From assembly GCA_023266845.1 (NCBI GenBank), contig JAHFPH010000004.1, positions 1-57,971 of the forward strand: DNA of 57,971 nt, written 5' to 3'. Shown piece after piece: positions 1 through 57,971 of this stretch. A program made the position numbers and the translations under genes. The stretch is from Rhodospirillaceae bacterium. Its GTDB lineage: Bacteria; Pseudomonadota; Alphaproteobacteria; JAEULC01. The notes below the pieces were generated by a model. That model saw nothing but the letters and a program-made list of their open reading frames with translations, was not told the origin of the DNA and did no database searches. Positions within the stretch are counted from its first letter, which is position 1, and each line of letters starts with the position of its first letter.

Positions 1-1194
1 GCCTGGATAGCCGGCCGCCGTGAGCAGCGCCTTCGCCTTGGCGATGTCCTGCTTCATGAAGGTCAGCTTGGCGTATTCGGGATGCGCGGGCGCCACGTGA
101 TGGTGCTCGCCCGGCTTGCCGAGGCCGCGATAGGCCGACTTCAGAACCGCCTCGGTGTCGGTGGCGTAACGCAGCGCCTGTCGCACCCGCTTGTCGTCGA
201 ACGGCTTGACCGAGTGCACGCGGGCGACGGCGGTGTAGCCCGTGTCGACCGAGTTGACCTGCACGTGCGCCAGCTTCTCGACCGTCGGCAGGGTCGAGAT
301 CGCACCCTGGTAGATCATGTCGACCTGCTTGGAGGCGAGCGCCGAGACTTGCGCCGCCGGGTCGTCGCCCAAATCGATGATCTCGTACCGGTCGACCCAC
401 GGGCCCTTGTCCCAATAGCCGCCCTTGCGCGCGACATAGAGCGAGCGCTTGCCCACTTCGTGCTCGGCCAGCTCGTACGCGCCGGTGCCGTTGCTGCCGA
501 CGCCGAACTTTCCATTCTCGGCCGGGTCGGCAATCATCAGCGGATAATGGAACAGCGATTCGGGGATCGACAGGTTGGCGCTCTGGCCGTTCAGCACGAC
601 GGTAAAGTCGTCCTTCTTCTGAATGGCGCTGGCGTCCCACAGCTTGGTGGATTTCTTCGCGTTGCCCTTGTCGTCCTTCTCGCCAGTCTCATACTCGGTC
701 AGAATGAAGCCTTTCAACAGGCCAACCACGGACGAGCCGGTCTTGGCGTCGAGCACGCGGTTCAGGTTCCACACCGCGTCGTCGGCGGTGAATTGCCGCC
801 CGCTGCGCCACTTCACGTCCTTGCGCAGATTCAGCGTCCAAGTCTTGAGGTCCGGCGAAGCGGTCCATTTCTCGACCAGCGACGGGCGGGTGACGTTGTC
901 GATGCCCGTGACGGTCAGGTAGTCGAGCGTCTGGCGAGCCGAGTTCGCGGCCTCGATCCAGGAATAGGTGTGCGGGCTGGTGATGTCGTGCACGCGCATG
1001 CCGAGCTTCATCGTGCCGCCCTTTTTCGGCGTGCCTTGCGCCGCGGCGGGCGCGGGCAGGCCGACCATCGCATAGGCGCTGGCTGCCGACACGCCCACGA
1101 GCGTGGCGGTGCGCAGGAAATCGCGCCGGCTGAGCTTGCCCTCGGCGAACTCGCGCCCGGCGTGCTGAATGACGGGATGTTCCCTGTTCGACAT
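1..1194 (-). CDS. Peptide/opine/nickel (DppA/OppA family 5) ABC substrate-binding protein with Tat signal; 3' end runs off the left edge
   Basis: Not in the ORF track because it has no stop in the window. Manual translation from ATG 1194 (GGGGAG RBS upstream): MSNREHPVIQHAGREFAEGKLSRRDFLRTATLVG...PKKGGTMKLG...WTLNLRKDVKWRSGRQFTADDAVWNL...KPFDDKRVRQALRYA...AKAKALLTAAGYPG, open to base 1. Confidence 0.9.
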   Translation of the reverse strand, partial: MSNREHPVIQHAGREFAEGKLSRRDFLRTATLVGVSAASAYAMVGLPAPAAAQGTPKKGGTMKLGMRVHDITSPHTYSWIEAANSARQTLDYLTVTGIDNVTRPSLVEKWTASPDLKTWTLNLRKDVKWRSGRQFTADDAVWNLNRVLDAKTGSSVVGLLKGFILTEYETGEKDDKGNAKKSTKLWDASAIQKKDDFTVVLNGQSANLSIPESLFHYPLMIADPAENGKFGVGSNGTGAYELAEHEVGKRSLYVARKGGYWDKGPWVDRYEIIDLGDDPAAQVSALASKQVDMIYQGAISTLPTVEKLAHVQVNSVDTGYTAVARVHSVKPFDDKRVRQALRYATDTEAVLKSAYRGLGKPGEHHHVAPAHPEYAKLTFMKQDIAKAKALLTAAGYPG

Positions 1195-1385
1195 CGATTT
1201 CTCCCCCGGATTGCCTGGTGATTGCCGCGGCTGCGAGCCAAGCGCCAATACCCCATGGCGCGGGACGCGGCCGTCCGATACGGCAAGGATAGTCCAGCGC
1301 GGCCGGAGTCCACAAGCCGCGCTGACCACCGGGCGCGCCTAATCGGTTGGCCGGTTGGCGCAAATCCGCCGCCAAGCGTCGCGGG

Positions 1386-1417
1386 TTGACATCAAGCGGC
1401 GAAAGCAGCGCAATTAT
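1386..1417 (+). promoter_or_regulatory. Possible sigma70 promoter for the oxygenase-DMGDH operon
   Basis: Perfect TTGACA at 1386-1391 followed by an AT-rich GCGCAATTAT patch; the -10 match is weak. Confidence 0.3.
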
Positions 1418-1431
1418 GTACCAAAGCCGCC

Positions 1432-2481
1432 TTGCGCAACCCGGCAGTCAGGCAAGCCTTGATCCCTTCGATCGACATCGCCCCCCTGTTCGACCTGGCC
1501 TCGCCCGCCCGCGCGGAAACCGACAACCGCGTCATGCGGGCGGCCGAAACGTCGGGCTTCATGGCCGTGACTGGACTTCCGGCCGAGGTGCCGCACGGGC
1601 CCAAGGTGCACGCGGCGCTGCTGCGGCTTTTCGGCTTACCCGAGAACGAGAAGCGCAAGCTTTATCGCCGCAAATTCGACCCGGCGCGGCCGAACGTCTA
1701 TCGCGGCTGGTTCCCGCTGCAGAATGGCGGATCAACCTATAAAGAAGGCATCGACATGGGCCCGGACATCGCGGGCCAAGGCCCCGCCGCCGATCCCGCC
1801 GATCCGCTGACCGAAATGACGCCGCTGCCCGATGAAGCGGCGTTGCCGGGCTGGCGCCCGGCGGCGGCGGCTTACTATCGCGGCATGGAACTGACCGGCC
1901 GGACGTTGATGCGCTCGATCGCGCGTGGCTTGGGCTTGGCCGAGGAATTCTTCGATCCGTATTTCAAGAACGGCATTTCCACCCTGCGGCTGATCCGCTA
2001 TCCGGTGCGCCCGCCGGAATCGTTCGCGGGCGCGGATGAAAGCGCGATCTACGTGACGCACCGGGGCAAGCGTCGTCATCTTATCGGCGGAGCGCATGTC
2101 GATTCCGGCTTCGTCACGCTGCTGGCGCAGGACGGGGTGGAAGGATTGCAGGCGCGCGGCGCGGGCAAGGAATGGATCGACGTGCCGCCGATCGAAGGCA
2201 GCCTGGCGGTGAATTTCGGCGGGCTGTTGGAGCGCTGGACCGGCGGGCGCATCAAGGCCACAGAACACCGCGTGATCGGGCACGAACGCGAGCGCCGCTC
2301 GATACCGTTCTTCTATGAGCCGCGCGTCGACGCGCGCGTCGAACCTCTGCCCATCAAGGGCGCGGCGCGGTTCCAGCCGTTCCTCTATGGCGATCACCTG
2401 TGGGCGGCGATGACCAAGTTCATCGAGTTCAGGGGCCTTGAGGTCCTGCGCCCGCCCAAGGGCAAGCAAGCCGCGGAGTGA
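1432..2481 (+). CDS. Isopenicillin N synthase-family Fe(II)/2-oxoglutarate dioxygenase
   Basis: N-terminal IPSIDIAPL, YRGWFP, LRLIRYP, HxD (GAHVDSGFVTLL), distal His (ATEHRV) and RxS (RRSIPFF). TTG start uncertain. Confidence 0.88.
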   Translation: MRNPAVRQALIPSIDIAPLFDLASPARAETDNRVMRAAETSGFMAVTGLPAEVPHGPKVHAALLRLFGLPENEKRKLYRRKFDPARPNVYRGWFPLQNGGSTYKEGIDMGPDIAGQGPAADPADPLTEMTPLPDEAALPGWRPAAAAYYRGMELTGRTLMRSIARGLGLAEEFFDPYFKNGISTLRLIRYPVRPPESFAGADESAIYVTHRGKRRHLIGGAHVDSGFVTLLAQDGVEGLQARGAGKEWIDVPPIEGSLAVNFGGLLERWTGGRIKATEHRVIGHERERRSIPFFYEPRVDARVEPLPIKGAARFQPFLYGDHLWAAMTKFIEFRGLEVLRPPKGKQAAE

Positions 2482-4934
2482 AAAAACCAGACATGAAAAC
2501 GCATGCGCGCGTGGCGGTGATCGGCGGCGGCGTGGTGGGATGCTCGGTGCTGTACCACCTGGCCAAGGCGGGATGGCGCGACCTCGTCTTGATCGAGCGT
2601 TTGGAACTTACCTCGGGTTCGTCCTGGCACGCGGCCGGCGGGTTCCACACGCTGAACGGCGACCCCAACGTCGCCAAGCTGCAGAGCTATACGGTCAATC
2701 TCTACAAGGAGATCGAGGCGCTGTCGGGCCAGTCCTGCGGCGTGCACCTGACCGGCGGCATGATGCTGGCCGGCACGCCCGAGCGCATGGATTTCCTGAA
2801 GCTGGCGCACGCCAAGGGGCGGTATCTCGGCATGCAGACCGAGATCATCAGCGCCGCCGAGGCCAGAAAACTGCTGCCGCTGATCGAGGACAAATACTTC
2901 ATCGGCGCCATGATCGATCCGCTGGAAGGACACCTTGACCCCTCGGGCACCACGCACGCCTATGCCGGCGCGGCGCGCAAGCTGGGCGCCGAGATCTATC
3001 GCCAGACGCGCGTGATCGAAACCAACCCGCTGAAGGACGGCGGATGGGGCGTGGTGACCGACAAGGGCACGATCCGGGCCGACCACGTGGTCAACGCCGG
3101 GGGTTTATGGGCGCGCGAGGTCGGCCGCATGGCCGGGCTGGAACTGCCCGTGCTGGCGATGGAGCATCACTACATCGTCACCGGCGAGATGCCCGAGGTG
3201 GTGGAGATCAACAAAAGCACCGGCAAGGAAGCGCTGCACGTCATCGATTTCGAGGGCGAAATCTATTTGCGGCAGGAAGCCAAGGGCATCCTGATGGGCA
3301 CCTATGAGAAAAAGGCGACACCCTGGTCGCCCGAGGCGACGCCCTGGAGCTTCGGACCGGAGCTGCTGCAAGAGGACATGGACCGCATCGCGCCCAGCCT
3401 GGAGGTGGGCTTCAGGCATTTCCCGGCGATCGGACGCGCCGGCATCAAGCGCGTGGTCAACGGGCCGTTCACCTTCACGCCGGACGGCAATCCGCTGGTT
3501 GGGCCCGTACGCGGCCTGAAGAATTATTGGTGCGCCTGCGGCGTGATGGCCGGATTCAGCCAGGGCGGCGGCGTGGGGTTGGCGCTGACCAATTGGATGA
3601 CCGAGGGCGATCCGGGCTTCGACGTGTGGGGCATGGACGTGTCGCGCTACGGCGACTGGACCACGCCCGCCTATACCAACGCCAAGGTACGCGAGAATTA
3701 TTCGCGGCGCTTCCGCATCCGTTTTCCGAACGAGGAGCTGCCCGCCGCGCGCGCCTTACGCACCGTGCCGGCGCACGACCAGCTAAAGCGCGAGAACGCG
3801 GTGTTCGGCGTGTCCTATGGGCTGGAATATCCGCTGTGGTACGCGCCCAAGGGAACCAAGCCCGAGGAGACCATCACCTATCGCCGCTCGAATGCGTTCG
3901 CGCCCGTGGCGGCGGAATGCCGGGCGGTGCGCGAGCGCGTGGGTCTGGCGGAGATATCGACCTATGGCCGCTACGAGGTCACGGGCCCGGACGCGGCGCT
4001 GTTCCTGGAGCGCGTGCTGACCAACCGCATGCCCGAAGCGGGCCGGATGGCGCTGGCGCCGATGCTGAACGCGCAAGGGCGCTTGATCGGCGATTTCACC
4101 GTGGCGCGGCTCGGAGCCCAGGGGGCCGCCCCCGAGCGGTTCTTCATCGTCGGCTCGGGCATCGCCGAGGAGTATCACCTGCGCTGGTGGGAACAGCAGC
4201 GCGCCGGCATGGCGGTTGCGATCCGCGCCATGTCGCGCGCCCTGTCGGGCTTTTCCATCGCGGGACCCAAATCGCGCGCGATGCTGGCGACGCTGGTGCG
4301 CGACGACGTATCGAACGCCGCCTTTCCGTTCCTCTCGGTGCGCGAGATGGCGGTGGGGCTGGTGCCCTCACTGGTCGCGCGGGTCAGCTTCACCGGCGAG
4401 CTGGGCTACGAGATCTGGTGCGCGCCCGATCTGCACAAGGCCCTCTACGACACGCTGCGTGAATCGGGGCGCGAGCACGGCATGGCGATGTTCGGGTCGC
4501 AGGCGCTCAATTCCATGCGCCTGGAAAAAGCCTTCGGTTCCTGGGCGCGCGAGTACCGCCCGATCTACGGGCCGGAGGAGGCCCGGCTCGGCAGGTTCGT
4601 CCGTTTCGAGAAGAACGACTTCATCGGCCGCGACGCGGCAGCCGCGGAGCGCAAAACGGGCGGCGAGCGGCGGCTTTGCCTGTTCGACGTAGCGGCCAAG
4701 GATGCCGACGCGTTCGGCGATGAGCCGATCTGGCACGACGGCAAGGTGGTGGGCTGGGTGACCTCGGGCGGCTACGGCCACGCGACCGGAAAGTCGCTGG
4801 CCCTGGGTTACGTGCCCAAGGCCCTGGCCGACGCCAGGCAGGAATTCGAAATCGAGATCATCGGCGAGCGCCGCCCCGCGCGCCTCTTGCCCCAAGCGCC
4901 GCACGACCCCAAGGGCGAACGGATGCGGAGTTAG
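2478..4934 (+). CDS. Dimethylglycine/sarcosine dehydrogenase-like FAD oxidoreductase with GcvT folate-binding domain (copy 1)
   Basis: GGGVVG Rossmann motif, ELTSGSSWHAAGG (covalent-FAD His), NGPFTFTPDGNPLVGP, RVSFTGELGYEI, MRLEK, VTSGGYGH. Start is GTG 2478 or ATG 2493. Confidence 0.92.
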   Translation: MKKPDMKTHARVAVIGGGVVGCSVLYHLAKAGWRDLVLIERLELTSGSSWHAAGGFHTLNGDPNVAKLQSYTVNLYKEIEALSGQSCGVHLTGGMMLAGTPERMDFLKLAHAKGRYLGMQTEIISAAEARKLLPLIEDKYFIGAMIDPLEGHLDPSGTTHAYAGAARKLGAEIYRQTRVIETNPLKDGGWGVVTDKGTIRADHVVNAGGLWAREVGRMAGLELPVLAMEHHYIVTGEMPEVVEINKSTGKEALHVIDFEGEIYLRQEAKGILMGTYEKKATPWSPEATPWSFGPELLQEDMDRIAPSLEVGFRHFPAIGRAGIKRVVNGPFTFTPDGNPLVGPVRGLKNYWCACGVMAGFSQGGGVGLALTNWMTEGDPGFDVWGMDVSRYGDWTTPAYTNAKVRENYSRRFRIRFPNEELPAARALRTVPAHDQLKRENAVFGVSYGLEYPLWYAPKGTKPEETITYRRSNAFAPVAAECRAVRERVGLAEISTYGRYEVTGPDAALFLERVLTNRMPEAGRMALAPMLNAQGRLIGDFTVARLGAQGAAPERFFIVGSGIAEEYHLRWWEQQRAGMAVAIRAMSRALSGFSIAGPKSRAMLATLVRDDVSNAAFPFLSVREMAVGLVPSLVARVSFTGELGYEIWCAPDLHKALYDTLRESGREHGMAMFGSQALNSMRLEKAFGSWAREYRPIYGPEEARLGRFVRFEKNDFIGRDAAAAERKTGGERRLCLFDVAAKDADAFGDEPIWHDGKVVGWVTSGGYGHATGKSLALGYVPKALADARQEFEIEIIGERRPARLLPQAPHDPKGERMRS

Positions 4935-4944
4935 TTTACGGCCG

Positions 4945-5039
4945 CATCCTTCGAGACGGCTGCTGCGCAGCCTCCTCAGGATGACGGTTCATTTTGCGTC
5001 ACCCTGAGGAGCGGGCGACAGCGAGCGTCTCGAAGGGCG
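4945..5039. repeat. REP/RIME-like imperfect inverted-repeat pair between convergent genes
   Basis: CATCCTTCGAGACG...CTCCTCAGGATGACG (4945-4986) is inverted relative to CGTCACCCTGAGGAG...CGTCTCGAAGGGCG (4997-5039). Confidence 0.75.
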
Positions 5040-5044
5040 ACGCT

Positions 5045-6628
5045 CTACAAAATCCCCCGCTTCGCTATCTCTTCCTTGCGCTTGGCCACAAAAGCGTCGA
5101 TCGCCTCCTTGCGGCCCGGATCGAGCGGCGGCTCGACATAGGATTCCAGCAGGCGCTTCCACACCGTGTTGGCGCGCTGCGTGGCCGTGAGGGCGCCGGC
5201 CTCGGCCCAGGACTGGAAATTGCGCCAGTCCGAGATCATCGGCCGGTAGAACGCCTTTTCGTAGCGCGCCATGGTGTGCGCCGCGCCGAAGAAATGCCCG
5301 CCGGGCTGCACCTCCTTCAAGGCCTCGAAAGCCAGCGCGTCGTCGCTCAGGTCCATCGGGTCGAGCCAGGCGCGCATCTGGTGGATCATCTCGGCGTCGA
5401 CGATCGATTTCTCGAACGAGGCTACCAGCCCGCCCTCGAGCCACCCCGTGCCGTGATGCATGAAGCTGGTATGCGACATGACGCAGGCCCAAATCGACAT
5501 GGCCGATTCATAGGTCGACTGCGCGTCCACGCAGTTCGACGCGTTCACGTTGCTGGAGCGGTACGGCAGGCCCCAGCGCCGCGCGATCTGGCCGCCGATG
5601 ATCGTGGCGCGCACGTATTCCGGCGTGCCGAAGGCCGGCGCGCCCGATTTCATGTCGACGTTCGAGGTGAAGCCGCCGAACACCATCGGGATGCCGGGCT
5701 TGAGCAACTGGATCAGCACCATCACCGCCAGCGCCTCGGCCGTCTGCTGCGCCAAGGCGCCCGCGACCGTCACCGGGCTCATCGCGCCCGCCAGCGTGAA
5801 GGGCGTGACGATGCAGGGCTGGCCGTGCTGGGTCATCTCGATCAGCCCGGCGACCAGCTCCTTGTCCACGCGGCGCGGCGAGTTGACGTTGATGACGGTC
5901 AAAAGGCTGGGTTCGGCCGCGAGCTGCTCCTTCGACACGCCGCGCGCCGCGCACGCGATCTCGATCGCGTCTGAAATACGCTCGCGCCCAATGGCGCGCG
6001 CCATGAAGGCGCGGTCGGAATAGACGGAGTGCGCGCGATAGAGATCGAGATGGCGCGACTCCGGCGGCAGGTCCAATGCCTCGACCGGCGTGCCGCCGGA
6101 ATGATGCACGCAGGTCAGGCTCTGGTGCAGCTTGATCAGGTTGCACTGGTCCTCGAACGCGCCGGGCCGCCGCCCGCGGTCGAGGTCGGACACGTTGGGC
6201 GGGCTGCCGACCGGGCCCACGTTGATCGTGTTGTCGCCGAGCGTGATGCTGCGCTCGGGATTGCGCGCGTGGATTTTGAACCGGCGCGGCGCCTGGCGCA
6301 CGATCTCGCGCACCATCGCGCGCTCGAAGCGCACCAGGCGCGTCGCACGGTCGACCTTGCAGCCCGCTTTTTCGAAAATGTCGAGCGCCGGGTCGCTCAA
6401 GAATTCGACGCCGAGTTCCTCGAGCACGCGCAAGGCCGTATCGTCCAGGCGGCCGAGGCCCTCCTCGTCCAGCAATTCCAGGGGCGGCATCGGATTGCGG
6501 ATCGGCGCCCAGGGCGGCTGCGGTACGCCCGAGCTTTGCTCGGTCTTGCGCCGCGCGCGGCGTTCGCCGGCGCCGCGCTCGGACGCGGCGCGCCCGTGCA
6601 CGGCTCCAGGCGTGATGGGTGCCGTCAT
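5045..6628 (-). CDS. Trimethylamine methyltransferase (MttB) superfamily protein, non-pyrrolysine (copy 1)
   Basis: INVNSPRR, TPFTLAGAMSPVTVAGALAQ, GGFTSNVDMKSGAPAFGTPEY, GWLEGGLVASFEK, PGGHFFG; no internal amber codon. Confidence 0.92.
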   Translation of the reverse strand: MTAPITPGAVHGRAASERGAGERRARRKTEQSSGVPQPPWAPIRNPMPPLELLDEEGLGRLDDTALRVLEELGVEFLSDPALDIFEKAGCKVDRATRLVRFERAMVREIVRQAPRRFKIHARNPERSITLGDNTINVGPVGSPPNVSDLDRGRRPGAFEDQCNLIKLHQSLTCVHHSGGTPVEALDLPPESRHLDLYRAHSVYSDRAFMARAIGRERISDAIEIACAARGVSKEQLAAEPSLLTVINVNSPRRVDKELVAGLIEMTQHGQPCIVTPFTLAGAMSPVTVAGALAQQTAEALAVMVLIQLLKPGIPMVFGGFTSNVDMKSGAPAFGTPEYVRATIIGGQIARRWGLPYRSSNVNASNCVDAQSTYESAMSIWACVMSHTSFMHHGTGWLEGGLVASFEKSIVDAEMIHQMRAWLDPMDLSDDALAFEALKEVQPGGHFFGAAHTMARYEKAFYRPMISDWRNFQSWAEAGALTATQRANTVWKRLLESYVEPPLDPGRKEAIDAFVAKRKEEIAKRGIL

Positions 6629-6632
6629 GGGG

Positions 6633-7877
6633 CTAAACCTCCTCCCACGGGAAACTGTCCAAGCGCTCGGCGCCTTTGGCCGTGATCACGGCCTGCGTTT
6701 CCAGCTTCACGCATTCGCGCCCGCCCACCTCGCCGATCAGGCTTTCCACGCACACCACCATGTTCTCTTCCAGCCGCCCTTCGCTCGCGCGCGCGAAATC
6801 GGGATGCAGCGGCAGCGAGGGGAATTCATCGCACATCCCCACGCCGTGGAACACGCAGGAGTATTTGCGCGCCTGGTAGCGTTCGGGAATCCGCCAGGTC
6901 TTGTCGTTGTATTCGCGGAACGTCAGGCCCGGCTTTAGCGCCGCCAGGTTGTGGTTGATCTGGTCCAACGCCGCCGAGTAAAGCGCGCGCTGCGTGTTGC
7001 TCATGCGGGTGTGCCCGACGGTCCAGGCGCGCGAAATGTCGGCGCAATAGCCATAGGGCCCGATCAGGTCGGTGTCGAAGGCCAACATGTCGCCCTCCTG
7101 GCATACATAGTCCGAGCATTCCTGGAACCAGGGATTGGTGCGCGGGCCCGCGGCCAAAAGGCGCGTCTCCAGCCATTCGCCACCCGAGCGGATGTTTTCG
7201 TAGTGGAGTTCCGCCCATACTTCCTGCTCGGTCTTGCCGGGCAGCGAGTTCTCGTACATCCGCGCCATGCCGGCTTCGCAGACCTTCACGGTCCATCGCA
7301 TGAGTTGGAGCTCTTCCGGGCTCTTGATGCAGCGCGCGTGCTCGGTCAGCTCCTGGCCCTCGACGATGGTTAGGCCGCGCTTGCGCAGCGCGTCCACCCC
7401 CGCCGGCTCCATCTTGTCGACGGCCAGGCGCATATTGCCGCCGCCATGCTGGCGCACCACGTCGGCGATCTCGTCGGCCCATTTCTCCAGCCGTTCCTGC
7501 ATCCTTGTGCCAGCCGCGAAATAGAACCAGCTCGTCGCCGTGCGGACCTCGTCGATGATCTCGATTCCCTTGGCGACGTGCTCGGACCCGCGATACTCGA
7601 AGTCGATCGCCGGCCCCTCGGCGCAGACCAAGGCATAGTGCGACGCGTTGTGCGTCATCCACAGCTGCATGTTGCAGGCGTCGAGCGCGTAGCGGATGTT
7701 GACCGGGTCATAGAGTAGGATCGCCGCGCAGTCGTGCTTCTTCAGTTGCGCGCGGATGCGGCCCTGGCGGTAGGCGCGCGCCTTCTTCAGCACGTCAAGG
7801 GGTATCGGGCTTTTGAGGCCCTTGCCCGTGGTGTTCAGGTATTCCTTCTTGCGTGGATCCTTGAAGACATCGGCCAT
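6633..7877 (-). CDS. M24 (Xaa-Pro peptidase fold) metalloenzyme, DMSP lyase DddP-like
   Basis: DPVNIRYA, NMQLW, GGEWLETRLLAAGPRTNPWFQEC, FDTDLIGPYGYCADISR, KYSCVFHGVGMCDE, CVE, KLE resemble my recollection of DddP motifs. Confidence 0.8.
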   Translation of the reverse strand: MADVFKDPRKKEYLNTTGKGLKSPIPLDVLKKARAYRQGRIRAQLKKHDCAAILLYDPVNIRYALDACNMQLWMTHNASHYALVCAEGPAIDFEYRGSEHVAKGIEIIDEVRTATSWFYFAAGTRMQERLEKWADEIADVVRQHGGGNMRLAVDKMEPAGVDALRKRGLTIVEGQELTEHARCIKSPEELQLMRWTVKVCEAGMARMYENSLPGKTEQEVWAELHYENIRSGGEWLETRLLAAGPRTNPWFQECSDYVCQEGDMLAFDTDLIGPYGYCADISRAWTVGHTRMSNTQRALYSAALDQINHNLAALKPGLTFREYNDKTWRIPERYQARKYSCVFHGVGMCDEFPSLPLHPDFARASEGRLEENMVVCVESLIGEVGGRECVKLETQAVITAKGAERLDSFPWEEV

Positions 7878-7887
7878 GCGCGTTACC

Positions 7888-9021
7888 TCAGTTGTTCGAG
7901 CGGACGGTCCGCCCGTCCACTCGTGTTTTCTTCAGCATTTTTTCGTCGAGTTCAAATCCCAAGCCGGGCGCATTGCCCAGCACCAAGTCGCCGTTCCGGT
8001 CCACGTCCGCCGGAGTTTCCAGCATGAAGTCGCGGCGCTCGATGGTCCATTCCGGCGGGTCCCAGGGAAATTCCAGGTAACTGCCATCGGACGCGCCGGC
8101 CTTGAGATGCGCGTTGGCCAACAACCCGATGCCGTTGCCCCAGGCATGCGGCGTGAAGTCGACGTTGTTCAGCGCCGCCATCTGGGCGACTTTCAAGAGG
8201 CCGGTGATGCCGCCGATCGACACCACGTCGGGCTGCACCACGTCGAGGCAGCCCTCCTGGATCACGTCGCGCAGCTCGGACATCTCGCGGTTCAGCTCGC
8301 CGCCGGCAACGCGGATATCCAGCGCCGCGCGCAGCGCCTTCATGCCCGCGCGGTCGGCGCGGTGCAGCGGTTCCTCCATCCAATAGACGTTCAGGCGCTC
8401 GAGCTCGCGCCCCACCGTCAGCGCGTCCTTCAGCGTCCAGGGCGAGCCGGTGTCCCAGGGAAAGCGCCAGCCTTGGTTGCAATCGACCATGAGATCAAGC
8501 TTGTCGCCGACCGCCTTGCGCACCGCTTCCAGCGTCTTTACGCCGTCGCGCCATTTGCCCTCGCGGAAGCGGATTTTCATCGCCTTGAAGCCCTTGGCGA
8601 CGACGCGCTTGGCGTGCGCGGCGAGCTCCTTGCCTGGGCGCAGCGTGCCGGTGGAAGCGTAACAGGCCGTGCGGTCGCTCATCCCGCCCAGCAGTTTCCA
8701 GCAGGGCTGGTCCGCGATCTTGCCGGCCAGGTCCCACAGCGCGAGATCGAGCGGCCAGCAGCGGCCGTAGTGCAGATTGATGTGGCTCAGCACGCGCCAA
8801 TGACGCTCCAGCCGCATTGGGTCCTGGCCGATGAACAGATGCTCGTGCCCGGCGAAACCCAGCATGTAGTCGCCCGAGCCGACGCCCTCGATCCCCTCGT
8901 CGGTGCGCACGCGAACGATAGTGGCGTCGAATTTCGCGCGCGGCTTCGACGACCAGCTCGGATTGAACGGCGGATCGAGCGGAAGCTGATGCTGCGTGAT
9001 TTCGATGGCGGCGATTTTCAC
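7888..9021 (-). CDS. Enolase superfamily, mandelate racemase subgroup (racemase/dehydratase)
   Basis: DLALWDLAGK, YAS, KAMKIR, metal ligands MVDCN / WMEEP / GGE, QPDV...PHAW His-Asp dyad, PGLG; GTG start. Confidence 0.88.
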   Translation of the reverse strand: MKIAAIEITQHQLPLDPPFNPSWSSKPRAKFDATIVRVRTDEGIEGVGSGDYMLGFAGHEHLFIGQDPMRLERHWRVLSHINLHYGRCWPLDLALWDLAGKIADQPCWKLLGGMSDRTACYASTGTLRPGKELAAHAKRVVAKGFKAMKIRFREGKWRDGVKTLEAVRKAVGDKLDLMVDCNQGWRFPWDTGSPWTLKDALTVGRELERLNVYWMEEPLHRADRAGMKALRAALDIRVAGGELNREMSELRDVIQEGCLDVVQPDVVSIGGITGLLKVAQMAALNNVDFTPHAWGNGIGLLANAHLKAGASDGSYLEFPWDPPEWTIERRDFMLETPADVDRNGDLVLGNAPGLGFELDEKMLKKTRVDGRTVRSNN

Positions 9022-9064
9022 GGCGGTTTACTTTGGCATGCATGACGCGCGAGGCGGCTACGAT

Positions 9065-10630
9065 ATGACCGACACGTCGGAACGGCAAGGCGCGGGCGCG
9101 GAACGGCGCGGCCGGGCGCGGCGCACGTCGCGTGAAGGACAAGGAGCGTCGCATCAGGCGCCGTTCCGCCAGCCGCGCCGCCCGTTCAAGCCGGTCGAGA
9201 TCGTCGGCGCCGAAGCGATCGAAGCGATCCACGAGGCGGCGCTGACCATCCTGGAGGAAATCGGCATGGATTTCCTCGACGCCGACGCGCGTCAACTGGC
9301 GAAATCGGCCGGTGCGCAAGTGGAGGTCGGAACAAATCGCGTGCGCTTCGACCGCGGGCTGATCCAGGAAAAGATCAAGACCGCCCCGGCCGAGTTCACG
9401 CTGCACGCGCGCAACCCGGCACACGATCTTTCCTTCGGCGGCGACAACGTGATCTTCGCCCAGGTCGCCAGCGCGCCGAACTGCTCGGACATGGACAAGG
9501 GGCGGCGCCCCGGCAGCCACGAGGACTTCCGCAATCTGGTGAAGCTGGCGCAGAGCTTCAACATCATTCACATGACCGGCGGCTATCCGGTCGAGCCGGT
9601 CGATTTACACGCCTCGATCAGGCATCTCGATTGCCTCGGTGACTTGGCCAAGCTGACGGACAAGGCGTTCCATTGCTATTCGCTGGGCCGCCAGCGCAAC
9701 CGCGACGCGCTGGAGATCGCGCGCCTGGCGCGCGGCATCTCGGCGGAACAGCTGGACAAGGAGCCGTCGCTGATCTCGGTGATCAATTCTTCTTCTCCCC
9801 TTCGGCTCGACTCGCCGATGCTGCAGGGGATCATGGAGATGTCGGCGCGCGGCCAAGTGATCATCATGACGCCGTTCACGCTGGCCGGCGCGATGGCGCC
9901 GGTGACGGTGGCGGGCGCGCTGGCGCAGCAGAACGCCGAGGCGCTATGCGGCATCGCCTTCACGCAGATCGTCAAGCCCGGCGCGCCGGTGGTCTATGGC
10001 GGGTTCACCTCGAACGTCGACATGAAGTCGGGTGCGCCGGCCTTTGGCACGCCGGAATACATGAAGTCGGCAATGATCGGCGGGCAATTGGCGCGGCGCT
10101 ATCGCCTGCCCTACCGCACGTCCAACACCTGCGCCGCCAATACGGTGGACGCGCAAGCGGCGTATGAGTCCGTGTTCTCGCTGTGGGGCGCTGTCATGGG
10201 CGGCGGAAATTTCATCCTGCATTCCGCCGGCTGGATGGAAGGCGGTCTGACCGCGTCTTTCGAGAAGACTATCGTGGACGTCGATTTGCTGCAAATGATC
10301 GCCAATTTTCTGGAGCCGCTGGAAGTGAGCCAGGAGACGCTAGCGTTGGACGCAATGCGCGAAGTGGGCCCGGGCGGGCATTATTTCGGCGCGGCGCACA
10401 CCCAGGCGCGGTTCAAGACGGCGTTCTACGCGCCGCTGATCTCGGACTGGCGCAATTTCGAATCCTGGCGCGAGGCCGGATCGCCCACGGCGATGGAAAA
10501 AGCCAATCGTTTGTGGAAAGAGACGCTCGCGCGTTACGAGCGCCCGGCGATGGACCAGGCGGCCGAGGCGGCGCTGGACGAGTTCGTCGCGCGGCGCAAA
10601 TCGGAAGGCGGCGTGAAGACCGACTTCTAG
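9065..10630 (+). CDS. Trimethylamine methyltransferase (MttB) superfamily protein, non-pyrrolysine (copy 2)
   Basis: INSSSPLR, TPFTLAGAMAPVTVAGALAQQNAE, TSNVDMKSGAPAFGTPEY, HSAGWMEGGL. ATG 9065 with GAGG upstream preferred over the ORF-track start 8996. Confidence 0.92.
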   Translation: MTDTSERQGAGAERRGRARRTSREGQGASHQAPFRQPRRPFKPVEIVGAEAIEAIHEAALTILEEIGMDFLDADARQLAKSAGAQVEVGTNRVRFDRGLIQEKIKTAPAEFTLHARNPAHDLSFGGDNVIFAQVASAPNCSDMDKGRRPGSHEDFRNLVKLAQSFNIIHMTGGYPVEPVDLHASIRHLDCLGDLAKLTDKAFHCYSLGRQRNRDALEIARLARGISAEQLDKEPSLISVINSSSPLRLDSPMLQGIMEMSARGQVIIMTPFTLAGAMAPVTVAGALAQQNAEALCGIAFTQIVKPGAPVVYGGFTSNVDMKSGAPAFGTPEYMKSAMIGGQLARRYRLPYRTSNTCAANTVDAQAAYESVFSLWGAVMGGGNFILHSAGWMEGGLTASFEKTIVDVDLLQMIANFLEPLEVSQETLALDAMREVGPGGHYFGAAHTQARFKTAFYAPLISDWRNFESWREAGSPTAMEKANRLWKETLARYERPAMDQAAEAALDEFVARRKSEGGVKTDF

Positions 10631-10636
10631 GCGCGC

Positions 10637-11714
10637 TTACATCGTCCGCTTGGGCGCGCTTGCCAGCAATTCCTGAAGCTGCTGCTTGTAGAACTTAGCC
10701 ATGCCCGTCGTGCCGTGGCCGCGCGTTTCCTCGCTGGCCGGGATCAGGTACAGCTTCCCGTTCTTCACGCGCTTCAGCTCCCGCTCCATGATGCCGGTTT
10801 CCGGCGGGTTGCGCTCGTCGTCGGCCGAGTTGATCGCCAGCAAGGCGGCCTGGATACGTTCGAGGCCGGGCGCGGGACTGTAGTCGCGCGAGGAATCCCA
10901 CTGGTACAGGAAGTCGTTGGCGTCGGCGGTGAAGGGCGCGTCCAGCCGCGCATCAAGCAGCTTGTCGGCCAGGTCGCGCGTCGGCGCCATTTTCTGGTAC
11001 GCCAGCGTGCCGCCGTTTGTAGCGATGCCGAAGAACACGCTGGCCACCTTGAACGCCTTCGGCTGCGTCGTGTAGTCGCCGTTGTTCCATTCCGGGTCGT
11101 TGCGGATCGAGTCGATGATCAGCCGGCGCATCATCCAGTTGCGGCTGGACATCTCGGTGGGCTGCGCGGCCATGGGCGCGAGCGCGTCCATGAAGCCGGG
11201 ATGGGCGACGCCCCAGATCCAGGTATGCATGCCGCCCATCGAGTTGCCGGTCACCAGCCGCGCGTGGCGGATGCCCAGACCCTCGGTCGCCAGCCTATTA
11301 TTGCGCGGCGACCATGTCGTCGTAGTTGTAGCGCGGGAACTTGGCGCGCATGCCGTCCGACGGTTTCGCCGATTTGCCGTGGCCGATGGCGTCGGGTAGG
11401 ACGATAAAGTACCTGCTTGCGTCGAGCGGCTGGCCGGGGCCGAACAGCTCGCCGGCATAGGCGGGGCTCAGCATGGCGCCGCCGTTTTGGGTGGTGCCGT
11501 GCAGGACGATCACCGGCTCGCCCGTCGGTTCGCCGACCGTGCGGTAGTGCATGCGCAGCTCAGGCAGCGTCTCGCCGGTGTGGAACTTGAAATCCTAGGC
11601 GATCCAGTCGCCTTCCTTCGCGGCGGGATAATTTTGCGCCTCGGCCGCAACCGCGCTGAGCGACAGAATCACAACAATCAGAGCGGCGCGCAACCGCAAG
11701 ACCTGGGACTTCAT
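10637..11714 (-). pseudogene. Disrupted secreted alpha/beta hydrolase (homoserine acetyltransferase/MetX-like fold)
   Basis: ATG 11714 with GGAGGAG RBS and signal peptide; in-frame TAG at codon 40 (11595-11597); one-base frameshift near 11298-11300 (CAA TAA TAG GCT where CAA TAT AGG CTG would be expected); nucleophile GNSMGG, SADDERNP and RGHGT intact downstream. Confidence 0.85.
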
Positions 11715-11745
11715 GCTCTCCTCCCCTGGCTCTAGTTTGCCCGGG

Positions 11746-11774
11746 ATCATGCTCCTGATTTCGCCGGTCATCAA
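11746..11774 (-). promoter_or_regulatory. Putative sigma70 promoter of the hydrolase pseudogene
   Basis: Minus strand TTGATG-N17-CATGAT, about 30 nt upstream of ATG 11714. Confidence 0.4.
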
Positions 11775-11806
11775 CGAACCGTCATGGCGCGTTCTGGCTC
11801 CGGCTT

Positions 11807-11879
11807 CTCATCCTTCGACAGGCTCAGGATGAGGAGCATTTGCAATTGTCCTCGTCCTAAGCTTGTCGAAGGACGAGGA
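11807..11879. repeat. REP-like inverted-repeat pair downstream of DMGDH copy 2
   Basis: CTCATCCTTCGACAGGCTCAGGATGAGGA (11807-11835) is inverted relative to TCCTCGTCCTAAGCTTGTCGAAGGACGAGGA (11849-11879); shares CATCCTTCGA / CTCAGGATGA cores with the 4945 element. Confidence 0.75.
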
Positions 11880-11896
11880 CAAATATCTCCCCTCCG

Positions 11897-14311
11897 CTAG
11901 CCGCGTTGCCTGCCGCCGTTCGCGTCGAACAGGGGCGTCAGGTGCACGCGCGCCGCGCGCTCCTCGCCCAGTATGTCGATTTTCAGCTCCTCTCCGTCCC
12001 TGGCGTATTCCGGCTTCACATAGCCCATGGCGATGCTCTTTTGCGCCCAATGCGCGAAGCCGCCGGACGTCACCTGCCCCACCGCCTTGCCGTCCTTGAG
12101 GATCGCCTCGTAACCCACGACGTCGGCGCCGTTGGCGTCGACGATCATCTTGACCAGCTTGCGCTGCGGTTCCTTACCGCGTTCGGCCAGGGCCGCCGCG
12201 CGGCCGACGAAATCGGATTTGTCGTAGCCGACGAAGCGGTCGAGCCCCGCTTCCACGGGGGTGTAGTCTGGGCGGAATTCACGGAAGAACGCGCCATAAT
12301 CTTTTTCTAGGCGGAGCGACATCAGCGCGCGGTTGCCGAAATGCCTGAGGTCGAGATCCCTGCCCGCTTCGACCAGGCTGTCGTAAAGCGCGACCTGGTA
12401 ATCCGGCGTAATCCAGATTTCGTAGCCCAGATCGCCGGTATAGCTCGCGCGCAGCACGATGGCGGGGCATATTCCCACCGCCATCTCGCGCGCGGCGAAG
12501 AACTTGAACTTGTCGTTCGACAGGTCCTCGCGCACCAGTTTCTGCAACAGCTCGCGCGATTTCGGTCCCGCGACCATGAAGCCGTTCATGGCGCTGCACA
12601 GGCTGCGCAAGGCCACGCCCGCGGGCGGAAGCTGCTTGTCGAACCAGCGCATGTGATAGACCTCGGCCACGCCCGAGCCGATCATGTAGAAACGCTCCGG
12701 GCCGAGTCGCGCCACGGTGAAATCGCCGATGATCCGCGCGCGTTCGTTCAGCATCGGCGCCAGGATCATGCGCCCGGGCTTGGGCATCTTGTTGGCAAGC
12801 AGCTTGTTGAGCCATTCCTCGGCGCCCGGGCCTTCGATCGAATATTTGGCAAAGCCGGAGATGTCCATGATGCCGACGGCGTTGCGTACCGCGTTGCATT
12901 CCTCGCGCACAACGGCGAAGGCGTTGGAGCGGCGATAGGTGGGAGTCTCCATCGGCTCGACGCCCTTGGGCGCGTACCACAGCGGCACCTCCAGGCCGAA
13001 GCTGGCACCGAACACCGCGCCCATCGCTTTCAACCGGTCGTATGACGGCGCGCGGCGCAGGGGACGCGCGGCGGTGAGTTCCTCGTTCGGGAAGGTGAGC
13101 CTGAAGCGGCGCTTGTAATTTTCCTGCACCTTCATATGCGTGTATTTGCGCGTGGCGAAGCTGCCGAAGCGCGACACGTCCATCGCGAACACATCGGAGC
13201 CGGGATCGCCCTCGACCATCCAGCGCGAGAGCGCCAGGCCCACGCCGCCGCCTTGCGCGAAGCCGGCCATCACGCCGCAGGCCGACCAGAAATTGCGCAA
13301 GCCCCTGACCGGCCCGACCAGCGGGTTGCCGTCCGGCGCGAAGGTGAACGGGCCGTTGACGATGCGCTTCATGCCCGCGCGCCCCACGGCCGGGAAATGC
13401 GCGAAGCCAAGCTCGAGCGACGGGGCGATGCGGTCCAGATCGTGCGGCAGCAGCTCCATCGAGAAATCGTCCGGCGTCTTGTCGGGCGACCAGGGCACGC
13501 ATGCCTGTTCATAAGTACCCAAGAGGACGCCCTTGCCTTCCTGGCGCATGTAGATCTCGCCGGTGAAATCCTGCGTTGCAAGCACTTCTTTGCCGTGGTT
13601 GGCGACCTCGGGGATTTCCTCGGTGACGATGTAGTGATGCTCCATCGCCAGCACCGGCAGCTCGATGCCCGCCATGTGGCCGATTTCGCGCGCCCACAGG
13701 CCCGCGGCGTTCACCACATGCTCGGCGTGCCAGTCGCCCTTGTCGGTCGAGACCAGCCAGCTTCCATCGGCGTTTTGGGTCAGCGATTTCACGGCGGTGA
13801 AGCGGTGCACCTGCGCCCCGCCCAGGCGCGCGGCCTTGGCATAGGCTTGCGTGACGCCCGAGGGATCGACATGCCCGCCGTCGCCGCGCCACAGCGCGCC
13901 CACGAAATGCTGCGGCTCGATCAGCGGGTTATATTTTTTCGCCTCCGTCAGCGAGATCATCTCGGTCTCGAATCCCAGATAGCGCGAGCGCGAGCGCACC
14001 AGCTTGATGAAGTCCAGGTGCTCTTGCGTGCTGGCGAGCATCAGCCCGCCGGTCAGGTGGATGCCGCAGGATTGGCCGGTGATCTGTTCCAGCTCGCGAT
14101 ACAGGTCGATGGTGTATTTCTGCAGGCGCGACACGTTGGCGTCGCTGTTCAGCGTGTGGATGCCGCCCGCCGCGTGCCAGGTGGAGCCGGAGGTAAGCTC
14201 GGACTTCTCCAGCAGCACCGCGTCCTTCCAACCAAGCTTGGTCAGGTGGTACAGCGCGCTGCATCCCACCACCCCGCCGCCAATCACCACCACCCGCGTT
14301 TTCGTTGCCAT
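11897..14311 (-). CDS. Dimethylglycine/sarcosine dehydrogenase-like FAD oxidoreductase with GcvT domain (copy 2)
   Basis: GGGVVG, ELTSGSTWHAAGG, NGPFTFAPDGNPLVGP, SYTGDLGYEI, LRLEK, VTSGGFAH. Confidence 0.92.
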   Translation of the reverse strand: MATKTRVVVIGGGVVGCSALYHLTKLGWKDAVLLEKSELTSGSTWHAAGGIHTLNSDANVSRLQKYTIDLYRELEQITGQSCGIHLTGGLMLASTQEHLDFIKLVRSRSRYLGFETEMISLTEAKKYNPLIEPQHFVGALWRGDGGHVDPSGVTQAYAKAARLGGAQVHRFTAVKSLTQNADGSWLVSTDKGDWHAEHVVNAAGLWAREIGHMAGIELPVLAMEHHYIVTEEIPEVANHGKEVLATQDFTGEIYMRQEGKGVLLGTYEQACVPWSPDKTPDDFSMELLPHDLDRIAPSLELGFAHFPAVGRAGMKRIVNGPFTFAPDGNPLVGPVRGLRNFWSACGVMAGFAQGGGVGLALSRWMVEGDPGSDVFAMDVSRFGSFATRKYTHMKVQENYKRRFRLTFPNEELTAARPLRRAPSYDRLKAMGAVFGASFGLEVPLWYAPKGVEPMETPTYRRSNAFAVVREECNAVRNAVGIMDISGFAKYSIEGPGAEEWLNKLLANKMPKPGRMILAPMLNERARIIGDFTVARLGPERFYMIGSGVAEVYHMRWFDKQLPPAGVALRSLCSAMNGFMVAGPKSRELLQKLVREDLSNDKFKFFAAREMAVGICPAIVLRASYTGDLGYEIWITPDYQVALYDSLVEAGRDLDLRHFGNRALMSLRLEKDYGAFFREFRPDYTPVEAGLDRFVGYDKSDFVGRAAALAERGKEPQRKLVKMIVDANGADVVGYEAILKDGKAVGQVTSGGFAHWAQKSIAMGYVKPEYARDGEELKIDILGEERAARVHLTPLFDANGGRQRG

Positions 14312-14345
14312 TGCCTTGACGATCCCCTGGAGCGGACGCGCCGCG

Positions 14346-14951
14346 TTATTCGATGACGTAGCCGAATTCGCCGGCCGATTTCAGCAGCCATTCGGTGAAG
14401 CTCCCGGCGAAACTCGACGGCAGGACAAGATCGAAGCTCGGCGCGTCGTCCGCTTGCGCCAAAACGACGTTGACATGCGCTATAGGCGTCACGGCGGCGC
14501 TTCCCGGCTTGAACACGCGGGCATTGAGATCGACGCGGCAGCCCTTGGCCAGCGCAGCGCGCGCATGGCGGCCCGAAACGCGCAGCACCGCCTTGCCGCC
14601 GGTCTGGTCGACCAGCGAGGCGGCGATGCCGGCCGCTTCGTGGCAGGCCTTGTCGACCTTGCGCATCAGCGCGTCCACTTCGCGCCACGGCTCGAGCAGC
14701 AGCCACGCGCCGGGTTGAATCCAAATCGCCGCCAGCTCGCCCGTGGTCGTCGCCCGCCCGGGCGGCGGCAATTCCAGGCCCAGGCCGCTGCGGATCGCCG
14801 TGGCGACGTCGCCTTCGCGGCCCTTGCGCGCCTGAAGCTGGACGACCGCCACCCGCCGTTCGCGGATCGACACGGGATGATCGCCGCCCGCGCCGTGCCG
14901 CCCGCGCGGCATGGCGTGCGCCAGGACCGAGCGCGGCTCAGGCGCGGACAC
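14346..14951 (-). CDS. soxG: Sarcosine oxidase gamma subunit
   Basis: WIQPGAWLL, LVDQTGG, LAKGCRVDL, SFAGSFTEWL; last gene of the soxBDAG order. Confidence 0.85.
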   Translation of the reverse strand: MSAPEPRSVLAHAMPRGRHGAGGDHPVSIRERRVAVVQLQARKGREGDVATAIRSGLGLELPPPGRATTTGELAAIWIQPGAWLLLEPWREVDALMRKVDKACHEAAGIAASLVDQTGGKAVLRVSGRHARAALAKGCRVDLNARVFKPGSAAVTPIAHVNVVLAQADDAPSFDLVLPSSFAGSFTEWLLKSAGEFGYVIE

Positions 14952-17898
14952 GCGCGTTCTCCGGGTCGATATGGTGCGGGCTGGTGATCTCGACCTCGAC
15001 CGTCTCGTTCTTCAGCGGATAGGCGGCGTACAGGCGCTTGCCCTTGTCGTCGGGCCCGCGCTTCAGCATGGCGAGGCCGATCCAGTTTTCCAGCTCGACC
15101 GAGCGCGTGACGCTGGTGACCCAACCCAAACTGTCGATCGAGTCGCGCGATGCCACGAGATGCGCGCCGCCGCGCAGGCGTTTTTCGAAACTGGGATCGA
15201 CCGCGCGGATGCCGACCAGGCGCGGCCGGCGGGAATCGGTCAGGCCCGGGCGCTCGGCAAGAACGCGGCCGATATAGTCGCCCTGTTTTTTCAGCATTTT
15301 TTCCATGCCCAGGTCGCGCGCCGTGGTCTGGCCATTCAGCTCCGGTCCCGCGACGTGGCCCTTTTCGACGCGCAGCAGGCTCAGCGCCTCGAGCCCGTAG
15401 GGCAGAATGCCGAACGCCGCGCCGGCCTCGATGATCGCGCGCCACACGCGCTCGCCGTATCCCGCGGGCGTCGCGATCTCGTAGGCCAGCTCGCCCGAGA
15501 AGCTGACGCGGAATACGCGCACCGGACAGCCATCCACCTCGCCCGCCCCGATGGCCATGAACGGAAACGCCGAATTGGACAGATCGAGCCCCGCGACGCA
15601 ATTCAGCAGCGTGTCGCGCGCACGCGGCCCCGCGACCGACATTTGCACCCACTGGTCGGTGACGGTCGAGAACTGCGCGTCGAGCTCGGGCCAGGCGACC
15701 TGCGCGTGGTATTCCATGTGCTCGAGCACCTCGGCGGCCTTGGCCGTGGTGGTGGTCATCAGATAATGCTGCTCGCCCAGGCGCGAAGTGGTGCCGTCGT
15801 CGAACACCATGCCGTCCTCGCGCAGCATCAATCCGTACCGCGCCTTGCCGACCGGCAGCGTGGAGAAGGTGTTGGTGTAAAGGCGGTCGAGGAACACGGC
15901 GGCGTCCGGCCCTTGCACGTCGATCTTGCCGAGGGTCGAGACGTCGCAAATGCCGACGGCCCGGCGTACGGCGCGTGCCTCGCGCAAGATCGGTTCCCAT
16001 CCGGTTTCGCCGGTGGTCGTGTAGTAGAGCGGCCGCAGCCACAGCCCGGTCTCAAGGAACACGCCGCCGCGGCGCAAATGCCATTGATGCATCGGGGTGC
16101 GGCGCGTCGGCACCAGATGCTTGCCGACCTCGCGTCCCGCCACCGCGCCCCAGGTAACGGGCGTGACATAAGGCCGATAGGTCGGCAGGCCGACCTTCTC
16201 GATGGAGTCGCCGCGCGCCGCGGCCAGCACCGCCACGCCGACGATGCCGCCGGTCTTGCCCTGATCGGTCGCCATGGTGTGGGTGGTGTAGCGCTTGGCG
16301 TGTTCGACATGCTCATAGCCTTCCTGATGCGCCAGGCGGATATCGGCTGATGTCACGTCGTTCTGCAGATCGACGAAGCTTTTCCCGCCATTCATTCCCG
16401 GCCCGCGCACTTCCCAGAACGGCTCAAGCGACGTGTGATGCGCGTCGTCCGGCGCGGGCAACGCGAACCCGGCGGCGGATTTGAATCCCGTCGCTTCCGC
16501 GGCCGCCGCGCCAGCCTCGGCTCCGTCGCGCGCCGCCGCCGCTATGCCGAACACGCCGCGCGCCGCGCCGGCCGAGCGTTCGGCCTGCACCGGCTTGCCC
16601 GGCAGGAAAGCGGCGAGCTCGCGCGACCAGATCAGCGGCGCGCGGGTATGGCTGGCGAGGTGCACGGCGGGATCGTGCCCGCCCGACACGCACAGCAGGT
16701 CGCATTCCAGCGAACTCACGCCACTGCCGTCGCGCTTGCGGACCGTGACGCCCCTCACGCTCTTGCCGCCTTGCACATCGACGATTTCGCAACCGAGGCT
16801 TAAAGGGATGCCGAGATGGTGCGCCGCGACGGCTTTCGCGGTTTCGGCGCGCACGTCGACGATCGCGGCCACGTCGATGCCCGCCTGTTTGAGCGCGAAA
16901 GCGGCATAATAGGCCCAGTCGTTGTTGACGAAGAACGCGGCCCGGCTACCCGGCGCGACGCCGAAACGCCGCACATAGGTCTCCGCCGCCGAGGCCAGCA
17001 TCACGCCCGGCTTGTCGTTGCCGGGGAAGGCGATCAGGCGCTCGGTCGCGCCGGTGGCGAGCACCACCTGCTTGGCGCGGATGGTCCAGAATCGCTGCCG
17101 CACCTTATAGGGTGGCGGCTCGGCCAGGTGGTCGCCGACGCGCTCGACCGCGCCCAGCACGTTATGCTCGTAGAAACCGACCACCGTCATGCGCGGCAAA
17201 AGTTTCACATCAGACATCGCCGCCAGCGTCAGCACCATCTCGGTGCGCCAGGCCTCGCGCGCCGGGTCGAGCAACAGGCCGCCGCCCAGCTCGAAATCCT
17301 GCTCGGCCAAAATCACCCGCGCACCCGAAGCGGCCGCGGCGCGGGCGGCCGCCAGTCCCGCCGCGCCCGAGCCCACCACCAGCACGTCGCAATGCGCGTG
17401 CATCGATTCGTATTCGTCGGGATCGGGCTCGGCGGCCGCGCGGCCCAGGCCGGCGGCACGGCGGATCAGCGGCTCGTAGACTTTCTCCCAGAACGCGGCT
17501 GGCCACATGAAGGTCTTGTAGTAGAACCCCGCGGGCAGGAACCGCGACAGGCGGGAATTGATCGCGGCGATGTCGAACTCGAGCGAGGGAAAGCGGTTCT
17601 GGCTCTTGGCTTCCAGCCCGTCGAACAGCTCGGCCACGGTGGCGCGCGTGTTCGGCTCGCGCCGCGCGCCCAAGCGCAATTCGACCAGCGCGCTCGGCTC
17701 TTCCGGTCCGGCGGTCAGCGCGCCGCGCGGACGGTGATACTTGAAGCTGCGGCCCATCAGCCGCACGCCGTTGGCGAGCAAGGCCGAGGCCAGCGTATCG
17801 CCGGGATGGCCCTCGAAGCTTTGGCCGTCGAAGCGGAATTCGATGCGGCGCGTGCGGTCGACGCGGCCGCCGGATGACAGGCGCATGGGCTGGGTCAT
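14938..17898 (-). CDS. soxA: Sarcosine oxidase alpha subunit
   Basis: GDTLASALLANGV, RSFKYHRPRG, GFYYKTFMWP, KSFVDLQNDVT, KRYTTHTMATDQGK, DVSTLGKIDVQG; ATG 17898 overlaps the soxD stop (ATGA). Confidence 0.95.
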   Translation of the reverse strand: MTQPMRLSSGGRVDRTRRIEFRFDGQSFEGHPGDTLASALLANGVRLMGRSFKYHRPRGALTAGPEEPSALVELRLGARREPNTRATVAELFDGLEAKSQNRFPSLEFDIAAINSRLSRFLPAGFYYKTFMWPAAFWEKVYEPLIRRAAGLGRAAAEPDPDEYESMHAHCDVLVVGSGAAGLAAARAAAASGARVILAEQDFELGGGLLLDPAREAWRTEMVLTLAAMSDVKLLPRMTVVGFYEHNVLGAVERVGDHLAEPPPYKVRQRFWTIRAKQVVLATGATERLIAFPGNDKPGVMLASAAETYVRRFGVAPGSRAAFFVNNDWAYYAAFALKQAGIDVAAIVDVRAETAKAVAAHHLGIPLSLGCEIVDVQGGKSVRGVTVRKRDGSGVSSLECDLLCVSGGHDPAVHLASHTRAPLIWSRELAAFLPGKPVQAERSAGAARGVFGIAAAARDGAEAGAAAAEATGFKSAAGFALPAPDDAHHTSLEPFWEVRGPGMNGGKSFVDLQNDVTSADIRLAHQEGYEHVEHAKRYTTHTMATDQGKTGGIVGVAVLAAARGDSIEKVGLPTYRPYVTPVTWGAVAGREVGKHLVPTRRTPMHQWHLRRGGVFLETGLWLRPLYYTTTGETGWEPILREARAVRRAVGICDVSTLGKIDVQGPDAAVFLDRLYTNTFSTLPVGKARYGLMLREDGMVFDDGTTSRLGEQHYLMTTTTAKAAEVLEHMEYHAQVAWPELDAQFSTVTDQWVQMSVAGPRARDTLLNCVAGLDLSNSAFPFMAIGAGEVDGCPVRVFRVSFSGELAYEIATPAGYGERVWRAIIEAGAAFGILPYGLEALSLLRVEKGHVAGPELNGQTTARDLGMEKMLKKQGDYIGRVLAERPGLTDSRRPRLVGIRAVDPSFEKRLRGGAHLVASRDSIDSLGWVTSVTRSVELENWIGLAMLKRGPDDKGKRLYAAYPLKNETVEVEITSPHHIDPENARVRA

Positions 17899-18167
17899 CG
17901 CGGCTTCTCTATTTTGTCCTGCGCCTTGCTCACGGCCTTGATTTCGTGCGTTGCGGTGTTGCGCAGCACCTTGATCCATTGCCGGCAGCCCGAAACGTGG
18001 TGCCACCACTCGATATGCCAGCCCATCGGATTGTCGCGCGTGTAGACGTAGTCGTAGAACACCTCGGCTTCGGCGCCAGGAGCCGGGCGTAAGACCGTCG
18101 CGTCGCCGCGATAGTGGAATTCGATCTCGTCGCGCGCGCCGCAGAACGGGCAGGAAATGCGATGCAT
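17895..18167 (-). CDS. soxD: Sarcosine oxidase delta subunit
   Basis: ISCPFCGARDEIEFHYRG...YVYTRDNP...WWHHVSGCRQW zinc motif; start trimmed to ATG 18167. Confidence 0.93.
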   Translation of the reverse strand: MHRISCPFCGARDEIEFHYRGDATVLRPAPGAEAEVFYDYVYTRDNPMGWHIEWWHHVSGCRQWIKVLRNTATHEIKAVSKAQDKIEKPR

Positions 18168-18177
18168 GCCAGCGGCC

Positions 18178-19437
18178 CTAGTGTAGCCAGGGGAAGGGCC
18201 CGGCGCCCTTTTCATCGATCGTGCGGCCCTGGCGGAACCGCTCGATGGTCATGGCGGCGTTCAATTCGTGCGGCGCGTCCTTGGCGATGGTGTGGGCGAA
18301 GCACCAGCCCGAGCCTGGCGTGGCCTTGAACCCGCCATAGCACCAGCCGCCGTTGAGATAGAGGCCTTCGACCGGCGTTTTGCAGATCAAGGGCGAGCCG
18401 TCGAAGGTCATGTCCATCACGCCGGCCCATTGCCGCAGCACGCGCACGCGCGACAGCGCCGGAATCAGCGCCACGCCTTCGGTCCATACGTGCTCGACGG
18501 TCGGCAGATTGCCGCGCCGTGCGTAGGAGTTGTAGCCGTCGAGCCCGCCGCCGAAGACGAGGCCCCCTTTGTCGGACTGGCTCATATAGAAGTGGCCGGC
18601 GCCGAACGTGACCACGCCGTCGATCAGCGGCTTCAACCCTTCGCTGACGAAGGCCTGCAGGATGTGGCTTTCGACCGGCAGACGCAGGCCCGCCATCGAA
18701 GCGACATGCGAGGTGTGGCCCGCCACGGCGATGCCGATTTTCTTGGCGGCGATATAGCCGCGCGTGGTCTCCACGCCCACCACCCAGCCCCGGGTCATGC
18801 GGATGCTCGTGACCTCGCAATTCTGGATGATGTCGACGCCGTATTTGTCGGCGCCGCGCGCGAATCCCCAGGCTACCGCGTCGTGCCGCGCCGTGCCGCC
18901 GCGCTTCTGCAACAGGCCGCCATAGATCGGGAACCGCGCGTTGTCGAAATCGAGGATCGGCACCAGGCGCCGAACCTGCTCGCGGTCCAGCAGCTCAGCA
19001 TCGATACCGTTGAGCCGCATCGAATTGCCGCGCCGCGCGTACTGGTCGCGCTGGCTGTCGGAATGGAACAGGTTCAGCACGCCGCGCTGGCTCATCATCA
19101 CGTTGAAGTTCAGGTCCTGCTCCAGCCCTTCCCACAACTGCAGCGACTTCTCGTAGAAGCGGTTGTTCTGGGGATAAAGGTAGTTTGAACGCACGATCGT
19201 GGTATTGCGGCCCGTGTTGCCAAGGCCGATCGCACCGCGCTCCAGCACCGCGACATTGGCGATGCCGTGCTCCTTGGCCAAGTAATAGGCGGAGGCGAGC
19301 CCGTGCCCGCCGCCGCCGATAATGACGACGTCGTAGGCGGGCTTTGGCGCCGGATCGCGCCATGCGCGACCCCAGCCACGATGGCCGCCCAGGCCCTCGG
19401 CCAGAAGCCGGAAGGCGGAATATCTGCCGCTAGCCAA
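18178..19437 (-). CDS. soxB: Sarcosine oxidase beta subunit
   Basis: GGGGHGLASAYYLAK, GNTGRNTTIVRSNY, GTARHDAVAWG, HILQAFVSE, GWCYGGFKATPGSG; TTG start. Confidence 0.95.
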   Translation of the reverse strand: MASGRYSAFRLLAEGLGGHRGWGRAWRDPAPKPAYDVVIIGGGGHGLASAYYLAKEHGIANVAVLERGAIGLGNTGRNTTIVRSNYLYPQNNRFYEKSLQLWEGLEQDLNFNVMMSQRGVLNLFHSDSQRDQYARRGNSMRLNGIDAELLDREQVRRLVPILDFDNARFPIYGGLLQKRGGTARHDAVAWGFARGADKYGVDIIQNCEVTSIRMTRGWVVGVETTRGYIAAKKIGIAVAGHTSHVASMAGLRLPVESHILQAFVSEGLKPLIDGVVTFGAGHFYMSQSDKGGLVFGGGLDGYNSYARRGNLPTVEHVWTEGVALIPALSRVRVLRQWAGVMDMTFDGSPLICKTPVEGLYLNGGWCYGGFKATPGSGWCFAHTIAKDAPHELNAAMTIERFRQGRTIDEKGAGPFPWLH

Positions 19438-19550
19438 GTGAGAATGCCCCGCGCGGTTCCGATCTCAAGCGCCGGACAGTAGAGCAAGCCCGGGCGGCGC
19501 GGCAAGACAGAGGGCGGCAATGCATGGCCGGTTTGCGCTATCATCGGCGC

Positions 19551-19931
19551 ATGGCGCGCGCGCGATTGATGATCCGGGTGGCGTTCGGCGCACATGGGGC
19601 GCTGGGGCCCGGCAAGGCGCGTCTGCTGGAGCTGGTGGACCGGCACGGCTCGATCACCGCGGCGGCCCGCGCGATGGGCATTTCTTACCGCCGCGCCTGG
19701 CTGTTGATCGAGGGGCTGCGCCAGGCCTTCCGCGCGCCGCTGATCGAAACCCAGCACGGCGGCAAGCGCGGCGGCGGCGCGGGGCTGACGGCGCTGGGAC
19801 GCGACGTGCTGCGCCTTTATCGCATGATCGAGAAAACCGCGCGCAAGGCCGTCGGCCGGCAATTGCACGGCCTGGAAAGGAACCTGGCCCCTTCGGTCGC
19901 GGCCAAGGCCAAGCGCGCGCCGATCGACTAA
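19551..19931 (+). CDS. modE: ModE-family winged-helix regulator, N-terminal domain only (no TOBE/molbindin domain)
   Basis: LGPGKARLLE, GSITAAARAMGISYRRAWLL, GGKRGGGAGLT. TATCAT lies 6 nt before ATG 19551, so the transcript may be leaderless. Confidence 0.82.
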   Translation: MARARLMIRVAFGAHGALGPGKARLLELVDRHGSITAAARAMGISYRRAWLLIEGLRQAFRAPLIETQHGGKRGGGAGLTALGRDVLRLYRMIEKTARKAVGRQLHGLERNLAPSVAAKAKRAPID

Positions 19932-19935
19932 GACT

Positions 19936-21054
19936 TTATTCGTCGTCCGCGGGCGGCATCAGGTGGATCGCCTCGCTGAGCAGCGACGCGGTCACGGAAA
20001 CGCCCAGCGCCAGGCCGTTGCGCTGCGCCACATGCAGCGGCACGGTCAGAAACAGCAGCAGCGAAGACTCCCAGGTAAGCCGCACACCGAGGCTTACGGC
20101 ATCGCCCAGCCGCACATATTCGGCGACGGCTCCCGGCACGGGATTCTCGGCCTCCCCGCGCGACGGCCGGTCGCGCCGGTGGAGCACGACGCGCGCCGAC
20201 GGAATGCTCCAGGCGACAGATTGGCCTGCCGCGAAATCGGGCCGATGCGCCGCTTCCAGCGTTAACGGTCCCCATTCGATTAGCGTTGCGTTCGTCTCGG
20301 GTCGGTGCGCCTTGACCCGCGCGGTGAAGATGTTGCGCAGATCGACCAGCCGCGCGACTTCGACGCTCGCGGGCCGGGCCATAACGTCGTGCGGCGGGCC
20401 GCTTTGCAGCGTGCGGCCCTGGCGCAGGATGGTCATGCGGTCGGCGAGCCGCGCCGCCTCGTCCAGATCGTGGGTGACCAGCATGATCGGCACGCGGACT
20501 TCGCCGCGCAGTTCCGCCAGCTCGCGGTAAAGCCGCTGGCGGGTCGAGCGGTCGACGGCCGAGAATGGCTCGTCCAGCAGCAGCACCTTCGGATTGCGCG
20601 CCAGCGCGCGGGCCACGGCCACGCGCTGCTGCTGGCCGCCGGAAAGCTCGGCTGGCCTGCGCGCCTCCAACCCCGCGAGGTGCACGCGCGCGAGCCAGCC
20701 GTGCGCGGCCTCTGCACGCTGATCCTTCGGCAAATGGCCGAGCGACGCCATGACGTTGCCCATGGCCGTCATATGCGGGAACAACGCATAGCTCTGGAAC
20801 ACCAACCCGACCGCGCGCTGGTGCGTTGGCAGGTCGAGCGTTTTTTCCGTGTCCAGCCAGGTCTCGCCGCCGCATTCCACAAGGCCTTCGCGCGGCCGAT
20901 AGATGCCGGCAATGGCGCGCAGGACGGTCGATTTGCCGCTGCCCGATGGGCCGACCAGCGCCAGAACCTCGCCCGGCGCGCAGGCGATCTCGGCGTCCAG
21001 AGGTATCGGCGCTTTTTGCCGAAGACGCACCCGCAATTCAGGCGAACTATCCAT
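19936..21054 (-). CDS. modC: Molybdate ABC transporter ATP-binding protein
   Basis: [30 protein letters not shown]-terminal TOBE-like region; follows modB; start trimmed to ATG 21054. Confidence 0.85.
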
Positions 21055-21715
21055 GCCGCCGCCCGACGCGGCTGGACAGCATATAGGTGACGCCCAGCGC
21101 CAGCAGCGATAGCACCAGCAGCAGCGCGGCCATGATGCCCGCGCCGGAATTGTCGAAGGCCTGCACCCGGTCGTAGATGGCGATGGCAATGGTGCGCGTT
21201 TCGCCCGGAATGCTGCCGCCGACCATCAGCACCACGCCGAACTCGCCCAGCGTGTGCGCGAAGGTCAGCACCAGCCCGGTGACGATGCCGGGCCAGGCCA
21301 AAGGCAGGTCGATGCGCAGCAGCACCTGCCAGGGCCTGAGCCCGCAGCACGCCCCGGCATGGCGCAGCTCGTCGGGGATCGCCTCGAACGCCCGTTGCAT
21401 GGGCTGCACCGCGAAGGGCAAGTTGACGATCACCGAGGCGACCAGCAGGCCGGAAAAACTGAACACCAGCGTTTGGCCGAAGATCGCGTGGAACGCCTGG
21501 CCCAGCGGCGAGGCGCCGCCGAACGCGACCAGGAAGTAATAGCCCAGCACCGTGGGCGGCAGCACCAGGGGCAGGGTCAACATCGCCTCGACAAAACCGC
21601 GCCCGGGAATTTTCGACCAGGCCAGCGCGCGGCCTAGAAAAATGCCGATCGGCAATAGGATCAGCACCGTCAGCGCGCCCAGGCGCAGCGATAGCGTAAG
21701 CGCCGGCCAATCCAT
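21047..21715 (-). CDS. modB: Molybdate ABC transporter permease
   Basis: LPLVLPPTVLGYY, FAHTLGEFGVVLMVGGSIPGETRT. Confidence 0.93.
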   Translation of the reverse strand: MDWPALTLSLRLGALTVLILLPIGIFLGRALAWSKIPGRGFVEAMLTLPLVLPPTVLGYYFLVAFGGASPLGQAFHAIFGQTLVFSFSGLLVASVIVNLPFAVQPMQRAFEAIPDELRHAGACCGLRPWQVLLRIDLPLAWPGIVTGLVLTFAHTLGEFGVVLMVGGSIPGETRTIAIAIYDRVQAFDNSGAGIMAALLLVLSLLALGVTYMLSSRVGRRHG

Positions 21716-21717
21716 CC

Positions 21718-22506
21718 TTAGAGACCCTCGCCGGGAAGGATGAATCCGAAGCGCCGGAACACGGCGCGCGCCTCAGGCGTTTGCACATAGGCGTAGAAGG
21801 CCTGGGCCGTGGCGCCCGCCCCTTTCAGCAGCGCCATGCGCTGGCGCAGGGGCTGATGCAAGGAGTCCGGCAGCAGCGCGTACTCGCCCAGTCCTCCGAC
21901 GCTGGGCGACAGGACCAGCGAATAGGCGAAAATGCCGCCCTCGGCCGAGCCGGTGGCCGCGAACTGCGCGGCCTGGGACACGTTCTCGCCCAGCACCAGC
22001 TTCGGCTTCAGCGCGTCCCATAAGCCCAGCGCGCGCAAGGCCTGCTCGGCGGCGCGGCCATAGGGCGCGTGCTCGGGATTGGCGATGGCGAAACGCCTGA
22101 TCCGCCCATCGGCGATGGCCGCGCTGAGATCGACCAGCTTTTCATCGACCCTCAACGGCGATCCCTTGGGCGCGAACAGCACGATGCGACCCACAGCGTA
22201 TAGCGTCCCGCGATCCAAGGCCCTGCCCTGGTCTGCGAGCCTGGCGATGAGCTCCTCGTCCGCCGACAGAAACATCTGGAACGGCGCGCCCTGGGCGATC
22301 TGCGCCGCGAAATTACCGGACGAGCCGAACACCAGCTTTACCGCGCGTCCCTGTTCGGCGCGGAACTTGCCGGCGATTTCCTCGAGCGCGAATTTCAGGT
22401 CGGATGCGGCGGCGACCGCCGGCGCGTCCTCGGCGCGCACGGCGCAAGCGGACAGCAGCGCCATAGCCGCGCCCAGGATGGCCCACGCGAATCGCGTTCG
22501 GTTCAT
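21718..22506 (-). CDS. modA: Molybdate ABC transporter substrate-binding protein
   Basis: Signal peptide, VAAASDL, FGSSG, GAPFQMFLSAD, AIANPEHAPYG, GENVSQA. Confidence 0.93.
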   Translation of the reverse strand: MNRTRFAWAILGAAMALLSACAVRAEDAPAVAAASDLKFALEEIAGKFRAEQGRAVKLVFGSSGNFAAQIAQGAPFQMFLSADEELIARLADQGRALDRGTLYAVGRIVLFAPKGSPLRVDEKLVDLSAAIADGRIRRFAIANPEHAPYGRAAEQALRALGLWDALKPKLVLGENVSQAAQFAATGSAEGGIFAYSLVLSPSVGGLGEYALLPDSLHQPLRQRMALLKGAGATAQAFYAYVQTPEARAVFRRFGFILPGEGL

Positions 22507-22529
22507 GGCCGCCTCTCCCACCGGTCAAG

Positions 22530-22553
22530 CGATATATCCTATCAGATACCTCG
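22530..22553. promoter_or_regulatory. Putative ModE operator upstream of modA
   Basis: CGATATAT-N8-ATACCTCG resembles the CGnTATAT-N8-AyATAnCG ModE box; about 24 nt upstream of the modA start. Confidence 0.6.
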
Positions 22554-22594
22554 CCCGGGCTGGAAGAAGGGCGCGGCCGATAGCGGAGCCGAAC

Positions 22595-22996
22595 TCAGGC
22601 GAAGGAGTTGACGGCCGGACCCTGCAGCAACAGGCCGGCGCGGACCGCGTTGCGGAAGCGGCCTGGCGTCTGGCGGAGGATGCGCTTGAAGTGGCGGCTG
22701 AAATGCGTCTGATCGACGAAGCCAAGATCGGCCGCGACGCCGGCGATCGGCACGCCCGCGGCCAGCAGTTCGGCCGCGCGGCGCACGCGCAGGCGGATCA
22801 GCATGGCATGCGGCGTGACACCAAGCTCCTTGCGGAATGCGCGGATCAACTGGAACGGCGTGCGCCCGGTCAGCGCCGCCAGATCGCCAAGCGTGACAGG
22901 CGTCGCGTAGTTCGCGGCGATATGCGTCAACGCCCGGCGCACCGGCGGCGACAGCGCCGCGATTAGCGCCAGCCGAGGCGTTTCCGCATCCCGCAT
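22595..22996 (-). CDS. Stand-alone AraC/XylS-family HTH protein (no sensor domain)
   Basis: VTLGDLAALTG...LIRAFRKELGVTP...LGFVDQTHFSRHFKRILRQTPGRFR; GGAGG RBS before ATG 22996. Confidence 0.8.
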   Translation of the reverse strand: MRDAETPRLALIAALSPPVRRALTHIAANYATPVTLGDLAALTGRTPFQLIRAFRKELGVTPHAMLIRLRVRRAAELLAAGVPIAGVAADLGFVDQTHFSRHFKRILRQTPGRFRNAVRAGLLLQGPAVNSFA

Positions 22997-23060
22997 TGTT
23001 CCTCCACGCATGCCAGCTTACGGGCCTGGGTATTCGTTTTTTGTTTAGCTGGCGCCGCGG

Positions 23061-23106
23061 TGCGTTGTTTTACAACGCAGTTTTTATCATGCTTGCTTGA
23101 TAAAAA
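23061..23106. promoter_or_regulatory. Two adjacent AT-rich perfect inverted repeats (operators or RNA hairpins)
   Basis: TGCGTTGT-ttt-ACAACGCA (23061-23079) and TTTTTATCA-N8-TGATAAAAA (23081-23106). Confidence 0.5.
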
Positions 23107-23138
23107 ATCACGTTAAATCGCGGTCTGAACCGTAGGCC

Positions 23139-23903
23139 TCAGGCCCGGCGGTGTAGCCGGTGATCGATCACCAGCATCGCCGCGTTGGCCATGAGCGCGA
23201 ACATCACCAGCAGGAACGTCAGCGACATGATGATGTCCATATGGTGCAGGCCGATCGCCTGCATCAGCATGAAGCCGATGCCGCGCCGCGATCCGAACAT
23301 CTCGCTGAGCAGCGTTCCGATCAGCGTCAGCGAAAAGCCGACGCGCAGGCCCGTGAACACTTCCGGCAGCGTGGCGGGCAGCAGCACGGTGCGCAGCAGG
23401 TCGTAAGGTCTGATGCGCATCGTCCGCGCGGCCTTGATATAGACCGGCTTGATGTTGCGCACCCCGTTCATGGTGAACAGCGTGATCGGGATTACGCCGT
23501 GCAACGCGCCGAACGCGACCTCGGCGCCGATGCCGATGCCGAAGAATAAAAGGATGATCGGATAAAGTGTGACCTTGGGAATCGAATAGACCGCCACCAG
23601 CACCGGCTCGGCCACCTCGCCCGACAGGCGATGATAGCCCAGCACCGCGCCGGCGAGCACGCCCATCGACGCGGCCAACACATAGGCGATGGCGAAGGCG
23701 CCGAGCGTCGCCTCGAAATGCGGCCACAGCTCGCCCGAGGCGATGCTGCGCGCGGTGAAGACGAGCGTGCCTAAGGGACTGGTCATCGCGACCTCGCCGC
23801 CCACGACGTGCGCGAGCTGCCAGACGGCGAGCACAAGGCCGGCGAAGACGGCGAAATCGAACGCCCGCGCGCCCAGCCCGGCCTGCGGCAGGGCGGTTTT
23901 CAT
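23139..23903 (-). CDS. NitT/TauT/SsuC-family ABC permease
   Basis: YSIPKVTLYPIILLFFG, EAA-like loop IKAARTM, IGTLLSEMFGS; ATG 23903 overlaps the upstream stop. Confidence 0.88.
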   Translation of the reverse strand: MKTALPQAGLGARAFDFAVFAGLVLAVWQLAHVVGGEVAMTSPLGTLVFTARSIASGELWPHFEATLGAFAIAYVLAASMGVLAGAVLGYHRLSGEVAEPVLVAVYSIPKVTLYPIILLFFGIGIGAEVAFGALHGVIPITLFTMNGVRNIKPVYIKAARTMRIRPYDLLRTVLLPATLPEVFTGLRVGFSLTLIGTLLSEMFGSRRGIGFMLMQAIGLHHMDIIMSLTFLLVMFALMANAAMLVIDHRLHRRA

Positions 23904-24652
23904 TGATAGCCCCGCCGTGCCATCAGCATCTTTTCCCAGGCATGCAGCGACATGTTCACGATCATCACCAAGCCCAGAATGAACAGGATCAGCGCGTACA
24001 TCGTGCGATTGTCGAAATTGTGATAGGCGAAGCCGATCTGGTAGCCCAATCCGCCGCTCGACAGGATGAACTCGCTGCCCACCACGCCGATGAACGAATA
24101 GGCGACCGCGAGCTTGACGCCGGTGAAGAGATAGGGCGCCGCTGCGGGCAGCACGACGCGGAATCCCGTCGCCGCGCGCCCCATGCGGAACACGCGCGCG
24201 GTTTTCAGCAGCACCGGCGCCACGCGGTCCAGCCCGTTCAGCGTGTTGATGGTCATCGCCGCCACGGCGTAGAGAAAGCCGATGATGATCTTCGGTATGT
24301 CGTTCAATCCGAACAGCACGATGAACATCGGATAGAACACGAATACCGGCACCGAGTAATAGGCCGAGAGCAGCGGATCGATCGTGCGGCGCACCCGCGG
24401 GATGGCGTGCACGACGGCGCCCGCGACGAAACCGACGACGATCGCCGCGGTAAGCGCGGCGCAAACCGCCAAAAGCGTGCGCGTCATGTCGGTCTGCAGC
24501 TTGCCCGCGTAGAGCAGCCGCCACAGGCTCGACGCCATTTCCGACGGCGGGATCATGGTGAAACGGGCGATCGCGCCGGTCTGGCACAGCGTTTCGACCA
24601 GGCCGACCGCCCCCATCAGCACGGCGACGCGAAGCTTGGTGGCAAGCTTCAT
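23900..24652 (-). CDS. NitT/TauT/SsuC-family ABC permease
   Basis: YYSVPVFVFYPMFIVLFG, LKTARVF, FIGVVGSEFILSSGGLG; start trimmed to ATG 24652. Confidence 0.88.
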   Translation of the reverse strand: MKLATKLRVAVLMGAVGLVETLCQTGAIARFTMIPPSEMASSLWRLLYAGKLQTDMTRTLLAVCAALTAAIVVGFVAGAVVHAIPRVRRTIDPLLSAYYSVPVFVFYPMFIVLFGLNDIPKIIIGFLYAVAAMTINTLNGLDRVAPVLLKTARVFRMGRAATGFRVVLPAAAPYLFTGVKLAVAYSFIGVVGSEFILSSGGLGYQIGFAYHNFDNRTMYALILFILGLVMIVNMSLHAWEKMLMARRGYQ

Positions 24653-25509
24653 GGCCGTGCCGCCCCGGTCTGGTATTGCATAGCCTTCAGCGATTCGGCG
24701 CGCAGCAGCGACCACAGGCGGCCGGTGACGCGCCCGAAATCCGGGCTGGCGACAATGGTGCTGTCGCGCCCGCGCGGCCATCCGGTCTCGACGATTTCGA
24801 GGAACCGCCCGGGCCTGGCCGACATCACCCCCACGCGGTCCGACAGCATCGCCGCCTCGTCCAGCGCGTGGGTGATGAGAAGGATCGTGGCACCGGTCTT
24901 GCGCCACAGGTTCAAGAGCTCGTCGCCCATCAACAGGCGCGTCTGCTGGTCCAGCGCGCCGAACGGCTCGTCCAGCAGGATCAACCTGGGCTGCAGCACC
25001 AGGGTGCGGGCGATGCACACGCGCTGGCGCATTCCGCCCGAGAGCTGCGCCGGATAGGCGCGCGCAAAATCGTTGAGGCCCATCAGCGCCAGGGCTTGGG
25101 CCACGCGGCGATTGGTTTCGGCCGCGTCCATACCCTGGCGGTTCAGGCCGAAGGCGATATTGTCCTCGACCGTCAGCCACGGGAAGCTGGCGTCGTCCTG
25201 GAACACCACCCCCACGCTTTCCGGGACCACCCCGCGCACCGGCTTGCCCTCGATCGAAACCGTGCCGGCGCTGGCTTGCGACAACCCCGCGATCACGTCC
25301 AGCAGCGTGGATTTGCCGCAGCCCGACGGCCCGACCACGGCGAAGAACTCGCCCGCGCTGAGATCGAGGTCGATGGGGCCGAGAGCCTCAAGCGGCTCTT
25401 GCCCGGCGCGCTGATAGACGCGCGTGACGCCTTTCAAGGCGACATGCGCGTCGCTCATGTGGGGCTCATGGGCCGTCTCGCGCGGCGAACGCGGGACGGC
25501 CGATTGCAT
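24649..25509 (-). CDS. NitT/TauT-family ABC ATP-binding protein
   Basis: GPSGCGKS, VFQDDASFPWLTV, LSGGMRQR, LDEPFGALDQQTR; alternative start 25458. Confidence 0.9.
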   Translation of the reverse strand: MQSAVPRSPRETAHEPHMSDAHVALKGVTRVYQRAGQEPLEALGPIDLDLSAGEFFAVVGPSGCGKSTLLDVIAGLSQASAGTVSIEGKPVRGVVPESVGVVFQDDASFPWLTVEDNIAFGLNRQGMDAAETNRRVAQALALMGLNDFARAYPAQLSGGMRQRVCIARTLVLQPRLILLDEPFGALDQQTRLLMGDELLNLWRKTGATILLITHALDEAAMLSDRVGVMSARPGRFLEIVETGWPRGRDSTIVASPDFGRVTGRLWSLLRAESLKAMQYQTGAARP

Positions 25510-25513
25510 TCGT

Positions 25514-26512
25514 TCATAACTTCGTGCGCAGGTCCTGCGGCAGGAAGGATTGATCGATCATCTTGCTCCAATCCACTTTGCTGGCGTCGTTGCCGAGCAG
25601 CTTCTGCGCGGCAATCAGGTTGTCCAGCGTCTCGACATAGATGTTGCCGAGGCCCCAATGCGCGATGTTCAGCTTGGTCGCCTTCTTCATCATCTGCTTG
25701 ATGACTTCCTCGGCGACGGCGGGCTCGACCTTGTAGTCCGTGGCGATCAGCTCGGCCGCGCCGCGCGGATCGGCGGCCATGAACTCCACCGCCTTGCGCC
25801 GTGCGGCGAGCATGCCTTTCAGGAAGTCGGGCTTCGCCTTGGCGGTGCGCTCGGTCGTGATCGCAAGCGTATCGACCAGCGCCGGCAGAACGTCGGTCGA
25901 CCAGACCAGCAGGCGGTACTTGCCCTTGGACGCGGCGTAAAGCGGCTCGGCGAACGGCGCGCAATCGAGTTCCCCGTGCTCCAGCGCCGCCAGCCCCGGC
26001 CCAAAGCCGCCGGTCGAGATCGTGGTCGCTTCGGTGGGCTTGAGCCCCGCGGCCTCGAGCAGCATCAGCGCCAGCGCGTGGGTGGTGGAGTTGGGATTGG
26101 TGAAGCCCAGCTTGCGGCCCTTCAGGTCCTGGATGGTCTTGATCGGCGATTCCTTTTTCACCACCCAGCCGATCTCGGCCGTGGTGTTGGTGGTGCCGGC
26201 GATGATCTTGATATCGGCGCCACCGCGTACCGCGGCTACGATCGCGGTCAATCCGGCTTCGGCAAAGGGCAGATCGCCGGCCAGAAGGTTGCGGATGGTC
26301 GGCGCACCGCCGGGCGAGCTGCGGATGCCCGTGATGTCGATGCCGGCCTCCTTGAAGAATCCCTTCTTCAAGGCCACACCGTAAGGCATGCCGTTGGTGC
26401 CCACGCCGTAGTTCGAGATTTCGATGTCCACGGCCCGGGCCGTCGGCACGCCCAAGGCAATCATGGCAAGGCCCGTAAGACCGGCGCGCAAGGCGCGACG
26501 ATGCGTGTGCAT
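25514..26512 (-). CDS. NMT1/SsuA/TauA-like ABC substrate-binding protein
   Basis: Signal peptide, KGFFKEAGID, SPIKTIQDLKGRKLGFTNPNSTT; GGGAGG RBS before ATG 26512. Confidence 0.85.
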   Translation of the reverse strand: MHTHRRALRAGLTGLAMIALGVPTARAVDIEISNYGVGTNGMPYGVALKKGFFKEAGIDITGIRSSPGGAPTIRNLLAGDLPFAEAGLTAIVAAVRGGADIKIIAGTTNTTAEIGWVVKKESPIKTIQDLKGRKLGFTNPNSTTHALALMLLEAAGLKPTEATTISTGGFGPGLAALEHGELDCAPFAEPLYAASKGKYRLLVWSTDVLPALVDTLAITTERTAKAKPDFLKGMLAARRKAVEFMAADPRGAAELIATDYKVEPAVAEEVIKQMMKKATKLNIAHWGLGNIYVETLDNLIAAQKLLGNDASKVDWSKMIDQSFLPQDLRTKL

Positions 26513-26673
26513 TGTTTCCTCCCGCTTGTTTCGTTTTTGGGCGCCAACCCGTCCGTATGATGCCATTCCGGGCGCGGGCCGCTAGTAGCAAATTGCGCGG
26601 GGCGGCGGCAGCAATTTTCATCTATAGCGCGTTGATTTCCAGGGCCTAAATCACGGGAACGAACGGAGGAACG

Positions 26674-26905
26674 GTGACGGTCAAGCGGGCCACTCTGCGC
26701 GCGGCCCTGTCGGCGCGCGGCAATCCCGATACCATAGATCGTCGGCCGCACCGATACCTATGGCGTGCTGGGACTGAACGCGGCGCTGAAGCAGGCGATC
26801 GCCGAGATGCGCAAAGGCGCGCTGGTGGTGGACGTGCATGTCGCGCCGGAATACGCCCGCGCCACCTCGTCCGCCCTGATGCGGCAGGCACCGGGCCAAA
26901 TCTGA
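26674..26905 (+). pseudogene. Chimeric gene remnant: ICL/PEP-mutase-like fragment fused to a TPP-enzyme-like C-terminus
   Basis: GGAGGA RBS + GTG; VTVKRATLRAALSARGNPDT, frameshift, then IVGRTDTYGVLGL-NAALKQAIAEMRKGALVVDVHVAPEYARATSSALMRQAPGQI*. Confidence 0.45.
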
Positions 26906-26984
26906 CGCGCATCCAAGCAAGAACCGGAATGCGGCGGCTTTGACCGACGCCTAGGGTGCCCCTTCACCACATGAAGGGTCAGCC

Positions 26985-28229
26985 ATGTCCACAACCGGCG
27001 CACCGCGCCTTCCCCCCGGCTTCAATCGCCTGGCTTGGTCCAACTTGGCGGCGCAATCCGCCGAGCAGATCGGCTTGGCGGCTGCGCCGCTGGTGGCCGT
27101 GCTGGCGCTGGGTGCCGGCGCGGGCGAAACCGGAGCGCTGCAGACCATGCAGACCCTGCCCTATCTGCTGTTTGCGATTCCCGCCGGGCTGCTGGCCGAC
27201 CGGGTGTCGCGCAAGCGACTGATGGCCGGGGCCGAGGCGCTGCGCGCCGCGTCGCTTGCCGCGATCCTGGTCTTGGCGGTTTCCGGCGGATTGTCGCTGC
27301 CGCTGCTGGCGCTGCTCGGGCTGATCGGCGCATGCGGCACCATCGCCTACAGCGTGGCGGCGCCTTCCCTGGTGCCGGCGTTGGTGCCGCGGCAGATGCT
27401 CGCCGCCGCCAATACACGGGTCGAGCTGGCGCGCACCGTCGCCTTCGTCGCCGGGCCGGCCCTGGGTGGCGCGTTGGTCGGCTGGACCGGCGCTTCACCG
27501 GCCTTCGGATTCGCGGCGGCGCTGTCGCTTATAGCGGTGATTTTGCTCGCCGGCCTCAACGAGCCGCCGCGCGCCGTCTTGCCGCCGCGCCGCCCGCTGC
27601 ACGATTTGCGCGAGGGCGCCGGTTTTGTGCTGCGCCACCCGTTGCTGCTGCCGGTGTTTTTGACCCAGGCGATTTTCAACACCGCGTTCTTCGTGCTCCA
27701 GGCCGTGTACGTGCCCTATGCGATCCACCACCTGGGTCTATCGGCGTCGGAAGTGGGTGCGACGCTGGCGACTCATGGCATCGGCATGGTGCTGGGTGCG
27801 CTGGTCGCCGGCCGCATGATCCGCGCTTTGCCGTTCGGGGCGGTCATCGCCATTGGCCCGGTCGCGGGGTTTGCCGCCGCGCTGGCGATGCTGGCGACGA
27901 TCTGGATTCCTTCCGTGCTGCTGGCGGGCCTCAGCTTCTTCCTGATCGGCGTGGGTCCGATCCTCTGGGTCATCAGCACCACCACATTGCGCCAGGCCGT
28001 GACGCCGCAGGAATTGCTCGGTCGCGCCTCGGCCATGTTCCTGATGGCGACCGGGACCCGCCCATTGGGCGCCTTGATCGGTGCGCTGGTCGGCGGCTTC
28101 TACGGCATGGAGACCTGCCTGGCCGTCGCCGCTTGCGGGTTTCTGATCCAGGCCGGGGTGATCCTGGCGTCGCCGGTATGCCGCCTGGCGCATCAGCCCA
28201 TGGTCGCCAGCACCTCGGCCGTGACCTGA
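26985..28229 (+). CDS. MFS transporter (12-TM, exporter-like)
   Basis: Motif A AGLLADRVSRKRLM, many hydrophobic helices, LRQAVTPQELLGR. Confidence 0.88.
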   Translation: MSTTGAPRLPPGFNRLAWSNLAAQSAEQIGLAAAPLVAVLALGAGAGETGALQTMQTLPYLLFAIPAGLLADRVSRKRLMAGAEALRAASLAAILVLAVSGGLSLPLLALLGLIGACGTIAYSVAAPSLVPALVPRQMLAAANTRVELARTVAFVAGPALGGALVGWTGASPAFGFAAALSLIAVILLAGLNEPPRAVLPPRRPLHDLREGAGFVLRHPLLLPVFLTQAIFNTAFFVLQAVYVPYAIHHLGLSASEVGATLATHGIGMVLGALVAGRMIRALPFGAVIAIGPVAGFAAALAMLATIWIPSVLLAGLSFFLIGVGPILWVISTTTLRQAVTPQELLGRASAMFLMATGTRPLGALIGALVGGFYGMETCLAVAACGFLIQAGVILASPVCRLAHQPMVASTSAVT

Positions 28230-29230
28230 TGCCGCAAGGGTCGGCCCGCAGCCCAGGCTTCGTATTCGGCGATCGCCAGATCGGCCAGGCGCACCGCCTC
28301 GTCGCCGACCGTGCCGCCGATATGCGGGCTGATGACCAGATTGGGCAATTGCCAAAGGGCTGAGTCGGGCGGCGGCGGCTCGGGCCAGGTGACATCGACC
28401 AGGGCCGTCAGATCGGGCCGCGCGCGCAAAGCCGCAACCAGATCGTCCTCGACCACCTGCGCGCCGCGGCCCGTGTTGATGAACGTGGCGCCGTCGCGCA
28501 TCGCGCGGAACTGCCGCGCACCCAGCACGCCCTTGGTCGTGGCGATGTCGGGAATGTGGTTGCAGACCACCAACGCGCGCTCGAACACCTGGTAGAGCGA
28601 CACACGCTCGACCTTCAGGGCGGCGGCACGTTCGGCGGTCAGGAACGGATCATGCGCGATCACCTTGAGCGGATAGTCCGCCAGCAGGCGCGTTAGCCGC
28701 GTGCCGATCTTGCCCATGCCGATCATGCCCACGGTTTCGCCGTTGACGCCGGTGCGATGGAATTTCTTGGCGTCGAAGCTCCTGAGCTGCCGGTACTGGC
28801 GCACCGATCGGAAATACCCGCGTAGCGACAGCAGGATCTGCGACAGGCACATCTCGGCCACGGGAATGGCGTTGGCTTCCCAGGCGCTGACCAGGATCAC
28901 GCCGCGCTGGATCAAAGGCTCGGCGAAGGCCTTCACGTTGCCGGCGGAATAGAATACGGCCTGCAATTTGGGCATCGCCTTGAAATGGCGATCCTCGAAC
29001 CGGATCATGCCCCAGGTGGCGAAGATCGCCTCGATATCGCCGAGCTTCGGCGCGTGCTGGTCGAAATTACCGGCATGGACGACATGCGGGTACATCTCGG
29101 CAAGGGAGGCGATACGCTCGCGCCGGCCCTGCCCATACACGTCGCCGTCGCTTGCCGGATAGTCATAGAAGAAGGCCGCCTTGCGCCGCATCGCCCCGTC
29201 CTTCTCCGCCGCCGGCCGTTTGATCGACAT
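28193..29230 (-). CDS. D-isomer-specific 2-hydroxyacid dehydrogenase (SerA-like family)
   Basis: GMIGMGKIG, INTGRGAQV, DVTWPEP, ISPHIGG; alternative start 29191. Confidence 0.88.
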   Translation of the reverse strand: MSIKRPAAEKDGAMRRKAAFFYDYPASDGDVYGQGRRERIASLAEMYPHVVHAGNFDQHAPKLGDIEAIFATWGMIRFEDRHFKAMPKLQAVFYSAGNVKAFAEPLIQRGVILVSAWEANAIPVAEMCLSQILLSLRGYFRSVRQYRQLRSFDAKKFHRTGVNGETVGMIGMGKIGTRLTRLLADYPLKVIAHDPFLTAERAAALKVERVSLYQVFERALVVCNHIPDIATTKGVLGARQFRAMRDGATFINTGRGAQVVEDDLVAALRARPDLTALVDVTWPEPPPPDSALWQLPNLVISPHIGGTVGDEAVRLADLAIAEYEAWAAGRPLRHQVTAEVLATMG

Positions 29231-29291
29231 GCAGAGTCGGACCTATAGTAGCCGCCAATCCGCATAAACGAAATTCGCTGGGGAAACGGTC

Positions 29292-30602
29292 ATGGCCATC
29301 AAGAAAGCATTTCCGATTTTCGACTGCGACAGCCACGTGGTGGAGCCGCCCGCGGTGTGGGACGAATACCTGCCCAGCAAGGTGCGGGCCTGGGCCAAGA
29401 CGCAGTTCTGCTTTCACACCGACGGCGACCTGTTGCTGATCAACGGCCGAGCGGTTCCGGCGGCGCGCGAGCGATCGAACGCCGCCGAGGTGGGCTGGGC
29501 GCGCTGGGACAAGAAAGAAGTCGGCCGGCTGACTCCGGGCAGCAAGGAATGGCAGCAGAAATTCGGCCGCCTCTTGGGCTGCCGCGATCCGCATGCGCGG
29601 CTGAAGGACATGGACGCGCTGGGCACCGACCAGGTGATGCTGTTCCCGACCTGGTTCGTGCGCCTAGCGCTGGTGCGCGATCCCAAGGCCGCGGCGATTC
29701 TAGGCCGCGCCTATAACGACTGGGTCAATGATTACTGCGCCGCCGACCGCAAGCGCCTGTTCCCCTGCGCCGTTCTGCCGCTGCAAAGCGTGGAGGAGTC
29801 GATCGCCGAGCTCAAGCGCGTGGCGAAGCTGGGCTTCAAGGCCGCCGCCGTGCGCCCCTGCTTCTGGAACGGCCGCTACCCGACTTTGGCCGAATTCGAC
29901 CCGCTGTGGCGCGAGTTCGAGGAGCTTGGCCTGGTGCTGGCGATGCACACCTTCCCGTCGCGCGAGGCGCTGACCGTCGATTGGGCGCAACGCATGGCCG
30001 CGGCGCGAGGCACCTCGGGCCAGGGGCTGATGTTCACCGACGAGGCAGTGGTGTATTCGCCCGGCCAGTTCGTTTCCAACATCACCGCGGCGATGGATCC
30101 GACGATCGACGCGTCCGAGACCCTGGGCTTCGTGATGGAGGCGATGACCTGGGTGACGGTCGTGGTGCAGACCGGGTGGCTGGACAAATTCCCGAAGCTG
30201 AAGGCCTGCGTACTGGAATCCAACGCCTCGTGGCTGCCGCTGATCCTGCAGCGCTCGTCCAATTTTTCGAACCTGTTCGCGTTCCAGCGCGACAACCGGC
30301 AGATCCGCGACCCGGTGGAGGCGTTCAACGAGCGCTGCTTCATCGGCTTCGAGTCGGACGAGACGCTGGTCTATCGCCTGTGGGACATGTTCAAGGACAT
30401 CGCCATCTGGTCGTCGGACTATCCGCATCACGACGCGGAAGACGCCTGGGACGGGTTGCACCACATGGCCGAGTTCGACGTGCCGCAAGCCGTGCAGAAG
30501 AAGCTGTTGGGTGAGAACGCGCGCAAGCTTTACGGCATCGAGCCGCTGATGAAGATCAAGGAACGCGTCGAGGACTACGAGCCGGCGATCCTACGCTGGT
30601 AG
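29292..30602 (+). CDS. Amidohydrolase_2-family metal-dependent hydrolase/decarboxylase
   Basis: FDCDSHVVEP, RAYNDW, LAMH, LESNASW, SSDYPHHD, LGENARKLYG. Confidence 0.85.
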   Translation: MAIKKAFPIFDCDSHVVEPPAVWDEYLPSKVRAWAKTQFCFHTDGDLLLINGRAVPAARERSNAAEVGWARWDKKEVGRLTPGSKEWQQKFGRLLGCRDPHARLKDMDALGTDQVMLFPTWFVRLALVRDPKAAAILGRAYNDWVNDYCAADRKRLFPCAVLPLQSVEESIAELKRVAKLGFKAAAVRPCFWNGRYPTLAEFDPLWREFEELGLVLAMHTFPSREALTVDWAQRMAAARGTSGQGLMFTDEAVVYSPGQFVSNITAAMDPTIDASETLGFVMEAMTWVTVVVQTGWLDKFPKLKACVLESNASWLPLILQRSSNFSNLFAFQRDNRQIRDPVEAFNERCFIGFESDETLVYRLWDMFKDIAIWSSDYPHHDAEDAWDGLHHMAEFDVPQAVQKKLLGENARKLYGIEPLMKIKERVEDYEPAILRW

Positions 30603-30722
30603 TTCCGCCGGGTTGCGTCGCGGCCGATTCTCCGCCTGGCGCGGCCGCGTTCTTCCCTCGCGGCGCGGGGCTGAATAGGATGGCGGCCGCTTAGGTCCAC
30701 CGACCGACGGGAAAGAACCTCC

Positions 30723-32192
30723 ATGCGCCTGTTCGCCGCAACCATCGCCACCGAGAGCAACACGTTTTCGCCGCTGCCCACCAGCCTTCAAGGATATAAG
30801 GACAGCGTGTTCCTGCGGCCGGGTGAGCATCCCGAGGCGGCGCCGCAGATGTGCACCGCGCCGCTGTGGGTGGCGCGCCGCCGCGCCAAGAAGGAAGGCT
30901 TCACCCTGATCGAGGGAAGCTGCTTCGCCGCCAGCCCCGCCGGCACGACCAACAAAAAAGACTACGAGTTCATGCGCGACGAGATTCTAGGGCAGTTGAA
31001 AGCCGCGCTGCCGGTTGACGGCGTGCTGCTGGGCCTGCACGGCGCGATGGTCGCGCACGGCTATGACGACGTGGAAGGCGACATCATCGAGCGCGTGCGC
31101 GCGCTCGTCGGCCCCAAGACGATCATCGGCGTGGAGCTCGACCCGCATTGCCACTTGACGCTGAAGCGCGTGAAGCTGGCCGATGTCGTCGTGCTGTACA
31201 AGGAATTCCCGCACACCGACGTGGTGGAGCGCGCGGAAGACGTGCTGGACATCGTGCTGAAGACCTTGCGCGGCCAGGCCAAGCCCGTCATGTCGATGTA
31301 CGACTGCCGCCAAATCAGCTCCTATCCGACGACGCTGCCGCTGATGCGCGCCTTCGTCGACAAGATCAAGGCGATGGAAGGCAAGGGCGGCATCCTGTCG
31401 ATCTCCATCGGCCACTGCTTCCCTTATGCCGATGTGCCGGAACTGACCGGCCGTATTCTTGTCGTGATGGACGAGGACAAGAAAAAGGGCGACGCGTTGG
31501 CGACCAAAATCGGCGAGGAATTCGTGTCGATGCGCGGCAAGACCATGCCCAGCTACTATGGCATCGACGAAGGCATCAAAGTGGCGATGGAATCGAACGT
31601 GGCGCCCGTGGTGATGGCCGACCCGGCCGACAATGCGGGCGGCGGCGCGCCGTCGGACAACACGTCGATCCTGCGCCGCATGATGGAGCGCCAGGCGGCC
31701 GACGCGGCGGTCGGGCCGATCTGGGACCCGATCGCGGTGCGGTTGTGCTTCGACGCGGGGCTCAACGCCGAGTTCGCGCTTAGGCTCGGCGGCAAAATCG
31801 GCCCAAGCTCCGGCGCCCCGATCGATGCGCGGGTCAAGGTGATCGCCCTCAAGCGCGATTGCTGGCAGAGCTTCGGGCCGACCCAGGTTCCGCTGGGCGA
31901 TTGCGCTGGTGTGCGCATCGGCGGCATCGACGTGGCGCTGATTACCAACCGCACCCAAGCGCTGGGGCTGGAGCTGTTCACCAACCTGGGCATCGACCCG
32001 CGCCAGAAGAAGATCGTGCTGGTGAAATCGACCAACCATTTCATGGCGGCGTTCGGACCGATCGCCAAACGCGTGCTGTATATAGATTCGGACGGGCCCT
32101 TGAGCCGCGACTATCGCAAGATTCCTTATACGAAAGTGCAGCGTCCGATCTGGCCGTTGGACGAGCACACCAAGCCGGGGCTGATTCTGTAG
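30723..32192 (+). CDS. M81/MlrC-family metallopeptidase
   Basis: ATESNTFSP, LHGAMV, ELDPHCH, KEFPHTD, DPADNAGGGAPSD, VKSTNHF, RPIWPLD. Confidence 0.9.
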   Translation: MRLFAATIATESNTFSPLPTSLQGYKDSVFLRPGEHPEAAPQMCTAPLWVARRRAKKEGFTLIEGSCFAASPAGTTNKKDYEFMRDEILGQLKAALPVDGVLLGLHGAMVAHGYDDVEGDIIERVRALVGPKTIIGVELDPHCHLTLKRVKLADVVVLYKEFPHTDVVERAEDVLDIVLKTLRGQAKPVMSMYDCRQISSYPTTLPLMRAFVDKIKAMEGKGGILSISIGHCFPYADVPELTGRILVVMDEDKKKGDALATKIGEEFVSMRGKTMPSYYGIDEGIKVAMESNVAPVVMADPADNAGGGAPSDNTSILRRMMERQAADAAVGPIWDPIAVRLCFDAGLNAEFALRLGGKIGPSSGAPIDARVKVIALKRDCWQSFGPTQVPLGDCAGVRIGGIDVALITNRTQALGLELFTNLGIDPRQKKIVLVKSTNHFMAAFGPIAKRVLYIDSDGPLSRDYRKIPYTKVQRPIWPLDEHTKPGLIL

Positions 32193-32298
32193 CCGCCAGG
32201 GGCTTGCGGGCGACCGGGGCAAATGCCTTAATCATCGAAAGCGTAACGGGCCCGCCGCGGGGACGGGCCAAGCGTCAATCCACGGGGAGCATTTCGTC

Positions 32299-33903
32299 AT
32301 GAAAATCACGCGCCGTACCGCCTTGCAGGGCGGCATCGCCACCGCCGCCGTCATCGCAGCACCCTCGATCGTGCGCGCGCAGGCCAAGCCGAGTGCCGCG
32401 CGCACCGTGCGTGCCGTGTTCCACGGCGACATCCCGACCTACGACCCGATTTGGACCACGGCCAACATGACCGCTTATCACGGCGGCATGGTGTACGACA
32501 CGCTGTTCGGCATCGACGGCAAGCAACAGCCGCAGCCGCAGATGGTCGGCAAATGGGGCGTGTCGGACGACAAGCTGACCTATACGTTCGAGCTGCGCGA
32601 CGGCCTGAAATGGACCGACGGTACGCCCGTCACCTCCGCCGACGTGGTACCGTCGCTCAAGCGCTGGGCGGCGCGCGACGGCGGCGGCCAGCACATGATG
32701 CTGCGCGTCAAGGACATCGCCGCCAAGGACGCCAAGACCTTCACCATCGAGCTGAAGGAACGTTATGGCCTGGTGCTGGAAGTGCTGGCCAAGACCTCGA
32801 CGCCGGTCTGCTTCATGATGCGCAAGAAAGAGGCCGAAACCGATCCGATGCAGAAGATCGACCAGGTCGTGGGCTCGGGGCCGTTCAAGCTGAATCTCGA
32901 CGAAACCAAGCCCGGCACGCAATACGTCTATGATCGCAACCCCGACTACGTGCCGCGCGCCGACGCGCCGTCGGGTATCGCCGGCGGCAAGAAGGTCAAC
33001 CTCGAGCGCGTGATCTTTGTCAACATGCCGGACGCGCAGACCGCCGTTGCGGCGCTGCAGGCCGGCGAAATCGACTTCTACGAGGTGCCGCCGACCGACC
33101 TTTTGCCGCAGCTCGAAGGCGACAAGAACATCAAGATCGAGGTTTTGAATTCGCTGGGCAATGTCGGCCAGATACGGCCGAACTTCCTGCACCCGCCCTT
33201 CAACAACGAAAAGGCGCGTCAGGCGTTGCTGTACCTGGTGAAGCAGTCGGACTACATGAAGGCGAGCTTCGGAGATTCCAAATACGCGCGCACCTGCCCG
33301 TCCTTCTTCGGCATGGGCACGCCGATGGAAAACGATGCCAACACCGATTGGTTCAAGGGCGGCCAGAACCTCGAGAAGGCCAAGGCCCTGTTCAAGGAAG
33401 CGGGCTACGACGGCAAGCCGATCGTGCTGATGCAGGCCACCAACATCGCGATCATGAGCAACACGGCGCAGATCCTGGCGCAGGAGCTGCGCCAGGTGGG
33501 CCTTAACGTGCAGGTCGAGGCGATGGACTGGTCCAACGTGGTGCAGCGCCGCTCCAACAAGAGCCCGCCGGACCAGGGTGGCTGGAACCTGTTCATCACC
33601 TGGTCGGGTGGCTCGGCGATCGGCAACCCGATCCTGTTGGCCGCGCACGCCGCGACTGGCGACAAGGCCTGGTTCGGCTGGCCCAGCGACTCTTTGCACG
33701 AGGAGCTGCGCACCAAATGGGCGCTGGCCGGCACGCCGGAAGAGCGCAAGCAAATCGCCCAGCAGATACAGGCCAACGCCTGGAAGTTCGTGCCTCAGCT
33801 CTATTACGGCCAGTGGATGCAGCCCGCGGCGATGCGCACGAACATCAACAACCTGCTGCCGGTGGCCGAGATCATTCCCTGGTGGAACGTCACCAAGGGC
33901 TGA
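32299..33903 (+). CDS. Peptide/nickel ABC substrate-binding protein (family 5) with Tat signal
   Basis: ITRRTAL, YDTLFG, FELRDGLKWTDGTPVTSADVV, GSGPFK, HPPFNNEKARQA. Confidence 0.92.
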   Translation: MKITRRTALQGGIATAAVIAAPSIVRAQAKPSAARTVRAVFHGDIPTYDPIWTTANMTAYHGGMVYDTLFGIDGKQQPQPQMVGKWGVSDDKLTYTFELRDGLKWTDGTPVTSADVVPSLKRWAARDGGGQHMMLRVKDIAAKDAKTFTIELKERYGLVLEVLAKTSTPVCFMMRKKEAETDPMQKIDQVVGSGPFKLNLDETKPGTQYVYDRNPDYVPRADAPSGIAGGKKVNLERVIFVNMPDAQTAVAALQAGEIDFYEVPPTDLLPQLEGDKNIKIEVLNSLGNVGQIRPNFLHPPFNNEKARQALLYLVKQSDYMKASFGDSKYARTCPSFFGMGTPMENDANTDWFKGGQNLEKAKALFKEAGYDGKPIVLMQATNIAIMSNTAQILAQELRQVGLNVQVEAMDWSNVVQRRSNKSPPDQGGWNLFITWSGGSAIGNPILLAAHAATGDKAWFGWPSDSLHEELRTKWALAGTPEERKQIAQQIQANAWKFVPQLYYGQWMQPAAMRTNINNLLPVAEIIPWWNVTKG

Positions 33904-33933
33904 ACGACCGCTTGAAACGACAGCCTATGTGCC

Positions 33934-33965
33934 TGGGCCGGGCGCCGGATCGGCGTTCCGGCCCA
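33934..33965 (+). terminator. GC-rich hairpin after the binding-protein gene (mRNA stabiliser or partial terminator)
   Basis: TGGGCCGG...CCGGCCCA stem with inner GCGCCG/CGGCGT pairing; no U-tract. Confidence 0.4.
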
Positions 33966-34040
33966 AGACTTGCAACACACGAGTTTTGCAGCGCATAACG
34001 CGCCGCCATTGAATCCAAACCGGGGAACGGCCGCCCGCGC

Positions 34041-34982
34041 ATGACCGCTTATATCGCCCGACGCCTGCTGTCGATGCTGCCGGTGATGGTGCTGGTGGCG
34101 CTGTTCGTGTTCCTGCTGCTGCACATAGCCCCGGGCGACCCGGCCGCGATCATCGCCGGCGACAACGCCACCCCCGACAATATCGCGCAAATCCGCAAGG
34201 CGCTGGGCCTGGACGAGCCGATCTGGAAGCAGTTCCTGGTCTGGGTGTCGAGCCTGGTCCGGGGCGATCTGGGCAGGTCGATGTTCTGGAACGATCCGGT
34301 GACCACGCTGATCGCCCAGCGCGCCGAGCCCACCCTGTCGCTGGCCTTGACCACGCTGATTTTCGCCATCGTCATCGCCATCACCCTGGGCGTCACCGCG
34401 GCGGCCAAGGCCGGCACGGCCATTGACCGCATCGTGATGGGCTTCGCCGTGATCGGATTTTCGGTGCCGGTGTTCGTGGTCGGCTATCTGCTGATCTTCG
34501 TGTTCGCCATTTACCTCAAATGGCTGCCCGTGCAGGGCTACACGCCGCTCAGCGAGGGCGTGCTGCCGTGGCTGCGCAATCTTGTTTTGCCGTCGATCGC
34601 GCTGGGGCTTGTGTATGTCGCGCTGATCGCACGCATCACCCGCGCCACGATGCTGGACGTGCTGGCCGAGGACTACATGCGTACCGCACGGGCCAAGGGC
34701 GTGGCGCCACGTCACATGCTGCTGAAGCACGCCCTCAAGAACGCCGCCGTGCCCATCGTCACGGTGATCGGCATCGGCGTGGCGCTGCTGATCGGCGGCG
34801 TGGTGATCACCGAGACGGTGTTCAACATTCCCGGCGTCGGCCGGTTGGTGGTCGACGCGATCGCGCGACGCGACTATCCGATCATCCAGGGCGTCATCAT
34901 GGTGTTCTCGGGCATCTACGTGCTCGTGAACTTGGTGGTCGACATGTCGTACACGCTGCTCGATCCGAGGATCCGGTACTGA
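34041..34982 (+). CDS. Peptide ABC permease (DppB/OppB-like)
   Basis: [52 protein letters not shown]. Confidence 0.92.
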
Positions 34983-34983
34983 C

Positions 34984-35856
34984 ATGGCCGCGGTCGCCGA
35001 AGTCGCGCGCGCCAGGCCCGGCCTTGCCGGAAAGTTCGCCGTGTTCGCGCGGCGCAACCCGACCATCGTGCTGGGCGCGGCGCTGCTGATCCTGACCGCG
35101 ATCTTCGCGGTCATCGCGCCCTTGATCGCCGGCGATCCGCGCCTGATGACGCCGGCCAAACGCCTGCTGTCGCCCTCGGCCGAGTATTGGTTCGGCACCG
35201 ACAACCTGGGACGCGACGTTTATGCGCGCACGGTCTATGGCGCGCGCATTTCGCTGGTCGTGGGCCTGTCGGTCGCGACGATCTCGGTCGCCGTGGGCCT
35301 CGTGATCGGCCTGGCCGCGGGCTACTACCGGCGCATCGACGGATTCGTGATGCGCATCATGGACGGAATGATGGCGATTCCCGCCATCCTGCTGGCGATC
35401 GCGCTGGTCTCGCTCAACCGCGCCAGCGTGTGGATCGTGATCGTGGCGATCGCGATTCCCGAGGTGCCGCGCGTCGTGCGCCTGGTGCGCTCGGTGGTGC
35501 TGACCACGCGCGAGCAGCCCTTCATCGAGGCGGCGATCGGCGGCGGCAGCCGGGACTTCAAGATCATCCATCGCCACATCCTGCCCTCGACCGTGGCGCC
35601 GTTGATCGTGCAGGCGACGTACATCACCGCCTCGGCGATCTTGATCGAGGCGGCGCTGTCGTTCCTGGGCGCGGGCGTACCGCCGGAGATTCCCACCTGG
35701 GGCAACATGATCGCGGCCTCGCGCCTGTTCCTGGCCCGCGCGCCCTGGACGATCTTCTTTCCCGGCGCCGCCCTGGCGCTGGTGATCCTGGCCGTGAACC
35801 TGATGGGCGATGGCTTGCGCGACCGGCTCGATCCGCGCCTGGCGCGGCGGATGTAG
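34984..35856 (+). CDS. Peptide ABC permease (DppC/OppC-like)
   Basis: [48 protein letters not shown]. Confidence 0.92.
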
Positions 35857-35860
35857 CGCC

Positions 35861-36849
<989 letters not shown>

Positions 36850-36853
<4 letters not shown>

Positions 36854-37863
36854 ACGCAAACGCGCAAGCCCACGTCCTCGAGGTCGAAAACCTCAGTAAG
36901 CATTTTCCGGTGCAGCGCGGCTTGTTGCGCCGCACGGTCGCGCAGGTCCAGGCGGTGGACGGCGTGAACTTTTTCATCAAGCCGGGCGAGACGCTGTGCC
37001 TGGTCGGCGAATCGGGCTGCGGCAAGTCCACGGTCGGCAAGCTGATCCTGCGCTTCATCGAGCCCACGGGCGGCCGCATCACGCTCGGCGGCGTGGATGT
37101 CACGCGTTTGAACCAGGGCGAGATGCGGCAATACCGGCGCAATGCGCAGATGGTGTTCCAGGACCCCTATGCCTCGCTCAATCCCAGGCTCACCGCCGGC
37201 ACGATCGTGGCCGAGCCGCTGGAGAATTTCGAGACCATGGGCGCTGGCGAGCGCGAGGGCCGCGTGGCCGCGGTGCTGGAGCGCGTGGGCCTGCGCGCCG
37301 AGGCGATGCGCCGCTATCCGTTCGAGTTCTCGGGCGGGCAGCGCCAGCGCTTAGGCATAGCCCGGGCGCTCGCGGTCAATCCGCGCCTGATCATCGCCGA
37401 CGAGCCGGTCTCGGCGCTCGACGTGTCGGTGCAGGCGCAGGTGCTGAACCTGCTGATGGATTTGCAGGACGAATTCAAGCTCACCTACTTGTTCATCTCG
37501 CACGACCTTGGCGTGGTCGAGCATATCGGGCACCGCATCGCCGTGATGTATCTGGGCAAGATCGTCGAGATCGCGCCAAAGGAAGGGTTGTTCGAATATC
37601 CGCTGCACCCCTACACCCAGGCGCTGATCGACGCGGCACCCCTGCCCGACCCGCGCGCCAAGCGCCAGCGCCTGGTGATCGAGGGCGACGTGCCCAGCCC
37701 GATCAACCCGCCTTCGGGCTGCCGGTTCCACACGCGCTGCCCCTTTGCTTTCGCGCGCTGCAAAACCGAAGAACCCGCGATGCGCGAGACGGCACCCCAG
37801 CGCTTCGTCGCCTGTCACTTGCGCGAGGACGGCAACATGGGCGCGCTGGCGCGGCCCGCCTAG
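36850..37863 (+). CDS. Peptide ABC ATP-binding protein (DppF/OppF-like)
   Basis: [48 protein letters not shown]; ATGA overlap with the previous gene. Confidence 0.92.
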
Positions 37864-37864
37864 A

Positions 37865-39085
37865 TCAATCCGGCCATCGCGACAGGCGCGCGAGTCGGCG
37901 CTTCTGCCGGTCCGCGGGCGAGCTTGGCTTGGCCGCAGGCTTGGCCCGTGCGCGCTGGCATTCCGCGAGCAGGCGCTGGGCCACGATTTTCTCTTCACCA
38001 GGGTGCAGGCAGGTCGGATCGAGCTGGAAATAGCCCAGATCGATCTCGTCGTCGCGCACGATCACCGGCGGATCGCCCGCCGACAGCGCATCGGCCAGGT
38101 CCCAGGCCGCCACCCCGGCCTTTGCCGGATCGACCTGGACCTTCAGCCGGTTGACCGGATTGCCCGTGGGGTCGGGCTCGATGGTCGCGGCGATGCCCGG
38201 CATGTTGGCCAGGCTTTCCTGCCACAGGCGCAGATGCCCGTCCTGCTCGGCGTGGGCCGCCTTGTGGTCGCGCTTGTCCCACGCGGCCAGCGCCGCCATC
38301 GCGCCAACGATGCCTTCCTTGCCGACTTTCATGCCGCGCCCGATGCCGTAGTTCTGCAAATAGGCCGCGCGCACCAGGTCGCGCCGCCCCGCGACGATTC
38401 CGGCGGTCAGTCCGCCTAGGAATTTATGCGCGCTATGAACAGCGATATCGGCCCCGGCCGCCATAAACCCCTTCAAATCGTATTCCGCCGCGCCGTCGAC
38501 GATCACCGGCACGTTTTTCGCCTTGCATTCCCGGATGAAATCACCGAGCGGAATCTGACCGTAATTCACGGCGTGATGCGAGACGACATAGAGCGCGGCG
38601 GCGGTGTTGGCGGTGATCGCGCCGGCGAGCTGATAGGCCTCGGCTCGCGTGGCGGTGCCGACCGGCACCACCTTGGCGCCGCTGAGCCGGATCGCCTGGT
38701 CGATCGGCGCGCCGTAATTGACCAGATGCCCGAGCTGGATCACCACCTCGTTTTTCATGCCGGTGGTGTCGGGCAGGCGCTCGATCCTGGCGAAATCCGC
38801 GCCGGTCATGGTGCCTGCGATCGCGAGCGTGATGCCCGACGACGCGCAGGCCGTCACGCAGCCCGCTTCGGCCCCGCAATGCCGTGCGATCGCGGCGCTG
38901 GCCTTGCGCTGCAGATCGTCGATCTCGACGAACTGGCTGAGGATCGGCGTCACCGCCTCGATCACCTGGGCCCCGACGGTGGAAGCCCCGAGCGAGGTCA
39001 TGGTGCCGGAGACGTTGACGACGGGTCTTAGCCCCAGGTGCGAGCGCGGATCGGCCTCATTGCCGCCGGGCTTCGCCTCGCTCAT
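37865..39085 (-). CDS. SelA-like PLP enzyme (DgaE / D-glucosaminate-6-phosphate ammonia-lyase family)
   Basis: VVNVSGTMTSLGAS, RLPDTTGMKNEVVIQLGH, IVDGAAE, PLP lysine in SAHKFLGG, GIGRGMKVGKEGI, DPTGNP. Confidence 0.85.
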   Translation of the reverse strand: MSEAKPGGNEADPRSHLGLRPVVNVSGTMTSLGASTVGAQVIEAVTPILSQFVEIDDLQRKASAAIARHCGAEAGCVTACASSGITLAIAGTMTGADFARIERLPDTTGMKNEVVIQLGHLVNYGAPIDQAIRLSGAKVVPVGTATRAEAYQLAGAITANTAAALYVVSHHAVNYGQIPLGDFIRECKAKNVPVIVDGAAEYDLKGFMAAGADIAVHSAHKFLGGLTAGIVAGRRDLVRAAYLQNYGIGRGMKVGKEGIVGAMAALAAWDKRDHKAAHAEQDGHLRLWQESLANMPGIAATIEPDPTGNPVNRLKVQVDPAKAGVAAWDLADALSAGDPPVIVRDDEIDLGYFQLDPTCLHPGEEKIVAQRLLAECQRARAKPAAKPSSPADRQKRRLARLSRWPD

Positions 39086-40233
39086 GCGCGCGCCTCGCCG
39101 TCATGCCACCAGCGCCCGCCCAGCACCACGCCGCGCTGCGCCAACCGCCAGCCGCCCTGCAATGTCGCGCCGGTGACGTCGATATACTCGAACTTGCCTT
39201 TCACCGCCTTCAGCAGCGTCGCGTCGCCGGGCGAGCCGACCTTGAGCGCACCGAGCCGGGGCCGGCGGATGGCGCGCGCCGGCGCCTCGGTCACGGCGCG
39301 CACGATGTCTTTCAGCTTCATGCCCAGGCACAGCATTTTCGACATGGTGACCAAATTGTCGAAGGCCGGGCCGTCGATCGAGCGGATATGCACGTCGCTG
39401 GAGATCACGTCGGGCGGGAACCCGGCCTTGAGCATCGCCTTGGCGGTCTCGAAGCTGAACGAGCCGGCGCCGTGGCCCAGGTCGAACACCACGCCGCGCT
39501 TGCGCGCCTCAGCGGCCATCGGGATCACGCGGTGCTTGGTGTCGAGCGCGTGGTTCATCAGCGGGCGGCAGCAATGCGTCAGCACGTCACCGGGCCGCAA
39601 GCGCGCGACCAGGTCGATGAAGCGCGGCGGCGGCGAGCCGACATGCGCCATGACCGGCAGGCCAAGCTGCTCGGCCGCCTCGATCGCCAGTTCCAGCGGC
39701 CACAGGCCCATCATCTTCGAGGTCTCGAGCCCGAGACGCACCTTCACGCCGACGATCAGGTCGCGGTGCGCACGCCCCACGCGCACACATTCCTGCACGT
39801 TCAGAAGCTCGGGGATCTGCGCCTCGCCGAAATTCACGACATGGCCGAAGGCGAAGATGCCAGGATACGAAATGTTCAGGTAGGCGAGGATGCGCGTCTC
39901 GGATGGCTCGATCACGTGCTTGCGGAAGCCGTGGAAATTGGCGGCGCCGGTCGAGCCGGCGTCGATGCTGGTGGTGGTACCGCTTTTGCGCGCCAGCGCG
40001 TCGGCGTCGATGCCCAGCGCCGTGCCGCCCCAATAGACATGCGTATGCAGGTCGAGGATGCCCGGGACGACCGTGAGGCCCCGGGCCGAGCGCGTCACCT
40101 TGGCCGATTTCGGATCGAGCTTGGGCCCGATGGCGCTGACCTTGCCGTTGCGGAAGGCGACATTGGCCGGCCCGTCCAGGCCTTGCGATGGGTCGATCAC
40201 ATGGCCGCCGGTCAACATCAGATCGTGCTGCAT
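39082..40233 (-). CDS. Amidohydrolase/deacetylase, dihydroorotase-like (COG3964 type)
   Basis: PGILDLHTHVY, DAGSTG, GVKVR, MAH, LRPGDVLTHC, DLGHGAGSFSF, ISSDVH; start trimmed to ATG 40233. Confidence 0.88.
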   Translation of the reverse strand: MQHDLMLTGGHVIDPSQGLDGPANVAFRNGKVSAIGPKLDPKSAKVTRSARGLTVVPGILDLHTHVYWGGTALGIDADALARKSGTTTSIDAGSTGAANFHGFRKHVIEPSETRILAYLNISYPGIFAFGHVVNFGEAQIPELLNVQECVRVGRAHRDLIVGVKVRLGLETSKMMGLWPLELAIEAAEQLGLPVMAHVGSPPPRFIDLVARLRPGDVLTHCCRPLMNHALDTKHRVIPMAAEARKRGVVFDLGHGAGSFSFETAKAMLKAGFPPDVISSDVHIRSIDGPAFDNLVTMSKMLCLGMKLKDIVRAVTEAPARAIRRPRLGALKVGSPGDATLLKAVKGKFEYIDVTGATLQGGWRLAQRGVVLGGRWWHDGEARA

Positions 40234-40324
40234 GAATTGGAACCCCACGGGAATCGCCAAGCGGTCCGGAACCTTAGCATCCCGCTCAGGCCCGCACGAG
40301 CCGGCGGCAAGCCAGGCGGACCGC

Positions 40325-41833
40325 CTAGACGCGCGCCGGCTTGCGTTCGAGCACCTGGCCCAGCGCGCGTATGCCCGCGCGCAGCTGCCCGGTCGTGACC
40401 GCGGCATGGCCGAGCAAAAGTCCCGGCCTTGCCTTGCGCCGGTAGTAGAAAGGCGACAGCGGGCGCACGACCAAGCCCAGCTCGGCCGCCTTGCGCGCGA
40501 CGGCGATGTCGTTGAGGCCCGCCGGCAGCCACCCGATCACGTGCATTCCAGCACCAGCCGGCCGGACATCGATCCGGTCGCCGAACTCGCGCTGCAGCGC
40601 GCCGACCAACATCTGCTGCCGGTCGGCATACAACTTCCGCATGCGCCGCACATGCGTATAGAAGTGGCCGTTCAGCATGAACTCGGCTACCAGCAGCTGC
40701 TCGATCGGCGGCGGGTGCCGGTCGGTGAGCGAGCGGATCGCGATCACCGGCGCCACCAGGTCTTCGGGCAGTATCAGGTAGCCCAGGCGCAGCGACGGCA
40801 ACAGGATGCGGCTGAAGGTGCCGACATAGACCACGTTGTCGGCCGCATCCAGCGCCTTGAGGGCCGCCAGCGGCCGGCTGGCGTAGCGGAACTCGCTGTC
40901 GCAGTCGTCTTCCAGCACCACCGCGCCGGTCTGCTGCGCCCAATTCAACAGCGCCACGCGGCGCGCCATCGGCAGCGTGCCGCCGAGCGGGAAATGGTTG
41001 GACGGCGTCAGGTGGATCAGGCGCGGCGGGGCGCCGCCACCGCGCGGCAGCTCGTGGGTGACCATGCCCTCGTCGTCCACGGGCACGCCCAGGACCTCGG
41101 CGCCCAGGCCGCGCAACAGCGTGCGCACGAACGGGTCGCCGGGGTCCTCGACCGCGGCCACGTCGCCCTGCGCCAGCAGCGCGCGCGCCACCAGGTCGAT
41201 GCCGTGCTGGCCGCCCGCGGTCACCACGATGTGCTCCGCCGAACAGGCGATGCCGCGCGACGCGCGCGCCCATTCCGCGATGGCGCGCCGCAGCGGCTCG
41301 ATGCCGGCGGGGTCCGACATGGTCAGCACACGCCGGAAATCCCGGCGCAGCTTGGGCGTCAGCAGCCGGCGCATCGTCTCAAGCGGCAGGGCGTCCAACG
41401 CCGGCGTGTCGATTTCGAACGCGCCCTCGCCGCGCCGCGCCGTGCGGCCGATGAATTCCATCGCCTTGACCGCATGGCCGGTCAGCCCGCGGTCGCGCGC
41501 CGGACGCGCCCGGTCCTGCCGCGCCCCCTGCGCCGGGCCGCCGACCATCGGATAGTCGACCGGCAGGTCGCGCGCGACCACCGTGCCGGAGCCGACCCTG
41601 CCCTCGAGGTAGCCCTCGGCGCGCAGCTGCTCATAGGCGGCGATCGCCGTATTGCGTGCGATACCCAACAGCGCCGCCATGCCGCGCGTCGCCGGCAGCC
41701 GCGCGCCCGCCACCAGTTCGCCGGCCAGGATCGCGTTGCGCAACGCCATATAAAGCTGGCGGAACAACGGCTCCCCCGCCGTCTTCACCAGCCTGATCGG
41801 AACCACTTCGGCCTGAAAGGCGCGCTTGACCAT
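40325..41833 (-). CDS. GntR/MocR-family regulator (wHTH + aminotransferase domain); PLP Lys replaced by Arg
   Basis: RLPATRGMAALLGIARNT...YEQLRAEGY, TPSNHFPLG, EDDCDSEFRY, YVGTFSRILLPSLRLGY. Confidence 0.9.
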   Translation of the reverse strand: MVKRAFQAEVVPIRLVKTAGEPLFRQLYMALRNAILAGELVAGARLPATRGMAALLGIARNTAIAAYEQLRAEGYLEGRVGSGTVVARDLPVDYPMVGGPAQGARQDRARPARDRGLTGHAVKAMEFIGRTARRGEGAFEIDTPALDALPLETMRRLLTPKLRRDFRRVLTMSDPAGIEPLRRAIAEWARASRGIACSAEHIVVTAGGQHGIDLVARALLAQGDVAAVEDPGDPFVRTLLRGLGAEVLGVPVDDEGMVTHELPRGGGAPPRLIHLTPSNHFPLGGTLPMARRVALLNWAQQTGAVVLEDDCDSEFRYASRPLAALKALDAADNVVYVGTFSRILLPSLRLGYLILPEDLVAPVIAIRSLTDRHPPPIEQLLVAEFMLNGHFYTHVRRMRKLYADRQQMLVGALQREFGDRIDVRPAGAGMHVIGWLPAGLNDIAVARKAAELGLVVRPLSPFYYRRKARPGLLLGHAAVTTGQLRAGIRALGQVLERKPARV

Positions 41834-41859
41834 GTCCGCCCGGCTTTCGCTCCCTCGAT

Positions 41860-41907
41860 AATGGCCCTATCGTTTAGCGAGAAATGGTTCTTATTCAAAG
41901 ACCATTT
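41860..41907. promoter_or_regulatory. Putative MocR operator: two direct repeats plus one inverted repeat
   Basis: AATGGCCCTAT (41860) and AATGGTTCTTAT (41883), 23 bp apart, plus inverted ACCATTT (41901) in the divergent intergenic region. Confidence 0.55.
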
Positions 41908-41979
41908 TCTTGTTATCGTTTGCTTTAAGTCCGGCGCGGCCGGATATCCGCCAATGAAGAACGAGGGGGAATAACCGTC

Positions 41980-43014
41980 ATGTCGCATCGTACAGCTACC
42001 GCCATCGCGGCCGTCGGGCTTGCCTGTTCGCTTCTGGCGCCGGCGCCTGCCCGCGCCCAGCAGCCGGTCGTGGTCAATTGCACCTTCGAGCTGGAATGGT
42101 GCGAAGCCCTGCGCGTGAAATTCGAGGCCGTCACCGGCGCGAAAGCGGCCGTCAGCCGCAAGACCGACGGCGAGGTTCTGGCGCAGCTCAAGGCCGAAGC
42201 CGGCAATCCGCGCTTCGACGTTTGGCATTCCGCCGGCCCCGACGTGGTGGCGATCGCCAACAAGGAAAAGCTGCTGGACAGCTACAAGTCGCCGAAGCTG
42301 GGTGAGCTGCACGATTGGGCGCAGAAGGCGGCGGCCGGCACCAACTATACGCTGACGCCGATCTATACCGGCGTGATCGGCTTCGGGTACAACAGCGATC
42401 TGCTGGCCAAGAAGGGGATGCCGGTACCGAAATGCTGGGCCGACCTGACCAATCCCGCCTACAAGAACGAGATCCAGATGGCCGATCCGTCGACCTCGGG
42501 CACGGCGCTGACCATGGTAACGACCATCCTGCAGATCATGGGCGACGACAAGGGCTTCGCCTTCCTGAAGGAGATGCACAAAAACGTGAACCAGTACACG
42601 CGCTCGGGCACCGCCGGCATCCGCGCGGCGGGGCGCGGCGAGACCACGATCGGCATCGCCTTCCTGCACGACTCGGTGGCCCAGGCGGTGCAAGGCTTTC
42701 CGGTCAAGACCGTGGCGCCGTGCGAGGGCACCGGGTTCGAGATGCCGGGCGTGGCGATCGTCAAGGATGCGAAGAACCTGGAAGGCGCCAAGAAATGGTA
42801 CGACTTCGTGCTGAGCGTGGACGGGCAGAACGTCTCGTTCGACCAGAACAAATTCCAACTGCAGTCGAACAAGAACGCCAAGCTTCACCCGCTGGCACCG
42901 AAGCCCGACCAGGTGAAGCTGATCAACTACGACATCCTGAAATACTCGACCGACGAGACGCGCAAGGTCGTGCTCGACCGCTTCGAGAAAGAGGTGAAGA
43001 CCGCGCCGAAATGA
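41980..43014 (+). CDS. AfuA-like (FbpA/sugar-phosphate family) ABC substrate-binding protein
   Basis: Signal peptide, NCTFELEWC, NPRFDVW, PKCWADL, MADPSTSGTA, QYTRSG, GETTIGIAFLHD, PCEGTGFE. Confidence 0.85.
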   Translation: MSHRTATAIAAVGLACSLLAPAPARAQQPVVVNCTFELEWCEALRVKFEAVTGAKAAVSRKTDGEVLAQLKAEAGNPRFDVWHSAGPDVVAIANKEKLLDSYKSPKLGELHDWAQKAAAGTNYTLTPIYTGVIGFGYNSDLLAKKGMPVPKCWADLTNPAYKNEIQMADPSTSGTALTMVTTILQIMGDDKGFAFLKEMHKNVNQYTRSGTAGIRAAGRGETTIGIAFLHDSVAQAVQGFPVKTVAPCEGTGFEMPGVAIVKDAKNLEGAKKWYDFVLSVDGQNVSFDQNKFQLQSNKNAKLHPLAPKPDQVKLINYDILKYSTDETRKVVLDRFEKEVKTAPK

Positions 43015-43036
43015 GGCGCGGCCTCGCCGCGGCGGC

Positions 43037-45226
43037 ATGAGGGAACGGCGCCGGCGCGACGCGGGCACCCCGTGGCTGGCGCTGAGCTGGGCGGCGTTGG
43101 TGCTGCTGCCCTGGAGCGGCGACGACGCCGGTTTGTTCGCTTTCCTTTGGACCGGAACCTGGCCATCGGGTGTGGGCGGCAGCGCCCTGGGCCAGGCGGT
43201 CTTGGGCGGGCGCTTATGGCTATTGCCGCTGCTTGTGCCGCCGGCCCTGGCGCTCGTGCCTTTTGCGCATCAGCGATTGGGGCCCCGCGAAGGCGCGTGG
43301 CTGATCGGGGCGGGGCTGCTGGGACTGTTGTTTCTCGCCGCGATCGCGCTGTCGATCGATCTGCGCGGCTGGACCTGGCAGTTGCCCGCGGACCTGTTCG
43401 GGCCCTTGCCGCGGCGCAATCCCGGTTTGGGCGCCGGCGCCATGCTTTACGCGTTCGGCGCCCTAATGCTGCTGTGCCGCGGGTTGACGCTGCGCGGCGC
43501 CTGCGGTGGCGATTTTTTCACCGCCGGGCTGCTGGGGACGACGATCGGCGTCATCGTGCTGTTCGTGGTCTATCCGCTGGTCCGCATGGGGCTTGCCGCT
43601 TTCCAGACACCGCGCGGGGTTTACGACCTTGGGCTGTTCTGGGAGCGCCTGTCCAACCCCGCGATCTGGCGGCCGGACGGCGTGGTGCCGAACACGCTGA
43701 TGCTGGCTCTGGCGTCGGCTGCGTCGTCGACGCTGCTGGCGCTGATCTTCGCATTGGTCACGGACCGTACGCGGTTTTTCGCCCGCGGGCTGCTGCGCGT
43801 TCTGTCGATCCTGCCGATCATTGCGCCGCCGTTCGTCGTGGGGCTGGCGCTGATCCTTTTGATGGGCCGCAGCGGCGCGATCAACCGGCTGCTCGAGTAC
43901 GCCTTGGGCATCGAAGGCGGGCGGTGGATCTATGGGTTCCAGGGAATCTGGTTCGCGCAGACCCTTTCCTTCACGCCGGTCGCCTATCTGGTGCTGACCG
44001 GCGTGATCCAGGGCATCAGCCCCGCGCTGGAGGAGGCGGCGCAGACCCTGCGCGCGAGCCCGACCCGGGTGTTCTTCACCATCACGCTGCCGTTGGCGCT
44101 GCCGGGCATCGTCAACGCCTTTCTCATCGGCGTGATCGAAAGCCTGGCCGATTTCGGCAATCCGCTGCTGCTGGGCGGAAACTTCCAGGTTCTCGCCACC
44201 AGCGTCTATTTCGCAATCGTCGGCGCGCGGCAGGACCGCGGCACCGCCTCGGTGCTGGGACTGATACTGCTGACGATCATGATGATCGTTTTCCTGGTCC
44301 AGCGCCGGATTCTAGCGGGCAAGGGCTTCGTCACCATCTCGGGCAAGGGCGCGGGCGGCAATCCGGCGCCGCTGCCCAGCTGGGCGCGATGGACATGCCA
44401 GGCGGTCGCCTTGCCTTGGGCCGGGCTTACGCTTGTGATCTACGGCATGATCCTGTTCGGCGGCTTCGTGGAGAATTGGGGGCTTAACCACACCGCGACG
44501 CTGAAGCACTATGCCGGCGCCTTTGGCTTCGACTACGGTGCGAACGGCCTGAAGCTCACGGGCCAGGCATGGGAGTCCCTGTTCACCACGCTTCGCCTGG
44601 CGGCGATCGCAGCACCGCTGACCGCGCTGCTGGGACTGACGACGGCCTATCTGCTGGCGCGGCGGCGCTTCGCCGGGCGCACGACCTTCGAGATCGGCGC
44701 GCTGACCGCGGCGGCCGTGCCGGGCACGGTGCTGGGCATCGCCTATATCCTGGCCTTCAACAATCCGCCGCTTGAGTTCGTGCAAACCGGCGCGATCGTC
44801 GTGGCGAGCTTCGTGGTGCGCAACATGGGACCGGGCGTACGCGCCGGCGTCGCCGCGCTGGAGCAGATCGACCGCAGCCTGGAAGAGGCGTCGCTTACCT
44901 TGCGCGCGGGCTCTTTCGCCACCATCCGCTACATCGTGGCGCCGCTGCTGAAGCCCGCCATCGTGGCCGGGCTGGTGTACGGTTTCGTGTCGGCGATGAC
45001 CTCGATCTCGGCGGTGATCTTCCTGGTCAGCCCCGGCATCACGCTGTCGACCGTCTATATCGTCAACCTGGCCGAGGCCGGCACCTACGGCATGGCGATC
45101 GCCTATGCCTCGGTGCTGATCGTGCTGATGCTGGGCGTCATCCTGGGCATCCAGTTCGCCGTGGGCAGGCGCCGCATCGCGCGGCCCGCCCTGATCGCGC
45201 CCACCGCCACGGGCGCTGCGGCATGA
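43037..45226 (+). CDS. AfuB/FbpB-like fused double ABC permease
   Basis: Two EAA loops (LEEAAQTL, LEEASLTL), ILPIIAPPFV, LADFGNP, VTISGKG. Confidence 0.88.
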   Translation: MRERRRRDAGTPWLALSWAALVLLPWSGDDAGLFAFLWTGTWPSGVGGSALGQAVLGGRLWLLPLLVPPALALVPFAHQRLGPREGAWLIGAGLLGLLFLAAIALSIDLRGWTWQLPADLFGPLPRRNPGLGAGAMLYAFGALMLLCRGLTLRGACGGDFFTAGLLGTTIGVIVLFVVYPLVRMGLAAFQTPRGVYDLGLFWERLSNPAIWRPDGVVPNTLMLALASAASSTLLALIFALVTDRTRFFARGLLRVLSILPIIAPPFVVGLALILLMGRSGAINRLLEYALGIEGGRWIYGFQGIWFAQTLSFTPVAYLVLTGVIQGISPALEEAAQTLRASPTRVFFTITLPLALPGIVNAFLIGVIESLADFGNPLLLGGNFQVLATSVYFAIVGARQDRGTASVLGLILLTIMMIVFLVQRRILAGKGFVTISGKGAGGNPAPLPSWARWTCQAVALPWAGLTLVIYGMILFGGFVENWGLNHTATLKHYAGAFGFDYGANGLKLTGQAWESLFTTLRLAAIAAPLTALLGLTTAYLLARRRFAGRTTFEIGALTAAAVPGTVLGIAYILAFNNPPLEFVQTGAIVVASFVVRNMGPGVRAGVAALEQIDRSLEEASLTLRAGSFATIRYIVAPLLKPAIVAGLVYGFVSAMTSISAVIFLVSPGITLSTVYIVNLAEAGTYGMAIAYASVLIVLMLGVILGIQFAVGRRRIARPALIAPTATGAAA

Positions 45227-45248
45227 CGCCTTGGGCCCGAGGCCCGGC

Positions 45249-46238
45249 CTAAAGCTTGACCGGCTTGCCGCTCTTGGCCGATTCCATCGCCGCATAGGCG
45301 ATGGCGAGCGCGCGCTTGCCATCCTCGAAGCCTATGCTGGGCGCGCGCTTCGCCTCGAGCGCGGCGATGAAATCGTCCAGCTCGTCCGCATAGGCCTTGG
45401 CGTAGCGCTGGACGAAGAAATAGTGCAGCGGGTCGCGGCGCACGCCCTCGGCGCTGTAGCTTTCCAGCGAGGTCGGCTGCTGATTGCACGAGATCAGCAT
45501 GCCCTTTTCACCGAACGCCTCGATGCGCTGATCGTAGCCGTAGACCGCGCGGAAGCTGGAATTGACGTGCGCCAGCGCGCCGCCTTTCAGCGTCAGCATG
45601 GCCATAGCCGTGTCAGGGTCGCGGTGCGGGTTGGTCTTTTCGTCAAGCATCACGGCGGTGCGCGCATAGACCTCGACCGGCTCGTCGCCGGTCAGCCAAC
45701 GCACCATGTCGAAGTCGTGGATCATGGTGTCGTAGAAGATTCCAAAAGGCATCGCCGCGACGTAGTCCGGCGGCGATATTTCGGGATCGCGCGATGAAAT
45801 CACCAGCATCTCAGGCCGGCCGATCTCGCCCCGGGCGATCTTTTCGCGCATCGCCTTGTGCGTCGGGTCGAAGCGGCGGTTGAAGCCGACGAAGAACGGC
45901 ACGGCCGTGCGCCGCAGCACCCCGCCGCAGGCTTCGACATTCGCCATGTCCAGATCGATCGGCTTTTCGCAGAAAACCGCCTTGCCCGCTTTCGCCGCCG
46001 CCTCTATCAACATGGCGTGGGTGCGCGGCGGCGTGCAGATGACGACCGCGTTCAATTCGGGATCGGCCAGGGCCCTGTCGAGTGTGGCGATCGTAGAACC
46101 ATGTTTCGCGGCGATGCGTTCCGCGGCCGCCCGGTCCAGGTCTACGACATAGCGCAGCCTGGCGCGCGGATGCTGGGCGATGTTGGCGGCGTGGACCGGC
46201 CCGATGAAGCCCGCGCCGATCAGGCAGAACTCGATCAT
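45249..46238 (-). CDS. Gfo/Idh/MocA NAD oxidoreductase (IolG-like)
   Basis: IGAGFIG, FCEKPI, GFNRRFDP, SRDP, DTMIHDFD, YGYDQRIE; start trimmed to ATG 46238. Confidence 0.88.
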   Translation of the reverse strand: MIEFCLIGAGFIGPVHAANIAQHPRARLRYVVDLDRAAAERIAAKHGSTIATLDRALADPELNAVVICTPPRTHAMLIEAAAKAGKAVFCEKPIDLDMANVEACGGVLRRTAVPFFVGFNRRFDPTHKAMREKIARGEIGRPEMLVISSRDPEISPPDYVAAMPFGIFYDTMIHDFDMVRWLTGDEPVEVYARTAVMLDEKTNPHRDPDTAMAMLTLKGGALAHVNSSFRAVYGYDQRIEAFGEKGMLISCNQQPTSLESYSAEGVRRDPLHYFFVQRYAKAYADELDDFIAALEAKRAPSIGFEDGKRALAIAYAAMESAKSGKPVKL

Positions 46239-46267
46239 GCCGCCTCCGCCGGGCGACGCCGCGGGCG

Positions 46268-47224
46268 TCAATTGGGCCGGGCGCGGCGTTGGCGATTGAC
46301 CGCCACGCGCTCGAGCAGCGCCACGCTTTTTTCCATGCCTTCGATCGCCGGCATCATCGGGTCTTCGTGCTCGATGCTCAAGACCTCGTCATAGCCCACG
46401 GCAGCCAGGGCGGCGCAGAACGATCCCCACCATTGCTCGCCGTGACCGTAACCGAGCGTGATGTAGTTCCAGCTGCGCGTCTGGTATTGCGCGCCCGGGG
46501 TGGTTTCGAGCGTGCCGTTGGTGGCGCCGAGCAGCGGATCGATGCGCGTATCCTTGGCGTGGACGTGGTAGATCGCGTCGCCCAGCACCCGGGCGGCGAA
46601 GATCGGGTCGGCGCCCATCCAGAAAAGATGGCTGGGGTCGAGATTGGCGCCGACCATCGGCCCGACGGCGTCGCGCAGGCGCCGCAGCGTGGCGACGTTG
46701 TAGACGTTCTGGAACCCGTGCAGCTCGAGCGCGATGCGCTTCACGCCGTTTTTTCCGGCATGGGCGACCAGGTCTTTCCAATAGGGGATCAGCACCTCGT
46801 CCCATTGCCACTGCAAAACGTCGCGCAGCTCGGCCGGCCACTCGACGGTGATCCAGTTCGCTGTTTTGTCGCCCGGCGCACCGGGACAGCCCGACATCAT
46901 CACCACTTTCTCGATGCCCATCAGGCCCGCGAGCTTGATGGTGTCACGCGTCACCCGGTCGTGCTGCCTGCCGCGCCGGTTGGGGTCCACCGGATTGCCC
47001 GAGCAGTTCAACGCGCCGATCGTCATGCCGTGGTCCTTGACCTTGGCCTTGAATTCCCGGCGCGCCTTGTCGCTGTCCAGCATTTTCGCCAGGTTCACGT
47101 GCGGCGCTGTGGACCAGTTGCCGCAGGCGAATTCCAGCTCTTCCAGACCTAGCCGCGCCGATTCCGCCAGCATCGCGTCGAATGAAAGATTGCCCAGGCT
47201 GTCGGTGATCATGCCGATCTTCAC
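46268..47224 (-). CDS. Sugar phosphate isomerase/epimerase (xylose-isomerase-like TIM barrel)
   Basis: ALNCSGNP, IALELHG, NLDPSHLFWMG, YHVHAKD, LSIEHED. Confidence 0.86.
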   Translation of the reverse strand: MKIGMITDSLGNLSFDAMLAESARLGLEELEFACGNWSTAPHVNLAKMLDSDKARREFKAKVKDHGMTIGALNCSGNPVDPNRRGRQHDRVTRDTIKLAGLMGIEKVVMMSGCPGAPGDKTANWITVEWPAELRDVLQWQWDEVLIPYWKDLVAHAGKNGVKRIALELHGFQNVYNVATLRRLRDAVGPMVGANLDPSHLFWMGADPIFAARVLGDAIYHVHAKDTRIDPLLGATNGTLETTPGAQYQTRSWNYITLGYGHGEQWWGSFCAALAAVGYDEVLSIEHEDPMMPAIEGMEKSVALLERVAVNRQRRARPN

Positions 47225-47376
47225 GACGCGGAATTCCTTTTATGTACGGTGTTATGCACGGCGATCCGGGAACGCGGTGATATCGCCAAGCGCACGTTAC
47301 CGCAATTGGAATTGCCGAGAAACCGAAAATTGATGACCCGATGGGGCCATTTTGCCGGCGGTGCCCAGCCTTGCGG

Positions 47377-48252
47377 TCAGCCGGCGAATTCCGGCGCGGG
47401 CAGGCCGCGCGGACCAGGCTTGCATGCGAAAAGCCCGCCGGCCAATGGCTGCTTGGCCAGGGCCGCATCGTCCAGGCCGATCGAGGCGGTAGTGATATAA
47501 AGCGTGTCGAGCCCGGGACCGCCGAAGGCGCAGCTGGTCACCTGGGCAGCAGGCATGGCGATGGTGCGCTCGATGCGCCCGTCGGGCGCGAAACGCGTGA
47601 CGCGCCAACCGCCCCAATGACAGACCCATACGCAGCCCTCGGCGTCCACGGTCATGCCGTCGGGATAGCCGTCGGCCGCGGCAAAGCGTACGAACACGCG
47701 TTTATTCGACACTACGCCCCGCGCGAGATCGAAGGCGTGGATCGTGCGTCCGACCGTATCGGTGTGATAGAGCGTGTTTCCGTCAGCGCCGAAGGCCGGA
47801 CCGTTGGTGCAGATATAAGGGCCATCCATGCGCCGCCATTTCAAATCGGCATCGAGCCGATACAGCCAGCCCGTGGCCGCGCGTTCGCCGTCGTCCATGG
47901 TGCCGGCCCAGAACCGGCCTTGCGCGTCGCATTTGCCGTCGTTGAAACGGTTGCCCGGCCGGGCCGGCTCGGGATTGCCGATGCGCTCGATGCGGTTTTT
48001 TTCCAGATCGACGAAAGCAAAGCCGGTCTTGAAGCCGGCGACGAACCCGCCGCGCTTGCGCCGCGCCAGGCAGCCGATCAGCTCCGGCATCGGCCAGCTC
48101 CGCCGCGCCCCGTCGTCCGGCGTGAAGCGGTGGACGGCCGGAGCCTTGATATCCACCCAGTAGACTGCGGACTCGCGCGCGTCCCAGAACGGACCCTCGC
48201 CCAGCTTCGCCCGGGCGGTCCAGACACAGACAGGCTCGCTGGACATCTTCAC
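47377..48252 (-). CDS. SMP-30/gluconolactonase-family sugar lactonase (XylC-like)
   Basis: LGEGPFW, YWVDI, NRFNDGKCDAQGRFWAGTM, TNGPAF, GYPDGMTVDAEG, TSCAFGG. Confidence 0.9.
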   Translation of the reverse strand: MKMSSEPVCVWTARAKLGEGPFWDARESAVYWVDIKAPAVHRFTPDDGARRSWPMPELIGCLARRKRGGFVAGFKTGFAFVDLEKNRIERIGNPEPARPGNRFNDGKCDAQGRFWAGTMDDGERAATGWLYRLDADLKWRRMDGPYICTNGPAFGADGNTLYHTDTVGRTIHAFDLARGVVSNKRVFVRFAAADGYPDGMTVDAEGCVWVCHWGGWRVTRFAPDGRIERTIAMPAAQVTSCAFGGPGLDTLYITTASIGLDDAALAKQPLAGGLFACKPGPRGLPAPEFAG

Positions 48253-48253
48253 C

Positions 48254-49024
48254 TCATGTCCAGCCGGCGTCGACGACGAAATTCTGCGCCGTGCAGGCCT
48301 CGCTGTCGTCGGCCGCGAGCCACAGCACCATGCGCGCGATATCGGGCGGGTACAGCTTTTGCTTCAGGCACTGATTTTCCTGGATTTGCCGCTCGCCGGT
48401 TTCATCGAGCCATAGCTTGATCTGGCGCTCGGTTAGAATCCAACCCGGCACCACCGTGTTCACGCGGATCTTGTCGGGTCCGAAATCGCGCGCGAGGCCC
48501 CTGGTGATGCCGTGAATCGCCGCCTTGCTTGCGGTATAGGCCGGATAACCGCCCTCGGCGTTCATCCAGCTGATCGAGCCGAAATTGACGATCGATCCGC
48601 CGCCGGCGGTCTTCATTTGCGGAATTGCGGCCTGCGCGGCGAAGAACTGGTGCCGCAGATTGACTTGTAGCCGTTCGTCCCAGTATGCCACGGTCACGTC
48701 CTCGACCTTGTGCCGGTCGTCGTTGGCCGCGTTGTTGACCAGCGCACGGATCGGCCCCAGCTCGCGGCCCGTACGCGCGACGGTGACGCGCAGGGCTTCG
48801 ATGTCGCGAAGATCGCAATGAATGAACAGCGGCCGCGCGTGGCCGCGCTTCGCTATGCGCTCGACCAGGGCTTCGGACTGTTCCCGGGCGATATCGACGA
48901 ACGCGACGCGCGCGCCTTGGGCGCAGAAATGCTCGACGATGCTCTCGCCGATGCCGGATCCGCCGCCGGTGACGAACACAACGCGGTCCTTGAGGCTTGG
49001 ATAGCGCGCGTCGTTGGTGCGCAT
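48254..49024 (-). CDS. SDR aldose 1-dehydrogenase (Caulobacter XylB-like)
   Basis: YPSLKDRVVFVTGGGSGIG, NNAANDDRH, YWDERLQVNLRH, FGSISW, YTASK, QCLK, DAGW; true start ATG 49024. Confidence 0.85.
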   Translation of the reverse strand: MRTNDARYPSLKDRVVFVTGGGSGIGESIVEHFCAQGARVAFVDIAREQSEALVERIAKRGHARPLFIHCDLRDIEALRVTVARTGRELGPIRALVNNAANDDRHKVEDVTVAYWDERLQVNLRHQFFAAQAAIPQMKTAGGGSIVNFGSISWMNAEGGYPAYTASKAAIHGITRGLARDFGPDKIRVNTVVPGWILTERQIKLWLDETGERQIQENQCLKQKLYPPDIARMVLWLAADDSEACTAQNFVVDAGWT

Positions 49025-49044
49025 GCTTCCGGCGTCCCGATCGG

Positions 49045-49905
49045 TCAGTTCCGGCCGCCGGCGGCGGGGCGCTGGGTTCCGGACCTGCGCACCGCCAGCG
49101 CGCGCCGCACGTCCTGTTCCGCCTGTTCCAGCAGCACCAGCATCGCCTGCCTTGCCTTTTGCGGCTTGCGCGACTGTATGCCGTTCAGCACCGCGCGGTG
49201 CAACGGCAGCGAATGGCGCTGGCCGGTGGGGTTGTCGTTGGACAAGCGGAAGCTCATGGTCAAAGCGGTCTCGATGATCGCGCCCAGAGAACTGATCAGC
49301 TCGTTGCCGGTGGCCTGGATGATGGTCTGGTGGAACCGCAGATCGGGCTCTTCCCATTTCTCGCCGTCGTCGCCGGCCGCGTCCATGTCGCGAAAGGCCT
49401 GTTGCAACCGCGCGACGGCTGCGGCGCCGGCTTGCTGCGCCGCCATGTCGGCGGCCGCAGGCTCGATCATGCGGCGGAGCTGGAACAAGTCGCGGACCGA
49501 GCGTTCCACCGGCTCGGCCTCGAAATGCCAGGCCAGCACGTCGGGATCGAGGAAATTCCAATGCTCGCGCGGGCGAATGCGCGTGCCCGTGCGCGGGCGG
49601 GATTCCATCAGCCCCTTGGCCGCCAGCAGCTTGATCGCCTCGCGCAGCGCGGTGCGGCTGACGCCGAGCGCGGCGCTAAGCTCGTCCTCCGGCGCCAGGA
49701 CCTGGCCGGGTTTCAGCTTGCCGCCAAGAATGCGCGACCCCAGATCGTGCGCCACCCGCCCGTGCAGGCTGCGGCGCGAATAGGTGCGCGACCCGCGTGG
49801 CGGCCGCGCCGAGCGTTGATCCGCGCGGCCCTCTTGAAAGTTGCGCGGCTGGATCGGCGGCCGCGTGCCGGAAAGCGGCCGCTTCGGCTCCCCGTTGTGG
49901 TCCAT
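49045..49905 (-). CDS. FadR/GntR-family regulator (DgoR-like)
   Basis: LGVSRTALREAIKLLAAKGL, RPRTGT, WNFLDPDVLAW, FCD domain DLRFHQTI. Confidence 0.88.
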   Translation of the reverse strand: MDHNGEPKRPLSGTRPPIQPRNFQEGRADQRSARPPRGSRTYSRRSLHGRVAHDLGSRILGGKLKPGQVLAPEDELSAALGVSRTALREAIKLLAAKGLMESRPRTGTRIRPREHWNFLDPDVLAWHFEAEPVERSVRDLFQLRRMIEPAAADMAAQQAGAAAVARLQQAFRDMDAAGDDGEKWEEPDLRFHQTIIQATGNELISSLGAIIETALTMSFRLSNDNPTGQRHSLPLHRAVLNGIQSRKPQKARQAMLVLLEQAEQDVRRALAVRRSGTQRPAAGGRN

Positions 49906-49994
49906 TAAATCCTCATACTATATTGTCCTCGTATACCGCCGGCGCGGATGCGTCAATCGACCGGCGGCGGATAATAAGACTTTCGGGGGCAGAA

Positions 49995-50906
49995 GTGGCT
50001 AGCGGTGCAACACGGTTGATCCTGACATCCGACGAGACACGCGTGGAGCTGATGCCCGCGCTCGGCGGCGCCGTGGCGCGCTATGCCTCGCGCCTGGGCG
50101 ATGCCTGGATCGACTGGTTGCGCCCCGCGCCCAAGGCGGCGAACGATCCCGAGGCGGCCGCTTGTTTTCCGCTGGTGCCGTTTTCCAATCGCGTGCGCGA
50201 CGGCCGGTTCCGCTTCGCCGGCAAGCAGGTCGTGCTGTCGCTCGACGGCCTGCCGGGTCCGCATGTCGAGCATGGCTTCGGCTGGCGGCGGCCCTGGACC
50301 GTCGCGACGCATACCAAGGACAGCGCCACGATCGAATACCGGCACGATGCCGGGGCGTGGCCCTTTCCGTTCCGCGCGCGCCAGATGTTCCGGCTGACCG
50401 CCGCGGCGCTGGCGATCACGATCGAGATCGCCAATGCCGGCGCCGAAGCGATGCCGGCCGGATTCGGCCTGCACCCCTACTTCCCGCGCACGCCCGCCTG
50501 CCGCCTGGAGGCGCAGGTCGCGGGCATGTGGAGCGTGGACGCGGAGGTGATGCCGGTCGAGCTGCTGACGCCGCCGCCGGCAGACCGCGATCCGGGCCGC
50601 GGCCTTGCCGTGGACGCGGTCGGCCTCGACAACGCCTTCGCCGGCTGGTCGGGACGCGCGCGCATATTCTGGCCCGAGCGCCGCGCCGCGTTGACGATGG
50701 AAGCCGACGCGCCGCTGCGGTTCCTCGTGATCTACACGCCGCCGGGCGGAAGCTATTTCTGCGCCGAGCCGGTGAGCCACTGCACCGACGCCTTCAATCT
50801 CGCCGACCGCGGACGCGGTGACACGGGCATGATCGCGCTTGCGCCCGGCGAATCCGCAGCGGCGGCTGTCCGTTTCGCGCCCGAAATCCGCAAAACCGAA
50901 TCATAA
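49995..50906 (+). CDS. Aldose 1-epimerase family protein
   Basis: CFPLVPFSNRV, EHGFGW, PAGFGLHPYF, LDNAF, YFCAEPVSH; GTG 49995 chosen as start. Confidence 0.85.
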   Translation: MASGATRLILTSDETRVELMPALGGAVARYASRLGDAWIDWLRPAPKAANDPEAAACFPLVPFSNRVRDGRFRFAGKQVVLSLDGLPGPHVEHGFGWRRPWTVATHTKDSATIEYRHDAGAWPFPFRARQMFRLTAAALAITIEIANAGAEAMPAGFGLHPYFPRTPACRLEAQVAGMWSVDAEVMPVELLTPPPADRDPGRGLAVDAVGLDNAFAGWSGRARIFWPERRAALTMEADAPLRFLVIYTPPGGSYFCAEPVSHCTDAFNLADRGRGDTGMIALAPGESAAAAVRFAPEIRKTES

Positions 50907-50918
50907 CGGAGGAGTCTC

Positions 50919-51905
50919 ATGTTCAAAACGATCAAGACACTTGCCGCGCTGGGAGTGGGATGCGCGCTCGCCTGGGCCACAAGCCCGGCCGGGGCCGCCA
51001 CCAACACGGTGGTGATCTACAACGCCGTCAGCACCAAGCTGATCCAGGCCTTCGTCGAGGAGTTCCAGAAGCAGAACCCCGGCGTGAAGGCCGAGGTGAT
51101 CAGCGGTGGCAGCGGCGAGTTGCTGACGCGCATCAAGGCCGAGCGCGCCAACCCGCGCGGCGACGTGCTGGTCGGCCCGGACGCCGACGTGTTCGACGCG
51201 GACCTGAGCCTGTTCGACTCCTACGATTCGAAAGAGAAGGCGGGCTTCGATAAGGCCGCACTGGGCGCCGACGGCAAGTATTACGGCTTCTCGACCAACT
51301 TCCAGGCGTTCATCGTCAACACCAAGATGATGCCGCTGGACAAGGCGCCGAAGAGCTGGGCCGACCTGGCGAAACCCGAATTCAAGGGCAAGATTTTGAT
51401 CGCCAACCCGGCGCAGTCCGGATCTGGCTATTCGCAGATGCACCAGATCTTGATGCTGTACGGCTGGGACTTGTGGACCAAGATCATCCAGAACGCGGTA
51501 TTCGTACCCAGCTCGAAGCTCGCGTTCCAAAACGTCGCCAAGGGCGAGATTCCGGTGGGATTGACCAGCGAGTTCAACATCCTGGTCTCGAAGCTGGAAG
51601 GCAATCCGGTCGAGGCCGTGTACCCGAGCGACGGCACGGCCCTGATCATCGACGCCAACGGCATCATCAAGGGCGGCCCGAACCCGGAGAACGCGCGCAA
51701 GTTCATCGACTTCATCAGCTCCGCCGGCGCGCACAAAATCCTGGTCGATCTGGACAAGCGGCGCAGTGCGCGCAAGGACGTAACACCGCCTCCGGGCCTG
51801 GCCGACGCCAAGGGGATCAAGACCTTCGCCTACGACACGGTCGGCGCGGCCAAGGACCGTACCCAAAACCTGGAGAAGTTCGACAAGATTTTCTCGGCCA
51901 AGTAG
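50919..51905 (+). CDS. Fbp/Afu-family ABC substrate-binding protein
   Basis: Signal peptide, GGSGELLTRIKAERANPRGDV, PKSWADL, ANPAQSGSG, VYPSDGT, NARKFIDF. Confidence 0.87.
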   Translation: MFKTIKTLAALGVGCALAWATSPAGAATNTVVIYNAVSTKLIQAFVEEFQKQNPGVKAEVISGGSGELLTRIKAERANPRGDVLVGPDADVFDADLSLFDSYDSKEKAGFDKAALGADGKYYGFSTNFQAFIVNTKMMPLDKAPKSWADLAKPEFKGKILIANPAQSGSGYSQMHQILMLYGWDLWTKIIQNAVFVPSSKLAFQNVAKGEIPVGLTSEFNILVSKLEGNPVEAVYPSDGTALIIDANGIIKGGPNPENARKFIDFISSAGAHKILVDLDKRRSARKDVTPPPGLADAKGIKTFAYDTVGAAKDRTQNLEKFDKIFSAK

Positions 51906-51927
51906 CCTTACCGCGCTACGCTGGCAG

Positions 51928-51953
51928 GAGAGGCCCGGAGCGCCGGGCCTCTC
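51928..51953 (+). terminator. Perfect 11-bp hairpin after the binding-protein gene
   Basis: GAGAGGCCCGG-agcg-CCGGGCCTCTC followed by TT. Confidence 0.55.
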
Positions 51954-51986
51954 TTGCGCTTTCATGAATGGCCGCCCGGTCCCGCC

Positions 51987-53090
51987 ATGCTGTCGATCCG
52001 CGAGCTGACCAAGACATTCGCGTCGCCGTCGGGCGAGCTTGCCGCCGTGGACCGCATCAGCTTCGACGTGGCGCCGGGCGAGTTCTTCACCATGCTGGGG
52101 CCGTCGGGCTGCGGCAAAACCACCACCTTGCGCATGATCGCGGGGCTGGAAACGCCGACGAGCGGCGCTATTGCGTTCGACGGCCGCGACTACACGCGCG
52201 TGCCGCCGCAGCAGCGCAATATCGGCATGGTGTTCCAGTCCTATGCGCTGTTTCCGCATTTGAGCGTGTTCGAGAACGTCGCCTATGGCCTGCGAAATCG
52301 CGGCGTAAAAGGAACTGAACTAGAGCGGCGCGTCGCGGAGGTGTTGGGCGCGCTGCAACTCGACGGATTCAAGACCAGGCTGCCCTCGACCTTGTCGGGC
52401 GGGCAGCAGCAGCGCGTGTCGATCGCGCGCGCGCTGGTTTATCGCCCATCGATGCTGCTGCTGGACGAGCCGCTGGCCAATCTGGACGCCAAGCTGCGCA
52501 TCCAGATGCGCGAGGAGATCCGCCGCATCCAGCGCGAATTTGGCATCCTGTCGCTTTACGTCACGCACGACCAAGAAGAGGCGATGGCGATTTCCGACCG
52601 CCTGGCTCTGTTCAACGCGGGCCGGCTAGTGCAGATCGGCCGGCCGGGCGATCTCTACCGCCAGCCCGCTACGCTGTTCGCCGCCGATTTCATCGGCCGC
52701 GCCAATTTCTTCGCCGCGCGGCTTGCCGGACGCGATGCCTCGGGCGCGAAGATCGCGCTGGCCGGCGGCCCCGAGCTGACGGTTGCCCGCGTCGTGGCGC
52801 TGGCGCCGGAGGAGGCCGCCCGGGTGCCGGCGGACGTCGACGGGCTTTTGATGGCGCGGCCCGAGCGCATCGGCATCGCGCCCGGATCGCGGGGCATTCG
52901 CGCGCGGATCGGCCGCATGCAGCAGCTCGGCGGGTGCCAGCGCTATATCGTAGCCGCCGAAGCGGCAGTCGGCGAAGTCACGGTGGATTCGTGGCGGGCG
53001 GGCGAGGAATACGGCGAGGGTGCGGACGCTGCCCTGACCTTGGACGGAAGCGATTGCGTTCTGTTCCTGCGTCCGGAGAAATCGGCATGA
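51987..53090 (+). CDS. FbpC/PotA-like ABC ATP-binding protein
   Basis: [48 protein letters not shown]. Confidence 0.92.
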   Translation: MLSIRELTKTFASPSGELAAVDRISFDVAPGEFFTMLGPSGCGKTTTLRMIAGLETPTSGAIAFDGRDYTRVPPQQRNIGMVFQSYALFPHLSVFENVAYGLRNRGVKGTELERRVAEVLGALQLDGFKTRLPSTLSGGQQQRVSIARALVYRPSMLLLDEPLANLDAKLRIQMREEIRRIQREFGILSLYVTHDQEEAMAISDRLALFNAGRLVQIGRPGDLYRQPATLFAADFIGRANFFAARLAGRDASGAKIALAGGPELTVARVVALAPEEAARVPADVDGLLMARPERIGIAPGSRGIRARIGRMQQLGGCQRYIVAAEAAVGEVTVDSWRAGEEYGEGADAALTLDGSDCVLFLRPEKSA

Positions 53091-54775
53091 GCGACGCGCG
53101 CGCTCTTCCCCGGCGCCCCGACCGATTTTTCCCGCTGGCAGTGGGCGGCGCGGCCGTCGCCATCGCCCTTTTGTTCCTGATTTATCCACTCGCCAACGCT
53201 ATCCTCGGCGCGTTCGTGCGCAACGGCCAGCCGGTGACGTTCGCCAACCTGACCCTGGCCAATTTCGAGCGGTTTCTGACTTCGGTCAGCTATCAGCGGG
53301 CGCTGTGGCATTCGATCACCGCCGGCGCCGCGGCCACCGCGCTGGCCACCGCGATCTCGCTGCCGATGGCCTATGCCGTGGCGCGCGTGGCGATGCCGCT
53401 GCGCGCCACCGTGCTGGCGGTGTCGGTGCTGCCGCTGATTTCGCCGCCGTTCATCGGCGCCTATGCGTGGATCATCCTTCTGGGCAACAACGGCATCTTC
53501 ACCAACCTGCTGCGCGACTACGTGGGCGTCGGGCTGCCGTCGATCTACGGCTTCTTCGGCGTCACGGTGGCGCTGGCATTGAGTTATTTCCCCTATGTAT
53601 TCCTGGTGCTGCAGGGCGCGCTTGCGGCTGTGGACACGCATATCGAAGAGGCCGCCGCGATCGCCGGCGCCTCGCGCTGGCGGGTCTTGAGGACCGTGAC
53701 CCTGCCGATGATCCTGCCGTCGGTCGCGGCCGGAATGCTGATCGTGTTCATCAAGGCGATCGGCGATTTCGGCGTGCCGTCGATCCTGGGCGGCGAGTAT
53801 CAGGTGCTGCCGACGCTGATCTATTACCAGATCCACGGCTTTTTCAATCTGAACGGCGCCGCGGCGATCGCTATGGTCAACGTGGCGCTTACCTTGTTGG
53901 CGCTAGGGGCGCTGGCCTGGATCAACCGCGCGCGCGCCGTCGCCACCGTGTCGGGCACGGCGCGCCGCGCGGCGCGGCCGCTGCCGGCGCCGCTGCGCTG
54001 GTCGGCGATCTTCTATGTGTGGCTGGTGCTGGTCGTGGCCAATCTGCCGCAAGCCGTCACCGTGCTCTATTCCTTCTCCGAACGCTGGGGCGACACGCTA
54101 CTGCCTTCGATCTACGGGCTTGAGAACTACCGACGCATCGTGGGCGAGATCGCGGGGCCCGCGCTCAACAGCGTCATCCTGGCCGGCGCGGCGACGATAG
54201 TTTGCCTGGCGTTCGGCGCGATCACCGCGCACGCCGCCACCCGCGGGCGGATCGCCGGGCGCTGGGCGGTGGACCTGATCATCATGGTGCCGTTCGTGCT
54301 GCCGGGTCTGGTGATCGGCGTCGCCTACCTGGCCGCGTTCAACGAGGGCGCGCTGGTATTGACCGGCACGGCGACCATTCTGATCATGGCCTATTTCACT
54401 CGCCGCGTGGCGTTCGTATTCCGCTCCGCCGCCGCCGCCATTTTGCAGCTCGACCGCAGGCTGGAGGAAGCATCGACGATCTGCGGGGCGAGCTGGGCCA
54501 CCACGATGCGGCGCGTGATCCTGCCGTTGATCGCCCCGGCCCTGCTCGCCGGCGGCATTCTGGTGTTCGCCACGCTGATCGGCGAGATCAGCGTCACGGT
54601 GCTGCTGTATTCCGCGCGCTGGAAGACGCTGACGATCGCGATCTACGAATACCTTCTGGGCAACGACATCGCCAAGGCCAGCGCGTTCGGCACCGTGACC
54701 ATCGTGATGACCTTCGCCCTGGTCGCAGCCGCCAGCCGGCTGGCAGGCCGCAACATGGCCGATATGTTCCGCTAG
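53087..54775 (+). CDS. FbpB-like fused ABC permease
   Basis: LPLISPPFIGAYAW, IEEAAAIAGAS, DFGVP, LEEASTICGAS; ATGA overlap with the ATPase. Confidence 0.9.
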   Translation: MSDARALPRRPDRFFPLAVGGAAVAIALLFLIYPLANAILGAFVRNGQPVTFANLTLANFERFLTSVSYQRALWHSITAGAAATALATAISLPMAYAVARVAMPLRATVLAVSVLPLISPPFIGAYAWIILLGNNGIFTNLLRDYVGVGLPSIYGFFGVTVALALSYFPYVFLVLQGALAAVDTHIEEAAAIAGASRWRVLRTVTLPMILPSVAAGMLIVFIKAIGDFGVPSILGGEYQVLPTLIYYQIHGFFNLNGAAAIAMVNVALTLLALGALAWINRARAVATVSGTARRAARPLPAPLRWSAIFYVWLVLVVANLPQAVTVLYSFSERWGDTLLPSIYGLENYRRIVGEIAGPALNSVILAGAATIVCLAFGAITAHAATRGRIAGRWAVDLIIMVPFVLPGLVIGVAYLAAFNEGALVLTGTATILIMAYFTRRVAFVFRSAAAAILQLDRRLEEASTICGASWATTMRRVILPLIAPALLAGGILVFATLIGEISVTVLLYSARWKTLTIAIYEYLLGNDIAKASAFGTVTIVMTFALVAAASRLAGRNMADMFR

Positions 54776-55264
54776 CTAGCGGGCGATCCCGAGCATCCTG
54801 TCGAGATACGCGCCCATCGCCTCGGGCGCGGTGAATTCGGGCGCGGTGTCGGGCACGCCAAGGTAATAGACCACCATCGCCGCGCTGTTCGTGCGCAACG
54901 AAGCCTCGTCGCGGAACAGATGCAGCTCGGTGCTGGGATGATCGGCGAATTTCGCGCGGCCGATGGAAACGTCCGCGGCCTTGTCGAGAGCGAGGGTCTC
55001 CACGAATACGATGCGGGCCTTGGTGAATGGATCGACGCCGTCGACGCGCAAGAAACGATACTCGCCGGCGACGTTCAAGACGCGGATCACAACCCGCGTA
55101 TCGGCTTCAGCCTTTCCCTTCAGCACGCCCCAAGCAAGCTTCAGCGTCGGCGACACGAATAGCGAGTCGGCGCCATGCACCACGGTCTGCGCCGCGCAGT
55201 TTGCACTCCAGATGATCGCCGCCACGGCCAGCACCGCCACCGCGACGCGGCCATGGCGTCTCAT
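54776..55264 (-). CDS. Hypothetical exported protein
   Basis: Basic + hydrophobic signal peptide ending CAA-Q; protein-like composition; start overlaps the ATPase stop (ATGA at 55261-55264). Confidence 0.7.
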   Translation of the reverse strand: MRRHGRVAVAVLAVAAIIWSANCAAQTVVHGADSLFVSPTLKLAWGVLKGKAEADTRVVIRVLNVAGEYRFLRVDGVDPFTKARIVFVETLALDKAADVSIGRAKFADHPSTELHLFRDEASLRTNSAAMVVYYLGVPDTAPEFTAPEAMGAYLDRMLGIAR

Positions 55265-56352
55265 GCTTCGTCTCCCACCAGCAATTGCACATCGCGCGCG
55301 GGCAGGCGCACGCCGACCGCGGATCCGGGCGCGAAATGCTCGTTCTCGGCCTCGAAGCGCACGACCAGCAGCGACTGCCCGCCCGCCTCCACCACGTACT
55401 CGGCTTTTTCGCCCAGATAGGTGCGCGAGCGCACGACGCCGGGGATCGCCCCCGCGGCGCCAGCCTGACCCAGCGCGATCGCCTCGGGCCGCAGCACGGC
55501 GCGCGCCCTTGCGCCCGCGCTGAGCCCCTCGCCCGCCCCATTCAGCACATGCGTCACGCCGCCGATATCGATCACCGCGCGCCCCGCGCCAGTCTCGAGC
55601 ACCGTCACATCAATCAGATTGGCGCGCCCGATGAAACCCGCAACGAACACCGTGGCCGGCCGGCGGTAGAGCCGGTCGGCCGTGCCGAGCTGCACGATGC
55701 GCCCCTTGTTCATCACGGCGATGCGGTCGGAAATCGCCATCGCTTCTTCCTGGTCGTGCGTGACGTAGACCGTGGTAATTCCCAGGGTCTTCTGCAGATG
55801 CTGGATTTCGCCGCGCATTTGCACGCGTAATTTGGCGTCCAGATTGGACAGCGGCTCGTCGAACAACAGCACGCGCGGCTTGATGACGATGGCGCGCGCC
55901 AGGGCGACGCGCTGTTGCTCGCCGCCCGATAGCTGGTGCGGCATCTGCCGTTCGTAGCCTTTCAGCCCTACCATCGCCAGCACGTCGCCCACCGCCTTGC
56001 CGAGCGCGGCCTCGCCGTGCCGGCGCACGCGCAAGCCATAAGCCACGTTCTCGTAGACGTTGAGATGCGGAAACAAGGCGTAATTCTGGAACACGAATCC
56101 GATGTCGCGGTCGTTCGCCATGACTTGCGTCACGTCGCGCTCGCCGATGAAGATCCTGCCGTCGCTGGGCTTTTGGAAGCCCGCGATCATGCGCAGCGTC
56201 GTTGTTTTGCCGCAGCCCGAGGGGCCAAGCAGCGTCAGCAGCTCGCCAGGCCGAACGTCCAGGCTGACGTCGCGGGCAGCATATACCTCGCCCTTCACGC
56301 GGTGATGAAACCGCGCGCTAACCGAGACAAGCCTGATGCCTGCCGTGTCCAT
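55261..56352 (-). CDS. FbpC/PotA-like ABC ATP-binding protein
   Basis: GPSGCGKTT, VFQNYALFPH, LSGGEQQR, DEPLSNLDAKLR, TOBE-like tail. Confidence 0.92.
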   Translation of the reverse strand: MDTAGIRLVSVSARFHHRVKGEVYAARDVSLDVRPGELLTLLGPSGCGKTTTLRMIAGFQKPSDGRIFIGERDVTQVMANDRDIGFVFQNYALFPHLNVYENVAYGLRVRRHGEAALGKAVGDVLAMVGLKGYERQMPHQLSGGEQQRVALARAIVIKPRVLLFDEPLSNLDAKLRVQMRGEIQHLQKTLGITTVYVTHDQEEAMAISDRIAVMNKGRIVQLGTADRLYRRPATVFVAGFIGRANLIDVTVLETGAGRAVIDIGGVTHVLNGAGEGLSAGARARAVLRPEAIALGQAGAAGAIPGVVRSRTYLGEKAEYVVEAGGQSLLVVRFEAENEHFAPGSAVGVRLPARDVQLLVGDEA

Positions 56353-56353
56353 A

Positions 56354-57970
56354 CTACCCCGCCGCCAGACCGGACATCGACGCTTCCCCGGTCGCAGCGC
56401 GCAGCCGCTCCAGCAGATGGCTGATGGCGGATGTCACGATCAACACCACGACGATCACGAACACCGAAAACGCGGCCGCCGGTCCGAGCGACAGCTCGGT
56501 CATATTTTCCAAGATCCGCACGGTAACCAGCGTCCAGTCGATCGATACCAGGAAGATCGTGGCGCTGATCGCGGTCATCGAGCGGATGAAGACGACGCCG
56601 AGGCCGGCGAAGAACGCGGGCAGCACCAGCGGCAAGGTCACGCGGCGGAAGGTGGTGAAGCTGCGCGCGCCCAGGCTCCGCGACGCCTCTTCGATGCTGC
56701 GGTCGATTTGCTGCAACAGCGCCACCGTGGTGCGGATGCCCGTGGGGCTGTAACGGAACACATAACAGGCCACGATGATCAGCGCGCCGCCGGTCAGCGC
56801 GACCGGCGGATCGTTGAACGCGATCAGATAGGCGATGCCGACGATGGTGCCGGGCAGTGCGTAGTTGGCCATCGACACGATTTCCATCGCGCGCCTTCCG
56901 GCGAACTCGGCGCGCGCGACAAGGTAGCCGACCAGCACGCCGAACAGCCCGCCTAGCGGCATGCCGATGAAGGCGATGATCAGCGTATCTTTTATCGCCT
57001 TCATGCCCTCGGTGAAAATCACCCTGTAATGCGCCAGGGTCGGGGTGTGATTGGCGCCGAACGCCGTCACGATCGAGGCGTAGAACAGCAGGGCGTAGAG
57101 ATAGAGGATCGCCAGACCCACTAGCGCGCAAGCAACGACCAGCGCCCAGCGCGCGCGTGTCGCCAGGCCCTCGCTGTCGGAACGCGGCCCCGCCTTGCCG
57201 GTGACGGTGACATAGTGCCCGCGCGACACCCAATAGCGCTGCGCGAAGAACACGATCACCGCCGGCACCAGCAGCACCAGCGACAGCACCGCCCCGCCGC
57301 GCAGGTCGAACAGGCCGGTGATCTGCAGATACGCCTCGGTCGGCAGCACCGGATAGGCGTTGCCGGCCAGGATCAAGGGCGTGGCGAAATCGGCCAACGA
57401 GGCCGCGAACAGCAGGAGGAACGCATTGGCCAGGCCCGGCACGCAAAGCGGCAGCGTGACGGTGCGGAACACGCGCCAGCGCGAACTGCCCAGGCTGAAC
57501 GCCATTTCCTCAAGGTTGCCGCCGATCGCCGCCAGTACGGGGCGCAGCGCCAGATACGCGATCGGGAAATAGGTCAGCGTTTCAGCGGCCAACGTGCTCC
57601 ACAGGCCGTAGACGTTCGCCGTGCGCATGCCCAGCAGTTCGTGCGTGATCAACCCGCGCGGACCGAACGAGAAGATGAAAGCGATCGACGTGGTGAAAGG
57701 CGGCGAGATCAGCGGCAGCAGCGTGGCCGCGTCGATCAGACGCATCAGCCACGGCTTGAGGCCCGCCCGCGCCACAGTGAAGGCGAACAGAAACCCTAGC
57801 GCCGTGCCGGCGACGCCGACCAGCGCGCCGAGCAACAGGCTGTTGGCGAAGGCGCGGCGGTGATTGGGTTGCGCCAGCACGGCCCAGACCGGCTCCAAGC
57901 TGAATCCGCCGTCGGAAAAGAACGCCCGGATCAGCAGCGCGCAGAGCGGATAGATCACGAACAGCGCGAG
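56354..57970 (-). CDS. FbpB-like fused ABC permease; 5' end beyond the right edge
   Basis: LPLISPPFT, LEEMAFSLG, LADFATP, IEEASRSLGA; frame open to the window end. Confidence 0.9.
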   Translation of the reverse strand, partial: LALFVIYPLCALLIRAFFSDGGFSLEPVWAVLAQPNHRRAFANSLLLGALVGVAGTALGFLFAFTVARAGLKPWLMRLIDAATLLPLISPPFTTSIAFIFSFGPRGLITHELLGMRTANVYGLWSTLAAETLTYFPIAYLALRPVLAAIGGNLEEMAFSLGSSRWRVFRTVTLPLCVPGLANAFLLLFAASLADFATPLILAGNAYPVLPTEAYLQITGLFDLRGGAVLSLVLLVPAVIVFFAQRYWVSRGHYVTVTGKAGPRSDSEGLATRARWALVVACALVGLAILYLYALLFYASIVTAFGANHTPTLAHYRVIFTEGMKAIKDTLIIAFIGMPLGGLFGVLVGYLVARAEFAGRRAMEIVSMANYALPGTIVGIAYLIAFNDPPVALTGGALIIVACYVFRYSPTGIRTTVALLQQIDRSIEEASRSLGARSFTTFRRVTLPLVLPAFFAGLGVVFIRSMTAISATIFLVSIDWTLVTVRILENMTELSLGPAAAFSVFVIVVVLIVTSAISHLLERLRAATGEASMSGLAAG

Positions 57971-57971
57971 C

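Follow-up and report, generated by a model that had tools for sequence, protein, structure and literature searches.

The window analysed here, a stretch of 57,971 nucleotides from a groundwater bacterium (Rhodospirillaceae), begins at the start of its contig, and its first 19,437 nucleotides hold an island of methyltransferase, flavoprotein, sarcosine oxidase and accessory genes. We identified the genes from a list of open reading frames together with Pfam and NCBIfam profile matches, which confirmed in place all those named in an earlier, sequence-only reading of this DNA. The contig edge clips a minus-strand gene (1..1194) for a Dpp/Opp-type periplasmic solute-binding protein (SBP_bac_5, 182 bits), in whose translation the twin-arginine signal SRRDFL can be read; the long plus-strand frame on the opposite strand (1-1221) has no Pfam match. 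The C-terminal part of the protein continues on contig C159, the end of which overlaps the window start exactly over 120 bases. That contig supplies the remaining importer genes, for two permeases and a fused Opp/Dpp ATPase, as well as an MFS gene. When an intact orthologue (from locus L017) was used as query, the nearest solved relative of the binding protein was DppE, at 105 bits only. Family-5 binding proteins are not known to bind betaines, which is a point against reading this importer as a betaine uptake system.

Several of the island genes encode oxidative enzymes. The first is of the IPNS/ACCO-like DIOX type (1432..2481, plus strand; 2OG-FeII_Oxy 67 bits, DIOX_N 35 bits), with 9ovh as its nearest solved relative (E = 4.5e-40). 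Its residues H222-x-D224, H279 and R288-x-S290 are kept in 11 of 11 orthologues; we take the HxD...H to be the iron triad and the RxS to be the 2-oxoglutarate site. Judged by these motifs, the product is an Fe(II)/2-oxoglutarate oxygenase. Its gene overlaps by four bases that of a flavoprotein, DMGDH1 (2478..4934, plus strand), which has a paralogue, DMGDH2, at 11897..14311 on the minus strand. Both have the Pfam domains DAO, FAO_M, GCV_T and GCV_T_C, and they match mammalian dimethylglycine dehydrogenases (DMGDH1 to 4pab, 605 bits; DMGDH2 to human 5l46, 572 bits), so that architecture and similarity place them in the dimethylglycine dehydrogenase family. They share 59% identity and are two of six such paralogues in the genome. 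A frameshifted alpha/beta-hydrolase gene (10637-11774) separates DMGDH2 from the methyltransferase MttB2; in the closest relative (L015), DMGDH2 and MttB2 are immediate neighbours. The island ends with all four subunit genes of the heterotetrameric sarcosine oxidase family, in the order soxB-D-A-G on the minus strand (14346-19437). Of these, soxB (18178..19437; TIGR01373, 703.5 bits for a cut-off of 529) and soxA (14938..18009; TIGR01372, 1323 for 1164, with its Pfam domains) exceed the NCBIfam cut-offs; soxD (17895..18215; TIGR01374, 109.4 for 116.5; SoxD, 106 bits) and soxG (14346..14951; TIGR01375, 89.5 for 144; SoxG, 51 bits) are under them and over those of Pfam.

The two MttB-family methyltransferases, MttB1 (5045..6628, minus strand; 643.5 bits) and MttB2 (9065..10630, plus strand; 684.9 bits), cover the MTTB profile PF06253 over its full length (positions 2-500). 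The MttB2 gene, whose longest frame starts at 8996, is divergent from the enolase gene described below. At 51% identity the two are evidently old paralogues. Their frames are free of internal stops and contain no in-frame TAG that could encode pyrrolysine; this, and scores of 275 and 297 bits against TIGR02369 (cut-off 525), led us to reject the pyrrolysine-containing trimethylamine methyltransferase as their identity. A third copy, MttB3, lies on contig C79 and is MtgB-like, scoring the highest of the three against the glycine-betaine methyltransferase MtgB of D. hafniense (2qne: 411 bits, with 343 for MttB2 and 313 for MttB1) and against 4yyc (794, 413 and 401 bits). A quick tree sets the MttB3 group apart from MttB1 and MttB2 with a support of 100.

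We compared the substrate pockets at Tyr97, Arg312, His348 and Phe356 of MtgB, as given in PMC13080624, which reports that MttB enzymes acting on other acidic quaternary amines retain Arg312 but do not conserve the aromatic pair. The carboxylate binders Arg312 and His348 are kept in all three proteins and in 38 of 38 aligned rows. The aromatic pair of the cation-pi contact, Tyr97 and Phe356, is missing from both island proteins. The position of Tyr97 holds Gly in MttB1 (12/12 orthologues of at least 79% identity) and Ala in MttB2, as in six of its seven orthologues of at least 84% identity, the seventh having Gly; Phe356 is replaced by Gly in both. Since Phe356 is also Gly in MttB3 and 4yyc, only Tyr97, which MttB3 retains, discriminates between the copies, and because every proteobacterial copy examined lacks Phe356, the clostridial motif transfers only in part. 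The loss of Tyr97 may remain compatible with glycine betaine as a substrate.

Profile matches revealed no corrinoid protein, activase or pterin methyltransferase in the island. They placed these functions on contig C154, in a cluster encoding MtgC (B12-binding and B12-binding_2), DUF1638, MTHFR, a methyl-THF:corrinoid methyltransferase (PRK07535, 366 bits for a cut-off of 259) and RACo, and MtgE (S-methyl_trans) on contig C23. MtgC is the sole stand-alone corrinoid protein of the genome. The corrinoid helpers lie on other contigs here and are found in cis in relatives, whose islands also carry genes for MtgC, DUF1638, RACo (the activase) and a methyltransferase acting on homocysteine. We accordingly see the island as a variant of MtgBCD(E), the aerobic system dependent on cobalamin that was described in 2025 (PMC12478193). 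The parts list of that system (corrinoid protein, DUF1638, RamA/RACo activase, pterin methyltransferase and homocysteine module) is complete in this genome, and by analogy with the published system the parts probably cooperate.

The genes recur together elsewhere. Our sample comprised 20 loci with an orthologue (at least 66% identity) of the M24 protein of the island and at least 8 kb of flank on each side. In six of them, from other uncultured Alphaproteobacteria, we found the full layout soxA-soxG, MttB2, FeADH-enolase, RACo, MtgE-M24-MtgC-DUF1638-MttB1, DMGDH1-2OG, SBP5-permeases; on shorter contigs the layout was partial. The M24 gene lies within the mtgE-mtgC-mttB operon in these six complete loci and in several partial ones. 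Across the sample, its partners include an ABC importer in 14 loci, DMGDH in 12, and MttB and MtgC in 11 each; six loci had no ABC match, nine no MttB and 14 no enolase gene, so the enolase and the 2OG oxygenase are non-obligatory partners. In the closest genome of the same genus, one contig carries the genes from SBP5 to the enolase, and a second has MttB2-DMGDH2-soxG. Partial layouts are also present on plasmids of cultured Terrarubrum and Rhizobium; that of Terrarubrum flagellatum reads soxBDAG-DMGDH-DUF1289-bmt-MttB-enolase-M24 on a single strand. In a gammaproteobacterial locus the genes read MttB-DMGDH-M24-epimerase-ADH-enolase. Such recurrence of the gene set in other lineages shows that its clustering is more than a chance neighbourhood. 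Conservation in relatives was the test proposed with the sequence-only reading, and the neighbourhood passed it; the accessory M24, enolase and 2OG genes do co-occur with the methyl-removing genes. The "duplication" of the first two steps is another matter: identities of 51% and 59% reflect ancient paralogy in a set kept across lineages, with no local doubling.

The M24 protein (6633..7877, minus strand; Pfam Peptidase_M24 and Creatinase_N) is a DddP-family metalloenzyme. It scores 333-342 bits against the solved DddPs RlDddP (4rzy, 342 bits) and RdDddP (4b28), and 425.8 bits against the NCBIfam DddP equivalog NF043017, under the cut-off of 600; a plasmid-borne gene with the annotation dddP shares just 42% identity. 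Alignment to 4rzy and 4b28 places in it all the DddP metal ligands (Asp295, Asp297, Asp307, His371, Glu406 and Glu421), and Tyr366, Asp377 and Trp95 are also conserved (metal-ligand and catalytic residues from PMC4108388). It has the DddP-type Asp where peptidases have His (PMC5395565 for comparison), and is predicted to be a lyase, not a peptidase. Among 75 family rows, in which four contigs are counted twice, Asp295, Asp297, Asp307, His371, Glu406 and Tyr366 occur in all 75, Asp377 in 74 and Glu421 in 73. The active-site residues fail to separate the clade of this protein from true DddP. According to their record labels, the carriers of the gene are metagenome-assembled genomes from groundwater, lakes and soil, and rhizobia or root nodules. 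DMSP is scarce in such habitats.

Next to the M24 gene lies that of an enolase-superfamily enzyme, apparently of the mandelate racemase type (7888..9021, minus strand; MR_MLE_C, 198 bits, and MR_MLE_N). Among solved proteins, galactonate and talarate dehydratases come closest to it (E ~1e-35). The motifs KIR, VDCN, EEP, GGE, QPD and PHAWG are kept in 8 of 8 orthologues. They are compatible with the three acidic metal ligands and the Asp-His dyad of the mandelate racemase subgroup, the assignment of motifs to strands being tentative. In the KxK motif Arg stands in place of the second Lys, and QPDV follows the third metal ligand (GGE) by 24 residues, with PHAWG after it. The enzyme is predicted to be a hydroxy-acid dehydratase or hydratase. 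The NCBIfam profile for cis-3-hydroxy-L-proline dehydratase matches it weakly (72 bits for a cut-off of 500). We rejected HpbD (hydroxyproline betaine 2-epimerase / proline betaine racemase) as its identity. HpbD has two catalytic lysines, Lys164 and Lys266, on opposite faces (PMC3950512), and the second finds no counterpart here, as the strand-6 position has no Lys, judged from the sequence and its eight orthologues rather than from an alignment to HpbD.

We consider it somewhat better than even that the island serves the catabolism of one or more imported carboxylated quaternary ammonium compounds other than, or besides, glycine betaine, on an MtgBCD(E) base. The compound would enter by the Dpp-type ABC importer. 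MttB1 and MttB2 would each pass one N-methyl group to the single stand-alone MtgC, which would hand it to tetrahydrofolate via MtgD or to homocysteine via MtgE, with RACo and DUF1638 keeping the cobalt reduced. The remaining N-methyl groups would be removed oxidatively by both DMGDH-type flavoproteins together with SoxBDAG, and perhaps also by the Fe/2OG oxygenase, as their families suggest, yielding methylene-tetrahydrofolate or formaldehyde. The M24 enzyme may bind the carboxylate on a di-iron centre, abstract the alpha proton and eliminate the beta leaving group; the mandelate-racemase-type enzyme may then hydrate or dehydrate the resulting acid. Beta-elimination from a quaternary amine would give a tertiary amine, which a non-pyrrolysine MttB is not expected to accept, so that M24 may act before or after MttB. 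Our weak guess for the substrate is a 3-onium-propionate skeleton, for instance beta-alanine betaine or one of its conjugates. For canonical glycine betaine, the most likely point of entry is MttB3, with the dimethylglycine and sarcosine steps in common. The sequence-only reading, which had also proposed betaines other than glycine betaine, is partly supported: the lack of Tyr97 in both island MttBs, kept in MttB3, speaks for it, but the use of glycine betaine by both is still compatible with the data. It overlooked that MttB enzymes require a corrinoid protein, an activase and an acceptor for the methyl group, none of which the island has here although relatives have them inside it, and the framework, the MtgBCD(E) system, was already in print (PMC12478193).

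A bolder version, which we hold to be rather unlikely, is that the DddP-family lyase, the enolase-superfamily enzyme and the two MttB paralogues form an undescribed pathway for beta-onium carboxylates (beta-alanine betaine or a betaine-lipid head group, with Dpp-type import), and that the wider DddP family is ancestrally and mainly devoted to breaking down nitrogen-onium compounds (betaines) in soils and fresh water. If true, DMSP cleavage, with its millimolar Km, would be a marine offshoot of the family.

The plainest alternative is the catabolism of glycine betaine, including that derived from choline, with MttB1 and MttB2 as redundant glycine betaine methyltransferases and side roles or none for the M24, enolase and 2OG enzymes. 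DMGDH and SoxBDAG are exactly the textbook downstream steps of this substrate, which counts against the reading that we favour, and both flavoproteins score 570-605 bits against mammalian DMGDH. Arg312 and His348 are conserved, and the motif test is imperfect, as Phe356 is missing even from the MtgB-like copy. Furthermore, glycine betaine induces more than one pfam06253 paralogue in other bacteria: two such proteins increase in R. pomeroyi, according to PMC12478193, and three of four mtgB genes increase in P. inhibens, according to bioRxiv 10.64898/2025.12.19.695462. In favour of our own reading, PMC12478193 proposes that extra paralogues take other methylated compounds. In relatives, moreover, the M24 gene is part of the mtgE-mtgC-mttB operon and recurs by MttB and DMGDH in distant lineages, small residues replace Tyr97 across both MttB clades while the genome has a separate MtgB-like copy, and the importer is of the Dpp type, not a ProX/OpuAC-type betaine binder. 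We regard this alternative as unlikely.

Proline betaine or hydroxyproline betaine is a less probable target, and we doubt it. MtpB-like MttBs would then be followed by DMGDH-type enzymes acting on N-methylproline, the enolase would epimerise or dehydrate a (hydroxy)proline derivative, and the M24 protein, with its prolidase fold, would act on a proline-type intermediate. A Rhizobium leguminosarum plasmid carries a 61% M24 orthologue after a Rieske oxygenase and its reductase and downstream of a LysR gene, near genes for an NADH:flavin oxidoreductase, ETF, a P5C-reductase-like protein and a proline/glycine betaine ABC system, a neighbourhood that resembles the Hpb cluster as described in PMC3950512. 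In one relative, M24-DMGDH-MttB is accompanied by genes for an enolase and an Ldh_2-family protein, and the weak cis-3-hydroxy-L-proline dehydratase match (72 vs 500 bits) points the same way. However, the second catalytic Lys of HpbD has no counterpart in the enolase, which apparently has Asp and His at the mandelate racemase positions, neither putA nor a D-amino-acid oxidase gene was seen in the island, SoxBDAG would have no obvious role, and the DddP-type Asp replaces the peptidase His in the M24 protein (PMC5395565).

Least probable of all is the M24 enzyme as a genuine lyase of DMSP or another sulfonium, with at least one MttB demethylating DMSP or a related sulfonium in a combined sulfonium and betaine osmolyte catabolism: every residue required for DddP activity is present, the identity to solved DddPs is comparable to the 50% to RdDddP given for the active Aspergillus enzyme (PMC4108388) and an enolase-type hydratase with an alcohol dehydrogenase could process acrylate, but the NCBIfam score (426 for 600), the 42% identity to the annotated dddP, the habitats of the carriers (groundwater, lake, soil and rhizobia, poor in DMSP) and the N-demethylating flavoproteins as constant partners all argue otherwise.

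One of the closest known systems is MtgBCD(E), the aerobic glycine betaine methyltransferase / split methionine synthase found in Ruegeria pomeroyi and in Phaeobacter inhibens (Mausz et al. 2025, PMC12478193; bioRxiv 10.64898/2025.12.19.695462), which likewise has non-pyrrolysine MttBs relying on one small MtgC. DUF1638, a RamA/RACo activase, pterin-binding MtgD and homocysteine-binding MtgE are all in our genome, which also has multiple MttB paralogues, and DMGDH and sox genes lie nearby, as PMC12478193 describes in other bacteria. In contrast, the island MttBs fall into clades distinct from that of the MtgB-like copy and have no equivalent of Tyr97, the corrinoid genes lie outside the island, and a DddP-type M24 enzyme, an enolase-superfamily enzyme, an Fe/2OG oxygenase and a Dpp-type importer are present in addition. 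The main text of PMC12478193 uses none of the words "peptidase", "creatinase" and "DddP".

With D. hafniense MtgB (2QNE/9YCE; Picking et al. 2026, PMC13080624), the island proteins share the TIM-barrel MttB fold, Arg312 and His348, but they have Gly or Ala for Tyr97 and Gly for Phe356. As with MtpB, MtcB, MtyB and MthB of Eubacterium limosum, paralogues of differing quaternary-amine substrate would depend on one corrinoid protein, although the host here is of the aerobic type and the acceptors are MtgD and MtgE, not MtgA. The six ligands, Tyr366, Asp377 and Trp95 are common to the M24 protein and DddP (RdDddP 4B28, RlDddP 4RZY; PMC4108388, PMC5395565), but the former is under the equivalog cut-off, sits in N-demethylation operons beside a Dpp-type importer and has carriers in groundwater, lakes, soil and root nodules. 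Finally, for the Hpb system of proline betaine and hydroxyproline betaine in Paracoccus denitrificans (Kumar et al. 2014, PMC3950512), no M24 gene is mentioned in the main text. It resembles the island in that its betaine catabolic cluster has an enolase-superfamily enzyme, N-demethylases for two consecutive steps, an importer with a binding protein and a means of handling formaldehyde. It differs in that its first demethylase is a Rieske oxygenase and its second an FMN/Fe-S enzyme, and in that HpbD uses Lys164 and Lys266 as bases, whereas the island enzyme appears to follow the Asp/His pattern seen in the mandelate racemase subgroup.

All the genes that a sequence-only reading had named in the island (positions 1-19437) were recovered, intact, with an ORF list and Pfam and NCBIfam searches of the window, which corresponds to contig C129 in a draft genome of 3.46 Mb (200 contigs, 94.7% complete). 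The island opens with a family-5 solute-binding protein carrying a twin-arginine signal (1-1194, - strand), followed by an Fe/2-oxoglutarate (2OG) oxygenase (1432-2481, +), the DMGDH-type flavoprotein DMGDH1 (2478-4934, +), the methyltransferase MttB1 (5045-6628, -), a DddP-like metalloenzyme hereafter called M24 (6633-7877, -), an enolase-superfamily protein (7888-9021, -), MttB2 (9065-10630, +), a second flavoprotein, DMGDH2 (11897-14311, -), and soxG, soxA, soxD and soxB (14346-19437, -). The same reading had described the island as duplicated. This holds for the presence of paired MttB and DMGDH genes, but not for a recent duplication, as these are old paralogues (51% identity between the MttBs, 59% between the DMGDHs). 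The importer is completed by contig C159, which we join to the window because the two share an exact 120-base overlap inside the binding-protein gene (window 1-120, C159 10951-11070) and because gene order in relatives matches. C159 carries the remainder of this gene, two permeases, a fused Opp/Dpp-type ATPase and an MFS gene; farther along are MocA-type and SDR oxidoreductases, a phosphonate-type binding protein and a fatty-acid-desaturase-like gene. We found no regulator gene within the island, and an Rfam search of 1-23500 (E up to 0.1) found no riboswitch or other RNA element, only two sub-threshold matches to microRNA models.

One further gene, an alpha/beta-hydrolase of the PRK06489 family, lies between MttB2 and DMGDH2 (10637-11774, -) and is fragmented into three or more frames, which comprise a signal peptide (11595-11774, -), an N-terminal part (11298-11552, -) and the remainder (10637-11458, -). 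Its C-terminal part scores 357 bits against a cut-off of 305. In the closest relative, MttB2 directly adjoins DMGDH2 and the hydrolase gene is on another contig. In 1-19600, all 30 bins are covered by contigs from four DNA runs of a single study, labelled groundwater metagenome; the assembly may itself derive from these runs, which are therefore not independent support. Among the runs listed for 1200-11000, none is an RNA run. Single contigs of these runs span the stretch from MttB2 to the hydrolase remnant (9973-11340 and 9942-10823) and from the remnant to DMGDH2 (11424-12158). At one frame break, the base at 11298 is missing in the contig of one run, so this break is either polymorphic or an assembly error. 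Two intergenic palindromic elements, one made of nested inverted repeats (4947-5037) and the other with 34-nt arms (11807-11877), look like REP-type repeats; both recur at 77-89% identity on three other contigs of the genome (C84, C63 and C54) and in a relative, and the bin that holds the element at 11807-11877 shows a 5-10-fold rise in contig depth.

The linkage of these genes is conserved beyond the source genome. At the DNA level, a search of 30 relatives found a near-intact island only in one genome of the same genus (81-90%), where one contig holds the genes from the binding protein through the enolase and a second holds MttB2-DMGDH2-soxG. At the protein level, 76 of the 401 genomes sampled from the class have a relative of M24 (E up to 1e-60), but only 10 of the 76, including the source genome, have one of at least 66% identity. 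Scanning a species-representative collection gave 60 loci, all MAG-labelled, with an M24 at least 66% identical in 41 of them. Partners were counted in the 20 loci of this high-identity set with at least 8 kb on each side, requiring at least 40% identity and 40% coverage to the query proteins. They include the ABC importer (14 of 20 loci), DMGDH (12), MttB and the corrinoid protein MtgC (11 each), DUF1638 (10), the activase RACo (9), the homocysteine methyltransferase MtgE and an Fe-ADH (7 each), the enolase, the 2OG oxygenase and sox genes (6 each) and the MFS gene (5). The expectation that the neighbourhood would be conserved in relatives is thus borne out by one complete layout, common to six of the 20 well-flanked loci (L032, L034, L037, L039, L040 and L088): soxA-soxG / MttB2 / Fe-ADH-enolase / RACo / MtgE-M24-MtgC-DUF1638-MttB1 / DMGDH1-2OG / SBP5-permeases, where SBP5 is the family-5 binding protein and the extra genes are identified by Pfam. 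The island differs from this layout in lacking the corrinoid genes and the Fe-ADH and in having DMGDH2 beside soxG.

Other arrangements keep part of this association. A second layout (L035, L043, L061, L062, L063 and L089) has a DMGDH2-like gene with M24, the same importer where the contig extends that far, and neither the enolase nor the 2OG gene; L035, L061, L062 and L089 also have a more distant MttB1-like gene and/or MtgC. A third, in Hyphomicrobiaceae-labelled MAGs, has M24, importer and MFS, with MttB replaced by a Rieske oxygenase, an FMO-like enzyme, an enoyl-CoA hydratase and an SDR. Distant M24s (37-65% identity) adjoin MttB in 6 of 18 loci and DMGDH in 5 of 18, and a gammaproteobacterial locus has the order GMC oxidoreductase-SnoaL-MttB-DMGDH-M24-aldose epimerase-Zn-ADH-enolase. 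Among cultured bacteria, a Terrarubrum flagellatum 7MK25 plasmid (NZ_CP091854.1) carries soxBDAG-DMGDH-DUF1289-bmt-MttB-enolase-M24 on one strand (M24 69% identical), and Rhizobium leguminosarum plasmids carry a Rieske oxygenase-reductase-M24 operon (M24 61%) neighboured by a GlxA-type regulator, formaldehyde detoxification genes, ETF, an NADH:flavin oxidoreductase and a proline/glycine betaine ABC system. In strain WSM1689 (L091, plasmid NZ_CP007046.1, 240332-265570), where M24 is third in this operon, the same 25 kb include, around the ETF and NADH:flavin oxidoreductase genes, two small genes with a DMSP-lyase family annotation, so that three DMSP-lyase-like genes surround betaine-type demethylases in a soil bacterium. 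A 67% identical M24 orthologue (G306:C136:11058-12302; L020 9553-10806) has one in-frame TAG and appears as two pieces in the ORF call.

MttB-family enzymes transfer the methyl group to a corrinoid protein. None is encoded within the island; the single small stand-alone corrinoid protein of the genome is on contig C154, followed by DUF1638, an MTHFR-domain protein, a methyl-THF:corrinoid methyltransferase (366 bits, cut-off 259) and a RACo-type activase. C23 encodes a separate MtgE, and C50 a classical MetH. Relative to the in-island copies of another locus (L017), the C154 proteins are 79% (MtgC), 51% (DUF1638) and 60% (RACo) identical, and the C23 MtgE 58%. The C154 and C23 genes are the components of the aerobic MtgBCD(E) system, made of the methyltransferase MtgB, MtgC, the pterin-binding MtgD and MtgE, which was demonstrated genetically in Ruegeria pomeroyi (PMC12478193) and for which mtgB1 and mtgC were confirmed in Phaeobacter inhibens (bioRxiv 10.64898/2025.12.19.695462). 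Both sources report several MttB paralogues per genome, with substrates unknown. Between 19.4 and 46 kb, the window contains further ABC systems and unrelated catabolic genes; neither folate C1 genes nor a regulator for the island occur there. A 138-residue ORF (22595-23011, -), with an AraC-type HTH domain only and no ligand domain, sits about 3 kb past soxB, flanked by two ABC systems. At 30723-37863 (+), a gene for an M81/MlrC-type metallopeptidase precedes a second complete family-5 Dpp/Opp ABC importer; upstream are an amidohydrolase and a 2-hydroxyacid dehydrogenase, and the genes of 30723-37863 look like a separate operon for the catabolism of peptides or peptide-like compounds.

The MttB copies differ in their putative substrate pockets. 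In D. hafniense MtgB, glycine betaine is bound by Tyr97 and Phe356 (cation-pi) and by Arg312 and His348 (carboxylate); in the same source, paralogues for other acidic quaternary amines retain Arg312 but not the aromatic pair (PMC13080624). Reading these positions from alignments to 2qne (chain index = residue + 16), we found Arg312 and His348 in 38 of 38 aligned MttB rows. The position of Tyr97 is Gly in MttB1 (all 12 orthologues with 79% identity or more), and Ala (six) or Gly (one) among seven MttB2 orthologues of at least 84% identity, whereas a third copy, MttB3 on contig C79, retains Tyr. MttB3 scores 794 bits to PDB 4yyc and 411 to MtgB, against 413 and 343 for MttB2 and 401 and 313 for MttB1, and its group is set apart from both in a quick maximum-likelihood tree labelled by best BLAST hit (SH-aLRT 100). 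In our reading, MttB3 is likely to be the glycine betaine enzyme, and MttB1 and MttB2 would bind carboxylated quaternary amines in a roomier pocket. The position of Phe356 is Gly in every proteobacterial copy examined, MttB3 included, so the glycine betaine motif carries over only in part. Plain glycine betaine catabolism with redundant paralogues, for which the invariant carboxylate ligands leave room and against which the replacement of Tyr97 speaks, seems rather unlikely. Elsewhere in the genome, contigs C114, C29, C62, C122 and C14 carry four more DMGDH-family paralogues (37-42% identical to DMGDH2) and another sox cluster (67% at the DNA level), so that the capacity for N-methyl oxidation is strongly multiplied.

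The enolase-superfamily protein is nearest to acid-sugar dehydratases (E about 1e-35), and its conserved motifs (KIR, VDCN, EEP, GGE, QPD and PHAWG) presumably reflect the Asp-His arrangement seen in the mandelate racemase subgroup and include one Lys only. An HpbD-type racemase was considered and rejected, as the second Lys is missing: the betaine racemase HpbD has a Lys pair (PMC3950512). The enolase is likeliest a dehydratase or hydratase of a hydroxy acid, and its gene is repeatedly accompanied by an alcohol dehydrogenase (Fe-ADH, Zn-ADH or Ldh_2). Proline or hydroxyproline betaines, which the ABC system near the R. leguminosarum operon might suggest and the missing second Lys of the enolase speaks against, are quite improbable targets. 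The 2OG oxygenase has an intact iron triad and 2-oxoglutarate site and, being predicted to be co-transcribed with DMGDH1, could strip the last N-methyl or hydroxylate the skeleton. Solved structures do not separate DMGDH1 from DMGDH2 (605 vs 572 bits), and the best solved relative of the binding protein, the dipeptide binder DppE (105 bits), is too distant to hint at a ligand.

The M24 protein has a DddP-type active site. Its best family match is the DMSP lyase DddP (426 bits, below the NCBIfam cut-off of 600), and it aligns with solved DddPs over 387 residues (333-342 bits). It retains the six metal ligands, Tyr366 and Asp377 named for DddP (PMC4108388), together with the Trp of the NMQLW motif. 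According to PMC5395565, DddP has this Asp (Asp377) in place of a substrate-binding His of M24 peptidases, lacks Val-Pro peptidase activity and has a Km for DMSP of 14-17 mM. The DddP residues are nearly invariant across 75 family rows of 37-100% identity (four contigs counted twice), and so indicate chemistry, not substrate; the predicted reaction is metal-assisted alpha-deprotonation and beta-elimination, not peptide hydrolysis. A target among DMSP or other sulfonium compounds, to which the DddP likeness would lend itself, is very improbable for an enzyme linked to N-demethylation genes. A creatinase reading was also rejected: no chain named creatinase is among the 24 PDB matches (E up to 1e-5), and all the metal ligands, which creatinase is not known to have, are present. 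A second DddP-family M24 paralogue (46% identity) lies on contig C71 (L030, 2455-9084), immediately upstream of its own family-5 ABC importer; it has Gly at the catalytic Asp377, the sole such row of the 75.

From these elements we infer a route in which the substrate would be imported, MttB1 and MttB2 would remove the first methyl groups in a B12-dependent manner via a shared MtgC, presumably that of the C154 hub, and the remaining methyls would be oxidised off by DMGDH1, DMGDH2, SoxBDAG and perhaps the 2OG oxygenase. The M24 lyase would then cleave the skeleton and the enolase enzyme act on the acid product. A 3-onium-propionate skeleton, of the beta-alanine betaine type, fits the DddP chemistry and an acrylate role for the enolase and the alcohol dehydrogenase. 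Its weak point is that it does not explain the need of the released amine for a carboxylate-binding MttB, and the searched literature gave no printed support for it.

Quaternary amines are major osmolytes and sources of nitrogen and carbon. It was only in 2025 that an aerobic, B12-dependent route for glycine betaine came to light, and its authors describe the substrates of the many extra MttB paralogues as unknown (PMC12478193). Two such paralogues now gain a defined and widely conserved genetic context, with an importer and a putative lyase, dehydratase and oxygenase, and cultured carriers (T. flagellatum 7MK25 and R. leguminosarum) make the substrate question directly testable. An association of M24 with MttB is not described in the literature searched, which consisted of open-access main texts. 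Compared with known systems, the methyl-transfer core belongs to the published MtgBCD(E) type; the same literature does not describe its conserved union with a DddP-type M24, an enolase-superfamily enzyme, an Fe/2OG oxygenase and a Dpp-type importer. To our knowledge, DddP-type enzymes are otherwise known only as low-affinity DMSP lyases; here, one lies inside nitrogen-demethylation operons of non-marine bacteria, which could alter the view of the purpose of the DddP family and of B12 demand in groundwater and soil.
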